In this document: positions 1 through 64,000 of the stretch, piece by piece | Layout: every line of letters starts with the position of its first letter | Numbering within the stretch: the first letter of the stretch is position 1 | Sequence record: PX393109.1 | Length of the DNA stretch: 64,000 nucleotides | Source of the DNA: a phage | Reading direction: 5' to 3' (one strand) | Made by a program: the position numbers and the translations under genes | The notes under the pieces: generated by a model | The model's input: the letters and a program-made list of their open reading frames with translations, nothing else | Database searches by the model: none | What the model was told of the DNA's origin: nothing

Positions 1-1164
1 GTTGGTGATGATCGGGAGCGGGTTCGTGAGGCTAATGCTGCTCTTCCGGAATATGAAGATCGTGAGAAGTATGCGATGTTCTACTCTAACACTATCCCAG
101 TTCAGGATAGCACGAAGCGCCTCGCAGTGGTAATGATTAAGATCCGCCGTATGTCAGAGCACGAGTCATCAGAGTTAGGTCTTCTGAGTCTTATCCAGGC
201 ATTGGTAGCTAATCATGCTGATATGAAAGCCTATATCGAAGAGTGCGAAGATCCTACAGTAATCAATAGTGGTTATACAGAGTTCAGCGACTTCTATAAC
301 ACTACGGTGCTGGTGAATCCTCCTAGCTATCGTGATGTTGGCATCAGCAATGGGGTAATGTCGTATCATCCGACTAACTTACTCTACCTGCGAATCCTGC
401 GCCATGCTATCCGTATCAGAAGTATTCGCGATACTGCCGAGGCCAGCGAAGCGTTGTTATCTCTGATTCCTCGTGAATCTATTGTAATGCAGAAGATGGT
501 TAACGGACTAATCCTGGAGGGCACTAAGGACTATCGAGGTAACTTAATTAAGCCGATGATCAATAATCTTAAAGGTAAGGGTGGTCGAATCCGTGGTAAC
601 CTGTTAGGTAAGCGCGTTGATTACTCCGGTCGTTCTGTAGTTACTTCGGCTCCGCATCTTCCGCTGGATACTCTTGGTGTACCGTTCAAGATGATGTACG
701 AATTACTTCAGCCAGACATCCTGGGTGAGCTGGAGAACTTATATGGTGGCCCGACTAACGAAGGGTACAACATGTACGACATCAGCAATAAAGTCCAGCG
801 TATGTACAAGAATAAGTCCCGAGTAGCTCTGGAAGTATGCTGGAGACTGTGTGAGAATGCCACGGTGTTCATGAACCGTGCACCATCCCTACACCGTTAC
901 TCAGTATGGGGATTTAAGGTCAGACCTCACATGGGTAAGGAGATTCAGGTTCCTCCGATGGCTATGGGTGGTCAGAACATGGACGTGGATGGTGATACCG
1001 CAGCAATTCACCGTGTACTGACTGATCGTGCTTGCTGGGAAGTACGTAGCCTGATGATGGTTAACCAGAACATCAACAGCTCTATTGACTTCGATAGTCC
1101 GGTCGTGAAGCCGTCCCACGAAATGGTGGTAGGTCTGTTCCAGGCAACTACGGTGGATATGTAA
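1..1164 (+). CDS. Multisubunit RNA polymerase beta'-like protein, N-terminal-half homolog (5' end outside window)
   Basis: Frame is open from base 1. Motifs [33 protein letters not shown] and MDVDGDTAA match bacterial beta' ([41 protein letters not shown]). Protein stops shortly after the catalytic loop, i.e. a split beta'. Confidence 0.75.
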   Translation, partial: [387 protein letters not shown]

Positions 1165-1694
1165 TGAAGAAACATGCTATCGGTGAGAAAGATGTTGGTA
1201 GAGTTATCCACTTCGAGGGTACTCCCGAACGCGGTCTGGACCCTGCGGGCTATATAACAATCTTCTCAGATGCATCGTACTGTCATAAGAGTAAGGCTGC
1301 TGGTTTCGGAGGATGGATTCGTCTTCCTGGTGAGCAGCGAGCTCATATAACTCGCGGAGGATTTACTGCTGTAGATAATAACTGGGCAGAGCTAGAAGGG
1401 ATCATGAAGACCCTATGGTTTGCCATGACTAAGACAGCATTCGATGGTGTTAGGGTAGTCGTCCAATGCGATTGCGAATGGGCATTAAAGGAATTCATAG
1501 ATAAGCATATGGAAATGCTTCGCGATCTTAACCCTAAGTCCATTAAGGTTAAGCATGTCAAAGGTCATCAGAAGTTCAATAATCCTCGCTACAAAGTAAA
1601 TAATCTCTGTGATGAGATAGCTAAGCAGGAAATGGTTAAGTATAGAAATAAACTTAAAGGATACACAGATGCTGGGATTTTTAGTGGTGCATAA
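1164..1694 (+). CDS. RNase HI-like ribonuclease
   Basis: IFSDAS, NNWAELEG, QCDCEW and KGH..N..CDEIA align with RNase HI catalytic D/E/D/D positions; start overlaps upstream stop. Confidence 0.7.
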   Translation: MKKHAIGEKDVGRVIHFEGTPERGLDPAGYITIFSDASYCHKSKAAGFGGWIRLPGEQRAHITRGGFTAVDNNWAELEGIMKTLWFAMTKTAFDGVRVVVQCDCEWALKEFIDKHMEMLRDLNPKSIKVKHVKGHQKFNNPRYKVNNLCDEIAKQEMVKYRNKLKGYTDAGIFSGA

Positions 1695-1968
1695 GGAGCA
1701 CGGTGCTCTCTGTGGAGTAAACGAGTTTTACACCTCATGGACCGGTCTCGGCTGTAATCCAGATACCACCGCAGCATTCTTCGAGACTTATGAAGAGGCT
1801 GGATTAATATCTGAACTGTTGCAAGATCCAAACGTATCAGTATTCGGACCAATCTATCAAGACTCTGAAGTAACTGATAAGATTCCTGTAAGTATTGTGG
1901 AATCGTTGGGTATCAAATGCTCCTACTATAGGCAGGAGCCCGAAAATAAACTACCATGGCCATGGTGA
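1669..1968 (+). CDS. hypothetical protein
   Basis: ORF in the + gene array; true start uncertain because it overlaps the upstream gene end. Confidence 0.4.
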   Translation: MLGFLVVHKEHGALCGVNEFYTSWTGLGCNPDTTAAFFETYEEAGLISELLQDPNVSVFGPIYQDSEVTDKIPVSIVESLGIKCSYYRQEPENKLPWPW

Positions 1969-2480
1969 TAAAAATGAATAAAGCTGAAGTAGTGTTAGGA
2001 CTTGTACAGTCCGTGGACGAGGGTTACTCCTCGGTAAAATTCTGTCCAGACTCTGATGCCTGGATAGATAATCTTAAGCAGGTTATCTCTGAAGTAGCTG
2101 ATTATGATAAGCTTAACTTCGATACCGGTCACGATAACCACTGCACCCTTATGTATGCTCCGGGGACTGGTGCTCCGGATGAGGGAACTATTGCTGATCT
2201 GGTAGGTAGCAAACTTCATCTGAAGAATCCTCGCTATGAGATCTTCGGTGAGAATGCTAACTACCTGGTGCTGGCGTTCGATAGCGATCTGCTACAATCG
2301 TTTAACTATCGACTCCGTGCATCTGGGGAGGTACCGTCTGAGATCAGTGCGGAATACTCTCCTCACATAACTCTGGCCAAGGACGTAGAGAATCTGGATA
2401 TCTCTACTCTACCAGAATTACCGACCGATCTGTATTTAAACATCACTAGCGTAACTGCTGAGGAAATCAAGAATGACTAA
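1956..2480 (+). CDS. 2H phosphoesterase family protein (LigT / cyclic phosphodiesterase-like; Acb1-like candidate)
   Basis: Two H-x-T-x motifs (HCTLMY and HITLAK) about 76 residues apart in a 174-aa protein. Confidence 0.6.
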   Translation: MAMVIKMNKAEVVLGLVQSVDEGYSSVKFCPDSDAWIDNLKQVISEVADYDKLNFDTGHDNHCTLMYAPGTGAPDEGTIADLVGSKLHLKNPRYEIFGENANYLVLAFDSDLLQSFNYRLRASGEVPSEISAEYSPHITLAKDVENLDISTLPELPTDLYLNITSVTAEEIKND

Positions 2481-2817
2481 GAAGACTACTGGTAACAAAA
2501 TTAACCTGGACATGTTTCATCTGATGTATGCTAAGCAACTGGGTATGGAACCTGCTGCTTACGCTGCTAAGGTTAATTCAGACCAGGAGTTCCGTCACCA
2601 GGTAGAGACTGCGTTCTCTGGGTATGCAGTAGCTGTAAATGCTCTTCGCCTCCAGATCATCGGTGGCTCTAAGCTGTCTATTGAAGAGATAGCTCCTGGT
2701 GTGGCTAAGATCCGTCTGGGAGTGGGTGAGTGGGAGTTAGACAATACTCCTAAGAATACAGAAGTAGCTCTGGATGATTTCCTGATCTCCAGTAACTTTC
2801 TGACTGCCGCCGTTTAA
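2473..2817 (+). CDS. hypothetical protein
   Basis: ORF with overlapping start, followed by a terminator. Confidence 0.55.
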   Translation: MTKKTTGNKINLDMFHLMYAKQLGMEPAAYAAKVNSDQEFRHQVETAFSGYAVAVNALRLQIIGGSKLSIEEIAPGVAKIRLGVGEWELDNTPKNTEVALDDFLISSNFLTAAV

Positions 2818-2825
2818 TACGGTCC

Positions 2826-2875
2826 AAAGGCTGTTAACTTGGGGAACGCCCTCGGTTAACAGCCTATTTTTATTT
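2826..2875 (+). terminator. Rho-independent terminator (stem contains AAAGGCTGTTAAC)
   Basis: aggctgttaac ... gttaacagcct inverted repeat followed by atttttattt. Confidence 0.65.
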
Positions 2876-2892
2876 ACTCGTTAAGGTACGAT

Positions 2893-3198
2893 ATGAAGTC
2901 CACTAAACCAGTCGAATTCTTTGACTTACTGACCACCATGGCCATAGCTGGTTACACATCCGATGATCCCAACATGGTGGTTAAGAATATTGCTCGTCGG
3001 AATAAGAAGTTCTTCCCATCTGCTGATCGTAAGATGCTGGATGTGGTAATTAACCATAAACACCCAGCAGCAACTGTAATTAAGGCGGTATCTAATCTGC
3101 TAGGCACTGAAGTGGACGCTAAGTACATAGCTACTGTAATCCACACTACCGGAAGATTTTATCATAAGGTGGTAGCTAATGATTCTGTATCATCGTAG
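2893..3198 (+). CDS. hypothetical protein
   Basis: ORF after terminator. Confidence 0.55.
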   Translation: MKSTKPVEFFDLLTTMAIAGYTSDDPNMVVKNIARRNKKFFPSADRKMLDVVINHKHPAATVIKAVSNLLGTEVDAKYIATVIHTTGRFYHKVVANDSVSS

Positions 3199-3529
3199 TA
3201 AGCATAAATGGGATTGGCCTAGTTATGAGCTCATCCAGACCTTATCGCAGGGATGGGGTCCGGAGTTAGGCCTATATACCTGTAATGTAGATAATCTCTA
3301 CAATAGCCATGGGACCTATCTTTACGAGATAACTCTGAAGAAGTTCATTCGTCCCAGAGTGATTACAGTTACCGAGCTTAAGCATGTGCGAGATCTTGCC
3401 GCTATGAGAGAAGTCTTTATGGAGCAAGGATGGCAGGTGCTTAAGGTAGTGGAAGATAATGGGGAGTCTGTAATCTTCGTTATCATGGATATGGACTGTA
3501 TTGATACCATCGTTCGACACGAAAAATAA
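3179..3529 (+). CDS. hypothetical protein
   Basis: ORF; overlaps upstream end. Confidence 0.5.
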   Translation: MILYHRSKHKWDWPSYELIQTLSQGWGPELGLYTCNVDNLYNSHGTYLYEITLKKFIRPRVITVTELKHVRDLAAMREVFMEQGWQVLKVVEDNGESVIFVIMDMDCIDTIVRHEK

Positions 3530-3642
3530 AACGTTTTATTTTTCAAATAAACGATTTTTGAACCGTCCTAAAGCCCGTTCTTGTGGGCGGGGGCGTCAAG
3601 GCGCTTCCCGGTTCATCAAATCGTCTAATTTGGGATAAAACT

Positions 3643-3927
3643 ATGAAAATCGCTCAACTGCTCGCTGCTCTGGCAAATGACACTCTGGTAACTGACTACA
3701 TGGGTGTTTCAGTAAACTACAATTCCAACTGGGTAAGTGCGGTTGGTGAAAAGATCATCGGTTTCAAAGCTTACACTGGTCCAGAAGTGTTTCCTGAAGA
3801 AAGTCACTTCGCTTCCGACGGTTCTGATACAGTCGAGATGCTGGACCCAGGTACCGGTGCAGTGGTGGCTAAGTGTGAGGATGGTCTGTTCGAAGCGATC
3901 TTCGAAGAAGTAGACGTCCAGTTCTGA
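3643..3927 (+). CDS. hypothetical protein
   Basis: ATG (MKIAQLL) chosen inside the longer track ORF 3583..3927. Confidence 0.5.
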   Translation: MKIAQLLAALANDTLVTDYMGVSVNYNSNWVSAVGEKIIGFKAYTGPEVFPEESHFASDGSDTVEMLDPGTGAVVAKCEDGLFEAIFEEVDVQF

Positions 3928-3936
3928 TTCCAATCT

Positions 3937-3954
3937 GGAGGACTTCGGTCCTCC
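3937..3954 (+). terminator. Stable hairpin with CUUCGG-type loop
   Basis: ggaggac-ttcg-gtcctcc; followed by a TATAAT-like hexamer and GGAG. Confidence 0.5.
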
Positions 3955-3986
3955 TAATTCTTCCCCTTTATAATTTGGAGCTAATT

Positions 3987-4361
3987 ATGACTAACCAAGA
4001 ATTCATTCAAAAGTTCGACGCTAAAACTGCTTTCGAGAACATGCTGGCAGAAGTAGAATCAATGATCAATATGTCCGATTTGGTGGCTACTCCAGAAGTC
4101 CGCGAAGTACGTGGTCAGGTTTACGTGAGTGGTTCTACCGAGGACGTTATGTGCCAGATGAACATCCCGATGTTCAAATCCATGTGGATCCATATCTCCG
4201 GAGGCCCTCTGGATGACAAGACTGGTGCATGGTTCGAAGTTGGTTACCGCTACGAGCACCACGATGGTGGTTCGAATGGCCACCGTATTGCCCAGTTCGT
4301 GGTTGATATGAGTGGCGAAATCACGGTTCGTCGTCCGACTTTCACTAAAGAAGCAAAATAA
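3987..4361 (+). CDS. hypothetical protein
   Basis: ATG preceded by GGAG. Confidence 0.55.
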   Translation: MTNQEFIQKFDAKTAFENMLAEVESMINMSDLVATPEVREVRGQVYVSGSTEDVMCQMNIPMFKSMWIHISGGPLDDKTGAWFEVGYRYEHHDGGSNGHRIAQFVVDMSGEITVRRPTFTKEAK

Positions 4362-4371
4362 GGGGATCCTC

Positions 4372-4590
4372 ATGAACAAGCTCCGCTACCGTCTTGCTGT
4401 CCAGGTCAATGGTGTCCACTCCTTCACCATCCAGGGTAATGCTCCGAGTGCTCGTAAGCTGATAGAGCAATTCCAGACGTGGTACAAATTTATGGAGCCG
4501 GAGCTTGCTTATCAGGAGATAGAGTATCTACCGATGCGTGCTGACACACGCGACGTTAAAACCGAACTTTCCGTAACTCGTATTGCATAA
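4372..4590 (+). CDS. hypothetical protein
   Basis: ATG (MNKLRY) after upstream stop. Confidence 0.5.
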   Translation: MNKLRYRLAVQVNGVHSFTIQGNAPSARKLIEQFQTWYKFMEPELAYQEIEYLPMRADTRDVKTELSVTRIA

Positions 4591-4602
4591 CTTGGTGATA
4601 AA

Positions 4603-5016
4603 ATGAAGAAATTAATTGCTGCTTCTTTGATTCTGGCATCAGTCACAGCCCATGCTGGTAAAGATCCTCGTGTAGCTTCTGCTATGGAAGCTGATGTCAT
4701 TACTGCACTGTTGGCTAAGTCGTATGTTGAAGAGTGCCCAGAGTACAGTCTTGCTGAAGTGTTGTACTCTGCTAAAGAAGCGATGGTCCTGCCTGTTATG
4801 GATCATGGGCATAAGTCAGCAATCGTCCAGTTTAATGGCATAGGGTCTGATGGTAAGCCAGCAGTGATCCGCTCCCTGATTCATCTGGATCCGGTAGAAG
4901 TAGTTACAACTTTATCCGTAGAGAAAACTGGTGCGACTAAGGAAGATCTCAGTGACGCTAATGATCTGATCCTTCCATCCCTATGCACCGTAGCTGCGAA
5001 CGAATCTTTCCGTTAA
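4603..5016 (+). CDS. secreted/periplasmic protein of unknown function
   Basis: N-terminal signal peptide MKKLIAASLILASVTAHA. Confidence 0.6.
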   Translation: MKKLIAASLILASVTAHAGKDPRVASAMEADVITALLAKSYVEECPEYSLAEVLYSAKEAMVLPVMDHGHKSAIVQFNGIGSDGKPAVIRSLIHLDPVEVVTTLSVEKTGATKEDLSDANDLILPSLCTVAANESFR

Positions 5017-5047
5017 TATAGTATAATCTAATCTGTTAGGAGTTATT

Positions 5048-5359
5048 ATGAAAAACATCGATATCGCTAAACTGTTCCTTATATCTCGTCTGTATCGTCT
5101 GTCTAATTCTTCCTCGATGATTCTGTGGTATATCTCCGGAACCGCTTCGGGAGCCACGATCAACGAGTTAACTGTCTTTGCTGATAGCAAAGCATCACTG
5201 GGTCAAATCCCTCGTACGTCCATCTATTATGTATGTAATAAGTTGGAGAAGGATGGCTGGTTGATCAAAACGACCACTGCCTCGGAAGAGGGTGGTCGTC
5301 CGTGCAATTTATACTCTCTGAGCCATCGTGCTCGTTTCTTCCTCGACCTGAATAAGTAA
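5048..5359 (+). CDS. winged helix-turn-helix DNA-binding protein (putative regulator)
   Basis: ELTVFADSKASLGQIPRTSIYYVCNKLEKDGWLIK resembles a wHTH recognition helix plus wing; SD AGGAG upstream. Confidence 0.5.
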   Translation: MKNIDIAKLFLISRLYRLSNSSSMILWYISGTASGATINELTVFADSKASLGQIPRTSIYYVCNKLEKDGWLIKTTTASEEGGRPCNLYSLSHRARFFLDLNK

Positions 5360-5368
5360 GGTGCCGCT

Positions 5369-5749
5369 ATGTCTGTATACTTCAGAGCCGTAGTTGGTGG
5401 TCACGTAGTCGATGAAGATAACGTCAAGATCGTAACGACGAGTCTTGTTGGGTTACGGGACACTATTAACAAGGATGACCTCCTCCCGATTCACTACAAC
5501 ACTATTGTAGACCAATTAATTCAGGTGGAAACCGAAGATGGTCTATGCGGAAGCTTAGCGGAGCGAGTTGCTCAACCTATAGATCTGCTGGGTCTGTCCT
5601 TAAGGACCTCAGCTCTTCTTGATGAGCAACATGAGAATATGACTGTGGATCAAATTAAGTTCCTGGTCAAATTATCGAAGATGCTTACTGCCTTAGCTGC
5701 AATCAGTCATACCTATACACTGATAACAACAAATCTAATGTGGAGCTAA
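5369..5749 (+). CDS. hypothetical protein
   Basis: ORF. Confidence 0.55.
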   Translation: MSVYFRAVVGGHVVDEDNVKIVTTSLVGLRDTINKDDLLPIHYNTIVDQLIQVETEDGLCGSLAERVAQPIDLLGLSLRTSALLDEQHENMTVDQIKFLVKLSKMLTALAAISHTYTLITTNLMWS

Positions 5750-5751
5750 CC

Positions 5752-6048
5752 ATGCCTTCCGTAATCATTAAGTCTAAGCACCGAGCCCTGCTGCGTGCGG
5801 CTCAGTCCAAGAATCTGACGGAGATCACTAATATCGATCTCCATCCGAATACTCGCTACCATGACTACTTTATCTCCACGACGTTTATCGTGCTGGATAA
5901 AGATAAGGCGAAAGTAATCAAGAGCGTGGATAACCTCTTCGTCGAAGGCGAGATCATCCCTCTCCAGGATCTGTTCTCTAAACTGTCAGATGTGGAGCAG
6001 TCTACTCCTGCTACGAAGCATCCTGTCGACGTCCATATTTCCTTCTGA
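5752..6048 (+). CDS. hypothetical protein
   Basis: ATG with GGAG SD directly after upstream stop. Confidence 0.55.
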   Translation: MPSVIIKSKHRALLRAAQSKNLTEITNIDLHPNTRYHDYFISTTFIVLDKDKAKVIKSVDNLFVEGEIIPLQDLFSKLSDVEQSTPATKHPVDVHISF

Positions 6049-6055
6049 GGTAATT

Positions 6056-6262
6056 ATGGGATATAAGCTCTTTGAAACTAAGGAGCAGGAGGAGCGCTTC
6101 CTGAAGATGATTCGGGAAGGCTCCGCCATGAATACTCCTCGCAGTCCTGACGATCCTGGGTATAGAAGTGGGTGTAAGTCTATTACCCAGGAATTCAGTT
6201 CAACAGTCTACCGCTCGCAACATCCTTACGTGAGCGGAGGCAACTTAACTAAGGTCCGCTAA
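6056..6262 (+). CDS. hypothetical protein
   Basis: ATG (MGYKLF) with SD GAGG. Confidence 0.5.
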   Translation: MGYKLFETKEQEERFLKMIREGSAMNTPRSPDDPGYRSGCKSITQEFSSTVYRSQHPYVSGGNLTKVR

Positions 6263-6423
6263 TGGAATGGGTAAGAGCATTGATGGTCATGAGTAGGCTA
6301 AAGCCTATCTGCCCAGATGACATAATCCGGACTCGTGATGGATTGGTTATGTACCGTCAGGGTCACTTATCTGACCAGGATAAATCTGAAATCGGAATCT
6401 ATAGGTTCACTGATGGCTTTTAA
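6262..6423 (+). CDS. small hypothetical protein (53 aa)
   Basis: ATG overlaps upstream TAA (TAATG); below the ORF-track size cut-off. Confidence 0.3.
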   Translation: MEWVRALMVMSRLKPICPDDIIRTRDGLVMYRQGHLSDQDKSEIGIYRFTDGF

Positions 6424-6790
6424 ATTAATGGACAGAACCAAGATCCTGCATACCGCTGTAGAGAATGGTGGTTATGAATGCCGTACAGATAATAATTCTG
6501 TGAACATGGCAAACATCTCTACCTGCCTTAAGCTGGTGAGTGAAGGATTACTCTTCCACGGAACCACTGAACAGGATGCATATGACAAGCAGGTTAAGTG
6601 GTTCCATCCGACTCTTACTGGTATCTTAGTCGATACCCAGGAGAAACTGGCTTACCTCATTAATCGGGATAAGCCTCTATCTAAGAGGAAGTCTGAGATC
6701 CTGAATGCTAAACGTATTCTGGAAGATAAGCCTAACCTCGCATCTGTATTAAACGAAGATATCTTAAAATTAATTAGGGATTATAAATAA
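6413..6790 (+). CDS. hypothetical protein
   Basis: Start chosen at MAFKLMD inside track ORF 6335..6790. Confidence 0.45.
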   Translation: MAFKLMDRTKILHTAVENGGYECRTDNNSVNMANISTCLKLVSEGLLFHGTTEQDAYDKQVKWFHPTLTGILVDTQEKLAYLINRDKPLSKRKSEILNAKRILEDKPNLASVLNEDILKLIRDYK

Positions 6791-7032
6791 TGGCCATTCT
6801 GGTATTCGCCAAAGATCAACGGCAGTATAACGACTACATCCGTGCCAAGCACCTTACTCGCTCTGATGCTGTCTACGCCAGCTGTGTTAATAAGCTACGT
6901 GGTCTATTTCCTAAGCCTACTGAGATGCACTTGCTGCCTAATTGGGATCATAGTGGACCATCCCAGATGGCTATGGAAAAGGCTAAGACTCTCTTTCCAC
7001 AAGCAGTAGAGAAGTCTATCGAGCAGTGGTAA
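6790..7032 (+). CDS. hypothetical protein
   Basis: ORF; start overlaps upstream stop. Confidence 0.55.
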   Translation: MAILVFAKDQRQYNDYIRAKHLTRSDAVYASCVNKLRGLFPKPTEMHLLPNWDHSGPSQMAMEKAKTLFPQAVEKSIEQW

Positions 7033-7059
7033 AATTATTTTTCAAATAAACGAATTATG

Positions 7060-7085
7060 AACGGGTTTAAAGCCCGTTCTTTTGG
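7060..7085 (+). terminator. Rho-independent terminator
   Basis: aacggg-tttaaag-cccgtt followed by cttttggg. Confidence 0.6.
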
Positions 7086-7146
7086 GTGGGGCGGCTCCGG
7101 CGGCTCCAGTCCACTAACTTAGTATAATCTAATTTTGGAGAAAATA

Positions 7147-7254
7147 ATGTCAACTAAACTCATCCGCTTCGTAGATCGTTACAGCTGGGCTCTGGTATTT
7201 GGTCTGAGCTTTGCATTCTGGGCTGCTGTTGTTGCTATCTTCCACTTCGCATAA
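7147..7254 (+). CDS. small hydrophobic peptide (35 aa)
   Basis: ATG after TATAAT and GGAG; one predicted TM (WALVFGLSFAFWAAVVAIFHF). Confidence 0.4.
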   Translation: MSTKLIRFVDRYSWALVFGLSFAFWAAVVAIFHFA

Positions 7255-7265
7255 GGAACTCTATC

Positions 7266-7637
7266 ATGACTAACTTAGAAAAAGACGTTACCGTTTGTCG
7301 TGTTGATTCTTACCAGCCTGGTAAGCGTACAATGCTGTCTAACTCCACTTATCTGGAGGGAAGTCACTGCCTCGCCTATTTCGTGATGGATCCTAAAGCT
7401 AACCCAGAAGTCTATGATGAGTGGAAGGCTAAAATCCACGAAGCCTCAAAAGCTAATACTGGCCTGATGGTTACATACGGTCCTCGCACTCCTAAGTGGC
7501 CAGGCATCTTCGGTTCTCCGAATCTCTGGTGTGTTGATCTTAGCGAAGGCGACACAGCTCGTTATATCAAGCTGATGTCGATGCTCCTTCCGAGCCTGGA
7601 AGGAATTGTGGGTCTAGAGCAAGTTCAGGTACGATAA
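7266..7637 (+). CDS. hypothetical protein
   Basis: ORF. Confidence 0.55.
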   Translation: MTNLEKDVTVCRVDSYQPGKRTMLSNSTYLEGSHCLAYFVMDPKANPEVYDEWKAKIHEASKANTGLMVTYGPRTPKWPGIFGSPNLWCVDLSEGDTARYIKLMSMLLPSLEGIVGLEQVQVR

Positions 7638-7638
7638 A

Positions 7639-7806
7639 ATGAAAATTCCGACTCTTGATCAATTACTCACCACAGCAATGCACACGGTGATCCGTCGTCT
7701 GGTCTGGAATATCCCTAAAAAGTATTTCTGGATGGTGGTGTTGGCCACCATCATTATCAGCGGATTCGCCACTTTTAGAACTCTGTTTTGGAGCCTGTTA
7801 GGATGA
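7639..7806 (+). CDS. small membrane protein (55 aa)
   Basis: ATG directly after upstream stop; hydrophobic segment WMVVLATIIISGFATF; below ORF-track cut-off. Confidence 0.35.
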   Translation: MKIPTLDQLLTTAMHTVIRRLVWNIPKKYFWMVVLATIIISGFATFRTLFWSLLG

Positions 7807-8561
7807 CCTTCCGTATTGATGCTGTTCGCCACCTTCGCCAAATAGCCGAGCTTAAGAAAGCCCATGGTGATTCCGTGTGGCATGTTAGGGCGTATGATCG
7901 TGCAGCCCGTTCCTTGGATGATTACCCGTATGGTGTAACTTCCCAGATGAACTTCACTACAATCCCATGGATAGGTGCTGGGATTGCTAGCGAGTTAGAA
8001 GCCTTCGCTAAGTATGGCACCATGACTCCTAAGTTCATTGAACTTATGTCTAAAGTCCCAGAAGGTCGTGTTGCTTACTCCACTGAGGTTAAGGATATCA
8101 TTGAGTCCTACCTAACGGAAGTGACCAAACTGAGTCTTGCCGAGGGTAGCTCTGGTCGTATCTCTACAGCTGGTTCGGTACGTCGTGGTAAGATGTGGAT
8201 TCGCGACGTAGACCTGCTTACTACCTTCCCTCCAGAAATAGTTCGCCATGCTTTCCGTCTTACCGGTATGGAGGAACTGTATGGTAAGGATAAAAAGATC
8301 CGATTCGTCCATACTAATACTGGTATGGAATTTGATATCAAGATCTGTCCAGAAGAATCCTGGAACGCGTGCTTACTTCACTCCACAGGATCAATGCAGA
8401 ATAACGTACACATGCGTTCGGTGGCTAAGCGTATGGGCATGACTCTTAATGAGTATGGCCTGTTTAATGTAGAGACCGGTGAACGTGTGGATACTAATTC
8501 CTCTGAGGAAGAACTGTATCAGCTGCTTGGTCTGGAATACGTAGAACCTGAGAATCGCTAA
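7803..8561 (+). CDS. DNA polymerase X family (Pol beta-like) nucleotidyltransferase
   Basis: GSVRRGK plus DVDLL nucleotidyltransferase motifs; HhH-like N-terminus; C-terminal LLHSTGS..N..MR..A...G..L.EYGLF thumb-like motif. Confidence 0.7.
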   Translation: MTFRIDAVRHLRQIAELKKAHGDSVWHVRAYDRAARSLDDYPYGVTSQMNFTTIPWIGAGIASELEAFAKYGTMTPKFIELMSKVPEGRVAYSTEVKDIIESYLTEVTKLSLAEGSSGRISTAGSVRRGKMWIRDVDLLTTFPPEIVRHAFRLTGMEELYGKDKKIRFVHTNTGMEFDIKICPEESWNACLLHSTGSMQNNVHMRSVAKRMGMTLNEYGLFNVETGERVDTNSSEEELYQLLGLEYVEPENR

Positions 8562-8563
8562 TT

Positions 8564-8599
8564 CCGCTCTTTTAGGGTGCTAAAAGGCTGTTAAAGTGT
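8564..8599 (+). promoter_or_regulatory. Conserved motif A copy (candidate phage promoter)
   Basis: ccgctcttttagggtgctaaaaggctgttaaagtgt; SD and ATG (8626) follow within 27 bp. Confidence 0.5.
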
Positions 8600-8625
8600 C
8601 AATCCAACCGTAAGGAATAACAAAG

Positions 8626-17778: not shown

Positions 17779-18322
17779 ACTTAGGTTAGCTCCTCATCTG
17801 TACAATAGAATGCTGAAAGAGTTGATGGATGCCGTAATGACTTATGGCCAGACTCAGCAGCTCCGTACACATCTGGCTAAGGTAGTGGATCAATACGTAG
17901 AGCCGGACCATCCACATACCAGACCCGCTCCTCAGTTTTATCAGGCAACATGGTCTTGGCGTAGCTGGGAAGTAAATGCCGTAATTACTGCAGAAGATTA
18001 CAAACTACTAGAATCTCGTCCGGATGTTAAGGTAGTCATGAGAGACTTCCGTGGCTATGGTAACGATGAGGAGTTCTCCTTCTCAGATTTATCGTTTACT
18101 CCCATCGATGCTGGTATGGCATCTAACTTCGCGGTAATGAGTTGCTCAGTAAACGAAGAGGTACTATTCGATCTCTTATCCGCAGTTAAGTTACAGATTC
18201 AGAGAGATGAGGTAATTGAAGAGATCGGATGCAACCGCTGCGGTGGTGCTGGTCAAGCAGTGATAGACCATGGCGAGCTCGGTATTGAGCATATGGTATG
18301 TCCTCATTGCAATAAGAAATAA
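17765..18322 (+). CDS. hypothetical protein with C-terminal CxxC...CxxC
   Basis: ATG with SD CAGGAG; GCNRCGG...CPHCNKK. Confidence 0.55.
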   Translation: MMNSKLRLAPHLYNRMLKELMDAVMTYGQTQQLRTHLAKVVDQYVEPDHPHTRPAPQFYQATWSWRSWEVNAVITAEDYKLLESRPDVKVVMRDFRGYGNDEEFSFSDLSFTPIDAGMASNFAVMSCSVNEEVLFDLLSAVKLQIQRDEVIEEIGCNRCGGAGQAVIDHGELGIEHMVCPHCNKK

Positions 18323-18332
18323 GGAAGTATCT

Positions 18333-18887
18333 ATGAGTAGTAATCGTAATGTAGTGGAAGAGACTCTGGACTTAATCAACAATCTCTTCCGCAGTAAATT
18401 AAGTGGTGATCTCAATGCTATGGAGTTCACCATGAGCCGTAAAGAAGTAGCAGACATCCTCAATCACGTGAAGATGTCTATCACGAATAACTGCGTCGCT
18501 ATTCCTGATGGTCTGCATCCTGATACTCGTGAGTTGGTTCTGGACTTCGCTGGGAAGATGGCTAAGAAGTTACATAAAGCCCAGGTTAAGTATGGATTCA
18601 CCAACGGATGGCGTCATCCTAACTGGGATACGGCTAAGGGTAATGATCAGTTCGAAGACCCTACCCAGTGCATCATCGCATTTAGCCACCATATCGATAA
18701 GGGTGATCCTGTCGACGTGGCTAACTACTGCGCATTCATGGATTGGCATGGATGGTCCGCTAAATATGTCCCTGCCCCACACACTGTCACCATCGACAAT
18801 AAGGGTATGGTAGGGTCCATTAAACCAGCAACCGAGCCTGGATATGGGACCGATTATGTTGGTAGCATAGGAGACATGCCTCAGTGA
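18333..18887 (+). CDS. hypothetical protein
   Basis: ATG (MSSNRNV) with SD AAGGAAG. Confidence 0.55.
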   Translation: MSSNRNVVEETLDLINNLFRSKLSGDLNAMEFTMSRKEVADILNHVKMSITNNCVAIPDGLHPDTRELVLDFAGKMAKKLHKAQVKYGFTNGWRHPNWDTAKGNDQFEDPTQCIIAFSHHIDKGDPVDVANYCAFMDWHGWSAKYVPAPHTVTIDNKGMVGSIKPATEPGYGTDYVGSIGDMPQ

Positions 18888-19111
18888 ATAAAATAATGAT
18901 GATGGGTATACTCGAAAATATTGTAACCCTTATCTGCATGACTGTTCTAGTATTGGGCCTTTATTATATGGGAGCATCATGGTGGTCGGCTATACCTGGG
19001 CTATTGGTATTCAATCTTAGTTCTGTTAAGTATAAGGAAACTAAGTCTGTTGGTCACCCAGAGAATACCACACCAACTGGGGAGGTTGCTGCTCCTCCTA
19101 AGGACAGATAA
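18884..19111 (+). CDS. small membrane protein
   Basis: Two hydrophobic segments. Confidence 0.5.
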   Translation: MNKIMMMGILENIVTLICMTVLVLGLYYMGASWWSAIPGLLVFNLSSVKYKETKSVGHPENTTPTGEVAAPPKDR

Positions 19112-19422
19112 TGGAACAGTTCCGCATTGAATTAAAGATATGGAGCGCAGATATCGGGGAACGCCCTCCGGAGGGGGACGTTAACTGGAGAACTGCCTAC
19201 TGCATTTTAGGTCCTGTTAATGAAGAAGACTGGACTTTAGATAAAGATAAGGCTACTTTGCTTAGTTATGACCGTCTGGATGAGCTAAATCTGTTCGGTT
19301 TAGCTGCAAGATGCCGTAATTCCCTACGTTTATCTAACTGGGAACTAGGCTCCGTGAACATAATTAAGCTGGTAGATCCTGAGCTTATCCATATCAACAT
19401 AACGATAGATAAAGAGTATTAA
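19111..19422 (+). CDS. hypothetical protein
   Basis: ORF. Confidence 0.5.
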   Translation: MEQFRIELKIWSADIGERPPEGDVNWRTAYCILGPVNEEDWTLDKDKATLLSYDRLDELNLFGLAARCRNSLRLSNWELGSVNIIKLVDPELIHINITIDKEY

Positions 19423-19432
19423 GGAGCTTAAA

Positions 19433-19666
19433 ATGGATAAAGAGTTAAATGGTGCAGAAGAAGATGTTCTGTACAAATTATTCTGGTTCGGACCAGCAGC
19501 AGACGGAGACCTACCATCTAAATCTGGAGCATCTGGCTTGGTAGATAAAGGATTAGCTGCCTGGTTTAAGGGTAATAATCTCTGCCCTAAGATTTATGAT
19601 GACCGTAACATGTGTATGCTTACTTCCCTTGGGGTAGACTTAGCCAGAAATAAGTATACTAAATAA
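19433..19666 (+). CDS. hypothetical protein
   Basis: ORF with SD AAGGAG. Confidence 0.5.
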   Translation: MDKELNGAEEDVLYKLFWFGPAADGDLPSKSGASGLVDKGLAAWFKGNNLCPKIYDDRNMCMLTSLGVDLARNKYTK

Positions 19667-19668
19667 AA

Positions 19669-19704
19669 CCGCTCTTTTGTACGGTCAAAAGGCTGTTAAA
19701 CTGT
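19669..19704 (+). promoter_or_regulatory. Conserved motif A copy (candidate phage promoter)
   Basis: ccgctcttttgtacggtcaaaaggctgttaaactgt. Confidence 0.5.
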
Positions 19705-19714
19705 AGAGGTTATT

Positions 19715-19746
19715 CCTATAGAGCATCTGATGGTGCTCTATGTGAA
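19715..19746 (+). promoter_or_regulatory. Conserved hairpin motif B copy
   Basis: cctatagagca-tctgatgg-tgctctatgtgaa, followed by tandem taggagatat x2 and ATG (19779). Confidence 0.45.
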
Positions 19747-19778
19747 TAGTCTTAGGAGATATTAGGAGATATTAAGAT

Positions 19779-20138
19779 ATGTTTGAGAAATTAAAATCTA
19801 TATTTAAAACTGTTCCAGCAATTCCCTTACTGACTAAATCGGAAGAGCGACTAGCTTATGAGAATATGATCCGTACTGGGGACCCTACCGAATTTATCAG
19901 AATGTTGGATAATGACGAAATCCGGATGATTCGTAAAGATACATGGACTTGGGTAAGCGCTAATGGTGTAATCCATGTCTATAACGATATTTACGGTCCG
20001 GAAGTTAAGCTGGGAGGAGTAAGTGCGTTAATTGACTGTAATGGTGATGCTTACGGTCTATCTTACGAAGATGGTAAGAGAGTATATAACGCAATCTGGG
20101 ACTCCTGCGACCGCTCCAGGAGGATGGCTCATGTTTAA
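19779..20138 (+). CDS. hypothetical protein
   Basis: ORF. Confidence 0.55.
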   Translation: MFEKLKSIFKTVPAIPLLTKSEERLAYENMIRTGDPTEFIRMLDNDEIRMIRKDTWTWVSANGVIHVYNDIYGPEVKLGGVSALIDCNGDAYGLSYEDGKRVYNAIWDSCDRSRRMAHV

Positions 20139-20301
20139 GTTACTTATTATAAGTAGTATTGTTGCTCGGGATGCTCCATCAGTTCACTCGGTAATTGCGG
20201 AATTTGAGACTAAAGATCAAGCAGATCGTGCCTACGACAAAATGGTGGAATCTGCCAACCCTCAGTCCTGGGTATCTAACAAAGTAGTGAAACTTTACTA
20301 A
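20131..20301 (+). CDS. hypothetical small protein
   Basis: ATG after AGGAGG inside track ORF 20032..20301. Confidence 0.35.
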   Translation: MFKLLIISSIVARDAPSVHSVIAEFETKDQADRAYDKMVESANPQSWVSNKVVKLY

Positions 20302-20830
20302 TAGCTGAGTTCTATTAAGGCACCTAACGGCCTAATAGTTGCTCTTCCGTAAAACAGATTCGATAGTCTGGGAAGAGCAGCTATATACTCTCATTAAGTA
20401 ATGCGTATACATAGGGCACGATTAAGTTACGTCTCCGGCTATGGTTGCATTACGAATAGTTAGGTAGTGTCCCTATTCAGATTGTCCGGAACTGGATAGA
20501 GGATGAAGGTATTGTCGAGACCTTAGTGGGGACTGATGCGAACTACACTAAGGTTTATACCCTCTCAACATTCTTAGGGGCATCTACGTAGTATACCTTG
20601 CGTCACGCGTAGGGTGAGCGAGTTAAAGCCCAAAGTGGCTTTAGGGAGCGAATCCCAGGGGGAGGCTCGGGTGGGCAAGGTCAGAGTCTCCGGAGGAGCT
20701 TAGTCTCGTGTACGCGGCGGCTCTGCCAGCCGCCGCTACACTCCAATTGGTTAAATTAGATAAGGGGCCGGTAGTTCCTACGTCCATTAGTTTAGGAGTT
20801 ATTATTTGATTATGTTGAGGAACACTATTA
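20302..20830. other. Long non-coding region with GC-rich hairpins (candidate ncRNA or origin)
   Basis: About 530 bp without a convincing ORF; hairpins aaagcc/ggcttt, cggcggc/gccgccg, gctcttcc/ggaagagc. Confidence 0.35.
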
Positions 20831-21064
20831 ATGATCGTAGTTACTGAAGAGTATATTACCTCCCAGTCTAAGGCTGGTGGGAAGGCTGTTGGAAGAGTAG
20901 CAATAGCTAAACTAACCAATATGGGTTATGTTCCTAAGGACACTCCTAAGCCACCAGCACCATGGATATGGGAAAAGGAGAATGGCAGGATTATGGCTAT
21001 TACCCAGTATATGGGGCCATTCAGACTCAAGATCGAATACTTAGTAGATCTGGAAGATTCGTAG
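20831..21064 (+). CDS. hypothetical protein
   Basis: ORF after the non-coding region. Confidence 0.5.
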   Translation: MIVVTEEYITSQSKAGGKAVGRVAIAKLTNMGYVPKDTPKPPAPWIWEKENGRIMAITQYMGPFRLKIEYLVDLEDS

Positions 21065-21065
21065 G

Positions 21066-21101
21066 CCGCTCTTTTTAGGTGCTGAAAGGCTGTTAAGGTG
21101 T
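21066..21101 (+). promoter_or_regulatory. Conserved motif A copy (candidate phage promoter)
   Basis: ccgctctttttaggtgctgaaaggctgttaaggtgt, then AGGAGA and ATG. Confidence 0.5.
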
Positions 21102-21124
21102 CAGAACTACTGTTAGGAGAAATT

Positions 21125-21319
21125 ATGACTACTGAAGAAAAGATGATCCATATGTACAATCAGGTTCATGGTCCTATCTCTGCTTCCTGTTACTGGGAGT
21201 ATGATGAAGAGACTAACGAATTGATCTGCATGAAAGATGGCCATGAATGCTGGCGGACATCTAGAGAAGAGATTCTGTTTGACTATATCACTAAGGATAT
21301 GACAGATGCCACAGTTTAA
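21125..21319 (+). CDS. hypothetical protein
   Basis: ATG (MTTEEK) with SD AGGAGA. Confidence 0.5.
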   Translation: MTTEEKMIHMYNQVHGPISASCYWEYDEETNELICMKDGHECWRTSREEILFDYITKDMTDATV

Positions 21320-21455
21320 GTGCTCCTGGTGTAAACAACATAAGGATGAGACTCCTATCGATATGTCGGAGTATGGTCTCGAACCAGTATGTCTTACCTG
21401 TATGCAGGTAATCGAAGAGCAGGCTATGGGAGGAGGCTCCGATGATGACGAGGAG
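21306..21455 (+). CDS. small zinc-ribbon-like protein (49 aa)
   Basis: CSWC...CLTC pattern; below ORF-track cut-off; overlaps neighbours. Confidence 0.3.
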
Positions 21456-21663
21456 TAATCCCGTACAGATTAATGCTCTCTGTCTAGATGGTGTCTGGAT
21501 GGCGAGTTGGGAATATTACAAAGCTAAGGATGCTAAGAAAGAGGCTGAGTTTACTGGAGAGCCGAAAGTAATTAAGCGTAGTAAGGCTAACGAAGATTGC
21601 TACTGCGGATCTGGCAAGAAGGTAAAGAATTACCCATGTAAACAATACGTCCTGAAAAGATAA
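21442..21663 (+). CDS. hypothetical protein
   Basis: ORF. Confidence 0.45.
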   Translation: MMTRSNPVQINALCLDGVWMASWEYYKAKDAKKEAEFTGEPKVIKRSKANEDCYCGSGKKVKNYPCKQYVLKR

Positions 21664-21672
21664 GGAATAATT

Positions 21673-21927
21673 ATGTACTTTACTGATAATATGATCGTAG
21701 GACTGATGATTGCTTATGTCATCGGTGGGATCATCGTTTATCCGATTGCTGCTTATGTTACTGGCAGATTCCGTATTAAGCATGGTGGCTACACAGTATT
21801 GGCTACGGTATTTTGGCCGTTAATCCCTTTCGTGATCGTGGCAGTTATCATAACTAAACTGGCCGAAATAGCTTGCACGAAAGGGTTCCACTACCTCCGC
21901 GATCTCGGTGAGAAACATGCCAATTAA
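21673..21927 (+). CDS. small membrane protein (2 TM)
   Basis: Hydrophobic segments MIVGLMIAYVIGGIIVYPIAAYV and VLATVFWPLIPFVIVAVII. Confidence 0.55.
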   Translation: MYFTDNMIVGLMIAYVIGGIIVYPIAAYVTGRFRIKHGGYTVLATVFWPLIPFVIVAVIITKLAEIACTKGFHYLRDLGEKHAN

Positions 21928-22486
21928 TTTCAGTATGCAGAGTCTTGAAGACTTTGTACCAGAGCATGGTAAGAGCGTAGTAGTCTTCTACCACGAGCGA
22001 TTCTATTCCCGAGTAGAAATGCTACAGATGCAAGTAGAGTTCCACTACCAGATGATAGATGGCGATGGCTGCCCAGTTCCTCAGTGGGCATGCTATGATA
22101 ATCGTGACGACATACCGTTCGATAAGCCATTCATCTGGAAAGATAAGCAGGTTAAGTTCCTTACTCTGGACGACTGTATGGAAATACATAATCGTCATCC
22201 CAAGCACCACTATCGTTACTGGTGGGTTAAGGACTGGTTCCTAACTGGCGGAGGAAATAGCCAGTTAAATAGGGAACAGCTGGCGGAGATGTCGTTAGGG
22301 ATTATGAGTGCCGAACAGTTTAGTGCTGAGCTGGATAAGGGATGTGCTGATCTGGAAGCCAAGCGTATCTTACGTGAATTAACTCGTGAATCCCGTACTG
22401 GATATTGTGAGAAGCATGGCACTCGTCAGCTGGGTAAGGACCTATGTGATGTGTGCCGTATTGAACGTGCATTTATGGAGGGATGA
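21908..22486 (+). CDS. hypothetical protein
   Basis: 192-aa ORF directly upstream of the NADAR gene. Confidence 0.55.
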   Translation: MRNMPINFSMQSLEDFVPEHGKSVVVFYHERFYSRVEMLQMQVEFHYQMIDGDGCPVPQWACYDNRDDIPFDKPFIWKDKQVKFLTLDDCMEIHNRHPKHHYRYWWVKDWFLTGGGNSQLNREQLAEMSLGIMSAEQFSAELDKGCADLEAKRILRELTRESRTGYCEKHGTRQLGKDLCDVCRIERAFMEG

Positions 22487-23142
22487 TGCGGATCTGGACC
22501 GACAAGAACTCTATTCTGGAGTTTATCGGAGAGTACCGATTCCTATCTAACTTTTATCCTGTTCCTATTGAGGATAAGAATCCTTACGGGAACGAGACTC
22601 TTCCCTCCCTTACTTACCCTAGTGTGGAGCATGCCTATCAAGCATCTAAGTCTCCATCACTAGCCCATCGTCTTATCATAGCTAGACTTCATACTCCTGG
22701 TGAGGCCAAGAGATATGGACGTAAGCTGCCCATTACTGAATCGTGGAAGGAACAGAGAGTAGATGTGATGGAACACCTACTCCGGATTAAATTCGCGAAA
22801 GGTGGGGAGCTAGCTCAAAAATTGACCGATACTTGGCCTAAGGAGCTGGTCGAAGGAAATACCCACGGAGATTCCTTCTGGGGTATGACTCGTGAGGAGT
22901 ACAAGTCCGTCCTCACTGGTATTAATATGCTCGGACGATTACTGATGAAACTTCGGGAGGAGTTAGTTATGGAACAAATGACCAAGGAGACAGGATCGTT
23001 TGCGGAGTGGCATAAACTGCTGCACCAATACGCTCAGTCTCGTGGCGGTAGCGCTGCTGATGCGGAAGCCTGGCGGGATGATTACGATGAAGGTAAGACC
23101 CCTAAGCAGGCCTACGACGATGAGTGGGGCGAAGAAGACTAA
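22483..23142 (+). CDS. NADAR (YbiA-like, DUF1768) domain protein
   Basis: FLSNFYP ... EHAYQASK ... FAKGGELAQKL ... GDSFWGM matches the NADAR signature. Confidence 0.75.
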   Translation: MMRIWTDKNSILEFIGEYRFLSNFYPVPIEDKNPYGNETLPSLTYPSVEHAYQASKSPSLAHRLIIARLHTPGEAKRYGRKLPITESWKEQRVDVMEHLLRIKFAKGGELAQKLTDTWPKELVEGNTHGDSFWGMTREEYKSVLTGINMLGRLLMKLREELVMEQMTKETGSFAEWHKLLHQYAQSRGGSAADAEAWRDDYDEGKTPKQAYDDEWGEED

Positions 23143-23150
23143 CCTATCTT

Positions 23151-23180
23151 AGCGCTCTTTAGGGAGCGCTATTTTTATTT
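23151..23180 (+). terminator. Rho-independent terminator
   Basis: agcgctc-tttagg-gagcgct followed by atttttattt. Confidence 0.75.
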
Positions 23181-23196
23181 AATGTTGGGAGTAATT

Positions 23197-23436
23197 ATGG
23201 AACAACCTATCCAAGCAGTAACTAATGCGGTTGGGAGCATGCAGATCGTGGGTTATGATACCTATGAGCAAGTAGCTCAATCAGTTAAACTCGATCCTCG
23301 CAAGAAGCGTCGTGGTCATCGTCGAGCAGCTAAGAGTCTGCTTAGTAATGGTGGGGTCTTCAATAACTACTCTGCACCAGGAACTACATTCTGGTGGGTC
23401 GCACAATGGCATCTTAAGAAGGCACGTAATGGCTGA
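23197..23436 (+). CDS. hypothetical protein
   Basis: ATG (MEQPIQ) with SD GGGAG. Confidence 0.5.
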   Translation: MEQPIQAVTNAVGSMQIVGYDTYEQVAQSVKLDPRKKRRGHRRAAKSLLSNGGVFNNYSAPGTTFWWVAQWHLKKARNG

Positions 23437-23782
23437 AGATACTGGGATTCATGACGGACGCTGGGAAGATCGATATAACTCAGTACGACAGGAATTAGAC
23501 ACTACTAAGGCTAATCTGAGTAAGGCTAGAGTAGAGAATGCTGAAAACCGAGCTATGCATCATCGTATTATTCAGATGGCTATTGATGATGGCTGGACTG
23601 GTGATCATAATAGTAATGTTGAGGATGCAGTAAAATTCCTATCGGGTAGAGAGCGTAAAGTAACTACCCCTAAAATTCATTACACAGATCATATCACAAT
23701 AGGTAAGGCATCTCCAGTATATGATGCCGTTGAAGTAGATACATTATTAACCAGTCTAGGGTATACTGTGGATAAGGATTAA
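23429..23782 (+). CDS. hypothetical protein
   Basis: Start at MAEDTG inside track ORF 23312..23782. Confidence 0.45.
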   Translation: MAEDTGIHDGRWEDRYNSVRQELDTTKANLSKARVENAENRAMHHRIIQMAIDDGWTGDHNSNVEDAVKFLSGRERKVTTPKIHYTDHITIGKASPVYDAVEVDTLLTSLGYTVDKD

Positions 23783-23784
23783 TT

Positions 23785-23820
23785 CCGCCGTTTCTTACCC
23801 TCGAAAGGCTGTTAAATTGT
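23785..23820 (+). promoter_or_regulatory. Conserved motif A copy (candidate phage promoter; variant CCGCCGTTT)
   Basis: ccgccgtttcttaccctcgaaaggctgttaaattgt, then AAGGA and ATG (23847). Confidence 0.45.
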
Positions 23821-23846
23821 TGCACCTCAACTGATAAGGATAACCG

Positions 23847-24560
23847 ATGTCTACTAAGATGATGCCACACCATCTGGCTCCGAATAAACTGTTTAACCGA
23901 TTCCTGTCATATCACGACTCCTACCACTGCGCAATTGACATCGAGACCGAGTATCTCGATTTTAAAGAGCCTGGGGTAGTTCTATCTGTAGGTATGGTGA
24001 CGGTTGGTCCTGATCACTACTCCCACGTCTACTTCACTATTGATCGAGAAGAGTCGCTGGCTCTGGGTATGAAGTCTGACCCTAACGTAGTTGAATGGCT
24101 CAACACTCTCCCGAAACCCGTCCGTGATGCTGCATATGCTAATCCAGTATCTGTTGACGAAGCTCTGGATATCATCGAAGAGTACGTAGCTAAGGTACTA
24201 CAGGATCCTGGTTGCCAGATGTTGAACTTCATCGGTAACGCACCAGAGTTCGACCAGGGATTCCTGGATTGGTACTTTAAGGCTAAAGGACGTAAGACCC
24301 CGTTCCTACACTGGATGAATCGAGATTACCGCACTCTGGCTAGTCTGCAGCTGATCTCATTCGATGATCGTCGCATGATTAAAGAAGAACTGAGTAGCCA
24401 GCACGAGTCTATGTCTGATCACCATGCATTGTTCGATGCGATGCTGGAAGCTAAGACTTGGGTTCGCACCATCAATCGTGTAAAAGAGTTACAGGATCTG
24501 GAGCACGAGGTGAATACCATGATTGCTATGCAGGGTAACTCTGTGGAAGATGGAGAGTAA
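23847..24560 (+). CDS. DEDD-type 3'-5' exonuclease (DnaQ-like)
   Basis: AIDIETE (Exo I) and HHALFDA (Exo III, DEDDh) motifs. Confidence 0.65.
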   Translation: MSTKMMPHHLAPNKLFNRFLSYHDSYHCAIDIETEYLDFKEPGVVLSVGMVTVGPDHYSHVYFTIDREESLALGMKSDPNVVEWLNTLPKPVRDAAYANPVSVDEALDIIEEYVAKVLQDPGCQMLNFIGNAPEFDQGFLDWYFKAKGRKTPFLHWMNRDYRTLASLQLISFDDRRMIKEELSSQHESMSDHHALFDAMLEAKTWVRTINRVKELQDLEHEVNTMIAMQGNSVEDGE

Positions 24561-24873
24561 GCTTTGTCGGGTGGTTAATATACGTACCAATCCTAACTAC
24601 GATTTATATGTTGGGAGAGGTACTATATTCGGGAATAAGTGGAGCCATAAAGATTTACCTAACGCTATTAACGTAGGTTCCCGAACATTAGCCATCGCGA
24701 AATACAGACTATGGTTCCACCAGCAAGTAAAAGATGGCCACATAAGCATCTCCTACTTACGGACTCTTAAGGGTAAGACTTTAGGGTGCTCCTGCTTACC
24801 GTTACCATGTCATGCTCAAGTTATAGCTGACTTCGTTAATTCATTACCTGACGAAGATTCCGCTCTTTCGTAG
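24550..24873 (+). CDS. DUF4326-like protein
   Basis: VNIRTNPNYDLYVGRG...GNKWS resembles the DUF4326 N-terminal signature; start overlaps exonuclease end. Confidence 0.45.
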   Translation: MESKLCRVVNIRTNPNYDLYVGRGTIFGNKWSHKDLPNAINVGSRTLAIAKYRLWFHQQVKDGHISISYLRTLKGKTLGCSCLPLPCHAQVIADFVNSLPDEDSALS

Positions 24874-24895
24874 CCTCCAAAGGCTGTTAAACTGT
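24860..24895 (+). promoter_or_regulatory. Conserved motif A copy (candidate phage promoter)
   Basis: ccgctctttcgtagcctccaaaggctgttaaactgt; the 5' half overlaps the stop of the upstream gene. Confidence 0.5.
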
Positions 24896-24911
24896 TGGAA
24901 AGGAAATCTCT

Positions 24912-25136
24912 ATGCAATCACGTCGTATTGGTTTGTTAAGCGGTATCGGTATGGTTCTGGCTGGATTAGGTCATATGTGGCCCACCCCAGCAGTGTCTGC
25001 TAAAGGCTATGACGGATTCCGTCGCGCCTGTACCAAGGTAAGCTGCCCTAAGACTACTACAGCATCTGCATTAAAGCGTGCGGCTAAGAAGGCTAAAGGC
25101 CGTAAGGTTAATAAGCAACGTCACAAGGGTAAATAA
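24912..25136 (+). CDS. small membrane protein with basic tail
   Basis: N-terminal hydrophobic segment; Lys/Arg-rich C-terminus. Confidence 0.5.
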   Translation: MQSRRIGLLSGIGMVLAGLGHMWPTPAVSAKGYDGFRRACTKVSCPKTTTASALKRAAKKAKGRKVNKQRHKGK

Positions 25137-25516
25137 TGTCTCATATGACCCGAGAAGAAATCGTATTGATGGTGGCTAAGGTGTGTCACGAAGCTAATCG
25201 TGCATACTGCCATTCTATCGGAGACTTCACCCAATTAAGCTGGGAAGCAACATCCGATGAAATAAAACAGTCGGCTATTGATGGAGCGTATAACTGCTTA
25301 CACAATAACCGTATCAGCCCAGAAGAGTCCCATGAATTCTGGGTTAAAACTAAAAAGGAGCAGGGCTGGAAGTATGGAGAAATCAAAGATCTCGCAGCTA
25401 AGACGCACCCGTGTATGGTTCCATATTCACGGTTGCCGGAAGAGCATCGAGTCAAAGATCACCTCTTCACCAGCATCTGCGCAGCATTCATTAAACAGTA
25501 CAAAAGGGCATCATGA
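25136..25516 (+). CDS. RyR-domain-like protein
   Basis: [20 protein letters not shown]...[20 protein letters not shown] resembles the bacterial/phage RyR-domain consensus. Confidence 0.45.
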
Positions 25517-25983
25517 TGACCGTAGTTCAAGTAAAGAAAACTATTAACTGGGACGACTCTCTGGAGTTACCGAAATACGCTAAAGCTGGTGATGCTGGTC
25601 TTGATCTTCGTGCGATGATTAAGACTGACGAAATCGATAAAATCGCTGTAAATCCTGGCGAAACTATCCTGGTCCCTACCGGTCTAGCGATCAACATCGG
25701 CGATCCGAACATCGCTTCTGTGATTCTTCCCCGCAGCGGCCTCGGCCATAAAAATGGCATCGTACTGGGTAACTTGGTTGGTCTTATCGACTCCGGCTAT
25801 CAAGGAGAACTGATGGTGTCTGTGTGGAACCGTAGTAACGAATCTTTCGTTATTAACCACGGCGACCGTATCGCTCAAATGGTGTTTCTTCCCGTTATCC
25901 ATCCAGAGCTCCAGCTTGTGGATAAATTCTCTGATGTTTCTGAACGTGGCGACGGTGGGTTTGGCCATTCCGGGATTAAGTAA
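25513..25983 (+). CDS. dut: dUTP diphosphatase (dUTPase)
   Basis: [44 protein letters not shown] and DRIAQMVF motifs. Confidence 0.9.
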
Positions 25984-26013
25984 TCCTGGGGTAGTTAGAC
26001 TACGGTAATTACT

Positions 26014-26039
26014 ATTGACCTCTTTGCGGAGAGGTCAAT
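26014..26039 (+). terminator. Hairpin / putative terminator after dut
   Basis: attgacctct-ttgcgg-agaggtcaat (10-bp stem), followed by a T-rich tract. Confidence 0.5.
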
Positions 26040-26065
26040 GTTATTCTACCATAGAACCGAGGAAT

Positions 26066-26269
26066 ATGATGGATATTGAGCAACTAACTAAGGATCTTAA
26101 TCGTAACCAGATTACGGTTATTCGTTCGGAGCACTTAGCTCCCAAGACTATGATCGTGTCTGATGATATCTGGGGCACATTCAAGAATAATAATAATAAT
26201 AATAATAATAATGCTACTGTAGAAGCTACAGATGAAGAATCTGTTAAGAACATGCTGGAGCATCCGTAA
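26066..26269 (+). CDS. hypothetical protein with poly-Asn tract
   Basis: Start MMDIEQ with SD GAGGA; contains the (AAT)9 repeat. Confidence 0.5.
   Translation: MMDIEQLTKDLNRNQITVIRSEHLAPKTMIVSDDIWGTFKNNNNNNNNNATVEATDEESVKNMLEHP
26185..26211 (+). repeat. (AAT)9 trinucleotide microsatellite
   Basis: aataataataataataataataataat, in frame, encoding N9. Confidence 0.9.
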
Positions 26270-26892
26270 TGATCCTTGGTAAATCTTATATTGAGCAGGC
26301 AATTACTCAAGGATTATGGACCTATCACAGTTATCTGGACAATCAGGAACCACGAATCGGACAGAATAGTGTAGATGTACGCTTAGCTCCGTTCTTCCTG
26401 GTTCCTCAAAAGATGCCTGATGGCCATGTAGTAGATCCCTATAAACCATGTACTCTTCCGGAGTATCGCGAGGTAGAGGCACTATACTACGATCTTAAAC
26501 CTGGGGAGTTCATCTTAGGCTCAGCATCTGAACGTATCGACTGTACTACCATGTTGCCTGAGAAGTGGTTCGAGCATTATGACCCACGATACCGTAACAG
26601 CACTGTAGACCGTGGTGTGGCATTCTGTCAGCATTACGACGGTCGCAGCACTATGGGTCGTCTGGGAATACTGAGCCATGTCAGTGCAGGTTTCGGGGAC
26701 TTTGGATTCAAGGGAGCATTTACTCTAGAGATTGTTAACCTAAGCCCTAACACTATCCGACTGCGTTCTAACATGCGCATCGGTCAGATTTACTTTACTG
26801 AGGTTGCTGGTGGTGGCTACGACCTTTACAAAGGTTACGACCAGACTGACTTTAAACCAGTCGCACCAATCATAGGTCGCGATCGTTTCTAA
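26269..26892 (+). CDS. dCTP deaminase-like protein (dUTPase-fold)
   Basis: VDVRL and DGRSTMGRLGI...LEIVN...IRL..NMRIGQIYF align with Dcd motifs. Confidence 0.6.
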   Translation: MILGKSYIEQAITQGLWTYHSYLDNQEPRIGQNSVDVRLAPFFLVPQKMPDGHVVDPYKPCTLPEYREVEALYYDLKPGEFILGSASERIDCTTMLPEKWFEHYDPRYRNSTVDRGVAFCQHYDGRSTMGRLGILSHVSAGFGDFGFKGAFTLEIVNLSPNTIRLRSNMRIGQIYFTEVAGGGYDLYKGYDQTDFKPVAPIIGRDRF

Positions 26893-26904
26893 TTAGGAGA
26901 AATT

Positions 26905-27282
26905 ATGTACAACGCATTCAACGGACCTCATCCAGAGGCTCTGCCGGTAATCGACGAAGCTAATCTGGTAAAGCGCTTCCGCGAGAGCTATGCTAGCCAG
27001 GTTGATTTAAAACAAATCATAGTTCTGGCATGTAATCAGCGTAAAGCTGCTATCCAGGATAAAATCGACCAGTTAAATAAGGCCAAAGTTCGTTTAATCG
27101 ACAGTCTGGCTGGTGAAGGTACTAAGTTGGGTGCGGCTGATATTAGCGACCAGGTCAGAGGCATGGTCGCAGATACCAATAATCTCCAATCGTTAATCAA
27201 AGAGATTGACGACTCGGTGAACATGGTATTCTCAGCTCTGGGTGGGCTACTGGAAGAGCCCACCACAGAGAAATCTCTGTAA
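26905..27282 (+). CDS. hypothetical protein
   Basis: ORF with SD AGGAGA. Confidence 0.55.
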   Translation: MYNAFNGPHPEALPVIDEANLVKRFRESYASQVDLKQIIVLACNQRKAAIQDKIDQLNKAKVRLIDSLAGEGTKLGAADISDQVRGMVADTNNLQSLIKEIDDSVNMVFSALGGLLEEPTTEKSL

Positions 27283-27313
27283 TCCGTCACGGATGATTAA
27301 TTTGGAATGAACT

Positions 27314-27676
27314 ATGACTTCTGCCGATTGCGTAGCTATGGTCGTCTACTATGAGGCCAGGGGAGAGTCGGAACGTGGGCAGTTAGCTGTAGCCCACGTG
27401 GTACTCAACCGAGCGAAGAAATACGGTATAAGCCCATGTAAGGTAGTTAAAAACAGGAATACCTTTCCGTGGTACCGTCACATCTCTTACCAGAATATGA
27501 AAGATCCTAAATCTAAGGCATCTGCTATTCATATTGCGGCAAGAGTTAAATACAGTGAAGATCCCACATTCGGGGCTACTCACTTTCATAATGTAAAGGT
27601 TAGGCCTAACTGGAAGGGCTATAGAATGACAGCCAGAATAGGCGACCACAAGTTCTATAAGAAGGTAAAGAAATGA
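27314..27676 (+). CDS. SleB/CwlJ-like cell wall hydrolase domain protein
   Basis: VAMVVYYEARGESERGQLAVAHVVLNR matches the Hydrolase_2 N-terminal signature; no signal peptide. Confidence 0.6.
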   Translation: MTSADCVAMVVYYEARGESERGQLAVAHVVLNRAKKYGISPCKVVKNRNTFPWYRHISYQNMKDPKSKASAIHIAARVKYSEDPTFGATHFHNVKVRPNWKGYRMTARIGDHKFYKKVKK

Positions 27677-28227
27677 CTTTGAGTAATATGGATATAGACA
27701 ACCTAATCGGTATGTTGGGAGGTACAGCAGTACTCGTTCTAACAGTCCGTCCTATCGACCAGGCTGAGAGCTATGATATAGTAGTCCGAGAGTCTAGCTT
27801 TGAATTCGAGCAAGCTCTTCGTCATGCTATGCACGATCTGACTATTACCAATAACGGTATTAAGCACCGTCTACTTAAAGTGTCGATAGGTATTAAATCG
27901 TCCGATGTATTCGCTAATCCTGATATCGTAAAGACCTGGGAAATCTGCGATAATCCACACACTCCTAAGATGAACGAAGCTATCGAGCGCGACCAGCAGT
28001 ATCAAGAAGTCGTTCATCAGGCGGTAGAGCTAGTATTTTTACTTAGCAACTGCCAGACTATTTATTCAGCGTATGAAGGCAAGGTCGATATGACTCAAGA
28101 GTCGGTTCGGGAGGCCGTTCGTGTATCTCTTTTCAATATCTTATCTGGTAAGTCAGAAACCAAGATGGATGCTGAAGTAGAGAAGGTAATTAAACCATTC
28201 CGGGAATTATTTGTACGGAGTATCTGA
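27673..28227 (+). CDS. hypothetical protein
   Basis: ORF. Confidence 0.55.
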   Translation: MTLSNMDIDNLIGMLGGTAVLVLTVRPIDQAESYDIVVRESSFEFEQALRHAMHDLTITNNGIKHRLLKVSIGIKSSDVFANPDIVKTWEICDNPHTPKMNEAIERDQQYQEVVHQAVELVFLLSNCQTIYSAYEGKVDMTQESVREAVRVSLFNILSGKSETKMDAEVEKVIKPFRELFVRSI

Positions 28228-28469
28228 TGGACTTGATGAAATTAAACATCAAACTAGAGGGAGTGTGTAAGGCAGGGATAGTGAAGGTATGCTATAACTG
28301 TAAAGAGCACCCCACTCTACGTCTTGACGAGAATAACCACTTACATCTGGAGTGTCCTAACTGTAAATGGGACGACCATGAAGTGGTTACTGATTTAGAT
28401 ATGGAAGATGAAGCAGTTGCTGATCGTGAGCTGGGGCTTATGGTCGAGATGTGGAATCGTCATAACTAA
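28227..28469 (+). CDS. zinc-ribbon protein
   Basis: CYNCKEH...CPNCKW. Confidence 0.5.
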   Translation: MDLMKLNIKLEGVCKAGIVKVCYNCKEHPTLRLDENNHLHLECPNCKWDDHEVVTDLDMEDEAVADRELGLMVEMWNRHN

Positions 28470-28484
28470 ATTAATCTACACAAA

Positions 28485-28519
28485 AATGGGACTCACTCTA
28501 TCACGAGTGAGTCCCATTT
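28485..28519. terminator. Bidirectional rho-independent terminator at the strand convergence point
   Basis: aaatgggactcact-ctatcacg-agtgagtcccattt (14-bp stem) flanked by A-run and T-run. Confidence 0.8.
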
Positions 28520-28521
28520 AT

Positions 28522-28854
28522 TTAGTGCTTAAAGATGCCGATGATGGCGTCGTTAAACAATCCTACCAGTACACTAATAATTGCTAACGCACCACTCCAG
28601 AATTTAATCTTGTCATTTACTTCCTTAATCTCCTTCCTTAGATCATCCTGCTCATCTTCAAGGTCAGAAATCTTCTTAGACATGAAATTCTGTGCAACGA
28701 CTAGCTCACGGATATCCGCTAATATCTCCGTCTGCTTACGAGAAGACTCCATAAGTTGATCAAGGATTACTCCCTGAAACTTCTGGTTAGATTCAAGTCT
28801 CGCTAGCCTATCGAGTTGGTGTCCACCGAACTCAGACTCTTCCCTCTCGCGCAT
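28522..28854 (-). CDS. coiled-coil protein with C-terminal TM (lysis-associated?)
   Basis: Charged helical region followed by GALAIISVLVGLFNDAIIGIF; last gene of the - strand array. Confidence 0.5.
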   Translation of the reverse strand: MREREESEFGGHQLDRLARLESNQKFQGVILDQLMESSRKQTEILADIRELVVAQNFMSKKISDLEDEQDDLRKEIKEVNDKIKFWSGALAIISVLVGLFNDAIIGIFKH

Positions 28855-28864
28855 ACAAGATTCC

Positions 28865-29074
28865 TCACTTCTGATTGCTCTCTAGGCAATCTATATAAGA
28901 TACCAATTTAGCTAATTCAGCGTTAGGAATCCTGATCCCGTCTTTTTCCGCTATCGCTGCTATCGGTGGACGGTCGCACCTTACCTTCGGCGTCTGCATC
29001 TGTACCGGTAGGCTGTTGCAGCTTACCAAACTTAGACTCCCAAGCACCAGTAGGGTCATTTTTAATTTCTTCAT
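28865..29074 (-). CDS. o-spanin-like outer-membrane lipoprotein
   Basis: Signal plus lipobox LSLVSC; short Pro/Cys-containing mature part; located after the endolysin. Confidence 0.55.
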   Translation of the reverse strand: MKKLKMTLLVLGSLSLVSCNSLPVQMQTPKVRCDRPPIAAIAEKDGIRIPNAELAKLVSYIDCLESNQK

Positions 29075-29153
29075 CTTTCTTCTCCCGAGAGCGAGTCTGC
29101 ATAGCAGATACGAGTAGGGTAATAAGCTGAAGAATAAGAGTAAGAGCTTTCAT
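28923..29153 (-). CDS. possible i-spanin-like ORF overlapping the o-spanin in another frame
   Basis: N-terminal TM ALTLILQLITLLVSAM; atypically short, no clear coiled coil. Confidence 0.25.
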   Translation of the reverse strand: MKALTLILQLITLLVSAMQTRSREKKDEEIKNDPTGAWESKFGKLQQPTGTDADAEGKVRPSTDSSDSGKRRDQDS

Positions 29154-29156
29154 ACC

Positions 29157-29573
29157 TTACTCCTTTTTACCCTCTGGATTTTTGATCAGAGACTTACCGT
29201 AATCAAGGGCATCAATAGCCTGGGTAGCCTTACTCACTAGGTGCGGATCATCCTGAGTTTGGACTACGTCGGAAAGAACCTGCTTAGCTTTATCCATGGT
29301 CTGCACTTTCTGCTCATCCTGAGCGGCAGCTTTCTTATCTACCCTGGCAGCTGATTTAGGCAAGTTCAGAGCGACGAAGTTTAAGATGGACGATGCATAA
29401 CCGAGGTATTTCTTAATTACCCCAATGTATTCGTCGTCTTTAGTATTAGGAGTGATCTTAGCGATCTTCTCCAGAGCTTGCACCAGCACTGATGCGAAGC
29501 CGATGATGGCTAGTGCAAGAGCGATGTAATCATCGATCTTGGATCCATCAAGTACATCCAGGATATTGTCCAT
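29157..29573 (-). CDS. membrane protein, holin or i-spanin candidate
   Basis: TM YIALALAIIGFASVLVQAL followed by a charged helical C-terminal domain; immediately downstream of the endolysin. Confidence 0.5.
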   Translation of the reverse strand: MDNILDVLDGSKIDDYIALALAIIGFASVLVQALEKIAKITPNTKDDEYIGVIKKYLGYASSILNFVALNLPKSAARVDKKAAAQDEQKVQTMDKAKQVLSDVVQTQDDPHLVSKATQAIDALDYGKSLIKNPEGKKE

Positions 29574-29587
29574 TATTGATCACCATA

Positions 29588-30235
29588 TTAAAGAGTTAAA
29601 GTCTGATTTGCTCTGCGTAGTACAGGCAGTCGGTCAGGTACGGTCGCAGCAGACCCATTTATCTTCTGGGTTACTTTGGTGAATGCGTCCTGATCTGCTA
29701 ATTGATTTAATTTATTTTTATCCCAGAACCACCCTGCAGTAAGCATGATCGTTTCGAAATCCGTCTCTACTAACTCTGGATCTTCTACCAAACGGTCATC
29801 GCCAAAGATACTCAAAGAGGCCTCTCGATAGTTAGCTTTGCCAGTTAGATGCATAGCTCCACGGCCAATGTACTTATACCCATCTCCGCTAGCTGGAGTT
29901 CCGTTACCCATGCGATTAGCATACACCTGATTGGCTAACTTCTCAGGGTCGCGTATGTAAGCATTAGCATTAAGCTTACCAGGTTCACCGCGAAGAGTAA
30001 ATCTACTCGGCCACACAGCTACCAGACGAGACGCAGAGGTATAATACAGGGACTCCACAAACTTAGTGTAGTCCCGAGTTTCAAAGGCAGTCTGCGCCAT
30101 AAAATAGCGCAGACGACGATTGGTATTGATACCGTAACGCTCGATAGTAGTATTAATGGCGGGTAGCAGCTTTTCCAGCACTTCCGTTGAAGTTGTCGGG
30201 AGGAACTTCTTCAGCTGGTCAAGTGTAACGCTCAT
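29588..30235 (-). CDS. endolysin, glycoside hydrolase family 19-like
   Basis: YFMAQTAFET...DGYKYIGRGAMHLTGKANY matches GH19 endolysin motifs. Confidence 0.8.
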   Translation of the reverse strand: MSVTLDQLKKFLPTTSTEVLEKLLPAINTTIERYGINTNRRLRYFMAQTAFETRDYTKFVESLYYTSASRLVAVWPSRFTLRGEPGKLNANAYIRDPEKLANQVYANRMGNGTPASGDGYKYIGRGAMHLTGKANYREASLSIFGDDRLVEDPELVETDFETIMLTAGWFWDKNKLNQLADQDAFTKVTQKINGSAATVPDRLPVLRRANQTLTL

Positions 30236-30259
30236 ATTATACCCCTACCTAGTTAAGGC

Positions 30260-30436
30260 TCACTTCTGAGCCTGTTTTCTCTGGAGAGCCACCTGTAGTG
30301 ACTCTATTTCGACCCATCCCTGGCCATCGAATCTCCATCTTTTACCCTGCAAAGACTGGAAGATTGAGTTTACCGGCGCTACTGCCGGTATTTCTGTTTC
30401 GAATCCAGTCTTGAACCATGGTTCGTTGCTAGACAT
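30260..30436 (-). CDS. small hypothetical protein (58 aa)
   Basis: ATG with SD AAGGAG between the tail fibre gene and endolysin; no TM. Confidence 0.3.
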   Translation of the reverse strand: MSSNEPWFKTGFETEIPAVAPVNSIFQSLQGKRWRFDGQGWVEIESLQVALQRKQAQK

Positions 30437-30445
30437 GTTTACTCC

Positions 30446-33400
30446 TTAACTAAAGTATGCGCGAACGTTCTTAACGAACGGACGGTTAACTGGGTTGGAT
30501 AGAGACAGGGTGATACGGATGCGGGTATTAGCCACATTTACTCCTGACAGTTTGTAAGGTACAGTGTACCACCCATCTCCCAGAGCGGTTCCGGTACTCC
30601 CTGACAAGGCTACCCATTCGCTATCCTTCTGGTACTGAACGGTTACGCTAGCACCAGATGGTACATACTGATCCAGGATGACGTTAAGAGTTACCGGAGT
30701 AATGTTACCGTTAGGGATACTGAACTGACGCTGGGTATATACCCCAGGAGTATCAGTAGTACCAGAACGGAAGATGACGCCACCGAAGACCTTCGGAGAT
30801 ACGGTAGGATCACCGGTATTAAACTCAGCCATCAGACTGAAAGTACCAGAGAAGTTCTCAGTATACGTTTCAGAGTTAACGTTGAGGTTAATGTTATCAG
30901 TACCGTTAGTGAGATAGAATCTCACGGAGGTATTTGCCGGAGTCTCAATATCAGCAGTAAGCGAAAGACTGTTGGTATTGCTAGCTACCGTTACAGAACC
31001 CAAGTTAACAGTGCGAGTAGAACTATAGTCAGCAGCATGGAGACGATACACCAAGTCTTCATCCTGAACTGGAGACCAGGTAGATTCGTTCGCAGAAGTC
31101 AGAAGAACACCCTGAGCTGGCTGATTCACTACATACTGCTGCTTATCGGGATCATATCCGTTTATCTTAGCTGTGGCTACCTTACCCTGATAGTTAGCCG
31201 TAGCAACTATGATGGCATACTCAGTACCACCAGTCACTGTTACTGGATAACGAAGATTGATCTTGTTCCACCCCAGTACACACTTATTAGCCGGAACTTC
31301 ACCGAAGCCATAAAGCTGAGTGGAGTTAGGGATACCTACCAAAGTAGGGACCAGTTTAATCTGGAGTGTGTTAGTAGGCAGCTCAGTCAGATAGATAGAT
31401 ACTGCGTTAATATCACGAGTAGCCTGGATAGTGAAGGTCTGAGCCACTGGATCGTAACCCCACGGAACAGCACCACCAGTCCAGTTCTGACCGTAGTCGA
31501 CTTTACCAGAGTTGTAGATGGTTACGGTACCGCGAGTAATAGCCTTAGTGGTCTTACCAGTAGCAACATACTGATACGTACCGTTAACCAAACCACCAGA
31601 CAGCATATGAGCATACTGTACAGCACCGTTATCATCCGCAGTCAAGGTAACCACTGGCAGGTTACGGAAAGTAAGATCAATCTGTTCGTTGGCAGCATAC
31701 CCAGATAGCTTAATCGTGATCGTAGTATCTACCGGCAGAAAGCCACCATGGAAGTACGACCAGAAGCTACGAGTATCGATCTTAGCTGGTGAAACAGAGA
31801 TCATCGCCTGAGGTACCTGACCAGACCCAGCATACGGGTTGATGCGGGTGTCCTTAGTACGGAATTCCTGAGACTGAATTACGGTATCAGTGAATGATAA
31901 CATAATACCATCAGGAGCCAGACTGGACTGCCGTGAGAAAGATGCTCCGATGAACAGCTGACCATCATCGATAATGGCGTTGTTGGTTAATCCAGCATCA
32001 CGCATGTTACCGTTAAGCAGGGAGTCAACTACTACACCTTTCTTAGTCGTAGTCGGATCGGTAGAGCGAGTTTCATCACGGAGCGAAAGCTGGGCGATGT
32101 TGTACTGCATGTCGCTTACCAGAGACATCAGATCTTTTAGCTCATTATAAGTAACCACTTCGATGCGGTCATTGTTAATGACCGGATCTTGACCCTTAGT
32201 CAGACGAACAGTTGCGATAGACAGCAACGTAGCTGAAGTACCTGGTAACTGAGCGTTTGCCAAGATTGCCGGAATACCCTTAGTGATCTGAACCGCACCA
32301 GAGGCATCGATAGATACACGGTCATAGCGAGACAGGAAGTAAGAGTAGGTTACGTAGAACGTAGACCCAGATACCAGAGCATCACTGGTGGAAATAGTTA
32401 TGGAGGTATCGTTCCAGGTCGGGATGAACTGATCAATGTACTGATACGTAACCTGGTAAGTAGAACCAGGAGATGGTTCGTTACCAGTAGGTGACCAGTC
32501 TACAGAGTCCCCGTTCTGTACATAGTCACTACCTTTAACATAGACAGTACCACCCTGCTGTACAGAAATAATCTGCAGAACAGGAGTATCCGGAAGTAAG
32601 TCAGACGAACCCGTTGCGGAACCATGAGTCACCGTACGAGTCACCTGCTTAGTACCGGATACAGCAGTTACCTGATCAATTACAGAGTAGCGCAGTTGAT
32701 AGGTGTAAGTACCTGCTGTAAACACGTATGGCTCTGAAGCTACGTTACCAGTATCGTTGATAGGGTCCAGACGCACGGTACTTTCATAGGCGAACAGTGC
32801 TTCGTTTCCGAGTACACGAGCCTTGCCCGCAGACATGTTCAACATAATCTGCTGGGTAGAGCCATCGATGCCTGCATAGGACAGAGTTAATCCGTCCAGA
32901 ACATAGTTACCGTGAGTATCAGAATCGTAGCGACCAAGAAGACCAGAGAACTGGTCGAGATCATTACGAGACTTGGTGGTCTTAACCAGTACGCCATTCT
33001 TGAAATAGAATACTGGGAAGAAGGTATCTCCTTCTGGAACATCATCGGCCAACAGCCAAGTAGTTACCTTCTGGAGACGGTCAGCACCAGCTGAACCATA
33101 GCTCGGAGAGTTCTGATACTGCATGAGGAGCTCAGGATCTTCGAGATAGGTGATTACCTTATCAGAGATAGATACACCTAAAACAGCCTCACCAGCAGTA
33201 GGAAACGATGCATCCGTAACAGCAGGTACATTCATAGCCATACCGGCATAGATTAGCGTACCTTCGGTTATAGAGATTACACCGTCTCCAAGAGCGGAAA
33301 TATCCGCCCCATCAGTAATGGCACCATCACCGACCAAGAAGCCGGACAGTGTAGAGACGTTATTGAGCTGCTGATCCTGAATTTCGTTTAGCTCCGAGCT

Positions 33401-33490
33401 CTGGAGCGGCCTGTCCGCGATAAACAGATGCTTGGCGTAGTTCTTCTTAGCCGCAAATCTGTTAAAGTAATCAGACGGTAAAGTTGCCAT
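30446..33490 (-). CDS. large tail fibre / tailspike protein (1014 aa)
   Basis: Ser/Thr/Gly-rich beta-type composition; sits in the receptor-binding-protein locus. Confidence 0.6.
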   Translation of the reverse strand: MATLPSDYFNRFAAKKNYAKHLFIADRPLQSSELNEIQDQQLNNVSTLSGFLVGDGAITDGADISALGDGVISITEGTLIYAGMAMNVPAVTDASFPTAGEAVLGVSISDKVITYLEDPELLMQYQNSPSYGSAGADRLQKVTTWLLADDVPEGDTFFPVFYFKNGVLVKTTKSRNDLDQFSGLLGRYDSDTHGNYVLDGLTLSYAGIDGSTQQIMLNMSAGKARVLGNEALFAYESTVRLDPINDTGNVASEPYVFTAGTYTYQLRYSVIDQVTAVSGTKQVTRTVTHGSATGSSDLLPDTPVLQIISVQQGGTVYVKGSDYVQNGDSVDWSPTGNEPSPGSTYQVTYQYIDQFIPTWNDTSITISTSDALVSGSTFYVTYSYFLSRYDRVSIDASGAVQITKGIPAILANAQLPGTSATLLSIATVRLTKGQDPVINNDRIEVVTYNELKDLMSLVSDMQYNIAQLSLRDETRSTDPTTTKKGVVVDSLLNGNMRDAGLTNNAIIDDGQLFIGASFSRQSSLAPDGIMLSFTDTVIQSQEFRTKDTRINPYAGSGQVPQAMISVSPAKIDTRSFWSYFHGGFLPVDTTITIKLSGYAANEQIDLTFRNLPVVTLTADDNGAVQYAHMLSGGLVNGTYQYVATGKTTKAITRGTVTIYNSGKVDYGQNWTGGAVPWGYDPVAQTFTIQATRDINAVSIYLTELPTNTLQIKLVPTLVGIPNSTQLYGFGEVPANKCVLGWNKINLRYPVTVTGGTEYAIIVATANYQGKVATAKINGYDPDKQQYVVNQPAQGVLLTSANESTWSPVQDEDLVYRLHAADYSSTRTVNLGSVTVASNTNSLSLTADIETPANTSVRFYLTNGTDNINLNVNSETYTENFSGTFSLMAEFNTGDPTVSPKVFGGVIFRSGTTDTPGVYTQRQFSIPNGNITPVTLNVILDQYVPSGASVTVQYQKDSEWVALSGSTGTALGDGWYTVPYKLSGVNVANTRIRITLSLSNPVNRPFVKNVRAYFS

Positions 33491-33501
33491 TTATTACTCC
33501 A

Positions 33502-34323
33502 TTAGAACGTGAGGATGACAGAATGACCTTCGCGGGTAGTGGACTCACGAATAATTAGGGTGTGGTTCTCGATCCCGAGCATCTCTCCCTTGTCCTTAAT
33601 CATGTCTGGGGTTAGGTAAAGAGAATTCTCATTACCACTCGTGGGTACAGTTCCGATGAAGATAGCGAACTGATAGATCATGTCATCCGCAGCATCAGTA
33701 TAGTTAAACTGAACATGCAGATACAGATGCTTAGTTGGCTTATCGGAGATAGACCACTTCCCTTCTGACGTTTCGATGGTACCGTTAGGATCCGGTTTCA
33801 CATATTCCTTGGTGAGGATCTTACGACGTCCGACTTCAGCATACAGATCAGGCAGCGTCGGGTCCGGATTAGGTGCAGGTTTAGTCCATGCAGACGGGAA
33901 TGTAGTGTTCGTCGTAGGAGGATTAACCTTGCTATCTGGAGTAGTGCTACCATTGTCAGTAAAGCTATTGGAAGTAGACTCACCAATTTTATCATAGGAG
34001 TTGGCACCCTGGCGATAGATGATGTATTTCTCAGCATTCGCAGATGCACCCCAGTTTAACTGAATAGACTGCTGAGAAGCCGAAGCAACGATAGTAGCAG
34101 TGGCTGCCATGGAGGCAGTAGTTTCACCGAATTTGTTAGCTGCAGTAACCACATAGGTATACGTGGCGGGATTTAGAGTACCCCCATCTACCGCGGAGGC
34201 AGACAGGGTTTCTGGAGCAGCTACAGCATCAGGGATGGTACCCCATGCAAAGTGCAGAGTCGCATCATGCACTGTTTTAGCTAAAGCGATGTGGCCACTT
34301 TCGGCCAATACCATAAAGGACAT
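33502..34323 (-). CDS. structural protein with FN3/Ig-like domain
   Basis: YTYVVTAANKFGETTAS...NAEKYIIYRQ resembles a fibronectin type III repeat. Confidence 0.5.
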   Translation of the reverse strand: MSFMVLAESGHIALAKTVHDATLHFAWGTIPDAVAAPETLSASAVDGGTLNPATYTYVVTAANKFGETTASMAATATIVASASQQSIQLNWGASANAEKYIIYRQGANSYDKIGESTSNSFTDNGSTTPDSKVNPPTTNTTFPSAWTKPAPNPDPTLPDLYAEVGRRKILTKEYVKPDPNGTIETSEGKWSISDKPTKHLYLHVQFNYTDAADDMIYQFAIFIGTVPTSGNENSLYLTPDMIKDKGEMLGIENHTLIIRESTTREGHSVILTF

Positions 34324-34339
34324 AGTAGTCTCCGTTTAA

Positions 34340-35794
34340 TTAACTTGCCCAGGTACCCTGAACAGTATCCATCTCCCAGTAACCGGAGATAGCACAAACT
34401 AAGCGTAACCAGGATCCCTTATCCGAGTTGGAAATAGTGGCTTTCCCATTACGGAAGAGATCTGTACCACCAGTTTTTACTGATACGCTGTAGTTGGCAC
34501 CTACAAGAACATCATAGGTCATACCAGGAACAGCGACTGGCAGGGTAACGGTAACAGCAGAAGTGGCACCATCGGTAGTGCAGATAGCACCGGTATCAGC
34601 TGCGGTAAGAGTTACATTAGCTGTAGACGTGATGATCTTCTTAAGAGCACCAGTCATTACACCATCTACTATCTTGATGGTATCCTTACCATTCTGGGTC
34701 AGGACTACTGATCCATCGCCTTTATGGGTTACCTTAGAAGTAAGAGTAGGTCCGTGATAGTAGGTATGAATGATATCATAGCCAGTATTCACTGCATCGT
34801 ATCGAAGAATATGATCCTCTGATGCTCTCTTACCGAAGTGGTAATCGACACCTTCAACTATGGTATCTCGGTTCCATGCGTGAGTCTGGGAAGAGGCTAC
34901 CACACGATAACGAGATTCAGCTCCGCGAAGAACATGCCAGTCACGGTTAGAGTCATCGCTCATACCCGATTCCCAGATCTTAGTTCCGCTTACGCTGTAA
35001 GATACCTTAGCTCTGGCTAACCCGTTATTACTGTTAAGGTTAAGGTTAGCGTTGGACGCAGACGAGATAATTAAACCATCAGTAGAATTACTGATGAATC
35101 TCACTGCAGCCGTCCATGAACTACCGTCCCATCCAGACATATCCAGAATCTGGACACCAGGCTTGATGGTTAAATTAGCGAGGGTATACTTAACACCAGG
35201 GTCGATTATAGCCAGACCAGTGGTGATAGTGGTAAGCATATCCTGAACCTGGCCAGTAGAGTCGGTGAGTTTATCAGGAACAGCACCGAATTCAGTAGCT
35301 CGAAATTCTTTGCTACGACGGACTCTTACCCAACCATTCACTACGTCTTTACTATCAGATGCTATGGAGTCGTTTTCTGTTTTAACTCTGAACTCACCAC
35401 CACCAGGGGTACCCTCCCCGAAGTAGCCTTTCACTATCACTCTGTCCCCATCTTTAGGAGTGATAGTTTTCAGATCTTCTACAGAGTTTACCTGACCAAT
35501 GTAGCGCCAGGAAGTAGAAGACCCGAACATTGAAATAATGAAGTCTACTGCATTAGTCTGGGCGAAGATCTCGTATCCAGCTTTAAGAGTAGTTTGTTCG
35601 GCATCGGCATACGGAGTTTCACCGTCGGTGGTGTGGGGGATATCCCCCACCCACTTAACCAACACCTTCTTACCATCAGTGCGCACAAATCTGAGAATGC
35701 AGTGGTTACCGTTTAGATAGATACCAGCCGCATAGTCACCTTTGTACTTAAGGCTGCTTAACTGCAGACTATCTGGCAATTGGGTGGACATCAA
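34340..35794 (-). CDS. tail fibre / tailspike protein (484 aa)
   Basis: In the receptor-binding locus; Gly/Ser/Thr-rich. Confidence 0.55.
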   Translation of the reverse strand: MMSTQLPDSLQLSSLKYKGDYAAGIYLNGNHCILRFVRTDGKKVLVKWVGDIPHTTDGETPYADAEQTTLKAGYEIFAQTNAVDFIISMFGSSTSWRYIGQVNSVEDLKTITPKDGDRVIVKGYFGEGTPGGGEFRVKTENDSIASDSKDVVNGWVRVRRSKEFRATEFGAVPDKLTDSTGQVQDMLTTITTGLAIIDPGVKYTLANLTIKPGVQILDMSGWDGSSWTAAVRFISNSTDGLIISSASNANLNLNSNNGLARAKVSYSVSGTKIWESGMSDDSNRDWHVLRGAESRYRVVASSQTHAWNRDTIVEGVDYHFGKRASEDHILRYDAVNTGYDIIHTYYHGPTLTSKVTHKGDGSVVLTQNGKDTIKIVDGVMTGALKKIITSTANVTLTAADTGAICTTDGATSAVTVTLPVAVPGMTYDVLVGANYSVSVKTGGTDLFRNGKATISNSDKGSWLRLVCAISGYWEMDTVQGTWAS

Positions 35795-35815
35795 GAATCT
35801 CCTCAGTTTAATCTA

Positions 35816-38437
35816 TTAAACTGTCTTAAAGGCTGGCGTATCTACGGAAGTTAATACTGCGCCATCAGGAACGTTAGACTGAAGTGCTGGGTACACATCA
35901 AAGTAATAATTACCACCATTGACATAACCACTGCGGACGATAGTACCGACGTAATCAGCGCCATCCGCACCACCACCTCCTGCTATTTTAACCTTACATC
36001 CGGCAGTCTTATAATACTGGCCAGTCCAGTTAAGGTTAGTCTTAGAGCGAATAGAGTTAGATCCAGAAGTAGCGGCAGCGACAGTTTCGTTGGAGTAGAA
36101 CAGAGCTCCAGGAGCAGTCACAGTAAACATAGTTCCGTCACTAGCAACAATAGTGTCGCCAGCCAGCAGAGCCATGCCATAAGGAGTACCGGTCTTGGTA
36201 TGGTAAATCACACCGTTCTGACGCCATGCTGGAGTACCACGGTAATGAGTCGCGGTAGTGGTCTTCTGAATAGGGAAGTTACAATCAGAGACCTCCAGAG
36301 TATCCACCGTGATGTTCTGGACAGTAACGTTAGCCGCACCGGTATTAGGATCAAGGCATTTCATGTTGGAGATGTTAGCAACCATCCACTTGTTACGGCG
36401 GTAGTTATCTCGAGCATCACCAGACGTGTATCGGAAGTCGAGAATGATTTTCTCAGCTGACCAGTCCGAGAGACGATACTCGGATGCCATACCCTGGAGA
36501 GATATGGTGGTAGCTTTGATATTCTTCATCTCGACAGTAGAGTTCAGAGTATCGGTAGTACATACCTCAACATGAACAGTACCAGTGATATTTACGTTAC
36601 GAATACGGATATTACGATGAGCGAAGGTATAGGCATTACTCACTGTACCCCACAGGAAGCGAATCATTTCCTCAGTACCATTAACTGGGGAGCCGATTAC
36701 GCCATCCACATCGATATCCTTACAACCGTAGGCGATAAGGCCTCCAGTATCCAGACCTACACCAGTTGACTTATTGGCATCTGGGTAAATCTCGATGTCT
36801 CGGATAGTGATGTTGCGGCATTTCTCCATATGGATACACTGCTTAGCACCCTTAACCTTAACGTTACTGATTACCACGTCTGACATATACTCGGAATCTG
36901 GAGCAGTCAGAGAGTAGTTACCAGTACCAGCCAGACCAATTGCAATACCCCAGTTGGCGTTACCAGTGCTAGTTGCGTCGACATTATCTACAGTGATGTT
37001 ATCGATTCTGGTATTGGTATCTGCTACTGCCAGGTTAATCTCAATAGGGTCGCTCTTCATGTCGAAGAACTGCAAGTTCTGCAGCAGAGTCGCAGTGAGC
37101 GGCTTGGAGGATGCAGGACTACCCTGACGGAGGTAACCATAATTACAGCGACGCATAATACCGTTAGTGACGAACAGCTGGCTATTAGCCGCTAATTGCT
37201 GACACAGCAGAGCAGCAGTCGCAGAACAGTCATTAATCTCGAACTGGTCGAGTTTAAAAATACCGTTTATGTGACGAATACCGCATTTGCTAAGGTTCAG
37301 CTTAGTTATGTCAGTATCACCATTAACCAGCAGCTGTGAACTAGCACCGGTACCAACTATGGTTAGGTTCTCGATCACTACACCGGAGATATCCACCGAT
37401 TGGTTAGCGATCTTGTAAGTACCCATACCCATAAGCTTAAGACCATAAGTCTTAGCCAGAGTAACAGCGGAGCGAAGAGCTGCTGTATCGTCCGTAGTAC
37501 CGTCGCCTTTAGCTCGAGCCATTTCTGGGGTGATGTATCGAATACCATCAGCCACCGTGCCACCATATCTCAGATAGACAATAGCAGCACCAGTAGTTTC
37601 GCCAGCAGTCATGAGCTCTGACTTAAGAGCACCAGAACCTACAGGAATCCACTTACCAGTCCCCTGTTCAGACTGAGATGGCTCCGGATCTCCATAATTA
37701 ACAACTTTAGGAAGAACACCATCCCATTTATAATACTCCCCATTTACTGAGAAGCTTACAGTCTGGACTCGGGTAGTGAGAGTCAGGCTCTGACCTTCAG
37801 ACAGATCAGTAAGTTTATAATTAACGAAACCTACTTTTTCTGAGATCTCTCTGGTAAGGCTATCGATGCGATCCTGGGTAACGCTAAGAGCATCACGAGA
37901 GTTCAGCTCGGCAGTCACCAGGACGCCCTTCGACAGCTTAATCTTAGTAAGAGTGATCTTGCGACTAATAACATCGATAGTGTAATCTTCTACGCGAGTA
38001 AGGCGGACACCACCTACGAATAGACGTACGCTGGTAAAGGAATAAGGAATATTAAACTCGAATTCCCCATCCTCCTGTACCTCGTAACTCCACTCGATAC
38101 CGCTCTGTACTCCTCCAGTCCAGTAGGATTCTTCGTAGAAGTTACCAGTAGTGGTAAACGGTACAGGACCAGTCCAGTAGTACAGCAGATTATCATATCT
38201 GACATACTGGCGGTCGTTCTCGATCACCATTCCGGAGGCATAGTTACCGAGGATATACATAGACTGACCAGCAGTCTGTTGCAACTCGTTAACGTTGCCT
38301 ATTGTTTCGGCAAGAGTCTCGTCTAATACTTTCTGCTGATTTTCTAACTCTCGAATATCGAGAGTCTGGTTATCATGCTGATAAGTATTAAGAGGAGCTC
38401 CGCCTAGTTCGCTAAATAACTTAGAACGACCGCCCAT
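35816..38437 (-). CDS. tailspike with right-handed beta-helix (pectate-lyase-like) domain
   Basis: Repetitive N/G/T-rich beta-helix-type coils; N-terminal region shares the YYWTG.P motif with other fibres. Confidence 0.6.
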   Translation of the reverse strand: MGGRSKLFSELGGAPLNTYQHDNQTLDIRELENQQKVLDETLAETIGNVNELQQTAGQSMYILGNYASGMVIENDRQYVRYDNLLYYWTGPVPFTTTGNFYEESYWTGGVQSGIEWSYEVQEDGEFEFNIPYSFTSVRLFVGGVRLTRVEDYTIDVISRKITLTKIKLSKGVLVTAELNSRDALSVTQDRIDSLTREISEKVGFVNYKLTDLSEGQSLTLTTRVQTVSFSVNGEYYKWDGVLPKVVNYGDPEPSQSEQGTGKWIPVGSGALKSELMTAGETTGAAIVYLRYGGTVADGIRYITPEMARAKGDGTTDDTAALRSAVTLAKTYGLKLMGMGTYKIANQSVDISGVVIENLTIVGTGASSQLLVNGDTDITKLNLSKCGIRHINGIFKLDQFEINDCSATAALLCQQLAANSQLFVTNGIMRRCNYGYLRQGSPASSKPLTATLLQNLQFFDMKSDPIEINLAVADTNTRIDNITVDNVDATSTGNANWGIAIGLAGTGNYSLTAPDSEYMSDVVISNVKVKGAKQCIHMEKCRNITIRDIEIYPDANKSTGVGLDTGGLIAYGCKDIDVDGVIGSPVNGTEEMIRFLWGTVSNAYTFAHRNIRIRNVNITGTVHVEVCTTDTLNSTVEMKNIKATTISLQGMASEYRLSDWSAEKIILDFRYTSGDARDNYRRNKWMVANISNMKCLDPNTGAANVTVQNITVDTLEVSDCNFPIQKTTTATHYRGTPAWRQNGVIYHTKTGTPYGMALLAGDTIVASDGTMFTVTAPGALFYSNETVAAATSGSNSIRSKTNLNWTGQYYKTAGCKVKIAGGGGADGADYVGTIVRSGYVNGGNYYFDVYPALQSNVPDGAVLTSVDTPAFKTV

Positions 38438-38561
38438 TGGTGATCTCCATAAAAATATTACATGATGTACAAATACTTAGTAACTTTAGGGTAGTGATTA
38501 GTTTAAGTTAAATCTTAAATTGAAGCCTCTCCCTTCTACTACCTACGGTAAAAGTCTTTAT

Positions 38562-41549
38562 TTACTGCTTCTTTTCAAGATCGGAAAGTCTGGCTTCGAT
38601 TCTTTCCAGTCTTCTTCTCTGGAATGCTGCCTCAGCAAAGAAAATTCCATCAGGTCTCACTCCCCACTCCTCACCCTCTTCGTGAATAACCACCTCGGTG
38701 TATACAGGCTCTTCCGTGGTAGTGACATTACCCTCCTCGTCAGTATGTTCAACGACTTCATAGTGAGAGAATACCATGTCTGTCATGCGAGGATATTTGT
38801 CGTAACACAGAACAGCATATCGGCAATCCGTGCTGTCCTCATCCATCAGACCGTGAGCAATGAATACATCACGGATCTGCTGAGCAATTACGCCAAAATG
38901 GATTCTAGCTTCATTCCCTTTTAGGTGTACAGAATCCAACCACTGGTACATAATGTAATGAACGTCTCCCCAAGCATCTAAAAAAGCATCATCAAAAACT
39001 ACCGGCTCTGTTTTCTTCTCTCCGTTAGAAGTAACAATAGGGTTGCTTCCGAGGTATGCAGTGGTGAAACGGTTGCTAGGACCACCAAGCGCAATGACGT
39101 TATCGTTATAAGGCTTAACATCAGCACTCCGAAACAGGTGCTCATCTCCGTTGTAAACTATCCTGCGAGAAGCTGTGTTACTCGCACCGTAAAGCGTAAT
39201 CTGTGCACCAGTAGAAGAACTGGTGCCGTCTCCTCCGCAAAATATGATACGCTGTCCTGCGGGGTTATTAGTCGGTACAGATTTCCCGATAAACCCATAC
39301 TCACCCTCCATTAAAACTTCAGAGCGAATGTTACTACTGGTGCTGGCTCTAATGACCACATGACCTAAACCCAAATCCCCTGTAAATTCCATTGGCGCAG
39401 GAACAGTGCGAGTTCCATTCGTATCAAAAAACACTGGAACCGCTCTGTCAGGTACAGCACCATACCTGAAATCACGAGAAACGCGATTGTCTGGACCGAT
39501 TTTCATTTTGTAACAATACAAATCTGAGGGATGACCGTCTGATTTGAATGGGTCCTTCTCTAAGTTATCTCCATACGTCCATGGGTTCAGATGGTCTTCC
39601 CCACCGAACATGTAATAGATATAACTATCTTTCACGACAACCGATCCGACACCGACTCCAGAGTTAACAATACCACCCTGATAAATCTGATCAGAGATGT
39701 TTACCCACTGAGTATTATCCAAGTTCCAGGTGTCGAGGTTCACTCGCGTGTAGAACGTTCGTGGGTAAGAACTGAAATATCGTTGATCCGGTGCGTTTGC
39801 TTCCCACTCGTTGTCTGCGCGTTCAGTACCGAAAAGAATCAGTTCGTTTCCTACCTTAGCGAATGGCAGGGTAGAGTGGTGTACGTTATTCGGAAACCTC
39901 AGCGATTGCCAGGTAATCCCCAGGTCGTTACTGCGATGAAGAGAACTACCAAGACGATCAGACCTGGTTCCACGGGTTACAACATAAAGAACACCGTCAA
40001 AATACTTAACGCAGGGTTCTGACGCATCTGGCTCATATTCAGCAGGAATACGTCGTTTCTGGTAAAGACCAGGATTGTTGAACGCATCAGGGAAATACAA
40101 CATACCTACTTCACGCGGAGCAACATCACCCTGGTGGTACCCCATCATGAATGAGTCGTTATTGATGGCGGTAAAACTATGAACCTCGGTAACCATAGGG
40201 ATCAATCCAAGACTGGTTTTACGCCATGGTGACTGATGGAACGATGTCCCCATATGCCAGCGGTTGGTAGAGTTATTTTGGTCGAATGCTTGTTGATTTG
40301 GTGTGGTAACTGTGAACGTGTTGCGGTCAATAACTGAAGTTACAGTCATATTCCCAGAAACTCCAGTCACCCCAGAGTTTGAGAAGTTAACAAAATCCCC
40401 AGCAAAAAGACCGTGTTCGGGGATGGTAATTACAGCCACAGACTGGTTGGCCGCTTTTGTTATACCACCTGTCAGATGGTAGTTACGGGACATGGGGCGA
40501 TCCCACAACTCACAGGTCACTAATGCGTTAGCTGCTAAAGTACGGGTCTCAATCATCGCAAAGAGACGATTACGCATCACTCCCATACTCATACAGTGGT
40601 AGTTAACTGTTGGGTAATTAGGGTGTAGGTCAGTTAGCCACTCCGGGGTCGTCCAGGTCTGCCCGTCATCTCCTGAGCGAACCCAGGATACATGAAGCCT
40701 GCTAACCCCGTGCCGATCGCTAGCCATGAACGGACAGTAAATAACATCGTCGTAAACGAACGCTTTATCCTGAGGCCAAGCATTGTAATAAGGGGTATCG
40801 GTTATTTTAATTAACTCGCCCTGAACAAACTCGTCAGACACATAATAAAGCGGCTGGCCAGGAATACGCTCATAAACGAAACGAGTGTTGACGAATCTGC
40901 TAATATCTGGAAGCGCGGATACTTTATAGGTTCTACCGTTACCATTAATTTTCTGACCTACTGGAGCAGCGCTTAACAGATTATTAAGAGCCACAGTATC
41001 ATCGACTAATCCATCACCTTTAGCTCCCCAACCACGAGGGTCGAAAATGTCACGCCATCGAGCAATCTGCAATTCGGGGTATTTTGTTGCACCATCCGGG
41101 TCTGATATTTGCCCTCGCAGTGCGGTATCACCAATACTAGCCCAAGCATCAGAAGAGACACCACCAGTAGTTAGCGGTGATGAGTTAGCATATACAGTTT
41201 TAGGGAACACACCACCCCACACGTAGCACTGGCCACCATCAATATGCCAGACAGCATCCTTTTTACTGTTTACTGTAGCACCTTCTTCAAAAGTGCCAAC
41301 AAGAGTTAGTCCTAAGTCACCTAGTAATAACTTCCACTGTTCTTTAGTATTATTAATTATCGATAAATTAGACTTTTTTAAAATGGAGGTTCTAGTAGCT
41401 AATTGGGTTATTGGATGATTAATATGTCCGGATACTGGTTCATCCTTAGAATTAGTAACTAGTTGACCGCCTTCTGCCCTATCCGTCTTTTCTAAGCGGC
41501 GAATAGTCTCGGGCCAAGTTGACCCTTCTACAATTGGATTATAAGACAT
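38562..41549 (-). CDS. sialidase-like (BNR/Asp-box) tailspike with C-terminal intramolecular chaperone domain
   Basis: Asp-boxes SGDDGQTW and SNDLGITW; C-terminal HFGVIAQQI and terminal coiled coil resemble an S74-type auto-processing chaperone; N-terminal CYVWGGVFPKTV motif. Confidence 0.6.
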   Translation of the reverse strand: MSYNPIVEGSTWPETIRRLEKTDRAEGGQLVTNSKDEPVSGHINHPITQLATRTSILKKSNLSIINNTKEQWKLLLGDLGLTLVGTFEEGATVNSKKDAVWHIDGGQCYVWGGVFPKTVYANSSPLTTGGVSSDAWASIGDTALRGQISDPDGATKYPELQIARWRDIFDPRGWGAKGDGLVDDTVALNNLLSAAPVGQKINGNGRTYKVSALPDISRFVNTRFVYERIPGQPLYYVSDEFVQGELIKITDTPYYNAWPQDKAFVYDDVIYCPFMASDRHGVSRLHVSWVRSGDDGQTWTTPEWLTDLHPNYPTVNYHCMSMGVMRNRLFAMIETRTLAANALVTCELWDRPMSRNYHLTGGITKAANQSVAVITIPEHGLFAGDFVNFSNSGVTGVSGNMTVTSVIDRNTFTVTTPNQQAFDQNNSTNRWHMGTSFHQSPWRKTSLGLIPMVTEVHSFTAINNDSFMMGYHQGDVAPREVGMLYFPDAFNNPGLYQKRRIPAEYEPDASEPCVKYFDGVLYVVTRGTRSDRLGSSLHRSNDLGITWQSLRFPNNVHHSTLPFAKVGNELILFGTERADNEWEANAPDQRYFSSYPRTFYTRVNLDTWNLDNTQWVNISDQIYQGGIVNSGVGVGSVVVKDSYIYYMFGGEDHLNPWTYGDNLEKDPFKSDGHPSDLYCYKMKIGPDNRVSRDFRYGAVPDRAVPVFFDTNGTRTVPAPMEFTGDLGLGHVVIRASTSSNIRSEVLMEGEYGFIGKSVPTNNPAGQRIIFCGGDGTSSSTGAQITLYGASNTASRRIVYNGDEHLFRSADVKPYNDNVIALGGPSNRFTTAYLGSNPIVTSNGEKKTEPVVFDDAFLDAWGDVHYIMYQWLDSVHLKGNEARIHFGVIAQQIRDVFIAHGLMDEDSTDCRYAVLCYDKYPRMTDMVFSHYEVVEHTDEEGNVTTTEEPVYTEVVIHEEGEEWGVRPDGIFFAEAAFQRRRLERIEARLSDLEKKQ

Positions 41550-41624
41550 TTAATCACCCTATGATATTGTCAACACTTCGTTTATCATAACCCATGTACA
41601 AGTTGCACCTGCTATTGTAGCTAT

Positions 41625-42248
41625 TTATTTAGCTCGAACGATGTACAGAAATGCTACGTTCTTTGGTACAATTTCATTGGTGCCGTTTCGTCCATATACT
41701 GAAGATGATCGTGATGCCAAGAAGTTAATTACTGTAGGATACTTAGAGGTATCGTTAATATCCATTGGAAGTCCAGCTAATCTATAATACTGACCTTTAG
41801 TATTAGTACCGTAGAGTGATCCAGAACCAAATCCTGATGCTGTGCTTTCCCAGATTGATGCATTCTCAGTATTAACAGTCCTGAACCACCCAAATATTTC
41901 TGGGGCAGAATCTGACTGACCAGTATTGATCGTTCGCCCTGCATCCATGCCTCTGCCATCATCATAACCACGGATAAATTGTGCACGTAGATCTTGTAAC
42001 TGATTAGTTGTCCATAGCTTAGCCAGTTCTGGGTATGTTTCTGGATCGAATACCTGACCATTCATCTTCAGAAATCGCATACCTTTCATTGAGGTGAATA
42101 TCTCATCAGGCATCTTGGTAGGATGGACCCATGGGAATGGTACTCCGATTAATGGAGCTCCATTACCGATACCTAGCTGGCGTAGATATGCTTCAACTTC
42201 AGCATCTGTACCTTCGTTCATTAAGTACTTAAGACGAGTGAGGCTCAT
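41625..42248 (-). CDS. stand-alone tail-fibre tip paralog (collar-like domain)
   Basis: GVPFPW..PTKMPDE...KGMRF...FIRGYDDGRGMDAGRTI is homologous to the C-terminus of the 480-aa fibre. Confidence 0.55.
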   Translation of the reverse strand: MSLTRLKYLMNEGTDAEVEAYLRQLGIGNGAPLIGVPFPWVHPTKMPDEIFTSMKGMRFLKMNGQVFDPETYPELAKLWTTNQLQDLRAQFIRGYDDGRGMDAGRTINTGQSDSAPEIFGWFRTVNTENASIWESTASGFGSGSLYGTNTKGQYYRLAGLPMDINDTSKYPTVINFLASRSSSVYGRNGTNEIVPKNVAFLYIVRAK

Positions 42249-42323
42249 AATGACACCTCACTTACAATCATGATACTATCTGGAGTCATGTAATTAATTG
42301 ACATAACTACCCCTTATTAAATA

Positions 42324-42932
42324 TTACTTGGCAGGTGCTTCTGGCCATACGATAGTATCAGGATCAGTAGTTTCAATAGCTTCTACTTCCTCTTGATAAT
42401 CTAGCCATAAATTGAACTTGACTTTATCAGCATCGCTCAGTCGACCCATTGCCAGTTTGGATGGCCACTGCTTACTATTGATATAAGCATTAGCATCTTC
42501 AATCAGTGCTACTTTCTTAGCATCAGCTGCAGCTACCTTAGATTCGTACTCGGCAACCTCATCCAGTACCCAAGCACTCGTATCTTCATCCCACTTATCA
42601 TGGATTGAAGTAGGTGCGATGATCGTATAAGTGTCATCGATAGGACCAAGCTCCTGGATAGTGACCTTAGTTTGATCATCTTTTGAGTAAACTTCTACTC
42701 CACGGTGATCTTCTACGTATTCCCACTTCTTGGTATCTTCATGATATACTCGTGCATATCCTTCACGTTCTTCAAGTACTGGAACGATGGTGGAGTGAGC
42801 TGGTACTGATACGCCTACGTAGATAAACTCTTCACGATTAAACGTGAACTCATGAGTGTTCTCATTGTAGTTATAAACCATCACCTTACCAGAAGTGGTG
42901 GCAAAACCTTGATCGTTAAATTCAATACTCAT
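42324..42932 (-). CDS. tail fibre assembly protein (Tfa-like chaperone)
   Basis: C-terminal KVKFNLWLDYQEEVEAIETTDPDTIVWPEAP is typical of the Tfa family; directly downstream of a fibre gene. Confidence 0.75.
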   Translation of the reverse strand: MSIEFNDQGFATTSGKVMVYNYNENTHEFTFNREEFIYVGVSVPAHSTIVPVLEEREGYARVYHEDTKKWEYVEDHRGVEVYSKDDQTKVTIQELGPIDDTYTIIAPTSIHDKWDEDTSAWVLDEVAEYESKVAAADAKKVALIEDANAYINSKQWPSKLAMGRLSDADKVKFNLWLDYQEEVEAIETTDPDTIVWPEAPAK

Positions 42933-44374
42933 TATAATGCCCTTACAATAATGTTGTATGCGACGTTACGTGGACGTGTCTCATTCGGAAGATTATCAAC
43001 TATGTTAGTAGTCCTCATATTCTTACTAAGATCATCCAACTCACCACGAGCTCCGGCATGTAGCGTGACATTGTAAGAATTACCTGGTAGCTGAACTGGA
43101 CTGCCATTAGTTTTGATCTGAGTATTATGAATATGTTCCTGAATAGATTGTGATTGACTACTCAAGATAGTTCTTCCTGCATCAACGTTTCTACCGTCAT
43201 CCCAACCACGTATAAATTCACCACGTAGATCAGGTAACTTATTAGTAGGATAAACAGTAGCTAACTTAGGATACAGTTCAGCATCGAAGTTATCACCACG
43301 AGCTTGGATGAAGTGCATACCTTTCAGTTCAGGATATACTTCATCCGGCATCTTATCCGATGGCCAGTAGAAGGGTACACCAATCATCGGTACACCGAAT
43401 TCATACTTGGTCTTATCCATCTTACCAGCTAATGTGACCAGTACTTGCTGCAGATCTGCCACACCAGCATTAGCGATACCTGCGAATAACTTGACTACCC
43501 AGCATCCAATAGCCGCATTAGGACGTACTTCATCAGTACCGTCACGACCATAAGATGGACTAGATACTGAAGCATCAATTCTTATATCTAGTACTCCACT
43601 ATTAGTACTAGATACAGCATTAGACATTTTACCATTATACTCAGCGATTATCGATGAGTTAGATGGTACACCTGATCCGAAGATGTTAACTATATTACTA
43701 ACTGAGCCAGTAATATTAGGTGCACCATTCTGTAGTACTTTACCGGTACGAGCTGTATCACCATTATCACCACGGATGTGCAATCCCTTTATGGAATCAC
43801 TCAGCTTACCATTTAGGTCAGGTACTCGAAAAGTAGTCGTACCATCACCAGTAGTATAACAGTGACGCTTAGTAGGATCAGCTACCCAGTCAGCTTCAGG
43901 ACATACTTGTACTAGTCCAGCATTAATTGCTGCCCAAGTATCAGGATACAAGATACGTGAGAAGATACCACCATCAGCTGCTACGAATCCACCCCATAAT
44001 GGTGACCCTAATAACTTACGAGAGGATAACCACTTAACTTCCAATAAGTTACCAGCACCCATTTGGTCGATCGACCAAGGTACCCAGTTAGAATGGGTGA
44101 TAGGTGCGTTTGCAATATCTACTGGGAAGTTACCCTTCCATGAATATGCACGCTGACGATCAAGAGATACTACTAGATCGAATCGGTTAGATAAGATACC
44201 ACCGAACTCAAAAGTAGCTGCCAGATTGTAACCACAATCGGCTAAGTCATTCGCCCACAACTCGATGATGTTATCTTGGTTGTTCTTAATCTTAGGAGTC
44301 AATTCATTACGAAGTTCACCAGCACCATCAGATGGATTGAAACCAATATAACCACCCATATTAGTTCTCCACAA
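42932..44374 (-). CDS. tail fibre protein with C-terminal collar-like domain
   Basis: GVPFYWPSDKMPDEVYPELKGMHF...LPDLRGEFIRGWDDGR; N-terminal YSWKGNFP motif. Confidence 0.65.
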   Translation of the reverse strand: MWRTNMGGYIGFNPSDGAGELRNELTPKIKNNQDNIIELWANDLADCGYNLAATFEFGGILSNRFDLVVSLDRQRAYSWKGNFPVDIANAPITHSNWVPWSIDQMGAGNLLEVKWLSSRKLLGSPLWGGFVAADGGIFSRILYPDTWAAINAGLVQVCPEADWVADPTKRHCYTTGDGTTTFRVPDLNGKLSDSIKGLHIRGDNGDTARTGKVLQNGAPNITGSVSNIVNIFGSGVPSNSSIIAEYNGKMSNAVSSTNSGVLDIRIDASVSSPSYGRDGTDEVRPNAAIGCWVVKLFAGIANAGVADLQQVLVTLAGKMDKTKYEFGVPMIGVPFYWPSDKMPDEVYPELKGMHFIQARGDNFDAELYPKLATVYPTNKLPDLRGEFIRGWDDGRNVDAGRTILSSQSQSIQEHIHNTQIKTNGSPVQLPGNSYNVTLHAGARGELDDLSKNMRTTNIVDNLPNETRPRNVAYNIIVRAL

Positions 44375-44702
44375 TGGAAAGAGTCAGGTCTACCATGTTC
44401 GAGTTATTAGAAGTATCTACAGCGGATGCTGAAGCTACTACCTGATCACCATCCATGAGAATTACCTTAGCAGAATCGATATTCAATGCCGACTTCTGAG
44501 GAAGATTAGTGTCTTTACCTAGCAGGTAGACATCATTTCCAGATGCTGGTTTAATCTTAAGCTGGAACTGAGCTGCAGCATCTGTAACACCATTATGGGC
44601 TGCCAGGATTCCAACGATTATAGCACCAGTAGCCGGAGTAGTATAAATGGTAGATTCAGATTTAGTTAGCGTAGCGCTAGCTCGTTTAAATTTAGCTGCC
44701 AT
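44361..44702 (-). CDS. small structural protein
   Basis: ORF within the fibre locus. Confidence 0.45.
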   Translation of the reverse strand: MAAKFKRASATLTKSESTIYTTPATGAIIVGILAAHNGVTDAAAQFQLKIKPASGNDVYLLGKDTNLPQKSALNIDSAKVILMDGDQVVASASAVDTSNNSNMVDLTLSIVEN

Positions 44703-44711
44703 GAGTATTCC

Positions 44712-45629
44712 TTAGAAAATTAGAGCATTTATGAAAGCTGCATTTTCTACTTCGTTTATGCGAGTAGTTAGAGCATTCTCTACACTATCTAACTGGGCAA
44801 CAGTAGCATAGCGATACAGAGCACCAGTCTTAACAGGAACCCATTTACCATCACCAATACCGTCCGCTTCAGGAGTACTGTTAGCATTTACGGTCTTCGG
44901 AAAATCGCCATCCCAGCGATACAGAACACCATCATGCATAACTATGCAGTGGTTCTGACGTAGAGTAAAGCCAGTACTGAAGTCGCCTCCAGTAAAGTAC
45001 TTATACTCTTCTAATTCGACGGCGTAAGCAGATAAGTCTACTCCACCATTGCTATGTACGAACCATCCGCCAGCTGTTAAGCTAACGATAGTTGATCCCT
45101 CTGGAATACCCATCGGCAAACGATAGGCTTCCTGGGAGGCTAAGTCATACAATACACGAAAGCCGTCGAGAGGACGACCTACTTTCATGAACTGGACTTC
45201 TTCGGTCTTAACTCGGAATGCCCGAGCAACCATGTCCACTTGACGTTGGTTTACCGGAATCACCTCAGTCCATAACCCATCAGGATTACTTTCTGGGTCG
45301 AAAATCCCACCGGTATCTTCTGGAGATGAGTTCTCGGCGACCGATTTGGGGAAGGAGCCTAGCCAGTAATACCACTTGCCAGACACCTCGTCATACACAC
45401 CATCCCCAGAGTCCTGGAGATCAAACCCTATCCCGAAAGTACCTACTGGGTTAATCCCATAGATATCCAGGAATGAATTCAATGCCAGACTACGGAGATA
45501 TGTAGTTCTGTCGGTAAGATTCTTAATGGGTACGTTATCAATACCGTCATCACCACCCGACACTTTGTCAGTACGTTCGAAGGTATAGATGTCCTCTACG
45601 TACTGATTTTTACCCTGATAAGTACCCAT
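44712..45629 (-). CDS. tail fibre protein (paralog family, internal repeat)
   Basis: N-terminus FERTDKVSGGDDGIDNVPIKNLTDRTTYLRSLA; two copies of the W.G.FPK.V...S.PE motif. Confidence 0.6.
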   Translation of the reverse strand: MGTYQGKNQYVEDIYTFERTDKVSGGDDGIDNVPIKNLTDRTTYLRSLALNSFLDIYGINPVGTFGIGFDLQDSGDGVYDEVSGKWYYWLGSFPKSVAENSSPEDTGGIFDPESNPDGLWTEVIPVNQRQVDMVARAFRVKTEEVQFMKVGRPLDGFRVLYDLASQEAYRLPMGIPEGSTIVSLTAGGWFVHSNGGVDLSAYAVELEEYKYFTGGDFSTGFTLRQNHCIVMHDGVLYRWDGDFPKTVNANSTPEADGIGDGKWVPVKTGALYRYATVAQLDSVENALTTRINEVENAAFINALIF

Positions 45630-45641
45630 TTCGATATCCTA

Positions 45642-46409
45642 TTATATAGTGTAAGAGAACGTGTATCTCAGAGACAGCTCGTCTGTACTACCCTGATTAA
45701 TCTCAAGAACAGCCACACTACTGTCCACATCGGCATAAATCTGACCAGCTACTATACCAACGCCAACTCCTGAGAGGCTTGAGTCATCTGAGAAGGTAGC
45801 GTTAATAGGTAAGCCAATTCCTATTTTCATTACTTCTCCGGCATCGGTAGCAGAAGCAGTGATCTTGCCGTTAACAGTAACCACATTCCCTAGTCGGGTA
45901 TATATGGCTTCTGCTATGTCTAGATTGGAGACATTCTCAATCTTAACGAAGGCTGGATTGTACTTACCGCTATACAGATTACCAGGAGCAGCTGCTGTAG
46001 GGATCTTAACCCCAGCACCCAGGTCTAGAACACTGAGATCAATAGCCACCCACTTACCGCTAGGATTGGTGATCGGATCATAGATACCACCAGTAGTTTC
46101 TGGCTTAGAAGACTTAACCACTACTTTAGGTAGAGATCCTGTCCACTTAAACCACTTACCGGAGATCTCGTCGAAGACCGCATACCCAGCCACGTTAATC
46201 TGGAATCCTTGTTTGAACGAGCCGAGAGGATTAAGATTGAACAGCTTAAGGAATGTAAAGTCAGCAAGAGCCTTAAGATAAAACGTACGATCCGACAGCT
46301 GGGTAAGAGGTACGTTATCAATGCCGTCCGGGCCACCTTTAACCACATCACTTTCTTCAAATTGGTACACCTGAGCATGAAAGTTAAATGCCCCAGTATA
46401 ATTGCTCAT
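45642..46409 (-). CDS. tail fibre protein (paralog family)
   Basis: N-terminus FEESDVVKGGPDGIDNVPLTQLSDRTFYLKALA, homologous to the downstream 305-aa protein. Confidence 0.6.
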   Translation of the reverse strand: MSNYTGAFNFHAQVYQFEESDVVKGGPDGIDNVPLTQLSDRTFYLKALADFTFLKLFNLNPLGSFKQGFQINVAGYAVFDEISGKWFKWTGSLPKVVVKSSKPETTGGIYDPITNPSGKWVAIDLSVLDLGAGVKIPTAAAPGNLYSGKYNPAFVKIENVSNLDIAEAIYTRLGNVVTVNGKITASATDAGEVMKIGIGLPINATFSDDSSLSGVGVGIVAGQIYADVDSSVAVLEINQGSTDELSLRYTFSYTI

Positions 46410-46417
46410 CTAATCAC

Positions 46418-47911
46418 CTATAGATTGGCATCGCGATAGTAAGTATCATCGTGACTAATAACGTCGTTGTACAGAGGTTCGAATCCGTAACGAGTTACTT
46501 TCTCACCGCGATTATAAGTTCCGTCATGGAGAATAGTCCCATCCCGTTTCTCTAAGAGTCTTTCGGTCTTATGAGTGGTTAGGAACATAGCTTCTCGGTA
46601 GCTAGACCAATGAGTATACCAATCGTATACTTTGATCTTTTTAATGAACTCCTGGTGAAGATAACGAGTACCATCCAGCAGGTAAGACCCATTAATGAAG
46701 TCCATACCTTCGAAGTGTAGCCAGTCTATTTCTGGCAATCCGTAATAAGCCGTCCCGCTACGCTGAGTTTGGCCATCACGATGAGGCTGAATTACATACA
46801 GGCTATCGTATTCGAAGCTCTGATAGTTAGTTAAATCGTAACCCTCAGCGTAATTACCACCTTCATATCCGTAGTTTACTTGCTCTACTCCCTTGGATAA
46901 GTGGTCTATCTTCCTATCCATATAATTCTCGAACCCAAACTCTGATAGGTCGATATCCAAGAACAGGAAGATCTCACGCAGCATAGAGGACTTAAACTCC
47001 AACCCAGCTACCAAGTCTGATAAGTCCAGTAAGGACTCAATCTCAGTAGTTCTGGAATCGGCGCTTAAATCTACATTAAACTTAGCCAATGAGCTATAGA
47101 GTCTGCTGTGAGCAGTGTCGGTATTCTGGAGATCTAAGTATGTACCCATATCCAGAATAAGACCATTATCTAGCTTGATAGTTCTCCTATCGAATACAGT
47201 CAGATAAGAGTTCATCAGACGATCTGAGAAGCGATCAATCAACACTTCAAGAGGTACTTCCATCTCCGACATAATATCGAGACAGAATCGCAGCCATAGA
47301 GTATCCGAAATATCTGGGACTCGTATACCTACTGAACCATCCAGGATTGATGTGTCTAGCAACCAACTGGTGTCCAAGGAGGCGCTTCCGAGAGATTCAA
47401 CGCCATCTGGAAGACAGTTAGCGATACCGGTAAGTCTTACGCATATCGGAAATACCTTACGCGACAGACGATCAATTAGCTTAATCTGCCGAGTAGACAA
47501 GATCACGTTCTTAGGAAGCAGGATGGTTGCCAGTGAGCAGCCTTCCGGAGTCTTCTGATACAAGATCTCTTCTATCTCTACATTTATCAGCTTAAAGATA
47601 AGATCAACCCCATCCTTCATACCCTTGTTATCAAGGATACTTGGGAGGAGTACAGATACTGAGTTTTGGTCTACCTCTGTAGTTATGAGATCTGCTAAGT
47701 CTGGTTGACCCAGTAGCTCCAGGATGTAAATCGGATCATAAGACGGTTTACTAGGATCATAAATCGCCGTATTTTTATCCATCTCTGGAAAGACAACAGT
47801 CTCTAGACCATGATCCAGCACCTGCGAGAAGAACTTATATAACTCGTTCCCTCTAAGGTTAGGAGAGAAGTAATCTAGAGTGTTGAACTTAGCCATACTC
47901 ATACCCCGCAT
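46418..47911 (-). CDS. baseplate protein (gpI / Mu gp48-like position)
   Basis: Synteny: immediately after the J-like gene and before the fibres. Confidence 0.45.
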   Translation of the reverse strand: MRGMSMAKFNTLDYFSPNLRGNELYKFFSQVLDHGLETVVFPEMDKNTAIYDPSKPSYDPIYILELLGQPDLADLITTEVDQNSVSVLLPSILDNKGMKDGVDLIFKLINVEIEEILYQKTPEGCSLATILLPKNVILSTRQIKLIDRLSRKVFPICVRLTGIANCLPDGVESLGSASLDTSWLLDTSILDGSVGIRVPDISDTLWLRFCLDIMSEMEVPLEVLIDRFSDRLMNSYLTVFDRRTIKLDNGLILDMGTYLDLQNTDTAHSRLYSSLAKFNVDLSADSRTTEIESLLDLSDLVAGLEFKSSMLREIFLFLDIDLSEFGFENYMDRKIDHLSKGVEQVNYGYEGGNYAEGYDLTNYQSFEYDSLYVIQPHRDGQTQRSGTAYYGLPEIDWLHFEGMDFINGSYLLDGTRYLHQEFIKKIKVYDWYTHWSSYREAMFLTTHKTERLLEKRDGTILHDGTYNRGEKVTRYGFEPLYNDVISHDDTYYRDANL

Positions 47912-49262
47912 TCTTATCTGTGCCTCCGGAATCTACCAGAGTCCGATCTTCCGTATAACTGATCTCCAGTTTGCGGAGCTTATAGTACTCATTGTACTTA
48001 GCCTGTCGGTCAAGAATAGGCTGCTTAATGTAGATACGTCTAACTCGAAGAGACTCTGGCAGAGTCATATCGTTAACCGTAAAGAATGCACCGTTAGTCA
48101 TGCACTTTTTATTGATGGTTTCACGAATCTTCTTGGTAATGGCATCCGTATCAGCTCCGGAGTCAATAACCACTCGCATCTTAACATCGACCATGATCCT
48201 TATAGGGTCTATAACATTTATGTTAGAACCCAGCATGGCGTACTGCAGCATATACTTCTCGAAATCTGCCTTCATAGCATCATTCATGGTTAATTCGTCG
48301 GCTCGTAGGTACGAGACGTTAACCGAGCAGCAAGAAGTAGTCGGAAGAGCAGCGTTAGCACTTATCACACCCTGATAAGAAGCACCTATCGAAGCGTAAT
48401 CGTCCAGAGTAACCAGACGTCTCTTGGCTGAATAATAACCAGGAGCAACAGCAACGATCTTCTCAGGACTATCAGGGTCTGACCCAGGGTATTTAACTTC
48501 AGATGAGTAACTCGTATTTTCAACGTATAACTGAATCTTGGTAGGATCCAGAGTTAACCCATCTAGTTTATCAGCTGGAGCAACGTACTCTATCTTAAGT
48601 ACCTGGTTAACAGCAGCCTTCCTGCCCAGTGACCCGTTCCCGAAGATAATGAATATTCCCGAGAAGTAAGAACGAATTAGGACATTGTCCGAATCCATAT
48701 CTTCCGCAGCTGTGGTGTAGGAGATCTTCTCTCCATCGATATACAGGTTAACCAGATTATTATCAGGCTGAATAGGTACGTTGATACCTTTAAAATCCTT
48801 AGCATCGGTGATGGTTATCTCTTGAGAGACCCAATCACCGATAGCAACTACAATAGTATTCACGCCAACTTCTATTTGGGTAGAGTTGGTGAGAACCATG
48901 GAACGACCCATGTAGTTACCGATGGGATCTTCCTTATCCCAGTAAACTTGCTCCGTAGATGTGAACGTAATCTGGAGAAGAGGAGCAGACTTACGATTAT
49001 ATACATAACCTAAGGCTGAACCAATCGACACGATGGTCGAAGTCATGTTGCCGAAATCCAGTAATGAATCTCGGCGGTTCATGTAGGCAGCATAGGCCAG
49101 GAATGCTGTAATACCAGCACCGGTATTAAGTACCGTTTCGCCAGCACCAGCCTCGTAGAAGTCCTTCCACTTAGTCTCATAATCTGGAAGAGACTTAATA
49201 TAGTTCTCTAAATCCGTTCTGATCTGGTCGAAGGATAGAGAGGAATCTTGAATTATGTTCAT
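47889..49262 (-). CDS. baseplate J-like protein
   Basis: Size and position after the W-like gene match the Mu/P2 V-W-J-I order. Confidence 0.5.
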   Translation of the reverse strand: MNIIQDSSLSFDQIRTDLENYIKSLPDYETKWKDFYEAGAGETVLNTGAGITAFLAYAAYMNRRDSLLDFGNMTSTIVSIGSALGYVYNRKSAPLLQITFTSTEQVYWDKEDPIGNYMGRSMVLTNSTQIEVGVNTIVVAIGDWVSQEITITDAKDFKGINVPIQPDNNLVNLYIDGEKISYTTAAEDMDSDNVLIRSYFSGIFIIFGNGSLGRKAAVNQVLKIEYVAPADKLDGLTLDPTKIQLYVENTSYSSEVKYPGSDPDSPEKIVAVAPGYYSAKRRLVTLDDYASIGASYQGVISANAALPTTSCCSVNVSYLRADELTMNDAMKADFEKYMLQYAMLGSNINVIDPIRIMVDVKMRVVIDSGADTDAITKKIRETINKKCMTNGAFFTVNDMTLPESLRVRRIYIKQPILDRQAKYNEYYKLRKLEISYTEDRTLVDSGGTDKNAGYEYG

Positions 49263-49630
49263 CGTTTCAGACCCACCTCGTAGTTAAATTCTTGACCATC
49301 GATTCCTTTAACAGAGAACCATAAGTCTACCCAGAATATGTGATTATCCGGATCAGGAGTAACCTTAGTTTTACCTCGGTCTAATAGGGCTCTTGGCTCC
49401 CATCTCGTAACAGCGTCGACCACCTCTGCATAAACTTGCAGGCCAGTGATATCGTCGCATGGTTCCATGATGATATCTTCGAGATTAGAACCAAACTCCA
49501 TATTAAACATTCTGGTACCTTTGCGAGTCTTCAGTACATTAACTATGGCCTGAAATACTGCATCACCATCCTTAAGAGAGTTACGCTTAAGGGTCTGGTC
49601 TATATCTCGATAAATTGGCTGAACCATCAT
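49259..49630 (-). CDS. baseplate wedge protein, gpW/gp25-like
   Basis: RKGTRMFNMEFGSNLEDIIMEP...WEPR resembles the GPW_gp25 family; start trimmed to avoid overlap with the upstream gene. Confidence 0.55.
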   Translation of the reverse strand: MMVQPIYRDIDQTLKRNSLKDGDAVFQAIVNVLKTRKGTRMFNMEFGSNLEDIIMEPCDDITGLQVYAEVVDAVTRWEPRALLDRGKTKVTPDPDNHIFWVDLWFSVKGIDGQEFNYEVGLKR

Positions 49631-49634
49631 GAAC

Positions 49635-50294
49635 CTACTGTTTAGAGTTAGGCGGAGATGTACTACCACCACTATCGCCAACATGATCGTGACCGTTGTA
49701 GATAGCGCGATCTTCCGACATCTTGCGAACCTTGTCCTTGATCTCTCCTGTTCCATCGACAAGAGGAGTATCCAGTTTGATATGCTCTTTGGCGATTATC
49801 TCCAGAGCTTTAGCGATATCGACCTTACCTCCTCCTGGGGTGGTAAGAGTAAAATTAGCTTCTTGGTCAATATCGAACTGAAATCCAGAACAGTGCTTAA
49901 AATGAACTTCCTTAGACACTTTATCTATATAGAATACAGTGCCGGTAGAATCCTTAAATCCATACCTGTTGGGATAATTCTCTTTAAACTCTTCCGGTAC
50001 TTCCTTAGAGTGCCATCTACCAGTGTAGAATGGGAAATGCTGATCTCCTGTGGGGAACGAGACAGATACCTCAGTACCTACTTCTGGTATTTCAACACGG
50101 TCAGATTCCCCATCCCCCAGGAATGCAGATGCAATAGGAATGGCCCATGGGATACCATCACCATCGAGTACCCCAGGAACCCTAACCTTTACTCTGCATT
50201 TTTGGGCAGGGTCGTTATTATCAACGACTACCCCCTTATGGATGGCCTTCAGAGGATCCTGACCATTGCGCATGAGGTCTATAATATTTATCAT
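49635..50294 (-). CDS. baseplate spike / assembly protein V-like
   Basis: GVVVDNNDPAQKCRVKVRVPGVLDGDGIPWAIP resembles the gpV OB-fold N-terminus. Confidence 0.6.
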   Translation of the reverse strand: MINIIDLMRNGQDPLKAIHKGVVVDNNDPAQKCRVKVRVPGVLDGDGIPWAIPIASAFLGDGESDRVEIPEVGTEVSVSFPTGDQHFPFYTGRWHSKEVPEEFKENYPNRYGFKDSTGTVFYIDKVSKEVHFKHCSGFQFDIDQEANFTLTTPGGGKVDIAKALEIIAKEHIKLDTPLVDGTGEIKDKVRKMSEDRAIYNGHDHVGDSGGSTSPPNSKQ

Positions 50295-50296
50295 AC

Positions 50297-51421
50297 TTAA
50301 ACCTCTCTGGAATTATTCATCCCATCTCTGCACAACGTAAGGACGGTACATAAGTCTTTATTAGTGAAGATCCTACACACCTTCTGGGTTAGCCAAAGAC
50401 CGGACGAATCCATATTGGCTTCCTTACGACGAGCATCAGAGTCTTCTTTAAGTAACACAGAATCGAGAACTCGGATATTGAAATAATACCCAGTAATCTC
50501 GACCTTGGCTTTCATCATGGATAATCGGAGGAGGTTTCGGATGTTGTAATCGAAGGACGAATGGTAGGAAGAATGTACATTCTCATTAAGGATGGATACT
50601 CCTCCCAGACGCCGTCCCGTATCCGAGACTTCCTGATTACTCGATACTGATAGGATAGGGGATCCCTGAGGAGTGGAGTAGAACGACTGATTGTCGCTCT
50701 GATTGTGAACAATCCTGGATTTGGCATAGCCACCAAGAGCATTTACTGCTCCTGAATCGCTATAGATGTTAGGTGGCTTATCGTAATAAATAGCACCAGC
50801 ATCTTTGGTCTCTAGGGAAGTTAACTTCCAGTTAGGATTATTCCTGTCCACTGCTGTAGAGATAGACCGGACCCTAAACAAACCATCAGTAGTAATACCT
50901 ACCAATGGAGTATCGGAGTTTAAATTACTGTGAAGCCATAACTGGTTAACGAAATCTCGATCGTTAATGTTATTCTGCAGCCAGTTCATCTTGTTATCAG
51001 ATGCTGGGCAGTTGAAGTCTGCCTTAAAATACTTAGAGACTATAGACTTCATCACCTCTATTGAGGTACCAGTATGACTTGCTGCCTGGGAATCTATTCT
51101 GTACGGAACAGCTCCGAAGACTCCCAGTACTCTGAGGATTTGAGACCCTACTCCGAAATTAGTTTTCTGACGTTTTAGGATGGCTAACTTAACGTTAATC
51201 ATGCTAGCTTCGTTACGACCGAAACTGGCATAAATGAAATTACCTTCCTTGAGTACTGAGACTATTTGCTCATCTCGGCACTCGAAAACTAGCTCATAAG
51301 TAGGCATAACGTTACCAGCCTCTTCGATGATCTTAAACTGGATAAGATCTCTAGGGCCGATGAAGTCTTTAAAGTCGCCAATCTTAAACATGGCAACATA
51401 TTGACCTTTTACACCTATCAT
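50297..51421 (-). CDS. baseplate hub-like protein
   Basis: Position between tape measure and the V-like gene. Confidence 0.4.
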   Translation of the reverse strand: MIGVKGQYVAMFKIGDFKDFIGPRDLIQFKIIEEAGNVMPTYELVFECRDEQIVSVLKEGNFIYASFGRNEASMINVKLAILKRQKTNFGVGSQILRVLGVFGAVPYRIDSQAASHTGTSIEVMKSIVSKYFKADFNCPASDNKMNWLQNNINDRDFVNQLWLHSNLNSDTPLVGITTDGLFRVRSISTAVDRNNPNWKLTSLETKDAGAIYYDKPPNIYSDSGAVNALGGYAKSRIVHNQSDNQSFYSTPQGSPILSVSSNQEVSDTGRRLGGVSILNENVHSSYHSSFDYNIRNLLRLSMMKAKVEITGYYFNIRVLDSVLLKEDSDARRKEANMDSSGLWLTQKVCRIFTNKDLCTVLTLCRDGMNNSREV

Positions 51422-51795
51422 GATAAGCTCTCCACTTTAGCAGTAGCGGAGACAGATGACACATCTGGAGTCAGCGAGAAGTAAATATCTTCCAGATCGT
51501 CAATCAGTGGATATCTCAGAACTAAGTTCATGGTTAAGTCCCATGGGAACCGCAACTCATTCACCATCATAAGAATCCACCAGTACTGAGTCAATCCAGC
51601 ACCATAGATTCGTTCTGAGAGTAGGTCGGGTCTACCCACTTCTGAGATCACTGTATATGTACCATACCGAGAAAGATTCTTCAGTTTGTACATAAATTCA
51701 GAATCAACAGAGTCCAAGATAGACCCATTCTCATTAGACATGAATTTAGAGATATCATACCTCTGAGCCAATTTGTCTGAGTCTATCTTGAACAT
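51418..51795 (-). CDS. tail protein, unknown role
   Basis: ORF in the tail module. Confidence 0.45.
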   Translation of the reverse strand: MFKIDSDKLAQRYDISKFMSNENGSILDSVDSEFMYKLKNLSRYGTYTVISEVGRPDLLSERIYGAGLTQYWWILMMVNELRFPWDLTMNLVLRYPLIDDLEDIYFSLTPDVSSVSATAKVESLS

Positions 51796-51802
51796 AAGTC
51801 AC

Positions 51803-52438
51803 CTATTTAATAAACCAGGATCTTACATGATCCTCATCCGGCAGATATGCTGGGGTGAAGGACAGTTGCACCTTAGCCCATAACGGCTGACCAGTAGAGC
51901 GAGCTATTTCCTTGCTGTACTGAGTCGACACGTTCACAAGTATAAGGCTAGTTGCCCTGAACCACTGGCCGATCTGCAGAGTCCATGTACCTGTTATAGC
52001 GGTATCCGGATTGAAATTACCAGTCGCCTTGGTTACAGAGTACCCATTAGGAGCTCCGAACATAAGTCCGTTCTTGGTAGTGTATGTTACCCCAGCCAGG
52101 AACTCTTTAACTATGTCCAAAGGTCTGATGGATGGATTGTATGAGATAATTGTCAGAGGCACTGGAAATACTGGTTTGGTACTTCCTCGCCACTGAGCGA
52201 TAGTTTCACGAATATTTCGTATAACCATCTGATCCATACCCACGGTATTAGCTACCGCGTTAGCACCTCGCGTTAAGGTACCAGCCATCAAGTTTTCACC
52301 AGATTCAAACAGAGACGAAATATCGAATCCGAAATCCGTCTCTATAAGACCTACAGTACGGGACTTGTTACCAGGATGGACTAAGACAATTCTAGCATCT
52401 GGATTCGCGTATAGCTTCTCGATGTCTAATACTGCCAT
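51803..52438 (-). CDS. tail protein, unknown role
   Basis: ORF immediately downstream of the tape measure gene. Confidence 0.45.
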   Translation of the reverse strand: MAVLDIEKLYANPDARIVLVHPGNKSRTVGLIETDFGFDISSLFESGENLMAGTLTRGANAVANTVGMDQMVIRNIRETIAQWRGSTKPVFPVPLTIISYNPSIRPLDIVKEFLAGVTYTTKNGLMFGAPNGYSVTKATGNFNPDTAITGTWTLQIGQWFRATSLILVNVSTQYSKEIARSTGQPLWAKVQLSFTPAYLPDEDHVRSWFIK

Positions 52439-55296
52439 TATGAGAACACCATCTTGTTGAAGAACGCCAGACCATAGTCATCAATAGTGTCACTCTTATC
52501 CGTAACCACTGAAGGTACGTTAGGAGTTATAGCAGCAGGATCCTGGTTCCTGGTGGAACCAGCAGCCATAGCGGCCAATTGATTATTCTGATCTTGACGT
52601 TGTTTATTAACATCGTCTGTAGGGGTAGGAGCCTTAGGGACCTCGAGAGGTACGTTCTGAGCAACCTGGGTAGCTCCTGACTTAGATGCCTCAGCATCAG
52701 AACCATTCTTCATCCATTCTGCAGTATATGCAGCACGGTCTGCTAACCCATTATACCCACCATTGACCGCCTTAGTTGCTACTTCAACAGTAGCTCCTTT
52801 CTTCTCCATCTGTGGTCGCACACGATCTTTCCAATATGCAACCGCTAACTTATTGGCGATTTCAGGATCTTCAGCCATCTCAGGATTATTTTCGAGATCT
52901 ATACCCAGCATCTTACCATACTTCTGGTAATTAGCCCTACCAGTAAGCTGTATCCAGCCACGACCCTTATAACGAACCCCGTCCCCAGGATTTACGTTAC
53001 CCAGGTCTTTACGACCCTCGTACGCTTTACCAGAGGCTAGTTCTTTATTATAACGGAAGTTACCAGACTCATGCTGAACCTGGCCCATGAATAGAGCCAG
53101 TTCTTTATCGTCGATTCCCTGCTGCTTAGCATACTCTGCCAGACTATTCTTACGCTCCGTCTGCTCCTTAGAGCTGGGGAGGTATCGAGAGGCATTCTGC
53201 ATAGCGGACTGTAGGATACTACCACCGGCATCAACAGCACTGTCATAACCATTGGATATTATTCCACCAACAGTTCTTGCGCCATTAACTATGGAGGCAC
53301 CTGCTCCGATAATCCCATTGGATACCGCAACAGCTCCTTTCTTAAGTCCTTTAAAGAAGTCACCGACTACCGGTAGGTCTGATAGCCAATCAAATAGGCC
53401 ACCAATACCTTCACCTATAGACTTCATAGGATCATTTATAAATTCTGTAACCAAGTTAGATAATTCACTGATTTCTCCGGTTATGGACTTGGTTACCGAG
53501 TCGTAACTATCGGAGAACCACTTAGAGGTATCGGAGACGGACTTGGAAAGCCAGTCGGATGCATTCTTATACATCCCTGAGAATGACGCCGTTAGGTTAT
53601 TTGCAATATTAACCGCACCTTCGTATGTCTTCTGTACAGTATCTACAGCAGACTTAGCGACATTCACTACATCCTCTGGAGAGGCTAACCCGAAAGTTAA
53701 CCCAGAGGCTAGTGAGGCTGCCGATGAGCCAGCCTTAGCCCAGTTATCATCGCTGCCGAATAGCTCCTTAGCCTTATCTCCATCCCATCCAGAGACAGCA
53801 TCGTAAACTCCCATACCAGCAGTTACGGCTAACCCAATTCCTGGAATGAACTTAGCTCCTCTAAGGCCAGCTCTCAGAAGCGCACCACCTCCACGAGCAG
53901 CGCCTCTCGCAAGTCCTCCGGTGGCAGCTGCGTCGACTGCTCTGCCTGCCATCCTGCCAAGTCTACCGAACCTGCTGAGTCCACGACCGAGACGAGTCCT
54001 GCCTCTTCTTCCCCTACTTCTTCTACCTCTGCGGCCACGCTCATCGCCACCGCCGATAAGATCATCAAAGATAGAATCAGCAGCACCCTGCTTCTGTTCG
54101 TTAGCGAAAGGATCAATTTCTTCATGGTTAGCTCTTCCATTAGCTCTGGTTACCGATACCAGTTGCTCATCGATATCCACCAAAGTAGACTGACCATTAA
54201 TTAACTGAGTCTGCTTACGGGACAGTTCGTCCTGGCCAGACCTAGTCTCATTAATTAACTCTCGAATGCTGTTGTTAATCTCGTCCAGCTTCTGATTCTG
54301 CTCCTCTTCTGGAGTAGGTCCGAAACTGGGTTTTGGATTTACGGTAGCATCTGGAGTAGTAATCTCGACCTTAGTCTCTTTACCGTCGACTTTAGCAGAG
54401 GCCTCAGTGGAAGATTCTCCATCGGGTTTATTTTCTGATTTAAGAATCTCTCGAGATATGGCCTTTAATTCTTCGTCAGTAGTATCCGGTTCGTCTTTCC
54501 TTTTACGGAACATGGATGATATTGCACCATCCAATTTATCAGATATACCGAATACACTATCCAGGTCCCCTAAACCTAAGGCACCTAGACCAGATGAGAG
54601 TGCTTCCTTGCGGACAGAACCTACGGAAAACTGCGATGGGGTATTAAGGAACGAATCCCTTAAATTACGGCCAGTTTGACGTATGTTAAATCTGTCAAGA
54701 GTATCCCTCTCATCCTTACTCCTGTTCGTTAAGTTAGCAACCTTTACCGTATCAGAATATTTAATCTTTACGTTCTGATTGGCTAACTCAGCTCTAGCTT
54801 GCTCAATGATGCGGTTATTCTTCCGCATATTGATAGTACTAAGTGAGGAATTGGATACGTTAAGTACTCGAAGTAACCCACTCAGTTCTCTCATAGCAGT
54901 CATACGGACGCCACGAGTAAGTCTAGAGTCATTTAATATTGACTGATAGGTGTCGAGTAAAGATTCTGCAGCGATGGCCTTTTGATCCTCGGCAGTAGCG
55001 TACATATCCGCAACCTGGCCTACTTTATCTCTTAAGGAGATCAGCTGCTCAGCTTCCTGGGTAGAGAACTTAGCCCTACCGTAAAACTTACCCATCAGTG
55101 TATTCAGGGTCTTAACTTCATCAGAGCTAAGACCGACATCTACATCGTTGCTGGAGAGTATCTTAACAGTAGAACGAATCCCGATAAGATCTTCTTCCAG
55201 TTTAGACCTGGCATGCTCGTAATCAGAGGCATCCTTAATCGGATCGGTAGCTTCTGTACGAGCAATCCCAGATATGCCTCTAACTATGCTAACCAT
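52438..55296 (-). CDS. tail tape measure protein with C-terminal GH19 lysozyme-like domain
   Basis: 952 aa; helical N-terminus; Arg/Gly-rich low-complexity block; C-terminal FMGQVQHESGNF...YKGRGWIQLTGRANY homologous to the endolysin GH19 core. Confidence 0.7.
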   Translation of the reverse strand: MVSIVRGISGIARTEATDPIKDASDYEHARSKLEEDLIGIRSTVKILSSNDVDVGLSSDEVKTLNTLMGKFYGRAKFSTQEAEQLISLRDKVGQVADMYATAEDQKAIAAESLLDTYQSILNDSRLTRGVRMTAMRELSGLLRVLNVSNSSLSTINMRKNNRIIEQARAELANQNVKIKYSDTVKVANLTNRSKDERDTLDRFNIRQTGRNLRDSFLNTPSQFSVGSVRKEALSSGLGALGLGDLDSVFGISDKLDGAISSMFRKRKDEPDTTDEELKAISREILKSENKPDGESSTEASAKVDGKETKVEITTPDATVNPKPSFGPTPEEEQNQKLDEINNSIRELINETRSGQDELSRKQTQLINGQSTLVDIDEQLVSVTRANGRANHEEIDPFANEQKQGAADSIFDDLIGGGDERGRRGRRSRGRRGRTRLGRGLSRFGRLGRMAGRAVDAAATGGLARGAARGGGALLRAGLRGAKFIPGIGLAVTAGMGVYDAVSGWDGDKAKELFGSDDNWAKAGSSAASLASGLTFGLASPEDVVNVAKSAVDTVQKTYEGAVNIANNLTASFSGMYKNASDWLSKSVSDTSKWFSDSYDSVTKSITGEISELSNLVTEFINDPMKSIGEGIGGLFDWLSDLPVVGDFFKGLKKGAVAVSNGIIGAGASIVNGARTVGGIISNGYDSAVDAGGSILQSAMQNASRYLPSSKEQTERKNSLAEYAKQQGIDDKELALFMGQVQHESGNFRYNKELASGKAYEGRKDLGNVNPGDGVRYKGRGWIQLTGRANYQKYGKMLGIDLENNPEMAEDPEIANKLAVAYWKDRVRPQMEKKGATVEVATKAVNGGYNGLADRAAYTAEWMKNGSDAEASKSGATQVAQNVPLEVPKAPTPTDDVNKQRQDQNNQLAAMAAGSTRNQDPAAITPNVPSVVTDKSDTIDDYGLAFFNKMVFS

Positions 55297-55374
55297 TATT
55301 TACTCTCCGCAGCAACTATTTCTTGATAATGGTGGAACGCCTCGGAAAAGTCCATCCTTTTCACGTGGTAAAGA

Positions 55375-56205
55375 TCAACCATGTTTCTTCTTGCCAAAAG
55401 AGATGAGATGTTTAATAGAGACTTCATCTCTACGAAACGGTTCCGCCAGTTGGCTTACCCCCTTGACCGTTACTTCGGCCTTATGTCCACACTTAGGGCA
55501 AGCACATTCAATATACTGGCGACCAAAGTCAAGAATCTCGTCGATCATCTGAAGAGCCTGAATTATATCAGAGTCTTTATTCTCGAGGATAATCTTCTTG
55601 GCTTCTTCGTAGGTCTTATTACGGACCATCTTAGGCAACTCTACTTCCGCAGAGCGCTCGGGAGAGATACGACGGCACACCATCATATCATCAACCGTAA
55701 ACGGAGTGAATTCCAGAGTATCCCCATTAGGAAGATCGAGGATAATAGGCAATTCTTCTATTTCGGTTAAGTCCTGGAAGATAATCTCGCTTAAGCTACG
55801 GCTAGAGGAGATATATTCCTGGCAACCTGGGCATGTGTAGGAAAGACGCCACTCGTTCTTAGAGAACGTGGTTAACTTACGGAGTACCATAATAAGGAGG
55901 AGATCTTCGAATACGATCTGTCCCTTAGTTATACCGCGAGTTTCGATGTTGGCGAAGGTCAGTTCGATCTTCTGCTCAAGAGTCATCTTACCGTGGGACC
56001 ATCTTTCTACTTCGCCGAAGCTGTAGGGCTTATACGAAATAGTGGTACCAGCAGGGTAAGCTAAGAACCGAGACGGAAGCTGTTCCGCGGTAATCAGAAT
56101 ACCAGTAGAGTCTGACGTAGCCGGATCGACTACGGGAGTCGCAGCAACGACTTCCTCGGAAGCCTTCTGGGACGCTAATTCTTCACGAGATACAGTTTCC
56201 ATCAT
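55375..56205 (-). CDS. tail-associated protein with Cys4 zinc-ribbon motifs
   Basis: CPGCQEY...CACPKCGHK; lies between tube and tape measure. Confidence 0.45.
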   Translation of the reverse strand: MMETVSREELASQKASEEVVAATPVVDPATSDSTGILITAEQLPSRFLAYPAGTTISYKPYSFGEVERWSHGKMTLEQKIELTFANIETRGITKGQIVFEDLLLIMVLRKLTTFSKNEWRLSYTCPGCQEYISSSRSLSEIIFQDLTEIEELPIILDLPNGDTLEFTPFTVDDMMVCRRISPERSAEVELPKMVRNKTYEEAKKIILENKDSDIIQALQMIDEILDFGRQYIECACPKCGHKAEVTVKGVSQLAEPFRRDEVSIKHLISFGKKKHG

Positions 56206-56211
56206 TGATCC

Positions 56212-56688
56212 TTAGTTCTTACCTGCTATGATGAAGTTCATTGTGAAGTTGACTTGATCCGAATTGGACGAGCCACTTCTGTTTACCGCACCGTCTGGGA
56301 ATACATAGAATGTCTCTAACAACACTCTCTGTCTTTGACGATTTAAGGTAGCTACTATAACTGGTCTAACGCACTCAGCTAAAGTAAGTACTCCGGAAGA
56401 TTCCTGGTATATTTCATCGAACCAATGCTGATACCACTCATGGAGTGTCATCTTCTCATCGTCCAATACCTGGAATGTTAAATCCGGAGATCCCTTACTC
56501 TGGGGGAACTTAAAATCTCGCATGTAAAACTGCTGAGACATAGCTAACCCAGTTACTGAGTTCAACTGATAATCCGTAGCAGGAAACCAGTCGGAGAATG
56601 GGGACGGAGCATCAGGGAATCTTACATCCCACAAGTGCATTTGTCCCCATTCGATAGACCGTACTTGTTGAACATTATTCAAAAACAC
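56212..56688 (-). CDS. tail protein (assembly chaperone position)
   Basis: Between tube and tape measure. Confidence 0.45.
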   Translation of the reverse strand: MFLNNVQQVRSIEWGQMHLWDVRFPDAPSPFSDWFPATDYQLNSVTGLAMSQQFYMRDFKFPQSKGSPDLTFQVLDDEKMTLHEWYQHWFDEIYQESSGVLTLAECVRPVIVATLNRQRQRVLLETFYVFPDGAVNRSGSSNSDQVNFTMNFIIAGKN

Positions 56689-56702
56689 GGTCTACCTCTC
56701 TA

Positions 56703-57227
56703 TTAAAGAGCTCCTTCCTTGAAGTCGTCGTAGGACAACGTCAGGACTGGTTTCAGTACGTCAGCCGAAGTAGAGCCCAGCTGGCCACCAGCATCATAAT
56801 CTTCCAGGAATACACCTTCGAGATCATAATACCAGATACCGACTTTCTGACGATTCAGGCGTTTAAGACGCAGTTTCGCCTTAACATCCTGAGTACGGCC
56901 AGCAACACCAGTACCAGTCTGGTAGCACATTTCACGCCAGTTAGCAATCTGCTGAGCGATTGCGTTATCCACAGTTTCGTTACAGGTTAGTGTAAGAGTC
57001 TGAGGAGGAGCGTAAATCCCAGGCTGTTTAACCGGCACCAGACCACGAATCTGGATAGATGTGGAAGTACCAGTCTTTTTCGGAATATCCGAAGATTCGC
57101 AACGCAGGAAGACTGCATCCGACAGATTATTCAGGCCGGAAGGTACAGTGATGAACTGTAATTCCCAGTCGACGATCGTGGCGAAGTCTCCCAGATTGCG
57201 GACTTGATCCAAAGTAATAGGCGGCAT
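56703..57227 (-). CDS. tail tube protein
   Basis: Immediately downstream of the sheath; start trimmed to MPPITLDQ. Confidence 0.55.
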   Translation of the reverse strand: MPPITLDQVRNLGDFATIVDWELQFITVPSGLNNLSDAVFLRCESSDIPKKTGTSTSIQIRGLVPVKQPGIYAPPQTLTLTCNETVDNAIAQQIANWREMCYQTGTGVAGRTQDVKAKLRLKRLNRQKVGIWYYDLEGVFLEDYDAGGQLGSTSADVLKPVLTLSYDDFKEGAL

Positions 57228-57237
57228 CCTGATCTCC

Positions 57238-59037
57238 TTACAGTGCTTCCGCGGCCAGATCGAAGTCCACACTGTTATTGGTAATACCAATAGTCAGAGG
57301 GATGTATTCGGTCGAGTTATTCGGGCAAACCAGCAGGCTTACTCGCAGGATATGGTTATCCACATCGCTTGCAGTGTTGTTGGTATCATCACAGATAGTG
57401 ACGTACTTAGTAACACCGCGACGAGCCATGATCGAATCCATATAGGTATCGACCATACCTTTAGCCAGTGCACGAGTATCCGCATCGTTGAATTCGAACA
57501 GGAAGTTCGCCAACAGTTTACGGATAGCCGGACCGATGGTAACCAGCAGGAGTCGGACGTTCAGGCGATCCAGCATGGAGCTAGCGTACTGAAGAGTCTT
57601 CTGACCCCAGATCTTGATACCTTCGCCTTCTTCGAATACGATAGGGTTAATACCCGCATCATACAGAAGATCCTGGTCAGAGTCGAGCAGGTGTACGTAC
57701 GTATCCAGCACGTTAACCACACCACGCTTGTTACCACCCACTGGGTACCAGATCTCGAAGTTAGACGCAGTATCGAAGATAGCCTTCGTCGCAACGCCGT
57801 CCGGAGATACCCACAGATTACGGTCGTTGTAACGATCGTAGATCTTAACGTGAGGTGCATACATGGCAGCATAACTGGTATCCCAGTTAGTGTCGTGCTT
57901 ACGATAGTTAACCATAGACTGGGCAGGAGATACGCCACCCTGTGCAGTCAGAGGAACCGAGGTAATACCGACGCAGTCAGCACGGGACTCTGCCAGTGCG
58001 ATGATCGCTGAACCGTATGCCTGAGAAGTACGACCACCGTTCATGATCACTTTAATAGCGAATTCACGAGGGTTGTTGAGCTTATTCAGAGCACGAATAC
58101 AGTCTCCATCGGTAACCGGAGATCCGTTAGAACCACCACCCAATGCTGCTGGGATAACGATGTCAGCCACCGGATCAGTGTTCAGAGGGTTATTAAACAC
58201 CTGAGCATAGATATTGTCGGCAGTAACATCTTCGATGTACAGAGACTTATTGTCCTGATCCTTAAGACCATTGATCTTAGAACCGATTACGTCCAGCACC
58301 GGATTAACCAGATCGTCCGCTTTAAATACCCGCAGATTGAAGGTATTGGGGATCTTGGTGTACTCCACAGCCGGAGATACGATAACTCCGGTAGCATCGG
58401 ACACGGTCAATGTAACAGGAGTAGATGCGGTAGCATTAGCTCGGCTGGTTGCCAGCTTAATACCACCAGTAGCAGGTACTGCGAAGTAAGTGGTGTAATC
58501 ATTAACTTCAGCAGGCAAGTTAGAGCCAGCCAGTTTAACCGGATAACCAGCACCCCATTTCTGGGTAGACTTAAGAATACCACCAGTTACGGCGACAGTC
58601 TCAGTAGCTTTATAGCCGAGTACCTGGAAGCGGAGTTCATCACCCCAAAGACCCTGGTTAGCTGCTGCGATCAGGAAGGACTCGTCGTCCATATCCACTG
58701 CAGACGGATCTTTAATATCACTGGCAGTAACGACGGTACCGTCTTTATTTACCAGAGCGCCTGAATAGCGAGCATCAGCAGAAGCAGCACGAACTACCAC
58801 CACGCTGGAGTATTTCTCCAACACGGTTAGCGCAGAGAAGTGCGCAGTAGACATACCGATGTCGATTTGCTCATTTGGCGTAAAGATTTTCAGGAAGTTG
58901 GGAGCATTGCCAGGCACGATCGGTTTCTCTACCGGACCTTTAACAGCATCAACTACGATAGCCGCATAAATAGTCTCAGTGGCAGGAACGTACGCACTCA
59001 GATCGCGCTCCGCATAGCTTACGCGTGGTGCAGACAT
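57238..59037 (-). CDS. contractile tail sheath protein
   Basis: 599 aa with sheath-like signatures (GINPIVFEEGEGIKIWGQKTL) and gene order. Confidence 0.8.
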   Translation of the reverse strand: MSAPRVSYAERDLSAYVPATETIYAAIVVDAVKGPVEKPIVPGNAPNFLKIFTPNEQIDIGMSTAHFSALTVLEKYSSVVVVRAASADARYSGALVNKDGTVVTASDIKDPSAVDMDDESFLIAAANQGLWGDELRFQVLGYKATETVAVTGGILKSTQKWGAGYPVKLAGSNLPAEVNDYTTYFAVPATGGIKLATSRANATASTPVTLTVSDATGVIVSPAVEYTKIPNTFNLRVFKADDLVNPVLDVIGSKINGLKDQDNKSLYIEDVTADNIYAQVFNNPLNTDPVADIVIPAALGGGSNGSPVTDGDCIRALNKLNNPREFAIKVIMNGGRTSQAYGSAIIALAESRADCVGITSVPLTAQGGVSPAQSMVNYRKHDTNWDTSYAAMYAPHVKIYDRYNDRNLWVSPDGVATKAIFDTASNFEIWYPVGGNKRGVVNVLDTYVHLLDSDQDLLYDAGINPIVFEEGEGIKIWGQKTLQYASSMLDRLNVRLLLVTIGPAIRKLLANFLFEFNDADTRALAKGMVDTYMDSIMARRGVTKYVTICDDTNNTASDVDNHILRVSLLVCPNNSTEYIPLTIGITNNSVDFDLAAEAL

Positions 59038-59047
59038 TTAAATCTCC

Positions 59048-59239
59048 TTATTTCATCTTAACGCCAGCAGGAAGTTTGACATCTTCCAGCCACTCTTTAG
59101 GAACATCCTTCAGGATACCCTTAGGAGGAACGAGGATAGTTTGACCACCTTTAATGGTGATCTCGACGTCATAATCCACAATAGAGAACAGGCGAACCTT
59201 TTCGCTAACTGGGGCGTCGGTTTTATTTTGTTCAGACAT
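59048..59239 (-). CDS. small virion-associated protein
   Basis: Start MSEQNK chosen inside track ORF 59048..59377. Confidence 0.4.
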   Translation of the reverse strand: MSEQNKTDAPVSEKVRLFSIVDYDVEITIKGGQTILVPPKGILKDVPKEWLEDVKLPAGVKMK

Positions 59240-59240
59240 C

Positions 59241-59906
59241 TTAATCTCCGAGATCTGTAATTGTAAACTTATCCGGAAGTACTCCGCCATTACAGGACTG
59301 GAGTTGGAACTCAACCACCTCGATAAGGTTATTGAGGTCATCCTCACCCAGTTCCGTGGCTGATATAACCGGTCCACTAATCTCCGCAGAGCCAGTTAAG
59401 GCTTTGTAGTAATTAGTCTCCAGATTAAAGGTTATATCTTCCAGAGACATGCCCCAGTTTAAGGCGAAGGTAAATTCACCTAGCGACTGCCCCATGTTCA
59501 CTGTAGCATTCGTAATCCCGTTTAACCCACGCTGCGTTAACCAGTCAACCTCAAACTGCTCAACATCTTTCATATTCGTGGCGAAGAATACGAATCTGTA
59601 GTCCATCTTCATCATGGCTACAGTTACGTTGTACCATTTACCATCGGCGCCTTTCATCTTCTGAGATATGGTTTTACCCATATCCCCTCTGCGGAAGGGC
59701 GTCCGGTTCCACGACAGAATCGGCATCGTGGATTTAGCCTCACGATAGTTATTCAATTGAATACTCGTGGCTCTGACATTCTCTATGGATGTTTCATAAC
59801 CAGCCATAGGATCAAACACGATACTCTTAACAGTCTTATAGTTAGTAGCTAACCACTTATTAAGAGCAGCAATTACATCAGCAGGAGTGATCGCCAAACT
59901 AGCCAT
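59241..59906 (-). CDS. neck / tail completion protein
   Basis: Position between head and sheath genes. Confidence 0.45.
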   Translation of the reverse strand: MASLAITPADVIAALNKWLATNYKTVKSIVFDPMAGYETSIENVRATSIQLNNYREAKSTMPILSWNRTPFRRGDMGKTISQKMKGADGKWYNVTVAMMKMDYRFVFFATNMKDVEQFEVDWLTQRGLNGITNATVNMGQSLGEFTFALNWGMSLEDITFNLETNYYKALTGSAEISGPVISATELGEDDLNNLIEVVEFQLQSCNGGVLPDKFTITDLGD

Positions 59907-59907
59907 A

Positions 59908-60471
59908 TCAATCCCCTATGTTTGATAATTGGAATCTGGTAACGATATCCACTTTTCGACCAAGAGATACCGGCTTAATTACTCGGAATCTCGCGAGAGC
60001 TCCGTCTTTCCTGTCGAACTCTACGACATCACCTGTCTTTAAGTCCTTGGAGGTAAGAGCAAAAGCATACCCGCTATCCTCGAGGAAGCCTCCCTCATAG
60101 CCCGCTACTATTCGCCATTGAGATGCGGTAAGCAGTACTCGGAACTCGTCTTCTACTTCGTAACCCGAAGAGACGTCGATTTCGTTCTGAGCTAGCGCAC
60201 CGTCCTCTAAAGTACCCAAGCTGGATAAGTCCAGCGACGAACCTGATGCCGATGCAACTGCATTATCCATGCCAGAATACACCGAGTTCGCTGTAATGGG
60301 GATTAGTTCGTCGACTCCTCCGTAATTGCCGTAGACCTCATCACGTAGGTCGTTGACTTTACGATACAACCGACAATATATACCAGCAGTTTTCACTGCT
60401 AAAGGTATTTGAACTAATGCGAACTTGCGGGAAGCCTCCTCCAGTCTATCCTGGTGAGTTCTCTTCTCCAT
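59908..60471 (-). CDS. neck / head-tail joining protein
   Basis: Position. Confidence 0.45.
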   Translation of the reverse strand: MEKRTHQDRLEEASRKFALVQIPLAVKTAGIYCRLYRKVNDLRDEVYGNYGGVDELIPITANSVYSGMDNAVASASGSSLDLSSLGTLEDGALAQNEIDVSSGYEVEDEFRVLLTASQWRIVAGYEGGFLEDSGYAFALTSKDLKTGDVVEFDRKDGALARFRVIKPVSLGRKVDIVTRFQLSNIGD

Positions 60472-60480
60472 AAAAGCCTC

Positions 60481-61110
60481 TTACATAGAAGCCAACATGT
60501 AATCGCTCTGGGTTTTAAGATCTTCCATAGCCTGATCATACATCTGTTGGCCGTCCGCTATTAGTGCATCACCATCCATCAGTATAGGACTATCACTGAT
60601 CTGGAAGGCTCGTCGGGACCTGCCTAAGACTTGCATCATCTTACCATGAACCATGCTCATGAACGTAGTTGCTGTTAAGTCTAAGGAGTCGATTGACTTA
60701 GTTTCTTTATTATAGGTGTGCGCTACTGCATACTCACACAAGTACTGCCCATCTTCCATATACATATTGAACACTCCGTTATCGAAGCGCCAGTAGTTCT
60801 GGGAGATGGTACCGAATCTATTGTTGGTGATTAAGCGAGTAAAACCACCATTAACGAATAGTCGGTGAATTACGATAGGGATGGGCTCAGGATTACCGTG
60901 CTCATCCTTACCAGTAAATCTTCGGTTATTCCAGAGATTCAAAGCTCCAGTAACCAGATTAGGTTTATATCTGGAGTAGGTGGCCAGCTCTTTAGCTATG
61001 ATAAGCTCCACTCGGTCCTGCGTAAGAGCAGTATCATCCAGACTATCCAGAATAAATTGCCCTGATTCTAACAGGAACGATTCAACGAGTTCATCATAGC
61101 TCAGACTCAT
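60481..61110 (-). CDS. head completion / neck protein
   Basis: Position. Confidence 0.45.
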   Translation of the reverse strand: MSLSYDELVESFLLESGQFILDSLDDTALTQDRVELIIAKELATYSRYKPNLVTGALNLWNNRRFTGKDEHGNPEPIPIVIHRLFVNGGFTRLITNNRFGTISQNYWRFDNGVFNMYMEDGQYLCEYAVAHTYNKETKSIDSLDLTATTFMSMVHGKMMQVLGRSRRAFQISDSPILMDGDALIADGQQMYDQAMEDLKTQSDYMLASM

Positions 61111-61394
61111 AACCCCATAGCCTCTCTGCGACGAATTGATTTAGCGCGTTTCAGCTTAACCGTGGCCTTACGCTGTACCTTACGGACAGCTTTAGAACGC
61201 TTACGGTGCTCAGTAGCTGTCATCTTCTCGATGTTGCCAGTCTGAGGATTACGCTTAAATCCTGGCTTAGGTGCCGGACCAGCGTACTGACGCTTCTGAC
61301 GAATCACCAGACGACCGTCACGAATCTGTTTGATGCGCTTGATCGTATAAGTGGCTTCGTCAACAGACGAAAGAACTTCTGCTGCAGTTACCAT
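61107..61394 (-). CDS. small basic protein
   Basis: Lys/Arg-rich C-terminus KRSKAVRKVQRKATVKLKRAKSIRRR. Confidence 0.45.
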   Translation of the reverse strand: MVTAAEVLSSVDEATYTIKRIKQIRDGRLVIRQKRQYAGPAPKPGFKRNPQTGNIEKMTATEHRKRSKAVRKVQRKATVKLKRAKSIRRREAMGL

Positions 61395-61930
61395 TATATA
61401 CTCCTAGTTGGTCTTGATAAGTACTCTTGTACCTGAGAATCAGGCTGGAGAACTCCCATAGAAAACAGATTCTTCACGAGAGCCAGAGCATGTTTACACA
61501 TTCCTGGTACGTTGCCTGGGTTTCTAGGAGGACGATCCGTTGTTTTACGTACATACGGCTTAAATCTACCCAGGAGAGCACCCTTAGACTTATTAGGGTA
61601 CTGCCACATGAAATAATCGTCCTTACAAGAACATCTGATCTGGACAGTATTCCGAGTGGTAGGCTTCTGAAGATAAATCTTCCCGTTAGGAGAATTGTAC
61701 GTCAGAGGGAAATCAGGAGACGGAACATCAGAATAACCTACTCCAGAGAATACAATCTGGGACTGATATGCCGAATACGATTCACCACTGGAAGGGCGTG
61801 CCTGAGATTTAACGATGAGCTGTTTATTTCTCATAACATAGTTAAAATCGAACGAGCCTACTTTACCAGTAGGATATTGATTCTTCCTGAGAGTATCTGT
61901 TCCCTGGAGAACTAAACTGCGAATATCCAT
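61394..61930 (-). CDS. structural protein
   Basis: Position. Confidence 0.45.
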   Translation of the reverse strand: MDIRSLVLQGTDTLRKNQYPTGKVGSFDFNYVMRNKQLIVKSQARPSSGESYSAYQSQIVFSGVGYSDVPSPDFPLTYNSPNGKIYLQKPTTRNTVQIRCSCKDDYFMWQYPNKSKGALLGRFKPYVRKTTDRPPRNPGNVPGMCKHALALVKNLFSMGVLQPDSQVQEYLSRPTRSI

Positions 61931-61963
61931 ACTATGCTCCGTAGGCTCGTTGAATTTTAGCTA

Positions 61964-62674
61964 TTACTTGGTTACTTTAGCATCCAGAATAGCGGTGATC
62001 GCTTCACCTTTGTTGGTGTAATCAATACCGTTAGATTCCGCGATGCTCTTAACGGTGGCCCAGTGAGTAGATTCCAGCTCTTCGCGAGTGTACTGCTCAC
62101 CTTCGCCATCTTCTTCAGATTTGGTGGGTTCTTCACCGGTAAACTGACGGATGCCAGAGTCGGATTTATCTGCAGAAGCATCTTCCGCATTACCAGCACC
62201 CTGATCTTCACCACCAGCAGCAGCGCCAGCGTTATTTAATTCTGCGTCGGTCACTTCTTTAGGAGCGACGTTAGACTCGCCACCAGTTTTAGGTGCAGCA
62301 GCATCCTGGTTAGCGCCAACTACCGCAGTATCGGGCACTTTGTCATTGATCTTATGATCAGAGCGCTCAGCAGCAGTGTTAATTTCTTCTTTGGTCAGAG
62401 CAGTACCCTGGATAACAGTACCTGGCTCTTTGTCCAGAGAGTTCGGATGTTCAGGCTCAGCTGCGACCACTTCGTCTTTATCGGTCTGATCGCCAGACGC
62501 ATCACCACTTACTTCCGTATAGGAAAGCAGGTTAGATACGCGACCGATCTCTTTAACGAAATCGCGAGACGGGTTACGAATGGTCAGACTCTCTTTAGGA
62601 GCGATGCTTACCGGACCGTCTGCGGACAGGTTAGCTTGAACAGTGTACTCGGACTTATTAGTTACCTTATACAT
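61964..62674 (-). CDS. acidic head-associated protein (decoration or scaffold-like), Rho-N/SAP-like C-terminus
   Basis: Highly acidic low-complexity middle; C-terminal ELESTHWATVKSIAESNGIDYT; directly downstream of the capsid-type gene. Confidence 0.45.
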   Translation of the reverse strand: MYKVTNKSEYTVQANLSADGPVSIAPKESLTIRNPSRDFVKEIGRVSNLLSYTEVSGDASGDQTDKDEVVAAEPEHPNSLDKEPGTVIQGTALTKEEINTAAERSDHKINDKVPDTAVVGANQDAAAPKTGGESNVAPKEVTDAELNNAGAAAGGEDQGAGNAEDASADKSDSGIRQFTGEEPTKSEEDGEGEQYTREELESTHWATVKSIAESNGIDYTNKGEAITAILDAKVTK

Positions 62675-62759
62675 ATCTACCTCTTTGGTTGGTGGTTAGT
62701 GCTAGTGTGTCGTCCTGACTAAATTTAGTTTGACTAATCGAGATATGTCAAAGTAAATT

Positions 62760-62797
62760 AAAACAAGAAAAACTACGGCCTCAATAAGAGGCCGTAG
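62760..62797 (-). terminator. Rho-independent terminator downstream of the capsid-type gene
   Basis: - strand reads gctacggcctc-ttatt-gaggccgtag followed by tttttcttgtttt. Confidence 0.75.
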
Positions 62798-62823
62798 CTA
62801 ATGCCAACTTAACGCATCAAATC

Positions 62824-64000
62824 TTAGCTACCAGAGAAGTTAGCCAGTTTGAAGGTCAGTTTGGTTACCAGGTTCGGGTTCAGCTGGGTCATACCAGCCC
62901 AAACGCCAGCAGCTTTAGTACCGCGGAACGGGTTGTTCGGGTTCTGGATGGTATCGGTAACGATCAGCGGCATGAACGGAGAGTATGCCAGCGGGCAGTT
63001 GAAATAACCGTCCGGGTTGCAGATCAGATAAGCAGCGTTATCTTCGATAACACCAGTTGCACGAATTACCGGCACGCCGTCGTAGAAGCCATACAGAGAT
63101 ACGGAAGTACCGACAGACTGACCTGCTGGGGTGAACTCAGGCATACCACGGAATACCGCAGCAGCAGAGCGACCGCAGATGATACGGTTCACCGAGCCTA
63201 CACCAGCGTTGTTGTGCAACACGGATTCAGCACGAGCGAAGGTATCAACCAGAGTCAGTTTGTGTTCCGCATAGGAAACACCAGCAGGAGGAGTCTGATC
63301 CCAGATAGTTTCGCCGATAGCCATCGCAGCGATCTGTTTGATAGCACGAACGTTCAGAACGTTAGTGATTTCGTTGGACAGATCGGATGCGACTTCATCT
63401 TCTGCAGAACGACCGAAGCGGTTCTGGAAGGCGAAGTTAGCGAAGGTACCGATATCAGCAGCCAGGGTCCAGATTTCCGCACGGATATCTTTGGAGATCA
63501 GGCCAGCCTGGATTTTATCCAGGTTATCCAGCAGATCAACATCAACGTCGAAGCGAACAGCAACCTGAGCAGTGTTAGGAACAGCTGCTTTAGCTGCGAT
63601 AGTGATCGCGCCAGTTTTGTAGTTGATGGTACCATCGAAGCCGAAGCCCAGGATCTTACCGTTACCGTCGTCCTGACCGTTACCAACACCAGGGATGTTG
63701 ACGAAGACCATGTTCGGACGAACCGGATACAGTTCCAGAGTAGCGGCGAAGTTAGTTTCGCTGCCGTTACCGGTACCAATTACCTGCTGACGACGCTGGG
63801 CACCCAGGGTACCTTCACCAGGATTATCACGAGACAGCGGATCACGGATCACGTCGCCTGCAGTGTAACCGCCGGAGGTCTGGGATGCTTTAATCTGGCG
63901 ATAGTAAACAATACCATGCTCTTCAGGGATCGGCTGGATAGAGCAGACCAGAGGCAGGATAGAGTTACCGACAGATGCGGTGATAACATCCAGAGCGATT
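62824..64000 (-). CDS. major capsid-type structural protein (N-terminus outside window)
   Basis: Frame stays open on the - strand to base 64000; followed by a strong terminator; position ahead of neck and tail genes. Confidence 0.5.
   Translation of the reverse strand, partial: IALDVITASVGNSILPLVCSIQPIPEEHGIVYYRQIKASQTSGGYTAGDVIRDPLSRDNPGEGTLGAQRRQQVIGTGNGSETNFAATLELYPVRPNMVFVNIPGVGNGQDDGNGKILGFGFDGTINYKTGAITIAAKAAVPNTAQVAVRFDVDVDLLDNLDKIQAGLISKDIRAEIWTLAADIGTFANFAFQNRFGRSAEDEVASDLSNEITNVLNVRAIKQIAAMAIGETIWDQTPPAGVSYAEHKLTLVDTFARAESVLHNNAGVGSVNRIICGRSAAAVFRGMPEFTPAGQSVGTSVSLYGFYDGVPVIRATGVIEDNAAYLICNPDGYFNCPLAYSPFMPLIVTDTIQNPNNPFRGTKAAGVWAGMTQLNPNLVTKLTFKLANFSGS

What the first reader, a model, noticed from the sequence alone, without database searches (positions are those of the whole stretch)
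27314..30235. Three peptidoglycan-hydrolase domains: early SleB-like gene plus two GH19 domains
A SleB/CwlJ-type hydrolase without a signal peptide is encoded in the + strand early block (27314-27676). The lysis cassette carries a GH19 endolysin (29588-30235), and the tape measure protein carries a homologous GH19 domain at its C-terminus (within 52438-55296). The early SleB-like gene is out of place for lysis and may act in superinfection, on the host wall, or as a virion enzyme.
Basis: partly seen in the sequence, partly recalled or inferred. Interest (0 to 1): 0.45.

Follow-up and report, generated by a model that had tools for sequence, protein, structure and literature searches.

The report
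Three ordinary phage wall-cutting enzymes
This E. coli phage carries three real cell-wall-cutting domains: a lysis enzyme, a related domain inside a tail protein, and a small extra SleB-type enzyme among the DNA-metabolism genes, a combination already seen in many large virulent phages, so it is ordinary.

Summary
All three domains are at the stated coordinates and are far beyond chance. ORF 27314-27676 is a complete stand-alone SleB/CwlJ-type domain: Pfam Hydrolase_2 E 2.5e-20, and a confident model that matches only the SleB crystal structures. It keeps the catalytic Glu (E14) and the family's Cys pair, is under purifying selection (dN/dS 0.11), and has no export signal. ORF 29588-30235 is a GH19 endolysin at the head of a full lysis cassette. 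The 952-aa tail-module protein has a GH19 domain at aa ~700-865, about 90 residues before its C-terminus. The two GH19 domains are only 33% identical.

The window is ~96% identical to Escherichia phage vB_EcoM_IME392. A SleB-like gene in the early or DNA-metabolism block, apart from the lysis cassette, is a documented pattern (T5-likes, Vequintavirinae) and also holds in PAK_P4 and Cr30; 1,238 phage records carry a homologue. The only twist here is the missing signal peptide, and about a third of the nearest family representatives lack one too.

The most likely role is an accessory lysin that depends on the holin, but this is inferred. The "tape measure" label is plausible from gene position only. 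Verdict: a new member of a known kind, of low interest.

The parts
27314..27676 (+). Stand-alone SleB/CwlJ-type (Hydrolase_2) catalytic domain, 120 aa, with no signal peptide. Catalytic Glu is E14; Cys pair is C6/C42; the motif TFPW replaces the family consensus QFSW.
   Evidence: Pfam 2.5e-20 over the full profile. Model pLDDT 92.4, matching only 4fet/4f55 at TM 0.78. Invariant residues kept. dN/dS 0.11 against a syntenic relative. No hydrophobic segment. Cys pair and motif statistics.
27673..28227 (+). 184-aa ORF of unknown function. Its start overlaps the stop of the SleB-like ORF (ATGA), which suggests translational coupling. It is restricted to this phage clade and evolves fast.
   Evidence: Sequence. 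No Pfam, PHROG or NCBIfam hit. Only clade-internal homologues. 40% aa identity to the L007 relative, against 80% for the SleB-like ORF.
26269..26892 (+). dCTP deaminase-like gene. It marks the operon that holds the SleB-like ORF as nucleotide-metabolism (early/middle) context.
   Evidence: Pfam DCD 9.5e-24. dUTPase lies just upstream at 25513-25983. The dCTP-deaminase/SleB neighbourhood is shared with Acinetobacter phage Ab1-TPeters.
28486..28517 (.). 13-bp stem, 6-nt loop hairpin flanked by an A-run and a T-run. It is a probable bidirectional terminator between the convergent + (early/middle) and - (late) blocks.
   Evidence: Read directly from the sequence. The simple terminator scan did not list it.
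29588..30235 (-). GH19 endolysin, 215 aa, with no TM or signal segment. E52-x8-E61 motif and a GRG..LTG..NY signature.
   Evidence: Pfam GH19 4e-8, phrog_181 8.4e-60. PDB 9eoi at 2.8e-31, aligned over the full length. dN/dS 0.10. No hydrophobic segment.
29157..29573 (-). Holin candidate, 138 aa, with one strong TM segment at aa 16-34. It lies immediately downstream of the endolysin.
   Evidence: Hydropathy. phrog_9685, function unknown. Assignment rests on position.
28865..29153 (-). Overlapping spanin pair. The i-spanin candidate is 28923-29153 (76 aa, hydrophobic N-terminus). The o-spanin candidate is 28865-29074 (69 aa, lipobox L-V-S-C19).
   Evidence: ORF translations. phrog_3198 'Rz-like spanin' at 6e-4 for the 69-aa ORF.
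52438..55296 (-). 952-aa tail-module protein, a probable tape measure or tail-internal protein that carries a peptidoglycan hydrolase domain.
   Evidence: Gene order is sheath 57238-59037, tube candidates 56703-57290 and 56212-56688, gp26-like 55375-56205, then this ORF, then baseplate genes. It has Arg/Gly-rich and Gly/Ala-rich stretches and is predicted mostly helical, though the model is unreliable (pLDDT 38.5). No tape-measure family hit. The N-terminal 700 aa is clade-specific.
52702..53199 (-). GH19 domain of the 952-aa protein (aa ~700-865), with an E743-x8-E752 motif. About 90 residues follow it.
   Evidence: Pfam GH19 3.7e-9 at aa 730-826; phrog_181 3.5e-39 at aa 720-920. 33% identical to the endolysin over 106 aa. 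Up to 56% identical (about 50% in most of the best hits) to GH19 domains of Erwinia, Vibrio and Synechococcus phages.

Best explanation
The window is part of a virulent E. coli myovirus of the IME392/EP_H11 group, and its three murein-cleaving domains have three different jobs.

(a) The GH19 protein at 29588-30235 is the canonical cytoplasmic endolysin. It heads an endolysin, holin and spanin cassette.

(b) The GH19 domain inside the 952-aa tail-module protein (probably the tape measure) is the virion-borne enzyme. It would open the wall locally during DNA entry, much as T4 gp5 relates to T4 endolysin.

(c) The 120-aa ORF at 27314-27676 is a functional single-domain SleB/CwlJ-type enzyme, predicted to be a lytic transglycosylase. 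It is made from the replication and nucleotide-metabolism operon. Because it has no signal peptide, SAR or TM segment, it must stay in the cytoplasm. It can reach peptidoglycan only when the holin next door permeabilises the inner membrane. It therefore most likely acts as an accessory, holin-dependent lysin.

Shown here: domain identity, fold, conserved catalytic and Cys residues, purifying selection, absence of export signals, operon context, and a complete separate lysis cassette. Inferred: enzymatic activity, early/middle expression, holin dependence, and any contribution to lysis.
For: Identity and integrity of the SleB-like ORF:
- Pfam Hydrolase_2 at 2.5e-20 over the whole profile.
- A confident model that matches only the SleB catalytic domains.
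- The catalytic Glu aligns with that of 4f55, and all 17 invariant columns of a 13-sequence alignment are kept.
- The Cys pair is kept, as in 146 of 155 family representatives. In Aeromonas phage ASG01 Cwh the equivalent C34A mutation abolishes lysis and E42A reduces it (PMC10975977).

The gene is functional. It is syntenic in a diverged relative, with dN/dS 0.11, the same as the GH19 endolysin at 0.10.

There is no export signal. In contrast, the homologues in TrudiRoth, CR9, Cr30, naam, PAK_P4 and Myduc all have N-terminal signal or TM segments.

Hydrolase_2 proteins can lyse E. coli from within once they are exported. ASG01 Cwh does so, CB7_83 is toxic in E. coli, and CR3_087 has been implicated in lysis.

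A complete canonical lysis cassette with a signal-less endolysin sits about 1.5 kb away, so a holin route to the wall exists.

Against: No expression, activity or genetic data exist for this gene or for any signal-less homologue.

The gene is not in the lysis cassette and is on the opposite strand.

Both GH19 and SleB-type enzymes cut the MurNAc-GlcNAc bond, so a second lysin adds no obvious new bond specificity.

The highly conserved QFSW motif reads TFPW here. Only this clade has that form among 155 representatives. The Ser-to-Ala change at this motif lowered activity in ASG01 Cwh, so catalytic efficiency may be altered.

The best-studied homologues are exported enzymes, so their behaviour may not transfer to this one.
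Confidence: 0.5

Rival explanations
1. The gene is a dispensable accessory or conditionally useful enzyme. It is active, but contributes nothing measurable to lysis of laboratory E. coli. It would be retained because it helps on hosts or growth states with altered peptidoglycan, or simply as a mobile accessory gene common to large virulent phages.
For: The canonical cassette is already complete. The family is scattered across unrelated phage groups, in 1,238 records, which fits a horizontally shared accessory gene. Its neighbours are fast-evolving, clade-restricted ORFs.
Against: dN/dS is 0.11 at dS of about 1, and synteny is strict in a relative whose neighbouring genes have diverged to 40-60% identity. 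This argues for a steady selective benefit.
Confidence: 0.2
2. The protein is a virion-packaged enzyme that is ejected with the DNA and helps to breach the wall of the next host.
For: It is a small soluble protein with no export signal. Some phages do package small muralytic proteins (own knowledge).
Against: Homologues were not found in virion proteomes: CB7_83 is not among the 26 CB7 virion proteins, and PA5oct gp368 was not detected. The gene sits in the nucleotide-metabolism operon, not in the structural block. The virion already has a GH19 domain in the 952-aa tail protein.
Confidence: 0.08
3. The protein acts in the periplasm before lysis, remodelling the wall during infection or excluding superinfecting phages, as the signal-bearing homologues of T5-likes and Vequintavirinae might.
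For: Most phage homologues examined are exported and sit in early or DNA-metabolism blocks. The conserved Cys pair points to function in an oxidising compartment.
Against: This protein has no signal peptide, SAR or TM segment, and there is no upstream in-frame extension. Exported Hydrolase_2 proteins lyse or poison E. coli, which does not fit an early benign role unless activity is tightly limited.
Confidence: 0.07
4. The protein moonlights as a cytoplasmic regulator. It would be a muralytic enzyme made early that also binds a phage protein, as T7 lysozyme binds T7 RNA polymerase.
For: It is cytoplasmic and encoded with early/middle genes. The phage encodes a multisubunit RNA-polymerase beta'-like protein. 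The T7 gp3.5 precedent comes from my own knowledge and was not tested here.
Against: There is no evidence of any partner. The catalytic and Cys residues are conserved exactly as in exported enzymes. The family is spread over phages with very different transcription strategies.
Confidence: 0.04

Closest known systems
SleB-like 'cell wall hydrolase' of T5-like phages (AKFV33 ORF81, TrudiRoth bas30_0078, Salmonella Epseptimavirus 'endolysin far from holin')
   Same: Same Pfam domain, about 41% identity. It is encoded among early or DNA-metabolism genes, apart from the holin-endolysin pair, in a ~110-kb virulent enterobacterial phage.
   Different: The T5-like proteins carry a cleavable Sec-type signal peptide; the window protein has none. 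The main endolysin there is an M15 peptidase, not GH19.
Vequintavirinae SleB-like proteins (CB7_83, CR9_095, CR3_087, naam_76)
   Same: Same domain, 34-43% identity. They lie in the early region, next to helicase/primase genes or rIIA/rIIB, and coexist with other lysins and a virion lysin.
   Different: They have a signal peptide, are toxic when expressed in E. coli, and in some Certreviruses are followed by a holin candidate.
Aeromonas phage ASG01 Cwh (hydrolase-2 endolysin, experimentally tested)
   Same: Same catalytic domain. The conserved residues correspond: ASG01 C34/E42/N60/R61/C72 map to C6/E14/N32/R33/C42 here.
   Different: ASG01 Cwh has a 23-aa signal peptide and lyses E. coli without a holin. 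It is that phage's predicted main lysin. Its Ser82 position is Pro52 here.
Acinetobacter phage Ab1-TPeters CDS0127 ('endolysin', 137 aa)
   Same: It is signal-less and begins directly at the catalytic helix. It is 42% identical. It sits beside a dCTP deaminase and an Rv2179c-like exonuclease at the end of the early block, facing the late genes, which is the same neighbourhood as here.
   Different: The gene order differs slightly. Its function is equally untested.
T4 endolysin (gp e) and T4 gp5 tail lysozyme pair
   Same: One glycosidase family is used twice: once as the soluble endolysin and once as a domain of a tail-internal protein used at entry (own knowledge). Here both are GH19, at 33% identity.
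   Different: T4 uses GH24. There the domain sits in the gp5 hub/spike protein, not in a tape-measure-like protein.
Tape measure or tail-internal proteins with muralytic domains (mycobacteriophage TM4 TMP motifs, T5 Pb2, phiKZ gp181)
   Same: A long, largely helical tail-internal protein carries a peptidoglycan hydrolase module (own knowledge). The 952-aa protein occupies the position after the sheath, tube and gp26-like genes.
   Different: The domain here is GH19. No tape-measure family model matches, so membership is positional only.
E. coli phage vB_EcoM_LNA4 (GH19 endolysin plus a PF07486 protein)
   Same: The same pairing of a GH19 endolysin with a second Hydrolase_2 'endolysin' in one E. 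coli myovirus (PMC12031403).
   Different: The LNA4 Hydrolase_2 protein is 190 aa, with its domain at 70-181, so it has an N-terminal extension that is absent here.

Membership tests
Pfam PF07486 Hydrolase_2 (SleB/CwlJ catalytic domain) | HMM score above the gathering threshold over the whole domain | tested here: met
   73.4 bits against a cut-off of 27, E 2.5e-20, profile positions 1-100 of 100.
Pfam PF07486 Hydrolase_2 (SleB/CwlJ catalytic domain) | SleB catalytic-domain fold | tested here: met
   AF2 pLDDT 92.4. The only significant Foldseek PDB hits are 4fet and 4f55, TM 0.74-0.78 over 119 columns.
Pfam PF07486 Hydrolase_2 (SleB/CwlJ catalytic domain) | Catalytic glutamate in the (Y/F)-E-A/S-R-G-E motif | tested here: met
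   E14 aligns with the first Glu of the GESRGE motif of 4f55 and is invariant in the alignment. The essential role of this Glu is taken from PMC12331253.
Pfam PF07486 Hydrolase_2 (SleB/CwlJ catalytic domain) | Conserved Cys pair (Glu-8 and Glu+24..35) and QFSW motif | tested here: inconclusive
   The Cys pair is present (C6/C42), as in 146 of 155 representatives. The motif is TFPW instead of QFSW, which only this clade shows. The effect on activity is unknown.
Pfam PF07486 Hydrolase_2 (SleB/CwlJ catalytic domain) | Lytic transglycosylase activity on peptidoglycan | not testable with these tools
   Needs a purified enzyme and muropeptide analysis.
Spore cortex-lytic enzyme SleB proper (NCBIfam TIGR02869 equivalog) | Full-length match above the equivalog cut-off, including the N-terminal peptidoglycan-binding domain | tested here: not met
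   34.3 bits against a cut-off of 236.5. Only profile positions 90-201 are matched. The architecture is single-domain, like CwlJ, so this is not a SleB orthologue.
Canonical holin-dependent endolysin (role claimed for the SleB-like ORF) | Muralytic domain without a signal, SAR or TM segment | tested here: met
Canonical holin-dependent endolysin (role claimed for the SleB-like ORF) | Encoded in the lysis cassette next to the holin | tested here: not met
   It is on the opposite strand, in the nucleotide-metabolism operon, about 1.5 kb from the holin candidate and separated from it by a terminator hairpin.
Canonical holin-dependent endolysin (role claimed for the SleB-like ORF) | Contributes to host lysis; release depends on the holin | not testable with these tools
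   Needs genetics and physiology.
GH19 phage endolysin (ORF 29588-30235) | GH19 domain with the two catalytic Glu residues (E-x8-E) and the GRG..LTG..NY signature | tested here: met
   Pfam 33.8 bits against 25.5. The E52/E61 residues align with the Glu residues of 9eoi over the full length, E 2.8e-31. The catalytic role of the dyad comes from my own knowledge of GH19 endolysins.
GH19 phage endolysin (ORF 29588-30235) | Adjacent holin and spanin genes | tested here: met
   A 1-TM holin candidate at 29157-29573, and an overlapping spanin pair with a lipobox at 28865-29153. The assignments are predictive only.
Tape measure protein (952-aa ORF) | Gene located after the sheath, tube and chaperone genes and before the baseplate genes | tested here: met
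   Sheath matches phrog_23 at 2.2e-62. The gp26-like protein matches PF12322 and phrog_150. The baseplate wedge protein matches phrog_219 at 1.4e-25.
Tape measure protein (952-aa ORF) | Match to a tape-measure family model | tested here: not met
   No Pfam, NCBIfam or PHROG tape-measure hit. Public records annotate the protein as a glycoside hydrolase or MltD.
Tape measure protein (952-aa ORF) | Extended alpha-helical protein whose length sets the tail length | tested here: inconclusive
   The model is mostly long helices, but pLDDT is 38.5. Tail length data were not available.
Virion-associated peptidoglycan hydrolase (952-aa ORF) | Presence in the virion | not testable with these tools
   Needs virion mass spectrometry. 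Only its position in the tail module supports it.

The most novel reading that the evidence does not exclude
The signal-less SleB-type enzyme is stockpiled in the cytoplasm from early in infection for a purpose other than bulk lysis. One possibility is a T7-lysozyme-like regulator of the phage's own transcription or replication machinery. Another is a lysin gated by redox state, in which the conserved C6-C42 disulfide forms, and the enzyme switches on, only after the holin releases it into the periplasm.
Probability: 0.1. Interest if true: 0.55.

Novelty: new member of a known kind. Interest (0 to 1): 0.2.

Why it matters
The finding matters little on its own. It corrects annotation: the ORF is not annotated in the IME392 record and is 'hypothetical' in EP_H11, and the 952-aa protein is labelled MltD or glycoside hydrolase rather than a tail-internal lysin.

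It also adds one more case to an unresolved but minor question. Many large virulent phages (T5-likes, rV5-likes, Pakpunavirus and others) keep a SleB-type hydrolase among their early or DNA-metabolism genes, in addition to a normal lysis cassette, and nobody knows why.

The signal-less forms, found here, in Ab1-TPeters and in about a third of the nearest family representatives, would be a clean system for separating 'second endolysin' from 'early periplasmic enzyme'.

Tried and rejected
- A sequence search of the PDB with the SleB-like ORF gave only a marginal hit (4f55, E 0.009). The fold search was needed to settle the match.
- Sigma-70 promoter and terminator scans of 24.5-30.6 kb found no more sites than shuffled sequence: 12 against 10.6 and 5 against 4.0. 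The phage encodes an RNA-polymerase-like subunit. Expression timing therefore could not be inferred.
- The tape-measure claim was tested with Pfam, PHROG and NCBIfam, tblastn against phages, a protein search with the N-terminal 700 aa and AlphaFold2 (pLDDT 38.5). Only clade-internal homologues and one weak hit turned up, to a 993-aa protein beside a gp26-like gene on a contig with T4-type head and portal genes. There was no family assignment.
- The downstream, possibly translationally coupled 184-aa ORF was examined as a possible partner, by analogy with YpeB or GerQ. It has no family hits and only clade-internal homologues, so nothing can be said about it.
- A decaying remnant that lost its signal peptide was considered and rejected. 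dN/dS is 0.11, all invariant residues are kept, and there is a large signal-less subfamily.
- A recent duplication of the two GH19 domains was rejected, because they are only 33% identical.


Full report
What the window is. A megablast of 26000-31000 finds Escherichia phage vB_EcoM_IME392 (116 kb, 96.4% identity, full cover) and phage EP_H11 (92.5%). The window has two convergent blocks. The + strand block (1-28469) encodes:
- an RNA-polymerase beta'-like fragment;
- a Pol X-like protein;
- an NAD-dependent ligase;
- a NADAR protein;
- an Rv2179c-like exonuclease;
- a dUTPase and a dCTP deaminase-like protein.

The - strand block (28522-64000) encodes the lysis cassette, tailspikes, baseplate, tail sheath and other structural proteins. 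A 13-bp-stem hairpin flanked by A and T runs (28486-28517) lies between the two blocks. 'Early' for the + block is therefore an inference from gene content, not from expression data.

Observation check. The three ORFs exist as stated.

The 120-aa ORF at 27314-27676 matches Pfam Hydrolase_2 (PF07486) at E 2.5e-20, covering all 100 profile positions, and phrog_938 at 1e-22. An AlphaFold2 model built on a 10-sequence alignment has pLDDT 92.4. Its only significant matches in the PDB are the SleB catalytic domains 4fet and 4f55, at TM 0.74-0.78 over 119 of 120 residues. It is not a SleB orthologue: the NCBIfam spore_SleB equivalog scores 34 bits against a cut-off of 236.5, and only over the catalytic half. 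The architecture is single-domain, like CwlJ.

The ORF at 29588-30235 is a GH19 endolysin: Pfam 4e-8, phrog_181 8.4e-60, and PDB 9eoi at 2.8e-31 over the full length. It has an E52-x8-E61 motif.

The 952-aa ORF at 52438-55296 has a GH19 domain at aa ~700-865 (Pfam 3.7e-9, phrog_181 3.5e-39) with E743-x8-E752. About 90 residues follow the domain, so it is near the C-terminus, not at it. The two GH19 domains share 33% identity over 106 residues (E 4e-9). They are homologous, but not a recent duplication.

Is the SleB-like gene functional? A 13-sequence alignment with phage and metagenomic homologues has 17 invariant columns, and the window protein keeps them all. These include E14, which aligns with the first Glu of the GESRGE motif of the SleB structure. 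[quoted passage not shown]

A Cys pair, 8 residues before and 24-35 residues after the Glu, is present here as C6 and C42. It is present in 146 of 155 family representatives. In the experimentally tested Aeromonas phage ASG01 Cwh, the equivalent C34A mutation abolishes lysis and E42A reduces it (PMC10975977).

There is one departure. The strongly conserved QFSW motif reads TFPW here, and only this clade shows that form. The Ser-to-Ala change at this motif lowered ASG01 Cwh activity. I regard this as a caveat on catalytic efficiency.

A metagenomic relative (L007) has the identical gene order from the dUTPase to the DUF4815 protein. Its SleB-like gene is 80% identical at the protein level, with dN/dS 0.11. 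That is the same as the GH19 endolysin (0.10) and far from neutral. The stop codon overlaps the start of the next ORF (ATGA), so the gene is embedded in the operon.

No export signal. The ORF begins three residues before the first helix of the domain and cannot be extended upstream. It has no hydrophobic segment. The homologues I translated are different. T5-like TrudiRoth, Certrevirus CR9, Caulobacter phage Cr30, Vequintavirus naam, Pakpunavirus PAK_P4 and Proteus phage Myduc all have an N-terminal signal-like or TM segment.

The signal-less form is nevertheless not rare. Among the 158 nearest family representatives, 48 start within 25 residues of the catalytic Glu. Acinetobacter phage Ab1-TPeters has such a 137-aa form. 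It sits beside a dCTP deaminase and an Rv2179c-like exonuclease at the end of its early block, which is the same neighbourhood as here.

How unusual is the arrangement? tblastn finds homologues in 1,238 phage records. In the genomes I inspected the gene sits among early or DNA-metabolism genes:
- with RNase H and an exonuclease in TrudiRoth;
- with helicase and primase genes in CR9 and Cr30;
- with a ligase and a dCMP deaminase in PAK_P4;
- just upstream of rIIA/rIIB in naam.

Only in Myduc does it follow the holin.

The literature already describes this pattern. T5-like AKFV33 has 'lysozyme, holin and cell wall hydrolase SleB' in its early region (PMC3326045). Salmonella T5-likes have an M15 endolysin next to the holin and a SleB-domain 'endolysin far from holin' (PMC11180984). 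All Vequintavirinae have a signal-bearing SleB-like protein that is toxic in E. coli (PMC7344957). E. coli phage LNA4 pairs a GH19 endolysin with a PF07486 protein (PMC12031403). Several wall-degrading enzymes in one genome is also normal, for example five in PA5oct.

Mechanism. The lysis cassette is complete without the SleB-like gene. It has a signal-less GH19 endolysin, a one-TM holin candidate (29157-29573) and an overlapping spanin pair whose outer member has a lipobox (28865-29153).

A cytoplasmic muralytic enzyme has no substrate until the holin opens the membrane. The conserved Cys pair also suggests that the enzyme works in an oxidising compartment. The most economical reading is therefore an accessory lysin that is released by the holin. 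I put this at about 0.5.

Roles that need early access to the wall require an export route that the sequence does not show. A virion role is disfavoured because homologues are absent from the CB7 and PA5oct virion proteomes, and because the tail already carries a GH19 domain. A dispensable or conditionally useful accessory gene remains a serious rival. A regulatory moonlighting role in the manner of T7 lysozyme is not excluded, but nothing supports it.

The 952-aa protein. It follows the sheath (phrog_23, 2.2e-62), two small tube-like ORFs and a T4 gp26-like protein, and it precedes the baseplate genes. It has Arg/Gly-rich and Gly/Ala-rich stretches. Its predicted structure is mostly long helices, but the model is unreliable (pLDDT 38.5).

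No tape-measure family model matches it. The N-terminal 700 residues have only clade-internal homologues, all of which carry GH19. Public records call it a glycoside hydrolase or MltD. 'Tape measure' is plausible, at roughly 0.7, but it rests on position. 'Tail-internal protein with a GH19 entry lysin' is the safe description. The pairing of an endolysin with a homologous tail-borne domain parallels T4 e and gp5 (own knowledge).

Verdict. The interpretation that the SleB-like gene is oddly placed is weakened by the fact that this is its usual place in large virulent phages. The only distinctive point, the lack of a signal peptide, is shared by a large subfamily. This is a new member of a known kind, of low interest. 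It has some value as an annotation fix and as a tractable case for asking what these early-block SleB-type genes do.

Noticed in passing
window 76-1164 (+); also 7788-8561, 8626-10569, 13009-13977, 22483-23142: The + block encodes a multisubunit RNA-polymerase beta'-like fragment (Pfam RNA_pol_Rpb1_2, 1.3e-23), a Pol X-like protein, an NAD-dependent DNA ligase, a glycosyltransferase-like protein and a NADAR protein. IME392 is listed among phages whose DNA polymerase resembles that of YerA41, a phage with hypermodified thymidine (PMC12686479). An RNAP-like subunit in a ~116-kb E. coli myovirus may deserve its own look.
   Followed up: partly
window 28486-28517: A 13-bp-stem, 6-nt-loop hairpin with AAAAA upstream and TTATTT downstream lies in the 52-nt gap between the convergent + and - blocks. 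It is a probable bidirectional terminator. The simple scan missed it.
   Followed up: partly
window 28522-28854 (-): A 110-aa coiled-coil protein with a C-terminal TM segment (aa 90-108) is the last gene of the late strand, just after the spanin pair. It is 85% conserved in the L007 relative. It could be a further lysis-cassette component such as an antiholin or tail-anchored protein.
   Followed up: no
window 27673-28227 (+): A 184-aa ORF whose start overlaps the stop of the SleB-like ORF (possibly translationally coupled). It has no family match and only clade-internal homologues, and it evolves much faster (40% against 80% identity to the L007 relative).
   Followed up: partly
L001 (MH719082, IME392) locus 6875-7656; L002 (EP_H11) 7943-8305: The SleB-like ORF and the 125-aa ORF upstream of it are not annotated at all in the IME392 record, and the SleB-like ORF is 'hypothetical protein' in EP_H11. 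The 952-aa protein is annotated 'MltD precursor' in EP_H11.
   Followed up: yes
L002 (EP_H11) 6875-7525: EP_H11 has an extra 651-bp CDS between the dCTP deaminase and the 125-aa ORF. It is absent from the window and from IME392, and it explains the two-piece alignment. It may be a mobile insertion such as a homing endonuclease.
   Followed up: no
L011 (Proteus phage Myduc) 2854-3399: The Myduc Hydrolase_2 endolysin is annotated 'No TMD - endolysin (not SAR)', but its N-terminus (MHYFRAILLSILLTFGASVHA/ES) looks like a Sec signal peptide.
   Followed up: no
window 30446-33490, 35816-38437, 38562-41549, 42932-45629 (-): The late block has a 1014-aa DUF4815 protein (7e-131), a colanic-acid-degrading-type tailspike (phrog_6117, 7.7e-177), a second tailspike (phrog_1171, 7.7e-288) and several fibre proteins with shared N-terminal adaptor modules. 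This suggests a branched, multi-receptor tail apparatus.
   Followed up: no
window 27461-27472 (aa 50-53 of the SleB-like ORF): The family-wide QFSW motif is TFPW in this clade only, in 2 of 155 representatives. It may mark altered substrate handling.
   Followed up: partly

What the first reader, a model, noticed from the sequence alone, without database searches (positions are those of the whole stretch)
28522..30436. Lysis cassette with lipoprotein o-spanin in an overlapped arrangement and no obvious canonical holin
After the GH19 endolysin come a 138-aa single-TM protein, then a lipobox (LVSC) o-spanin whose ORF overlaps, out of frame, a 76-aa TM ORF, then a 110-aa coiled-coil protein with a C-terminal TM. 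Which of these is holin, i-spanin or antiholin is ambiguous. The tail-anchored coiled-coil protein is atypical for spanins.
Basis: partly seen in the sequence, partly recalled or inferred. Interest (0 to 1): 0.4.

Follow-up and report, generated by a model that had tools for sequence, protein, structure and literature searches.

The report
Phage lysis cassette lacking a canonical holin
This is the cell-bursting gene set of an E. coli phage: the wall-cutting enzyme and the two-part outer-membrane breaker are ordinary, but no standard pore-forming gene is present, and two unusual small membrane proteins are the best candidates for that job.

Summary
On the minus strand, after the tail fibre, one late operon encodes:
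- a conserved 58-aa soluble protein;
- a soluble GH19 endolysin;
- A (138 aa, one N-terminal TM);
- B (76 aa, N-terminal TM);
- C (69 aa, lipobox LVSC), in the +1 frame of B with a 152-nt overlap;
- D (110 aa, one long helix ending in a TM);
- a strong terminator hairpin.

Comparative data settle the spanin question. A-B-C is a conserved three-gene module placed right after the endolysin in Aeromonas, Vibrio, Shewanella and Zobellviridae phages. C belongs to o-spanin families. B is its cognate compact i-spanin without a coiled coil, and it is real: it keeps its DPxxxFxxxF motif where the two genes do not overlap.

A belongs to phrog_9685, a family of unknown function. It is not an i-spanin. 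In most relatives it sits alongside a recognised holin, which this lineage lacks.

D has no homologue among 1.84 billion cluster representatives. It is under purifying selection and resembles XhlA/SPP1 gp24.1 in architecture only.

My best reading is that B/C form an ordinary overlapped spanin and that A and/or D supply the holin function. Only experiments can test the holin part. Interest is moderate.

The parts
30260..30436 (-). 58-aa soluble ORF between the tail fibre and the endolysin; a conserved gene of unknown function and the first gene in the interval
   Evidence: It has no TM and no family hit. It is conserved in EP_H11 and L008 with dN/dS of about 0.07-0.10.
29588..30235 (-). Soluble GH19 endolysin (215 aa)
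   Evidence: phrog_181 endolysin 8e-60. Pfam PF00182 scores 33.8 bits, above the 25.5 cut-off. 567 phage records hold homologues. It has no hydrophobic N-terminal segment, so it needs a hole-forming holin.
29157..29573 (-). Protein A (138 aa): a bitopic membrane protein of family phrog_9685 with a TPNTKDD motif and a lineage-specific 60-aa helical C-terminal extension. It is the best holin or holin-component candidate.
   Evidence: phrog_9685 2e-16. Homologues occur in 118 phage records and 188 proteins, all annotated hypothetical. The invariant residues are G25, S28, A38, T41, P42, D46, D47, L64, A68, N70, A76 and R77. Across the family the N-tail has 0-2 K/R (none in the 18 short members) and the C-terminal part has 7-10, which predicts N-out/C-in. 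The gene always sits immediately upstream of a spanin pair. Predicted helices are 13-40, 44-69, 80-106 and 110-131, in a low-confidence model.
28923..29153 (-). Protein B (76 aa): a compact i-spanin with an N-terminal TM, a short charged helix, a DPTGAWESKFG motif and a disordered tail
   Evidence: AAGGAG lies 6 nt upstream of the ATG, which comes 3 nt after the stop codon of A. Homologues at the same position in Aeromonas and Vibrio phages belong to phrog_9219 and phrog_24944. The motif is retained in Vibrio phi 2 and PVP-XSN, where B and C do not overlap. The N-tail carries K/R, as expected for a type II anchor.
28865..29074 (-). Protein C (69 aa): outer-membrane lipoprotein o-spanin, in the +1 frame of B with a 152-nt overlap
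   Evidence: It has lipobox LVSC with Asn at +2. It matches phrog_3198 Rz-like spanin at 6e-4. Relatives match phrog_8971, phrog_456 and phrog_1275 Rz-like spanins, as strongly as 3e-31. The C-terminal motif L..YI..LE is shared across the family, and periplasmic Cys33 and Cys63 are present. 'Synonymous' divergence in the overlap is only 0.15-0.2, against 0.6-0.8 in neighbouring genes.
28522..28854 (-). Protein D (110 aa): an orphan tail-anchored coiled-coil protein. It is a candidate holin subunit or lysis regulator with XhlA-like architecture.
   Evidence: AlphaFold2 predicts a single helix over residues 2-109, pLDDT 89. The TM spans ~85-108 and only KH follows it. A heptad register runs from ~13 to 86 and continues into the TM, with Gln at alternate 'a' positions. 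Purifying selection is strong: pS 0.80 and pN 0.11 against L008. No homologue was found outside the lineage. hhalign against the XhlA family gives a probability of 6.8%.
28484..28519 (.). Bidirectional intrinsic terminator hairpin that closes the late operon and the convergent plus-strand operon
   Evidence: A 15-bp stem with dG -30.3 kcal/mol, z-score -7.7, and 0 of 200 shuffles as stable. A U-run follows on the minus-strand transcript.

Best explanation
The interval is the last part of the late operon of an IME392-like E. coli myophage and forms its lysis cassette.

Shown by the data:
- a cytoplasmic, signal-less GH19 endolysin;
- an overlapped two-component spanin. B is a compact i-spanin without a coiled coil, anchored in the inner membrane. 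[quoted passage not shown]
- a terminator.

Inferred: B and C bind through their conserved C-proximal motifs, DPxxxFxxxFG in B and L..YI..LE in C. After the peptidoglycan is degraded they destroy the outer membrane.

Inferred, and the least certain step: the hole that lets the soluble endolysin out is made by the two unconventional membrane proteins of the cassette.
- A is a phrog_9685 protein, predicted N-out/C-in. Its conserved TPxxxDD domain and a lineage-specific helical extension would lie in the cytoplasm.
- D is tail-anchored, with an ~85-residue cytoplasmic coiled coil running straight into its C-terminal TM.

I propose that A and D act together as a two-component holin. This would be analogous to, but not homologous with, XhlB/XhlA of PBSX and gp26/gp24.1 of SPP1. 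In those systems a partner with a C-terminal TM and a coiled coil is needed alongside a conventional holin.

Approximate probabilities:
- B/C are the spanin pair: 0.85.
- A takes part in hole formation or its timing: 0.6.
- D takes part: 0.45.
For: Spanin pair:
- C has a canonical lipobox and matches Rz-like spanin PHROGs directly or through its family.
- B starts 3 nt after the stop of A and has a strong Shine-Dalgarno sequence.
- The arrangement 'A, then a type II TM protein, then a lipoprotein' recurs wherever an A gene could be read: 34 of the 35 comparison loci outside this lineage (29 IMG/VR, 6 GenBank). The following gene is present in 33 of those 34 and a lipobox ORF was called in 29; the gaps are loci cut at a contig end, plus two phi 2-type loci where the script missed the lipoprotein. 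The pair is overlapped in most and separated in the phi 2/PVP-XSN group.
- B keeps its motif where there is no overlap.
- The overlap region evolves 3-5 times more slowly at 'synonymous' sites than the flanking genes.
- The combined periplasmic length is about 107 aa. Published spanin pairs range from 62 to 300, and more than 120 i-spanins in that survey lack a coiled coil (PMC6139136).

Holin:
- The endolysin has no export signal.
- No holin-family match exists in the cassette.
- No multi-TM holin-like late gene exists in the window or the rest of the genome.
- The syntenic Acinetobacter phage Ab1-TPeters carries a 141-aa holin-like gene with 3-4 TMs next to the same tail protein, and that gene has no homologue here.
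- Relatives that carry A also carry a recognised holin upstream of the endolysin: phrog_785 4.5e-29, phrog_175 6e-6, phrog_14453 9e-4.
- The three lineages without one each carry a protein with one TM plus a coiled coil in the late operon: D here, a 106-aa protein in Shewanella 1/4, and ORF50 in KZY1.
- The C-terminal extension of A and protein D occur only in this lineage. In all four members whose cassette could be read through, both are present; the fifth (L009) has the extension but its contig ends at the D position, where the source called a partial gene I did not compare with D.
- D is strongly constrained and is the last cistron before the terminator.
- A holin component with a C-terminal TM is an established concept. 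XhlA and gp24.1 are each harmless alone and lethal together with the 2-TM partner (PMC6316719; PMC5589764).
Against: - No experiment exists for any of these proteins.
- A coexists with a recognised holin in Aeromonas and Vibrio phages. There it is an accessory protein, an antiholin or a second holin rather than the holin. Its strong sequence conservation is unusual for holins.
- D shows no detectable homology to XhlA or to anything else. The weak PHROG 'hemolysin' hit (0.006) and the DUF2951 hit (0.048) are at the level expected from coiled-coil composition.
- The co-occurrence of the A extension with D reflects a single lineage and therefore a single evolutionary event.
- Two small 2-TM ORFs in the early region, 18884-19111 and 21673-21927, have a holin-like layout and cannot be excluded.
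- The topologies are inferred from charge bias only.
- The model of A has low confidence, pLDDT 58.
Confidence: 0.55

Rival explanations
1. A alone is the holin: a single-TM holin with a charged C-terminal tail. D does not take part in hole formation. D could be an antiholin or timing regulator, a superinfection-exclusion protein, or another membrane moron that happens to be the last late gene.
For: - A has the generic holin layout and lies next to the endolysin.
- In the Zobellviridae phage KZY1 the cassette is tail fibre, endolysin, A, i-spanin, o-spanin, terminase. A is the only other membrane protein in it.
- D is absent from all other phages that carry A.
Against: - A coexists with recognised holins in three other lineages.
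- KZY1 and Shewanella 1/4 also carry a protein with one TM plus a coiled coil.
- The strong constraint on D and its position inside the cassette argue for a lysis role.
Confidence: 0.22
2. The real holin is encoded elsewhere in the genome, for example by one of the small 2-TM ORFs on the plus strand (18884-19111 or 21673-21927). In this reading A is a conserved lysis accessory, as in its relatives, and D is unrelated or regulatory.
For: - Both ORFs have two TMs and a charged C-terminus, and both are conserved in IME392 and EP_H11.
- Large phages often scatter their lysis genes (PMC6139136).
- In SPP1 a holin component is transcribed early.
- A is not the only holin-like protein in its relatives.
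Against: - Neither ORF matches a holin family. The only matches are weak ones to PHROGs of unknown function.
- Both lie in the early/middle plus-strand block with nucleotide-metabolism genes, not in the late operon.
- Early regions of phage genomes are rich in small membrane proteins with other roles.
Confidence: 0.18
3. The 138-aa protein A is the i-spanin, and the 76-aa ORF is an untranslated by-product of the overlap. A variant is that D is the inner-membrane partner of the lipoprotein.
For: - A has an N-terminal TM and a long helical C-terminal part.
- D is a long coiled coil, like the periplasmic domain of Rz.
Against: - B has a strong Shine-Dalgarno sequence and is conserved as a family, with its own motif, even where it does not overlap C.
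- The short A homologues (64-80 aa) end about 40 residues after the TM and are followed by a separate i-spanin in other phages; in Shewanella 1/4 that gene is annotated 'Rz-like spanin'.
- The charge bias of A predicts N-out/C-in.
- The 84-residue N-terminal domain of D carries 15 K/R and no signal peptide, so it should stay in the cytoplasm.
- D is absent from every other phage that has this spanin family.
Confidence: 0.04

Closest known systems
Overlapped two-component spanins (P2 LysB/LysC type; classification of Summer 2007 and Kongari 2018, PMC6139136)
   Same: - An inner-membrane protein with an N-terminal TM is followed by an outer-membrane lipoprotein. The lipoprotein gene starts inside the first gene in the +1 frame and runs past its end.
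- The pair is the distal part of a lysis cassette.
- The o-spanin has periplasmic cysteines.
- The combined periplasmic length lies within the published range.
   Different: - The i-spanin is very short, with about 57 periplasmic residues and no predicted coiled coil. It consists of a short charged helix, a DPxxxFxxxFG motif and a disordered tail.
- Its PHROG families (9219, 24944, 21600) carry no spanin annotation.
- In distant relatives the N-terminal anchor is weakly hydrophobic and contains an acidic residue.
XhlA of B. subtilis PBSX and gp24.1 of SPP1 (Pfam PF10779), the C-terminal-TM component of a two-component holin
   Same: - Protein D has the same architecture: an N-terminal coiled coil of 60-85 residues running into a single C-terminal TM with a tail of a few residues.
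- It is encoded in the lysis cassette next to another small membrane protein.
   Different: - There is no detectable homology. Pfam gives no hit, and hhalign gives a probability of 6.8%.
- The host is Gram-negative.
- The putative partner A has one TM, not the two of XhlB and gp26.
- D lies after the spanins, not next to the endolysin.
P2 lysis cassette Y-K-lysA-lysB-lysC (gene order recalled from the literature, not tested here)
   Same: In relatives of this cassette the order is holin, endolysin, small membrane protein A, i-spanin, overlapped o-spanin. That puts A in the position of LysA, the lysis-timing protein.
   Different: - LysA is a protein with about four TMs and is unrelated in sequence.
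- In the window the upstream holin is missing, and an extra gene, D, follows the spanins.
phrog_9685 family (function unknown)
   Same: Residues 16-76 of A match the profile at 2e-16 and share all the invariant residues. The gene position, immediately before the spanins, is the same.
   Different: Members are 64-91 aa long. Only the E. coli phage lineage has a 137-142-aa form, with a two-helix C-terminal extension.

Membership tests
Two-component spanin, o-spanin subunit (protein C) | Signal peptidase II signal with a lipobox ending in Cys, and no Asp at +2 (outer-membrane sorting) | tested here: met
   The N-terminus reads MKKLKMTLLVLGSLSLVS-C-N. NCBIfam and Pfam lipoprotein-signal hits on residues 1-21 agree in kind.
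Two-component spanin, o-spanin subunit (protein C) | Sequence membership in a recognised o-spanin family | tested here: met
   phrog_3198 Rz-like spanin at 6e-4 directly. Homologues aligned with C match phrog_8971 at 3e-31, phrog_456 at 4e-5 and phrog_1275 at 0.011.
Two-component spanin, i-spanin subunit (protein B) | N-terminal TM domain anchoring a periplasmic C-terminal domain (type II topology) | tested here: inconclusive
   A hydrophobic segment spans residues 3-19 (17-residue window, Kyte-Doolittle mean 1.9) and Lys is at position 2. Orientation was not tested. In distant homologues the segment is weaker and contains D or E.
Two-component spanin (pair) | The o-spanin gene is embedded in, overlapping, or immediately next to the i-spanin gene, within a lysis cassette | tested here: met
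   The overlap is 152 nt in the +1 frame. The start lies at 0.34 of the length of B and the gene extends 58 nt beyond the stop of B. The pair lies two genes after the endolysin. The same pairing is seen in relatives.
Two-component spanin (pair) | Periplasmic domains long enough to bridge the envelope; periplasmic Cys for intermolecular disulfides | tested here: met
   About 57 plus 50 residues, against a published range of 62-300. C has Cys33 and Cys63. B has none.
Two-component spanin (pair) | Physical B-C complex, and requirement for outer-membrane disruption (complementation of lambda Rz/Rz1) | not testable with these tools
   This needs genetics or biochemistry.
Two-component spanin, i-spanin subunit (protein B) | Coiled-coil periplasmic helices (typical of Rz, but not obligatory) | tested here: not met
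   After residue ~33 the sequence is rich in P, G, S, T and D. Only a short charged helix follows the TM. More than 120 published i-spanins also lack a predicted coiled coil.
Holin (functional class), proteins A and D | Small membrane protein with at least one TM and a charged hydrophilic terminus, encoded next to the endolysin | tested here: met
   A has a TM at 17-35 and a highly charged C-terminal part, and lies directly downstream of the endolysin. D has a TM at 85-108 and a charged N-terminal domain, and is the last cassette gene.
Holin (functional class), proteins A and D | Homology to a described holin family | tested here: not met
   Pfam, PHROGs and NCBIfam give no holin hit for A, B, D or the 58-aa ORF.
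Holin (functional class), proteins A and D | Lethal, timed permeabilisation of the inner membrane that releases endolysin | not testable with these tools
   This requires inducible expression and complementation of lambda S-am.
XhlA (PF10779), protein D | Match to the family profile | tested here: not met
   No PF10779 hit at E <= 0.1, whereas SPP1 gp24.1 scores 1.2e-14. hhalign of the D alignment against 52 XhlA-family sequences gives probability 6.8%.
XhlA (PF10779), protein D | Architecture: N-terminal coiled coil, a single C-terminal TM, and a lysis-cassette location | tested here: met
   The description of gp24.1 and XhlA comes from PMC6316719.
phrog_9685, protein A | Profile match, shared invariant motif (G..S, TPxxxDD, A.N, AR), and position before the spanin genes | tested here: met
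   2e-16 over profile positions 7-71 of 73. Invariant columns are and synteny.
GH19 endolysin | Pfam Glyco_hydro_19 score above the gathering threshold; membership in a phage endolysin family | tested here: met
   33.8 bits against 25.5. phrog_181 gives 8e-60. The catalytic residues were not checked individually.

The most novel reading that the evidence does not exclude
A and D together form a previously undescribed two-component holin of a Gram-negative phage. A is a member of the widespread uncharacterised phrog_9685 family and has acquired a cytoplasmic helical extension. D is an orphan tail-anchored protein whose long cytoplasmic coiled coil, with Gln at alternate core positions, runs directly into its TM.

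Zippering of the cytoplasmic helices would set the timing of hole formation.

More broadly, phrog_9685 would be a conserved, unrecognised lysis factor. It is translationally coupled to the spanin genes in more than 100 Vibrio, Aeromonas, Shewanella and E. coli phages and prophages.
Probability: 0.3. Interest if true: 0.6.

Novelty: new variant of a known kind. Interest (0 to 1): 0.4.

Why it matters
Holins are the least predictable phage lysis proteins. Tail-anchored holin components are so far known only from Gram-positive phages (XhlA, gp24.1).

If A and/or D make the hole here, that would add a new holin architecture for Gram-negative hosts. It would also give a function to phrog_9685, a family present in well over a hundred phages and many Aeromonas prophages.

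The practical gains are more modest and more solid:
- The B family (phrog_9219, 24944, 21600) can be annotated as a compact i-spanin without a coiled coil.
- Several unannotated o-spanins can be called, including one in Shewanella phage 1/4, which was previously listed as lacking spanins.
- Lysis-gene annotation of the IME392/EP_H11 group can be corrected.

Tried and rejected
- D homology searches: tblastn against phages, a word-indexed search of 5.8 billion proteins and a full HMMER profile search of 1.84 billion representatives. They returned only D's own lineage and one spurious 623-aa coiled-coil protein. The weak Vibrio 1.123.O hit (25% identity, E 0.03) is not in a lysis cassette.
- D against XhlA: hhalign probability 6.8%, so homology is rejected.
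- Pfam, NCBIfam and PHROG scans of A, B, D and the 58-aa ORF gave no functional family. The coiled-coil hits of D (SPAM, Seryl_tRNA_N and others) are compositional.
- The A family search returned 188 proteins, and none of the 120 listed carries a functional name. A second search seeded with the Zobellviridae homologue added nothing.
- The AlphaFold2 model of A is too uncertain (pLDDT 58) to support a fold search. Only its secondary structure was used. A fold search of D was not run because a single long helix carries no information.
- Holin hunt across the genome: the window and the rest of the IME392 genome. Stretches of roughly 15.0-17.6 kb and 67.2-72 kb of IME392 were aligned to the two ends of the window. 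About 2.2 kb (IME392 65.0-67.2 kb, mostly two large annotated genes) was not scanned for TM ORFs. This found only early-region orphans without holin matches.
- The consensus terminator scan missed the operon-end hairpin. I suspect this is because its stem absorbs part of the T-run, but I did not check that. Folding confirmed the hairpin.
- Literature searches for IME392, ARM81mr, and tail-anchored holins found no functional work on these proteins.
Full report
**What is there**

Between the 1014-aa DUF4815 tail protein (30446-33490) and a hairpin at 28484-28519, the minus strand carries six tightly packed ORFs:
- a 58-aa ORF, 30260-30436;
- a 215-aa ORF, 29588-30235;
- A, 138 aa, 29157-29573;
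- B, 76 aa, 28923-29153;
- C, 69 aa, 28865-29074;
- D, 110 aa, 28522-28854.

The 215-aa protein is a GH19 endolysin. Pfam PF00182 scores 33.8 bits against a 25.5 cut-off, phrog_181 gives 8e-60, and 567 phage records hold homologues. It has no hydrophobic N-terminal segment. It is therefore a soluble enzyme that needs a hole-forming holin.

A has one strong TM at about residues 17-35. B has an N-terminal TM. C has a signal peptide ending in lipobox LVSC, with Asn at +2. D has its only TM at about 85-108, followed by just 'KH'.

C starts 79 nt into B, in the +1 frame, and the overlap is 152 nt. All four small genes have Shine-Dalgarno sequences 6-7 nt upstream of their ATG. The ATG of B lies 3 nt after the stop of A.

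The hairpin has dG -30.3 kcal/mol and z = -7.7, and a U-run follows it. It closes this operon and the convergent plus-strand operon.

**Origin**

The region is 98% identical to Escherichia phage vB_EcoM_IME392 and 94% identical to EP_H11. These are the only close relatives among 50,697 phage records. In IME392, B, C and D are not annotated; in EP_H11, C is not annotated and B and D are 'hypothetical protein'.

Two metagenomic contigs, L008 and L009, give more divergent copies with the same gene order.

One alignment places window 24382-34500 on IME392 98.5-108.7 kb. Two more place the ends of the window at about 15.0-17.6 kb and 67.2-72 kb of IME392. If the two genomes are collinear in between, which I did not check, the window corresponds to about 67.2-116.5 kb plus 1-17.6 kb of that genome.

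The group has been cited among phages with a YerA41-like DNA polymerase and thymidine-hypermodification genes (PMC12686479).

**All six ORFs are genes**

Against L008, synonymous divergence is 0.6-0.8 in the 58-aa ORF, the endolysin, A and D. Non-synonymous divergence is 0.07-0.21.

In the B/C overlap, 'synonymous' divergence in either frame is only 0.15-0.2. That is the pattern expected when both frames are constrained.

**The A-B-C module**

tblastn with A finds 118 phage records. A profile search finds 188 proteins, mostly from Aeromonas prophages and Vibrio phages. None of the 120 listed carries a functional name.

The same order recurs in the loci where an A gene could be read:
- Aeromonas phiARM81mr and 26 of 27 related IMG/VR contigs (no A gene could be called in L034);
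- Vibrio 252E42.2;
- Vibrio phi 2 and PVP-XSN;
- IMG/VR contig L014;
- Shewanella 1/4;
- the Zobellviridae phage KZY1.

In each, the A homologue (64-80 aa) is followed by a short protein with an N-terminal hydrophobic helix, with the stop and start codons abutting or overlapping. A lipobox lipoprotein follows. It is usually overlapped, but separated in phi 2 and PVP-XSN. The exceptions are loci cut by a contig end.

The lipoproteins match Rz-like spanin PHROGs, as strongly as 3e-31 for phrog_8971. They share the C-terminal motif L..YI..LE with C.

The B-type proteins belong to phrog_9219 and phrog_24944, with 21600 for Vibrio 252E42.2. None of these has an annotated function. By a manual seven-sequence alignment they share DPxxxFxxxF(G/N) with B; B itself matches no PHROG at E 0.01. 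The motif persists in phi 2 and PVP-XSN, where no gene overlaps it. It is therefore not a by-product of encoding the signal peptide of C.

B/C are therefore a cognate i-spanin/o-spanin pair in the overlapped architecture. The combined periplasmic length of about 107 residues and the missing coiled coil both fall within published diversity: 62-300 residues, and more than 120 i-spanins without a predicted coiled coil (PMC6139136).

**What A is**

A matches phrog_9685 at 2e-16. The family is unusually well conserved. Its invariant residues are G25, S28, A38, T41, P42, D46, D47, L64, A68, N70, A76 and R77.

The N-tail has no Lys or Arg in 18 of 18 short members, while the 45 residues after the TM have 7-10. 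By the positive-inside rule this predicts N-out/C-in, which leaves no periplasmic domain. A is therefore not an i-spanin.

A goes with two unrelated i-spanin types: the B type, and the helical type of Shewanella 1/4 and KZY1. In three lineages it also goes with three different recognised holin families upstream of the endolysin: phrog_785 at 4.5e-29, phrog_175 at 6e-6 and phrog_14453 at 9e-4.

A is therefore a self-contained lysis-cassette component. It could be a second holin, an antiholin or a timing factor. Its position corresponds to that of LysA in P2. That comparison is recalled from the literature and was not tested here.

Only the E. coli lineage has a long form of 137-142 aa. The extension is predicted to be two helices, in a low-confidence model.

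**What D is**

D has no homologue outside the lineage in any search, including a full HMMER profile search of 1.84 billion representatives.

AlphaFold2 predicts one continuous helix over residues 2-109, with pLDDT 89.

A heptad register runs from about residue 13 to 86 and straight into the TM. Gln occupies alternate 'a' positions: 13, 27, 41, 55 and 69.

The 84-residue N-terminal domain carries 15 Lys/Arg and no signal sequence, so it should remain cytoplasmic. D is therefore tail-anchored and cannot be a spanin subunit.

The architecture matches XhlA of PBSX and gp24.1 of SPP1. These are holin components with a C-terminal TM, harmless alone and lethal together with the 2-TM partner XhlB or gp26 (PMC6316719; PMC5589764). 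Homology is not supported: Pfam gives no PF10779 hit, and hhalign gives 6.8%.

**Where is the holin?**

No cassette protein matches a holin family.

Scans of the window and of most of the remaining genome found no multi-TM holin-like late gene. They found only lineage-specific small TM ORFs in the early plus-strand block, at 16086-16295, 16890-17234, 18884-19111 and 21673-21927. None of these has a holin match.

The closest structural relative outside the lineage is Acinetobacter phage Ab1-TPeters, whose tail protein is 41% identical. It is syntenic at this locus and carries a 141-aa holin-like gene with 3-4 TMs right after the tail protein. It has no A-D genes. Its holin-like gene has no homologue here.

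Three A-containing lineages lack a recognised holin, and each carries a protein with one TM plus a coiled coil in the late operon: D here, a 106-aa protein after the spanins in Shewanella 1/4, and ORF50 in KZY1.

The extension of A and protein D occur only in this lineage. Both are present in all four members whose cassette could be read through; in the fifth (L009) the contig ends at the D position.

From this I infer that A and/or D provide the holin function, most likely together. This is inference from gene content and architecture, not from any functional data.

**Rivals**

- A alone is the holin and D is a regulator or an unrelated membrane protein: probability about 0.22.
- The holin is one of the early 2-TM orphans: about 0.18.
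- A or D is the i-spanin and B is not translated: about 0.04. The conservation of B, its ribosome-binding site and the predicted topologies contradict this reading.

**Comparison and novelty**

The endolysin and the spanin pair are ordinary members of known kinds. The B family had not been recognised as i-spanins in PHROGs.

The unconventional part is the holin side: a conserved but uncharacterised family (A), an orphan tail-anchored coiled-coil protein (D), and no canonical holin.

I rate this a new variant of a known kind of system, with moderate interest (0.4).

The most novel reading the evidence does not exclude is a two-component, XhlA-like holin in a Gram-negative phage. It would also assign a function to phrog_9685. 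I give it about 0.3 probability, and it would deserve about 0.6 interest if true.

Noticed in passing
window 30260-30436 (-): A conserved 58-aa soluble ORF lies between the tail fibre and the endolysin. Its dN/dS is about 0.07-0.10 and it matches no family. It occupies the slot where the syntenic Acinetobacter phage Ab1-TPeters has a holin-like gene with 3-4 TMs.
   Followed up: partly
window 27314-27676 (+): A 120-aa SleB-like cell-wall hydrolase (phrog_938 endolysin, 1e-22) lies on the opposite strand about 0.8 kb beyond the terminator. This makes a second peptidoglycan hydrolase near the cassette; its L008 orthologue carries Pfam Hydrolase_2. Ab1-TPeters has a gene annotated 'endolysin' next to its dCTP deaminase in a similar position, but I did not compare the two sequences.
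   Followed up: partly
window 28522-28854 (-), protein D: The coiled-coil core has Gln at every second 'a' position (Q13, Q27, Q41, Q55, Q69), giving a strict 14-residue period. An invariant Asn101-Asp102 pair sits inside the TM segment.
   Followed up: no
window 16086-16295 and 16246-16464 (+): This is another overlapping pair of small ORFs: a 69-aa protein with an N-terminal TM plus coiled coil, and a 72-aa protein with a cleavable-looking signal peptide but no lipobox. It looks superficially like a spanin pair but lies in the early region.
   Followed up: no
window 18884-19111 and 21673-21927 (+): Two lineage-specific small 2-TM ORFs (75 and 84 aa) have charged C-termini. Their layout is holin-like, they sit in the early/middle gene block, and they have no homologues outside IME392 and EP_H11.
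   Followed up: partly
L012 3147-3477 (Shewanella phage 1/4): This phage was listed as lacking spanins in Kongari et al. 2018. It in fact has an overlapped pair: a 68-aa i-spanin annotated 'Rz-like spanin' and an unannotated 70-aa lipoprotein with lipobox LGTGC. The pair lies directly after an A homologue.
   Followed up: partly
L003 2818-3036, L006 2762-2983, L013 2201-2428, L014 4241-4459: Overlapped o-spanin genes are present in Aeromonas phiARM81mr, Vibrio 252E42.2 and Zobellviridae KZY1 but are not annotated in those GenBank records. An IMG/VR contig (L014, no annotation available) carries one too.
   Followed up: yes
L010 22578-23960 (IME392 37577-38959, outside the window): The phage genome encodes a 460-aa transporter with about 11 TMs, annotated as BCCT family. 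This is an unusual auxiliary gene for a phage.
   Followed up: no
L010 1458-6419 (IME392 16.4-21.4 kb, outside the window): Separate beta-like and beta'-like RNA polymerase subunit genes are annotated. The genome also has dCTP deaminase, dUTPase and thymidylate synthase genes. This fits the group's reported link to YerA41-like phages with hypermodified thymidine (PMC12686479).
   Followed up: no
B-family N-termini (L003 2727-, L004 2671-, L006 2677-, L014 4189-): In distant homologues the i-spanin 'TM' is only about 14-16 residues long and carries an acidic residue at its centre (D9, E10, E12, E9), on a narrow polar face. This is odd for a stable membrane anchor.
   Followed up: no

What the first reader, a model, noticed from the sequence alone, without database searches (positions are those of the whole stretch)
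30446..46409. Roughly 16-kb multi-receptor-binding-protein locus with a shared motif
At least eight fibre or spike genes are contiguous: 1014, 273, 484, 873 (beta-helix), 995 (sialidase-like), 480 plus Tfa, 305 and 255 aa. Several carry a recurring motif Y-x-W-x-G-x-(F/L)-P-K-x-V...S-P-E near the N-terminus (255 aa, 305 aa twice, 995 aa; degenerate in 873 and 480 aa). This suggests a common docking module carrying different enzymatic or binding heads, consistent with a branched multi-specificity adsorption apparatus.
Basis: partly seen in the sequence, partly recalled or inferred. Interest (0 to 1): 0.6.

Follow-up and report, generated by a model that had tools for sequence, protein, structure and literature searches.

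The report
Phage multi-tailspike locus sharing one domain
This is the host-recognition gene cluster of an E. coli phage almost identical to the GenBank phage vB_EcoM_IME392, and the repeated motif is the signature of a known tailspike domain (Pfam Tail_spike_N) that sits between each protein's attachment end and its exchangeable working end, so the locus is a good but fairly ordinary example of modular phage tail fibres.

Summary
The ORFs and the motif are real. The strict motif occurs five times, all in coding frame inside the locus and nowhere else in the window. It is the signature of Pfam PF18668 (Tail_spike_N), which is the D2 'head' domain of CBA120 TSP1/3/4 and G7C gp63.1. An independent profile supports seven copies in five proteins (255, 305 twice, 995, 873 twice, 480 aa). 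An eighth possible copy is in the 484-aa protein.

The locus is 96.7% identical to phage vB_EcoM_IME392. It encodes a K1F-type endosialidase, a phi92 gp150-type colanidase, a collar-tip fibre with its chaperone, a putative small depolymerase and two short conserved proteins. The 273- and 1014-aa proteins are baseplate-periphery proteins, not demonstrable fibres.

The 'common docking module' reading is only partly right. The domain is homologous and carries many different heads, but the part that stays constant in this lineage lies upstream of it (995-aa protein, aa 1-72). The domain itself sits at the junction where heads are exchanged.

Branching gains support. The colanidase has the window's only T4 gp10-like XD domain (E 1.3e-10), and the body-less 305-aa protein has its only D1 domain (E 4.6e-23). 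D1:XD3 is the contact shown experimentally in CBA120.

Verdict: a new member of a known kind, of modest interest.

The parts
45642..46409 (-). p255: short receptor-binding-type protein. N-terminal anchor peptide plus helix (aa 1-56), Tail_spike_N/D2-like domain (aa 60-124, nt 46038-46232), then a C-terminal beta-sandwich (aa 145-254).
44712..45629 (-). p305: body-less protein. N-module as in p255 (49% identical over aa 1-123, with a D2-like copy at aa 54-127, nt 45249-45470), D1 (aa 129-204, nt 45018-45245), D2 (aa 212-271, nt 44817-44996), then a C-terminal coiled-coil neck of about 33 aa and no catalytic body.
   Evidence: Pfam PF18668 E 2e-28 with two stretches. Residues 127-272 match the heads of CBA120 TSP3/TSP1/TSP4, G7C gp63.1 and B2 Gp48 at E 1.6e-29 to 7e-26. 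The D1 profile hits only this ORF in the window, E 4.6e-23. Orthologues of 305-316 aa with the same C-terminus occur in IME392 and in L002-L004 (all P0001); a further orthologue is P0002.
44361..44702 (-). p113: small protein of unknown function, always found between p305 and the next fibre gene.
   Evidence: 100% identical but unannotated in IME392. The counterpart in L002/L003 is 109 aa and only about 31% identical. Only a weak PHROG hit and nothing in the PDB.
42932..44374 (-). p480: tail fibre, probably starting at the ATG at 44359. Degenerate D2-like domain at aa 39-84 (nt 44123-44260), an L-shaped-tail-fibre-like segment at aa 131-303, and a gp37-type collar tip at aa 330-421.
   Evidence: Own D2 profile E 1.1e-8. 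PDB 8hqz E 1.5e-38 and T4 gp37 (2xgf) E 1.5e-9. Pfam Collar. Chimeric relative to IME392 fibres A and B. Start codon checked.
42324..42932 (-). p202: tail fibre assembly chaperone for the preceding fibre.
   Evidence: Pfam Caudo_TAP E 1.7e-18.
41625..42248 (-). p207: stand-alone collar-tip ORF without an anchor. It is a paralogue of the p480 tip.
   Evidence: 40% identical to p480 aa 327-479. PHROG tail-fibre families at E 7e-37. Present in IME392.
38562..41549 (-). p995: endosialidase tailspike. Lineage-constant anchor aa 1-72 (nt 41334-41549), D2-like domain aa 70-147 (nt 41109-41342), K1F-type endosialidase from about aa 155 to 840, and a C-terminal S74 chaperone.
   Evidence: Pfam End_beta_propel E 2e-204 and the rest of the endosialidase domain set, Tail_spike_N E 6.6e-15, Peptidase_S74. 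The head is 92% identical to the Gamaleyavirus UE-S5a endosialidase, aa 155-994. The DNA is 79% identical to K1F. Anchor alignment.
35816..38437 (-). p873: colanidase tailspike and candidate hub. N-terminal coil, weak D2-like copy aa 63-97 (nt 38147-38251), T4 gp10-like XD domain aa 114-181 (nt 37895-38098), D2 aa 207-274 (nt 37616-37819), then a phi92 gp150-like beta-helix at aa 278-866.
   Evidence: PDB 6e0v (phi92 gp150) E 3e-67. The XD profile hits only this ORF among 607 window ORF pieces, E 1.3e-10, and the positive controls behave as expected. D2 profile 1e-10 and 1e-3. Pfam Tail_spike_N 23.7 bits, just below the 25-bit cut-off. 98% conserved in L002/L003.
34340..35794 (-). p484: putative small tailspike or depolymerase with no N-terminal anchor. 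Possible degenerate D2-like domain plus neck at aa 9-106 (nt 35603-35770 for aa 9-64).
   Evidence: BLAST to p305 aa 203-256: 42% identity, E 3e-6 in a tiny database. BLAST to P0001 aa 203-306: E 4e-7. Not significant with the D2 profile. PDB 24qi 'tailspike depolymerase' E 2.7e-5. PHROG EPS depolymerase. The orthologue carries PF27114 Phage_tail_beta.
33502..34323 (-). p273: component of the baseplate wedge / tail-fibre network, not a demonstrable fibre.
   Evidence: Pfam PF25691 BW3TFN E 8.6e-26. No meaningful PDB match.
30446..33490 (-). p1014: DUF4815 baseplate-periphery protein, probably 'tripod'-like. Very conserved and not part of the variable block.
   Evidence: Pfam DUF4815 E 7e-131. 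PDB 9euf-type chain from the Staphylococcus phage 812 baseplate, E 1.6e-45. 97% identical to the EP_H11 protein while its neighbours diverge.

Best explanation
The locus is the receptor-recognition module of an IME392-like E. coli myophage. It lies between the baseplate wedge genes and the endolysin.

It encodes six trimeric fibre- or spike-type proteins built from interchangeable parts. Each has a short N-terminal attachment segment specific to the lineage. Usually a Tail_spike_N (D2-type) beta domain carrying the YxWxGxFPKxV motif comes next, then a helical neck, then a head. The heads are a K1 endosialidase, a colanic-acid depolymerase, a collar-tip fibre with its chaperone, a putative small depolymerase and a small beta-sandwich knob.

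I infer that the motif domain is a generic structural junction, not the partner-specific docking surface. Because it is conserved across very many phages and sits exactly where anchors and heads are joined, it probably serves as the seam at which heads are swapped by recombination.

I also infer how the proteins assemble. The proteins with the E-x-x-D...GG...N-x-P...L-x-x-RT-x-YL anchor (255, 305 and 995 aa) attach through that anchor. The colanidase acts as a hub through its single T4 gp10-like XD domain. That domain is predicted to bind either the D1-D2 head of the conserved body-less 305-aa protein or the anchor-less 484-aa protein encoded next to it. The result would be a branched apparatus with several specificities.

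Shown here: domain identities, paralogy, head exchange among relatives, and the presence of one XD and one D1 domain. Inferred: which protein binds which, and the seam role of the domain.
For: Domain identity:
- Pfam PF18668 hits.
- An independent profile, built from 161 segments of proteins other than the window's own and their closest orthologues, hits only locus ORFs.
- PDB sequence matches of p305 to the CBA120 and G7C heads at about 1e-29.
- The p255 model matches the same structures.

Modularity:
- 1988 cluster representatives match the N-module profile at E<=1e-3. They have up to 4 tandem copies and heads in 89 unlinked clusters.
- The endosialidase head is 92% identical to that of a Gamaleyavirus whose N-terminus is quite different, with two XD domains and no D2.

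Seam role:
- p995 aa 1-72 are essentially identical in the window, IME392, L002 and L003, yet they carry three different heads. L003 diverges exactly at aa 73 and L002 from about aa 103.
- EP_H11 shares the p873 N-terminus up to about aa 204, just before D2, and then diverges. Its p995-type anchor has no D2.
- The ESCO5 colanidase aligns with p873 from D2 onward.

Hub:
- The XD profile hits only p873 (E 1.3e-10). The D1 profile hits only p305 (E 4.6e-23).
- The D1:XD3 contact was shown for CBA120 (PMC8825819).
- The ESCO5 (phi92-related) colanidase has XD + D1 + D2 + body.
- p255, p305, p873 and p484 are conserved in all relatives, while the block between them varies.
Against: - No interaction was tested, and no complex prediction was possible with these tools.
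- The AlphaFold model of the p873 N-terminus failed (pLDDT 33). The XD assignment therefore rests on a 33.7-bit profile match alone.
- EP_H11 has the XD-bearing protein but no D1 protein, so D1:XD cannot be the universal pairing in this lineage.
- In p305 the D1 domain is internal, preceded by 125 residues. This may block the face that TSP1 uses to bind XD3.
- The endosialidase cassette joins after the D2 domain (about aa 155), so the seam is not always at the domain's N-terminal edge.
- The copy in p484 is not supported by the profile.
Confidence: 0.6

Rival explanations
1. One reading: the motif-bearing domain is itself the common docking module. Through it all these proteins plug into one kind of socket on the baseplate or on a hub.
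For: The domain is shared by five or six proteins of one locus and always lies N-proximal. Pfam names it 'receptor binding N-terminal domain' of TSP1/Gp66. In CBA120 the D1-D2 'head' as a whole is the part that binds partners.
Against: - The contact mapped in CBA120 is D1, not D2.
- The domain is found in 1572 phage records that range from 40-kb to 250-kb genomes of several families and have different tail types.
- It occurs in up to four tandem copies per protein.
- Within the lineage it is exchanged together with the head (L003), while aa 1-72 stay constant.
- The EP_H11 p995-type anchor works without it.
Confidence: 0.2
2. No branching: each fibre or spike attaches on its own to the wedge or to tail-fibre-network proteins. 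The 305- and 255-aa proteins are decayed remnants of full-length tailspikes with no adaptor role. The XD-like segment of p873 is a relic.
For: EP_H11 has one full-length 780-aa spike with the same N-module in the slot that p255 and p305 occupy here. The anchor peptide alone occurs on ordinary collar- or gp53-type fibres of Burkholderia prophages. Truncated anchor-only RBPs are known in Klebsiella phages (PMC6872550).
Against: p255 and p305 are intact and 90-99% conserved in five independent genomes or contigs, with a preserved C-terminus. At least six trimeric proteins plus p273 and p1014 must fit on a sixfold baseplate. The XD domain is retained in p873, in EP_H11 and in phi92-like colanidases.
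Confidence: 0.2
3. The motif recurrence is chance or a compositional artefact.
For: None found.
Against: All five strict copies lie in coding frames of adjacent genes and none lies elsewhere in six frames. Profile E-values reach 1e-29. Fold agreement.
Confidence: 0.01

Closest known systems
Escherichia phage vB_EcoM_IME392 (MH719082), nearest sequenced genome
   Same: 96.7% DNA identity over 97% of the locus, with the same gene order. GenBank annotates the genes as putative tail fibres, colanic-acid-degrading protein and tail fibre assembly proteins.
   Different: IME392 has one more fibre and chaperone. The window's 480-aa fibre is a fusion of the N-terminus of IME392 fibre A with the C-terminus of fibre B, and about 1.8 kb is missing. 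The 113-aa ORF is not annotated in IME392.
CBA120 (Kuttervirus) TSP1-4 branched tailspike complex
   Same: D1-D2 head domains (p305 aa 127-272, E about 1e-29), D2-type domains ahead of the neck and body, and an XD (T4 gp10-like) domain in one RBP. Several depolymerase specificities are encoded side by side.
   Different: A different virus backbone. Only one XD and one D1 domain, against several in CBA120. The D1-bearing protein has no catalytic body. Most RBPs here have an anchor peptide plus a D2-like domain in place of D1-D2. The interactions are untested.
G7C gp63.1/gp66 and related Schitoviridae (UE-S5a endosialidase + K5 lyase; B2 gp48/gp49)
   Same: The UE-S5a endosialidase head is 92% identical to p995 aa 155-994. 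The K5 lyase and gp63.1 carry the same D1-D2 head. These are two-protein or branched spikes.
   Different: There the endosialidase itself carries the XD domains and acts as the anchor. Here the endosialidase has a short anchor plus a D2-like domain, and the XD domain is on the colanidase.
phi92 / rV5-like (Stephanstirmvirinae) multivalent adsorption apparatus
   Same: Endosialidase, gp150-type colanidase and fibres occur together on a myophage baseplate. The p873 body matches phi92 gp150 (E 3e-67). The ESCO5 colanidase also has an XD domain.
   Different: No backbone similarity was detected. Gene order differs. The ESCO5 colanidase has XD + D1 + D2, whereas p873 lacks D1. The phi92 fibre II and the way it branches are still unresolved (PMC13450770).
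Anchor / T4gp10-like branching domain / conserved-peptide model for Klebsiella phage RBPs (Latka et al. 2019, PMC6872550)
   Same: The same building logic: a conserved N-terminal anchor, swapped enzymatic heads, and truncated anchor-only first RBPs. The anchor plus D2 N-module is common in Klebsiella (pro)phage 'tail fiber/spike domain-containing proteins'.
   Different: That model does not single out the Tail_spike_N domain as the exchange junction. The hosts and phage groups differ.

Membership tests
Pfam PF18668 Tail_spike_N (TSP1/Gp66 N-terminal, D2-type domain) | Profile match above the curated gathering score (25 bits) | tested here: met
   p305 98.7 bits (two stretches), p995 55.4 and p255 37.3. 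p873 scores 23.7 bits, just below the cut-off. p480 and p484 are not reported by Pfam.
Pfam PF18668 Tail_spike_N (TSP1/Gp66 N-terminal, D2-type domain) | The weaker copies (p873 aa 207-274, p480 aa 39-84, p873 aa 63-97, p484 aa 9-64) are recognised by an independent profile of the domain | tested here: inconclusive
   A profile from 161 segments of proteins other than the window's own and their closest orthologues gives: p873 aa 207-274 1e-10, p480 1.1e-8, p873 aa 63-97 1.1e-3 (2.6e-5 to 7e-6 in orthologues), and p484 not significant. p484 is supported only by pairwise BLAST.
Pfam PF18668 Tail_spike_N (TSP1/Gp66 N-terminal, D2-type domain) | Same fold as D2 of the solved CBA120 and G7C heads | tested here: met
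CBA120/G7C-type branched RBP complex | A hub RBP carrying a T4 gp10-like XD domain | tested here: met
   p873 aa 114-181, XD profile E 1.3e-10, the only hit in the window. The controls (TSP4, TSP2, UE-S5a endosialidase) score 1e-26 to 1e-35. Pairwise searches alone were not significant. The structure model failed.
CBA120/G7C-type branched RBP complex | A secondary RBP with an N-terminal D1(-D2) head that docks on the XD domain | tested here: inconclusive
   One D1-D2 unit exists (p305, E 4.6e-23). However, it is internal to the chain and the protein has no receptor-binding body. EP_H11 has the XD domain but no D1.
CBA120/G7C-type branched RBP complex | Physical complex between the RBPs | not testable with these tools
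   Only single-chain prediction was available. This needs multimer prediction, co-purification or cryo-EM.
K1F-type endosialidase tailspike | End_N_terminal, beta-propeller, beta-barrel and tail-spike domains plus the C-terminal S74 intramolecular chaperone | tested here: met
   All five Pfam families are found in p995, with End_beta_propel at E 2e-204. DNA is 79-88% identical to K1F and the UE-S5a group. Enzyme activity was not tested.
phi92 gp150-type colanidase | Homology of the beta-helix body to the solved gp150 structure | tested here: met
   p873 aa 278-866 against 6e0v, E 3e-67. PHROG 'colanic acid degradation' E 8e-177. The substrate was not tested.
   p273 matches PF25691, a baseplate-wedge tail-fibre-network component. 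p1014 matches DUF4815 and is homologous to a Staphylococcus phage 812 baseplate chain. Neither has a D2, D1, XD or anchor motif.

The most novel reading that the evidence does not exclude
The conserved, body-less 305-aa protein (anchor, D2-like domain, D1-D2, coiled-coil stub) would be a dedicated adaptor. It would bridge the XD domain of the colanidase hub to the baseplate or to further RBPs. This would be a way of branching not described for CBA120, G7C or phi92, in which a 'head-only' tailspike paralogue acts as scaffold. The Tail_spike_N domain would act throughout tailed phages as the recombination seam for head exchange.
Probability: 0.2. Interest if true: 0.45.

Novelty: new member of a known kind. 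Interest (0 to 1): 0.3.

Why it matters
Multi-RBP phages are wanted for phage therapy and host-range engineering, and chimeric tailspikes require knowing where heads can be grafted. This lineage offers a natural series of grafts on identical anchors: endosialidase, pectate-lyase-type and other heads on aa 1-72 of one protein. It also points to the colanidase as a likely hub, which may help interpret the still unassigned fibre II and branching in phi92-like phages. The principle is already established and the genome is essentially already in GenBank, so the gain is incremental.

Tried and rejected
- AlphaFold of the p873 N-terminus (aa 1-300) with a 6-sequence alignment gave pLDDT 33 and was unusable.
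- IMG/VR held no relative of the wedge protein p497.
- Word-indexed protein searches found only 2 relatives of p305 and 1 of p484, so p484 could not be modelled.
- Pairwise phmmer/BLAST of the Kuttervirus TSP4-N and TSP2-N against all window ORFs was not significant (best E 0.07). Only a multi-sequence XD profile detected the p873 domain.
- tblastn of the p873 XD region found few phage relatives.
- I first read p873 aa 110-190 as a D1 domain because it is collinear with p305. I rejected this after the XD profile hit it and the D1 profile did not.
- Promoter-like and terminator-like sites in the locus are at the level seen in shuffled sequence.
- DNA repeats only reflect the protein paralogy. 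No invertible-segment or cassette-boundary repeats were found.
- The C-terminal beta-sandwich of p255 has no convincing structural relative.
- Literature searches for DUF4815 and 'tail fiber network' did not identify the role of p1014 or p273 directly. The PDB codes led to the phage 812 baseplate paper, but calling p1014 'tripod'-like is my inference from chain counts.

Full report
**Observation**

The minus strand of window 30446-46409 carries an uninterrupted run of ORFs of 255, 305, 113, 480, 202, 207, 995, 873, 484, 273 and 1014 aa, listed in the direction of transcription.

The strict motif [YF]xWxGx[FLIV]PKxV occurs five times: p255 aa87, p305 aa87 and aa237, p995 aa109, p873 aa236. It occurs nowhere else in the six-frame translation of the window. 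The looser core WxGx[FLIVM]P adds p873 aa88, p480 aa79 and p484 aa48, against two out-of-frame noise hits elsewhere.

**What the motif is**

Pfam assigns the motif regions to PF18668, Tail_spike_N ('Tail spike TSP1/Gp66 receptor binding N-terminal domain'). The scores are p305 E 2e-28 (two stretches), p995 6.6e-15, p255 2.9e-9 and p873 5e-5, the last just under the gathering score.

p305 aa 127-272 match the N-terminal 'head' of solved CBA120 TSP3, TSP1 and TSP4, G7C gp63.1 and phage B2 Gp48, with E from 1.6e-29 to 7e-26. In those alignments the motif falls in the second head domain, D2.

I built a profile from 161 domain segments of proteins other than the window's own and their closest orthologues, and ran it against all 607 ORF pieces of the window. 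It hit only locus proteins:

| Protein and region | E-value |
|---|---|
| p995 | 1e-29 |
| p305, both copies | about 2e-17 |
| p255 | 5e-17 |
| p873 aa 207-274 | 1e-10 |
| p480 aa 39-84 | 1e-8 |
| p873 aa 63-97 | 1e-3 |
| p484 | not significant |

p484 aa 9-64 are 42% identical to the second p305 copy by BLAST, and its orthologue has the usual next domain, PF27114.

**What the genes are**

- The locus is 96.7% identical over 97% of its length to Escherichia phage vB_EcoM_IME392, a 116-kb unclassified myophage whose genes are annotated as putative tail fibres.
- p995 is a complete K1F-type endosialidase with its S74 chaperone.
- The body of p873 is homologous to phi92 gp150 colanidase (E 3e-67).
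- p480 combines an L-shaped-fibre-like segment with a gp37-type collar tip, and is followed by a Tfa chaperone.
- p484 resembles the N-terminal part of tailspike depolymerases.
- p273 is a BW3TFN baseplate component.
- p1014 is a DUF4815 protein homologous to a chain of the Staphylococcus phage 812 baseplate, probably its tripod protein by my inference. It is 97% identical in the otherwise divergent phage EP_H11. I do not count p273 or p1014 as fibres or spikes.
- p305 has no head. It consists of an N-module, D1-D2 and a 33-aa coiled coil. It keeps this form in five genomes or contigs.

**Paralogy inside the locus**

- p255 and p305 share aa 1-123 at 49% identity. p995 shares the same N-module at 30-34%.
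- p480 and p873 align more weakly.
- The first about 50 residues (E-x-x-D...GG...N-x-P...L-x-x-RT-x-YL) form a separate unit. They occur alone on Burkholderia prophage fibres. Together with the D2-like domain they occur on very many Klebsiella (pro)phage 'tail fiber/spike' proteins.

**Is the domain the docking module?**

Four lines of evidence say it is not the specific dock.

1. In CBA120, analytical ultracentrifugation mapped the contact to D1 of TSP1 and XD3 of TSP4. D2 was not implicated (PMC8825819).
2. The domain is very widespread. 1988 cluster representatives match at E<=1e-3, with up to four tandem copies. The heads of 105 long relatives fall into 89 unlinked clusters, including beta-helix, GDSL, GDPD, NAGPA, SASA and BNR families. 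tblastn finds it in 1572 phage records, from 40-kb genomes to a 253-kb Klebsiella phage. These include Kuttervirus and Kayfunavirus members and Campylobacter phages, and the N-termini ahead of the domain are unrelated.
3. Related contigs recovered through the p305 orthologue have the same backbone. They carry a variable block between the conserved p255-p305-p113 genes and the conserved p873-p484 genes.
   - In that block, the protein that starts with the p995 N-terminus carries a pectate-lyase-type head in L002 and yet another head in L003.
   - aa 1-72 are essentially identical in all four genomes. L003 diverges exactly at aa 73, where the domain starts, and L002 diverges from about aa 103.
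4. In EP_H11 the p995-type anchor has no D2-like domain. The p873-type N-terminus is shared only up to about aa 204, just before D2. The phi92-related ESCO5 colanidase aligns with p873 from D2 onward. By contrast, the endosialidase cassette shared with Gamaleyavirus UE-S5a (92% identity) starts after the domain, at about aa 155.

The domain therefore sits at the seam between lineage-specific anchors and mobile heads. Joints occur on either side of it or within it. That it promotes exchange by providing homology is my inference.

**Is the apparatus branched?**

- A profile of T4 gp10-like XD domains was built from Kuttervirus FEC14 TSP4 and TSP2 plus distant relatives. It hits one ORF in the window: p873 aa 114-181, E 1.3e-10.
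- The same profile scores the expected controls strongly and also finds XD domains in the UE-S5a endosialidase and the ESCO5 colanidase.
- A D1 profile hits only p305, E 4.6e-23.

The locus therefore contains exactly one copy of each partner of the contact shown in CBA120. Both proteins are conserved across the lineage. This makes the colanidase the likely hub. Its candidate partners are p305, through D1, and the anchor-less p484, which is always encoded next to it.

Caveats:
- The XD call rests on sequence only, because the structure model failed.
- D1 in p305 is internal to the chain.
- EP_H11 has the XD domain without any D1.
- No interaction could be tested.

**Comparison and novelty**

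The building logic is that of CBA120, G7C, phi92 and the Klebsiella phage RBP models: anchor, branching domain and swapped heads, including truncated anchor-only proteins. The locus is not a member of the Ackermannviridae or Schitoviridae systems, because the backbone and the anchors differ. The genome is essentially already deposited as IME392.

The lineage-specific points are the D1-D2 protein without a body, the three paralogous N-modules, the single XD domain on the colanidase, and the natural graft series on one anchor.

I rate it a new member of a known kind, with interest 0.3.

Noticed in passing
window 42932-44374 versus L001 (IME392) 18490-21742: The 480-aa fibre is a chimera relative to IME392. 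Its N-terminal about 190 aa match IME392 fibre A (448 aa). The rest matches fibre B (483 aa). The fibre A tip, a 142-aa chaperone and the fibre B N-terminus (about 1.8 kb) are absent. This looks like recombination between paralogous shafts.
   Followed up: yes
window 41625-42248 (-): A 207-aa ORF encodes only a collar-type fibre tip, 40% identical to the p480 tip. It has no anchor or shaft and sits right after the Tfa chaperone gene. It may be an orphan or alternative tip, or a recombination relic. It is also present in IME392.
   Followed up: partly
window 44361-44702 (-): The 113-aa ORF is 100% identical in IME392 but unannotated there. The counterpart in related contigs (109 aa) keeps the position but is only about 31% identical, so it varies together with the fibre that follows. 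Function unknown.
   Followed up: partly
window 44357-44374 (-): The mechanical ORF call starts p480 at a TTG inside the end of the 113-aa gene. An ATG at 44359, one base after that gene's TAA, matches the start of IME392 fibre A (MGGYIGF...), giving 475 aa.
   Followed up: yes
window 30446-33490 (-) and L007 (EP_H11) 2602-5646: The DUF4815 protein is 97% identical to that of phage EP_H11. The neighbouring proteins are only 39-68% identical (p484 39%, p273 68%). This points either to unusually strong constraint or to recent transfer of this one gene.
   Followed up: no
window 28484-28519: A perfect 36-nt self-complementary sequence lies between convergent genes, at the point where the coding strand switches. 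It looks like a bidirectional terminator hairpin. It showed up as a reverse self-match in the comparison with IME392.
   Followed up: no
window 52438-55296 (-) and 29588-30235 (-): The 952-aa orthologue in contig L002 of the tail gene at 52438-55296, which is probably the tape measure, carries a Glyco_hydro_19 hit. The 215-aa endolysin of the window is also GH19. The phage may therefore have two GH19 lytic domains, one virion-borne and one for lysis. The 952-aa protein of the window itself was not scanned.
   Followed up: no
L008 (ESCO5) 2853-5906: The colanidase of the phi92-related phage ESCO5 has XD (aa 124-178), D1 (aa 229-301), D2 (aa 305-364) and then the body. This is a TSP4/TSP2-like hub layout. 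It may bear on the unresolved fibre II and branching in phi92.
   Followed up: partly

What the first reader, a model, noticed from the sequence alone, without database searches (positions are those of the whole stretch)
38562..41549. Sialidase-like tailspike with C-terminal auto-chaperone domain
Two Asp-box repeats (SGDDGQTW, SNDLGITW) indicate a BNR/sialidase-type beta-propeller. The C-terminus (HFGVIAQQI... ending in a coiled coil) resembles intramolecular chaperone domains that are self-cleaved from endosialidases and some fibres. This would be a capsule depolymerase, possibly polysialic-acid specific.
Basis: partly seen in the sequence, partly recalled or inferred. Interest (0 to 1): 0.55.

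Follow-up and report, generated by a model that had tools for sequence, protein, structure and literature searches.

The report
Phage endosialidase tailspike with self-cleaving chaperone
This gene encodes a phage tailspike that cuts the polysialic-acid (K1) capsule of E. coli; it is a close relative of the well-studied phage K1F enzyme, so it is a correct but ordinary finding.

Summary
The observation and the interpretation both hold. Window 38562..41549 (minus strand) is one intact 995-aa ORF. It matches all four Pfam endosialidase domains (beta-propeller E 2e-204) and Peptidase_S74. It scores 1334 bits against the crystal structure of phage K1F endosialidase (endoNF) over residues 171-840, and 582 bits against the endoNF stalk plus chaperone structure 3gw6.

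Both Asp-boxes are present. The catalytic residues H350/R549/E581/R596/R647, in K1F numbering, are conserved. So are the Ser-Lys autocleavage dyad (S841/K846) and the GVIAQ motif.

The nearest relative (98.6% aa) is a gene of Escherichia phage vB_EcoM_IME392, deposited only as "putative tail fibers protein". The whole window is an IME392-like phage.

What differs from K1F is the N-terminus. Residues 1-85 are a lineage-private anchor, found only in IME392 and EP_H11 among 50,697 phage records. A Tail_spike_N domain, also present in K1F, follows it.

The gene sits in a cluster of several receptor-binding genes, next to a phi92 gp150-type colanidase spike.

Verdict: a new member of a very well known kind, of low interest. 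Enzyme activity and autocleavage are inferred from homology and were not tested.

The parts
38562..41549 (-). Complete endosialidase tailspike precursor gene: 995 aa, 111.3 kDa, stop codon included.
   Evidence: ORF list. 98.6% aa and 96.4% nt identical to IME392 AXY86125.1. Purifying selection. Masses.
41298..41549 (-). Lineage-private N-terminal anchor, aa 1-84; presumed attachment to the baseplate or to an adaptor protein.
   Evidence: No Pfam or PDB match for aa 1-62. tblastn of aa 1-85 finds only IME392 (100%) and EP_H11 (49% over aa 1-59) among 50,697 phage records. 30-34% identical to the N-termini of the 305-aa and 255-aa proteins that carry only a Tail_spike_N domain.
41127..41297 (-). 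Tail_spike_N (TSP1/Gp66-type) domain, aa 85-141.
   Evidence: PF18668, 55.4 bits against a cut-off of 25. PDB matches 9vvr, 8x8m, 5w6h and 4oj5. Protein-level homology to K1F gp17 begins at aa 87.
40824..41024 (-). Endosialidase N-terminal extension, aa 176-242.
   Evidence: PF12218, E 1.2e-35. Aligned to 1v0e from chain residue 2.
39498..40823 (-). Catalytic six-bladed beta-propeller, aa 243-684. It carries Asp-boxes at aa 292-299 and 540-547 and catalytic residues H280, R479, E511, R526 and R577.
   Evidence: PF12217, E 2e-204, profile positions 1-366 of 367. Residues checked. Residue roles taken from PMC12632334 and PMC2955717.
40242..40490 (-). Beta-barrel (polysialic-acid-binding) domain inserted in the propeller, aa 354-436.
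   Evidence: PF12195, E 4.4e-40. K1F barrel residues S460, S468 and G504 correspond to S390, S398 and G434, all conserved.
39030..39491 (-). Triple-beta-helix stalk, aa 687-840. It ends at T840, the predicted C-terminus of the mature spike.
   Evidence: PF12219, E 3.6e-76. The 1v0e and 3gvl chains end at the residue aligned to T840. The K1F mat_peptide boundary is at residues 910|911. K1F stalk residues R812 and Y821 correspond to R742 and Y751, both conserved.
38565..39029 (-). C-terminal intramolecular chaperone domain (Peptidase S74), aa 841-995, 18.1 kDa. It has the S841/K846 dyad, GVIAQ at aa 886-890 and a helical tail.
   Evidence: PF13884, 35.5 bits against a cut-off of 22. 3gw6 scores 582 bits over aa 720-994 and 3gud E 2e-12. 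About 93% identical to the K1F C-terminal domain by my count on the alignment. Dyad and GVIAQ roles from PMC3742440.

Best explanation
The gene encodes a homotrimeric endosialidase tailspike (endo-N-acetylneuraminidase, the endoNF type) of an IME392-like myovirus of E. coli. Shown here: the domain order is a private N-terminal anchor, a Tail_spike_N domain, the endosialidase N-extension, a six-bladed beta-propeller with an inserted beta-barrel, a triple-beta-helix stalk, and a C-terminal Peptidase S74 chaperone domain. Every catalytic, substrate-contact and autocleavage residue I could check is identical to K1F endoNF. The one exception is K410, which is alanine here. Inferred from the K1F literature: the C-terminal domain trimerises and templates folding of the stalk. 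The Ser841-Lys846 dyad then cuts the chain between T840 and S841, releasing an 18-kDa fragment and leaving a 93-kDa mature spike. On the virion, the spike binds alpha-2,8-polysialic acid (the K1 capsule) through sites in the barrel and the stalk. It cleaves the polymer in the propeller active site, so the phage tunnels through the capsule to the outer membrane. Inferred from the neighbouring genes: the spike is one arm of a multi-protein receptor-binding apparatus and is held through aa 1-85. The K1-specific cassette (from about aa 87 onward) was acquired by module exchange with other phage lineages.
For: Pfam: PF12217 E 2e-204, PF12219 E 3.6e-76, PF12195 E 4.4e-40, PF12218 E 1.2e-35, and PF18668 and PF13884 above their cut-offs. 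PDB: endoNF 1v0e/3gvl 1334 bits over aa 171-840, 3gw6 582 bits over aa 720-994, phi92 endosialidase 4hiz 767 bits. Conserved residues (query number = K1F number minus 70): H280, R479, E511, R526, R577, Q260, K515, N629, R742, Y751, S841, K846 and D924. Their roles come from PMC12632334, PMC2955717 and PMC3742440. The cleavage-site context GSNPIVT|SNGE(K/R)KTEP matches K1F apart from that one K/R position. The K1F record annotates mature gp17* and gp17-CTD split at residues 910|911. Context: the gene lies in a run of tail and fibre genes, syntenic with and 97% nt identical to phage IME392. The next gene is a phi92 gp150-type colanidase spike. Anchor: aa 1-59 are 49% identical to the N-terminus of the positional counterpart in EP_H11, whose C-terminal part is unrelated. 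The same cassette occurs at 64-90% aa identity in Kayfunavirus (K1F), Gamaleyavirus (UE-S5a), Ackermannviridae (YX22) and Lederbergvirus (phiv205-1). Purifying selection: 87 synonymous against 14 non-synonymous codon changes relative to IME392.
Against: Nothing found here contradicts it. Caveats: no activity, cleavage or host-range data exist for this sequence. K410, reported as essential in vitro for endoNF, is alanine (A340) here and serine in YX22. However, K410A was tolerated in phage K1F in the deep mutational scan (PMC12632334). The host of IME392 is given only as 'Escherichia coli', with no capsule type. How aa 1-85 attach to the virion is inferred only from paralogy and gene position.
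Confidence: 0.93

Rival explanations
1. It is an endosialidase-fold spike whose substrate range differs from K1F. It might also, or instead, cleave K92-type alternating alpha-2,8/alpha-2,9 polysialic acid or O-acetylated K1 variants.
For: There are about 100 substitutions against endoNF across the catalytic part, including K410 to A340. The K1F mutational scan shows that barrel-loop and stalk substitutions change discrimination among K1 strains (PMC12632334). The phage carries several other spikes and fibres, so it may have a broad host range.
Against: All active-site residues are unchanged, as are the stalk and barrel contact residues I could check. The protein is much closer to endoNF (1334 bits) than to the phi92 enzyme (767 bits).
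Confidence: 0.1
2. It is a catalytically dead, lectin-like polysialic-acid-binding spike that adsorbs to the capsule without degrading it.
For: K410, described as essential in vitro for endoNF, is alanine here.
Against: H280, R479, E511, R526 and R577 are all intact. K410A phage K1F showed no growth defect. Most changes against IME392 are synonymous, so the coding sequence is under purifying selection.
Confidence: 0.03
3. It is a non-functional remnant or a misassembled chimera, not a virion protein.
For: It is a mosaic: the N-terminal 85 aa and the remainder have different relatives.
Against: The ORF is full length and uninterrupted. It is collinear along its whole length with an independently sequenced phage, IME392. 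The same N-terminal module heads a different spike at the same position in EP_H11, which is the normal pattern of tailspike module exchange.
Confidence: 0.02

Closest known systems
Endosialidase F (endoNF, gp17) of Escherichia phage K1F; PDB 1v0e, 3gvl, 3ju4 and 3gw6
   Same: From aa 87 to the C-terminus the domain order is the same: Tail_spike_N-like region, N-extension, propeller with barrel, stalk, chaperone domain. Identity is 80.8% by tblastn over aa 87-994. It is about 85% in the crystallised part by eye from the alignment and about 93% in the chaperone domain by my count. The catalytic residues, the Ser-Lys dyad and the GVIAQ motif are identical, and the cleavage-site context differs at only one K/R position.
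   Different: K1F gp17 has about 155 N-terminal residues that have no counterpart here; from my own knowledge these form its T7 gp17-type tail-attachment domain. Here they are replaced by an unrelated 85-residue anchor, so the protein is 995 aa rather than 1064 aa. K410 is alanine here. The carrier is an IME392-like phage (IME392 genome 116 kb, named as a myovirus) with several receptor-binding proteins, not a 40-kb podovirus.
AXY86125.1, 'putative tail fibers protein' of Escherichia phage vB_EcoM_IME392 (MH719082.1)
   Same: It is the orthologue: 98.6% aa identity over all 995 residues, in the same genomic position with the same neighbours.
   Different: There are 14 amino-acid differences. 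The deposited name does not say endosialidase. The fibre cluster beside it differs: IME392 has two fibre genes and two assembly genes where the window has one chimeric fibre gene.
Endosialidase of phage phi92 (PDB 4hiz) and its neighbouring colanidase spike gp150 (PDB 6e0v)
   Same: The phi92 endosialidase matches at 767 bits. The gene next to the endosialidase here matches phi92 gp150 at 231 bits. From my own knowledge, phi92 is a myovirus that carries an endosialidase among several spikes and fibres, which is the same overall arrangement.
   Different: The catalytic part here is much closer to K1F than to phi92. The phage backbones are not similar by megablast: only IME392 and EP_H11 cover more than the spike gene itself.
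Peptidase S74 intramolecular chaperone domains of other phage spikes and fibres (GA-1 neck appendage, PDB 3gud) and of the eukaryotic factor MYRF
   Same: Ser-Lys dyad with a spacing of five residues, GVIAQ trimerisation motif, and self-release after folding (PMC3742440). 3gud matches at E 2e-12.
   Different: Those domains are attached to unrelated N-terminal parts. Here the domain is the endoNF version itself.

Membership tests
Phage endosialidase (endo-N-acetylneuraminidase, endoNF type) | Full-length match to the endosialidase beta-propeller catalytic domain | tested here: met
   PF12217 E 2e-204, profile positions 1-366 of 367, aa 243-684. 1v0e and 3gvl score 1334 bits.
Phage endosialidase (endo-N-acetylneuraminidase, endoNF type) | Two Asp-boxes in the propeller | tested here: met
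   SGDDGQTW at aa 292-299 and SNDLGITW at aa 540-547, aligned with the K1F Asp-boxes.
Phage endosialidase (endo-N-acetylneuraminidase, endoNF type) | Catalytic residues H350, R549, E581, R596 and R647 (K1F numbering) | tested here: met
   H280, R479, E511, R526 and R577 are present. Roles are from PMC12632334 and PMC2955717.
Phage endosialidase (endo-N-acetylneuraminidase, endoNF type) | K410, reported as essential in vitro | tested here: not met
   A340 here and serine in YX22. K410A is tolerated in phage K1F (PMC12632334), so this residue is not decisive for membership.
Phage endosialidase (endo-N-acetylneuraminidase, endoNF type) | Beta-barrel domain inserted in the propeller, and a triple-beta-helix stalk with polysialic-acid contacts | tested here: met
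   PF12195 E 4.4e-40 (aa 354-436) and PF12219 E 3.6e-76 (aa 687-840). S390, S398, G434, R742 and Y751 are conserved.
Phage endosialidase (endo-N-acetylneuraminidase, endoNF type) | Cleavage of alpha-2,8-linked polysialic acid | not testable with these tools
   This needs an enzyme assay on colominic acid or K1 capsule.
Peptidase S74 / C-terminal intramolecular chaperone domain | Profile match above the curated threshold, and similarity to the solved domain | tested here: met
   PF13884 35.5 bits against a cut-off of 22, aa 844-901. 3gw6 scores 582 bits over aa 720-994, and 3gud E 2e-12.
Peptidase S74 / C-terminal intramolecular chaperone domain | Ser-Lys dyad five residues apart at the cleavage site, and the GVIAQ motif | tested here: met
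   S841 and K846 in IVT|SNGEKKTEP, and GVIAQ at aa 886-890. Roles are from PMC3742440. The K1F boundary at residues 910|911 is from the record annotation.
Peptidase S74 / C-terminal intramolecular chaperone domain | Autoproteolytic release of the domain after trimer folding | not testable with these tools
   This needs expression and SDS-PAGE of wild type against S841A and K846A. Expected products are 93.2 kDa and 18.1 kDa.
TSP1/Gp66-type tailspike N-terminal domain (Pfam Tail_spike_N) | Profile match above threshold | tested here: met
   PF18668 55.4 bits against a cut-off of 25, aa 85-141. Matches to 5w6h, 4oj5 and 6nw9.
K1F gp17 N-terminal region (from my own knowledge, its T7 gp17-type tail-attachment domain) | Similarity of the N-terminal region to K1F gp17 residues 1 to about 155 | tested here: not met
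   In alignment A1 the first 85 residues do not align meaningfully with K1F. tblastn against K1F starts at aa 87. tblastn of aa 1-85 finds only IME392 and EP_H11.

The most novel reading that the evidence does not exclude
The spike may dock by a mode not yet described. Its private 60-85-residue N-terminal peptide is paralogous to the N-termini of two short proteins that carry only a Tail_spike_N domain (305 aa and 255 aa). That peptide would plug it into a branched, multi-arm receptor-binding complex of an unclassified phage lineage, the IME392/EP_H11 group. This window also encodes a fragment of a multisubunit RNA polymerase. IME392 is listed in a paper on thymidine-hypermodified phage genomes among phages whose DNA polymerase resembles that of YerA41. 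K1 specificity would have been acquired by cassette exchange at the Tail_spike_N boundary. The enzyme itself would still be a conventional endosialidase.
Probability: 0.35. Interest if true: 0.3.

Novelty: new member of a known kind. Interest (0 to 1): 0.15.

Why it matters
The practical value is modest. The result correctly labels a gene that is deposited only as 'putative tail fibers protein'. It predicts that IME392-like phages infect K1-capsulated E. coli, the capsule type of strains that cause neonatal meningitis and urinary-tract infection. That prediction is useful when choosing phages or depolymerases for therapy or diagnostics. The gene is also one more example of the same K1-specific cassette moving between at least six phage lineages behind different N-terminal anchors. 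No open question about endosialidases or chaperone domains is advanced.

Tried and rejected
(1) I first recalled the cleavage site as Ser911|Asp912. The K1F record (mat_peptide boundary at residues 910|911), the end of the 1v0e chain and the alignment (K1F also reads TSNGE) showed this was wrong, so I dropped it.

(2) I looked for sigma-70-type promoters and intrinsic terminators around the gene. The counts do not exceed those in shuffled sequence (21 against 19.2, and 5 against 5.4), so nothing is claimed.

(3) No tRNA genes were found in the window.

(4) The exact protein was looked up in the 15-billion-sequence collection and is not there. That tells us only that this allele is new.

(5) The IME392 paper (Arch Virol 2021) and two JBC papers on endoNF are not held in the library. 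I therefore could not check whether the IME392 authors noticed the endosialidase. I also could not confirm my recollection of the stalk binding-site residues (R837, S848, Q853), so those residues are not used.

(6) The loci for K1F and YX22 were not available to the Python sandbox. The alignment tool was used instead.

(7) I did not run structure prediction, fold search or the large protein-database searches. High identity to solved structures already answers the question, and those searches are expensive.
Full report
**Observation.** The finding's coordinates are exactly one ORF on the minus strand, 38562..41549. It has an ATG start and 995 codons, and the end coordinate includes the stop. 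HFGVIAQQI starts at aa 884. The last twenty residues place hydrophobic residues at L981, I984, L988 and L991.

**What it is.**
- Pfam gives six matches above threshold: Tail_spike_N (aa 85-141), End_N_terminal (176-242), End_beta_propel (243-684, E 2e-204, full profile length), End_beta_barrel (354-436, inserted in the propeller), End_tail_spike (687-840) and Peptidase_S74 (844-901).
- Against solved structures, the best matches are the phage K1F endosialidase endoNF (3gvl and 1v0e, about 1334 bits, aa 171-840), the phi92 endosialidase (4hiz, 767 bits) and the endoNF stalk plus chaperone structure (3gw6, 582 bits, aa 720-994).
- K1F residue numbers equal the query number plus 70.
- The residues named as catalytic or substrate-binding for K1F are H350, R549, E581, R596 and R647 (PMC12632334; PMC2955717). 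They correspond to H280, R479, E511, R526 and R577, and all are present.
- Further residues highlighted by the K1F mutational scan are also conserved: Q330, K585, N699, R812, Y821, D994, and barrel residues S460, S468 and G504.
- The one exception is K410, which is A340 here. K410A was shown to be tolerated in phage K1F.

**C-terminal domain.** The K1F record annotates mature gp17* and gp17-CTD with the boundary at residues 910|911. The crystallised mature chain ends at the residue aligned to T840. The context GSNPIVT|SNGE(K/R)KTEP matches K1F apart from that one K/R position. S841 and K846 reproduce the Ser-Lys dyad with its five-residue spacing, and GVIAQ (aa 886-890) is the conserved trimerisation motif (PMC3742440). 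Predicted products are 93.2 kDa and 18.1 kDa. Autocleavage itself is inferred, not shown.

**Where it sits.** The nearest relative is a gene of Escherichia phage vB_EcoM_IME392 (MH719082.1). It is 96.4% identical in nucleotides and 98.6% in protein, and is deposited as 'putative tail fibers protein'. Window 28-52 kb is 97% identical to IME392 over 98% of its length. EP_H11 shares the backbone over 44% of that stretch but carries different spikes. Against IME392 the gene has 107 nucleotide differences, 87 of them at third codon positions. At codon level that is 87 synonymous and 14 non-synonymous changes, which indicates clear purifying selection.

**Neighbouring genes.**
- An 873-aa spike homologous to the phi92 colanidase gp150 (6e0v, 231 bits).
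- A 484-aa protein with weak depolymerase-like matches.
- Collar-type fibres with a fibre-assembly protein.
- Two short proteins that carry only a Tail_spike_N domain.
- A DUF4815 protein and a baseplate-wedge tail-fibre-network component.

The endosialidase is therefore one of several receptor-binding proteins in this phage. From my own knowledge, phi92 is arranged in a similar way.

**What differs from K1F.** Protein-level homology to K1F begins at aa 87. Residues 1-85 replace the first ~155 residues of K1F gp17, which from my own knowledge form its T7-type attachment domain. Among 50,697 phage records, aa 1-85 are found only in IME392 and EP_H11. In EP_H11 the first 59 residues (49% identical) head an otherwise unrelated 560-aa protein at the same genomic position. 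The same N-terminal stretch is 30-34% identical to the N-termini of the two proteins that carry only a Tail_spike_N domain. I infer that aa 1-85 are the lineage's docking module and that the K1 cassette was acquired by module exchange. The cassette occurs at 64-90% identity in K1F (Kayfunavirus), UE-S5a (Gamaleyavirus), YX22 (Ackermannviridae) and phiv205-1 (Lederbergvirus). It is more distant in phi92.

**Mechanism.**
1. Inferred from K1F: the C-terminal domain trimerises and templates the triple beta-helix.
2. Inferred: the dyad cuts at T840|S841 and the domain leaves.
3. Inferred: the mature trimer, held on the baseplate through its N-terminus, binds polysialic acid at the barrel and stalk sites and cleaves it in the propeller. 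This lets the phage penetrate the K1 capsule.

What is shown here is the conservation of every sequence feature those steps require.

**Rivals.** An altered substrate range (for example K92 or O-acetylated K1) cannot be excluded by sequence. It is unlikely, given the conserved active-site and contact residues and the closer similarity to endoNF than to the phi92 enzyme. A catalytically dead lectin or a gene remnant is contradicted by the intact catalytic residues, the full-length collinearity with IME392 and the purifying selection.

**Novelty and verdict.** This is a bona fide endoNF-type endosialidase precursor with its Peptidase S74 chaperone domain, and both families are very well characterised. 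A 98.6%-identical orthologue is already public, under an uninformative name. The exact allele is not in the large protein collection. I rate it a new member of a known kind and of low interest. The only mildly new aspects are the lineage-private anchor and the multi-spike context in an unusual phage backbone.

Noticed in passing
window 35816..38437 (-): The adjacent 873-aa tailspike is homologous to the phi92 colanidase spike gp150 (PDB 6e0v, 231 bits; PHROG 6117 'colanic acid degradation', E 8e-177). Its N-terminal 202 aa are 47% identical to the N-terminus of an otherwise different 824-aa fibre in EP_H11. This is the same anchor-plus-exchangeable-head pattern seen in the endosialidase.
   Followed up: partly
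window 42932..44374 (-), compared with L001 10377..13614: The 480-aa collar-type fibre looks like a chimera of two separate IME392 fibre genes. Its N-terminal ~310 aa are 68% identical to AXY86120 and its C-terminal ~370 aa are 62% identical to AXY86122. The window lacks one fibre gene and one fibre-assembly gene that IME392 has, which suggests a recombination or deletion between paralogues.
   Followed up: partly
window 44712..45629 (-) and 45642..46409 (-): These are two short proteins (305 and 255 aa) that carry Tail_spike_N domains but no enzymatic or receptor-binding head. Their first 123 aa are 49% identical to each other and 47-50% identical to the N-terminus of a 780-aa EP_H11 protein. 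They are also 30-34% identical to aa 14-131 of the endosialidase. They are candidate branching or adaptor proteins for the spike complex.
   Followed up: partly
window 76..1164 (+): A 362-aa ORF matches RNA polymerase Rpb1 domain 2 (PF00623, E 1.3e-23). This is a fragment of a multisubunit RNA polymerase large subunit. From my own knowledge it is reminiscent of the split virion and non-virion RNA polymerases of phiKZ/AR9-type phages, and it seems unusual in a phage whose closest relatives have genomes of 111-116 kb.
   Followed up: no
window 25513..25983 (+), 26269..26892 (+), 13009..13977 (+): A dUTPase and a dCTP-deaminase-like protein are present, plus a weak, sub-threshold glycosyltransferase-family match. 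IME392 is listed in PMC12686479 among phages whose DNA polymerase resembles that of YerA41, in a paper on thymidine-hypermodified genomes. This lineage may therefore carry modified DNA.
   Followed up: no
window 7788..8561 (+), 8626..10569 (+), 22483..23142 (+): The window also encodes a Pol-beta-like protein (DNA_pol_B_thumb plus HHH_8), an NAD-dependent DNA ligase and a NADAR-domain protein. This is an unusual set of repair or modification genes for a coliphage.
   Followed up: no
window 52438..55296 (-) and 29588..30235 (-): Two proteins carry a glycoside hydrolase family 19 (chitinase class I-like) domain. One is a 952-aa protein in the tail gene run; its IME392 and EP_H11 counterparts are annotated as a glycoside hydrolase and a lytic murein transglycosylase, so it is probably a tail-associated lysin. 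The other is a 215-aa protein whose EP_H11 counterpart is annotated as the endolysin.
   Followed up: no
window 39750..40049 (-), which is nt 1501-1800 of the gene (aa 501-600): Differences from IME392 are concentrated in one 300-nt bin: 30 differences there, against 1-15 in every other bin. The first 300 nt have only 1 difference. This suggests a small recombination patch in the part of the gene that encodes the catalytic residues E511, R526 and R577.
   Followed up: partly
window 40530..40532 (-), aa 340: Position K410 of endoNF, reported as essential in vitro, is naturally alanine here and in IME392, and serine in YX22. This agrees with the K1F mutational scan, which found K410A tolerated during infection.
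   Followed up: yes
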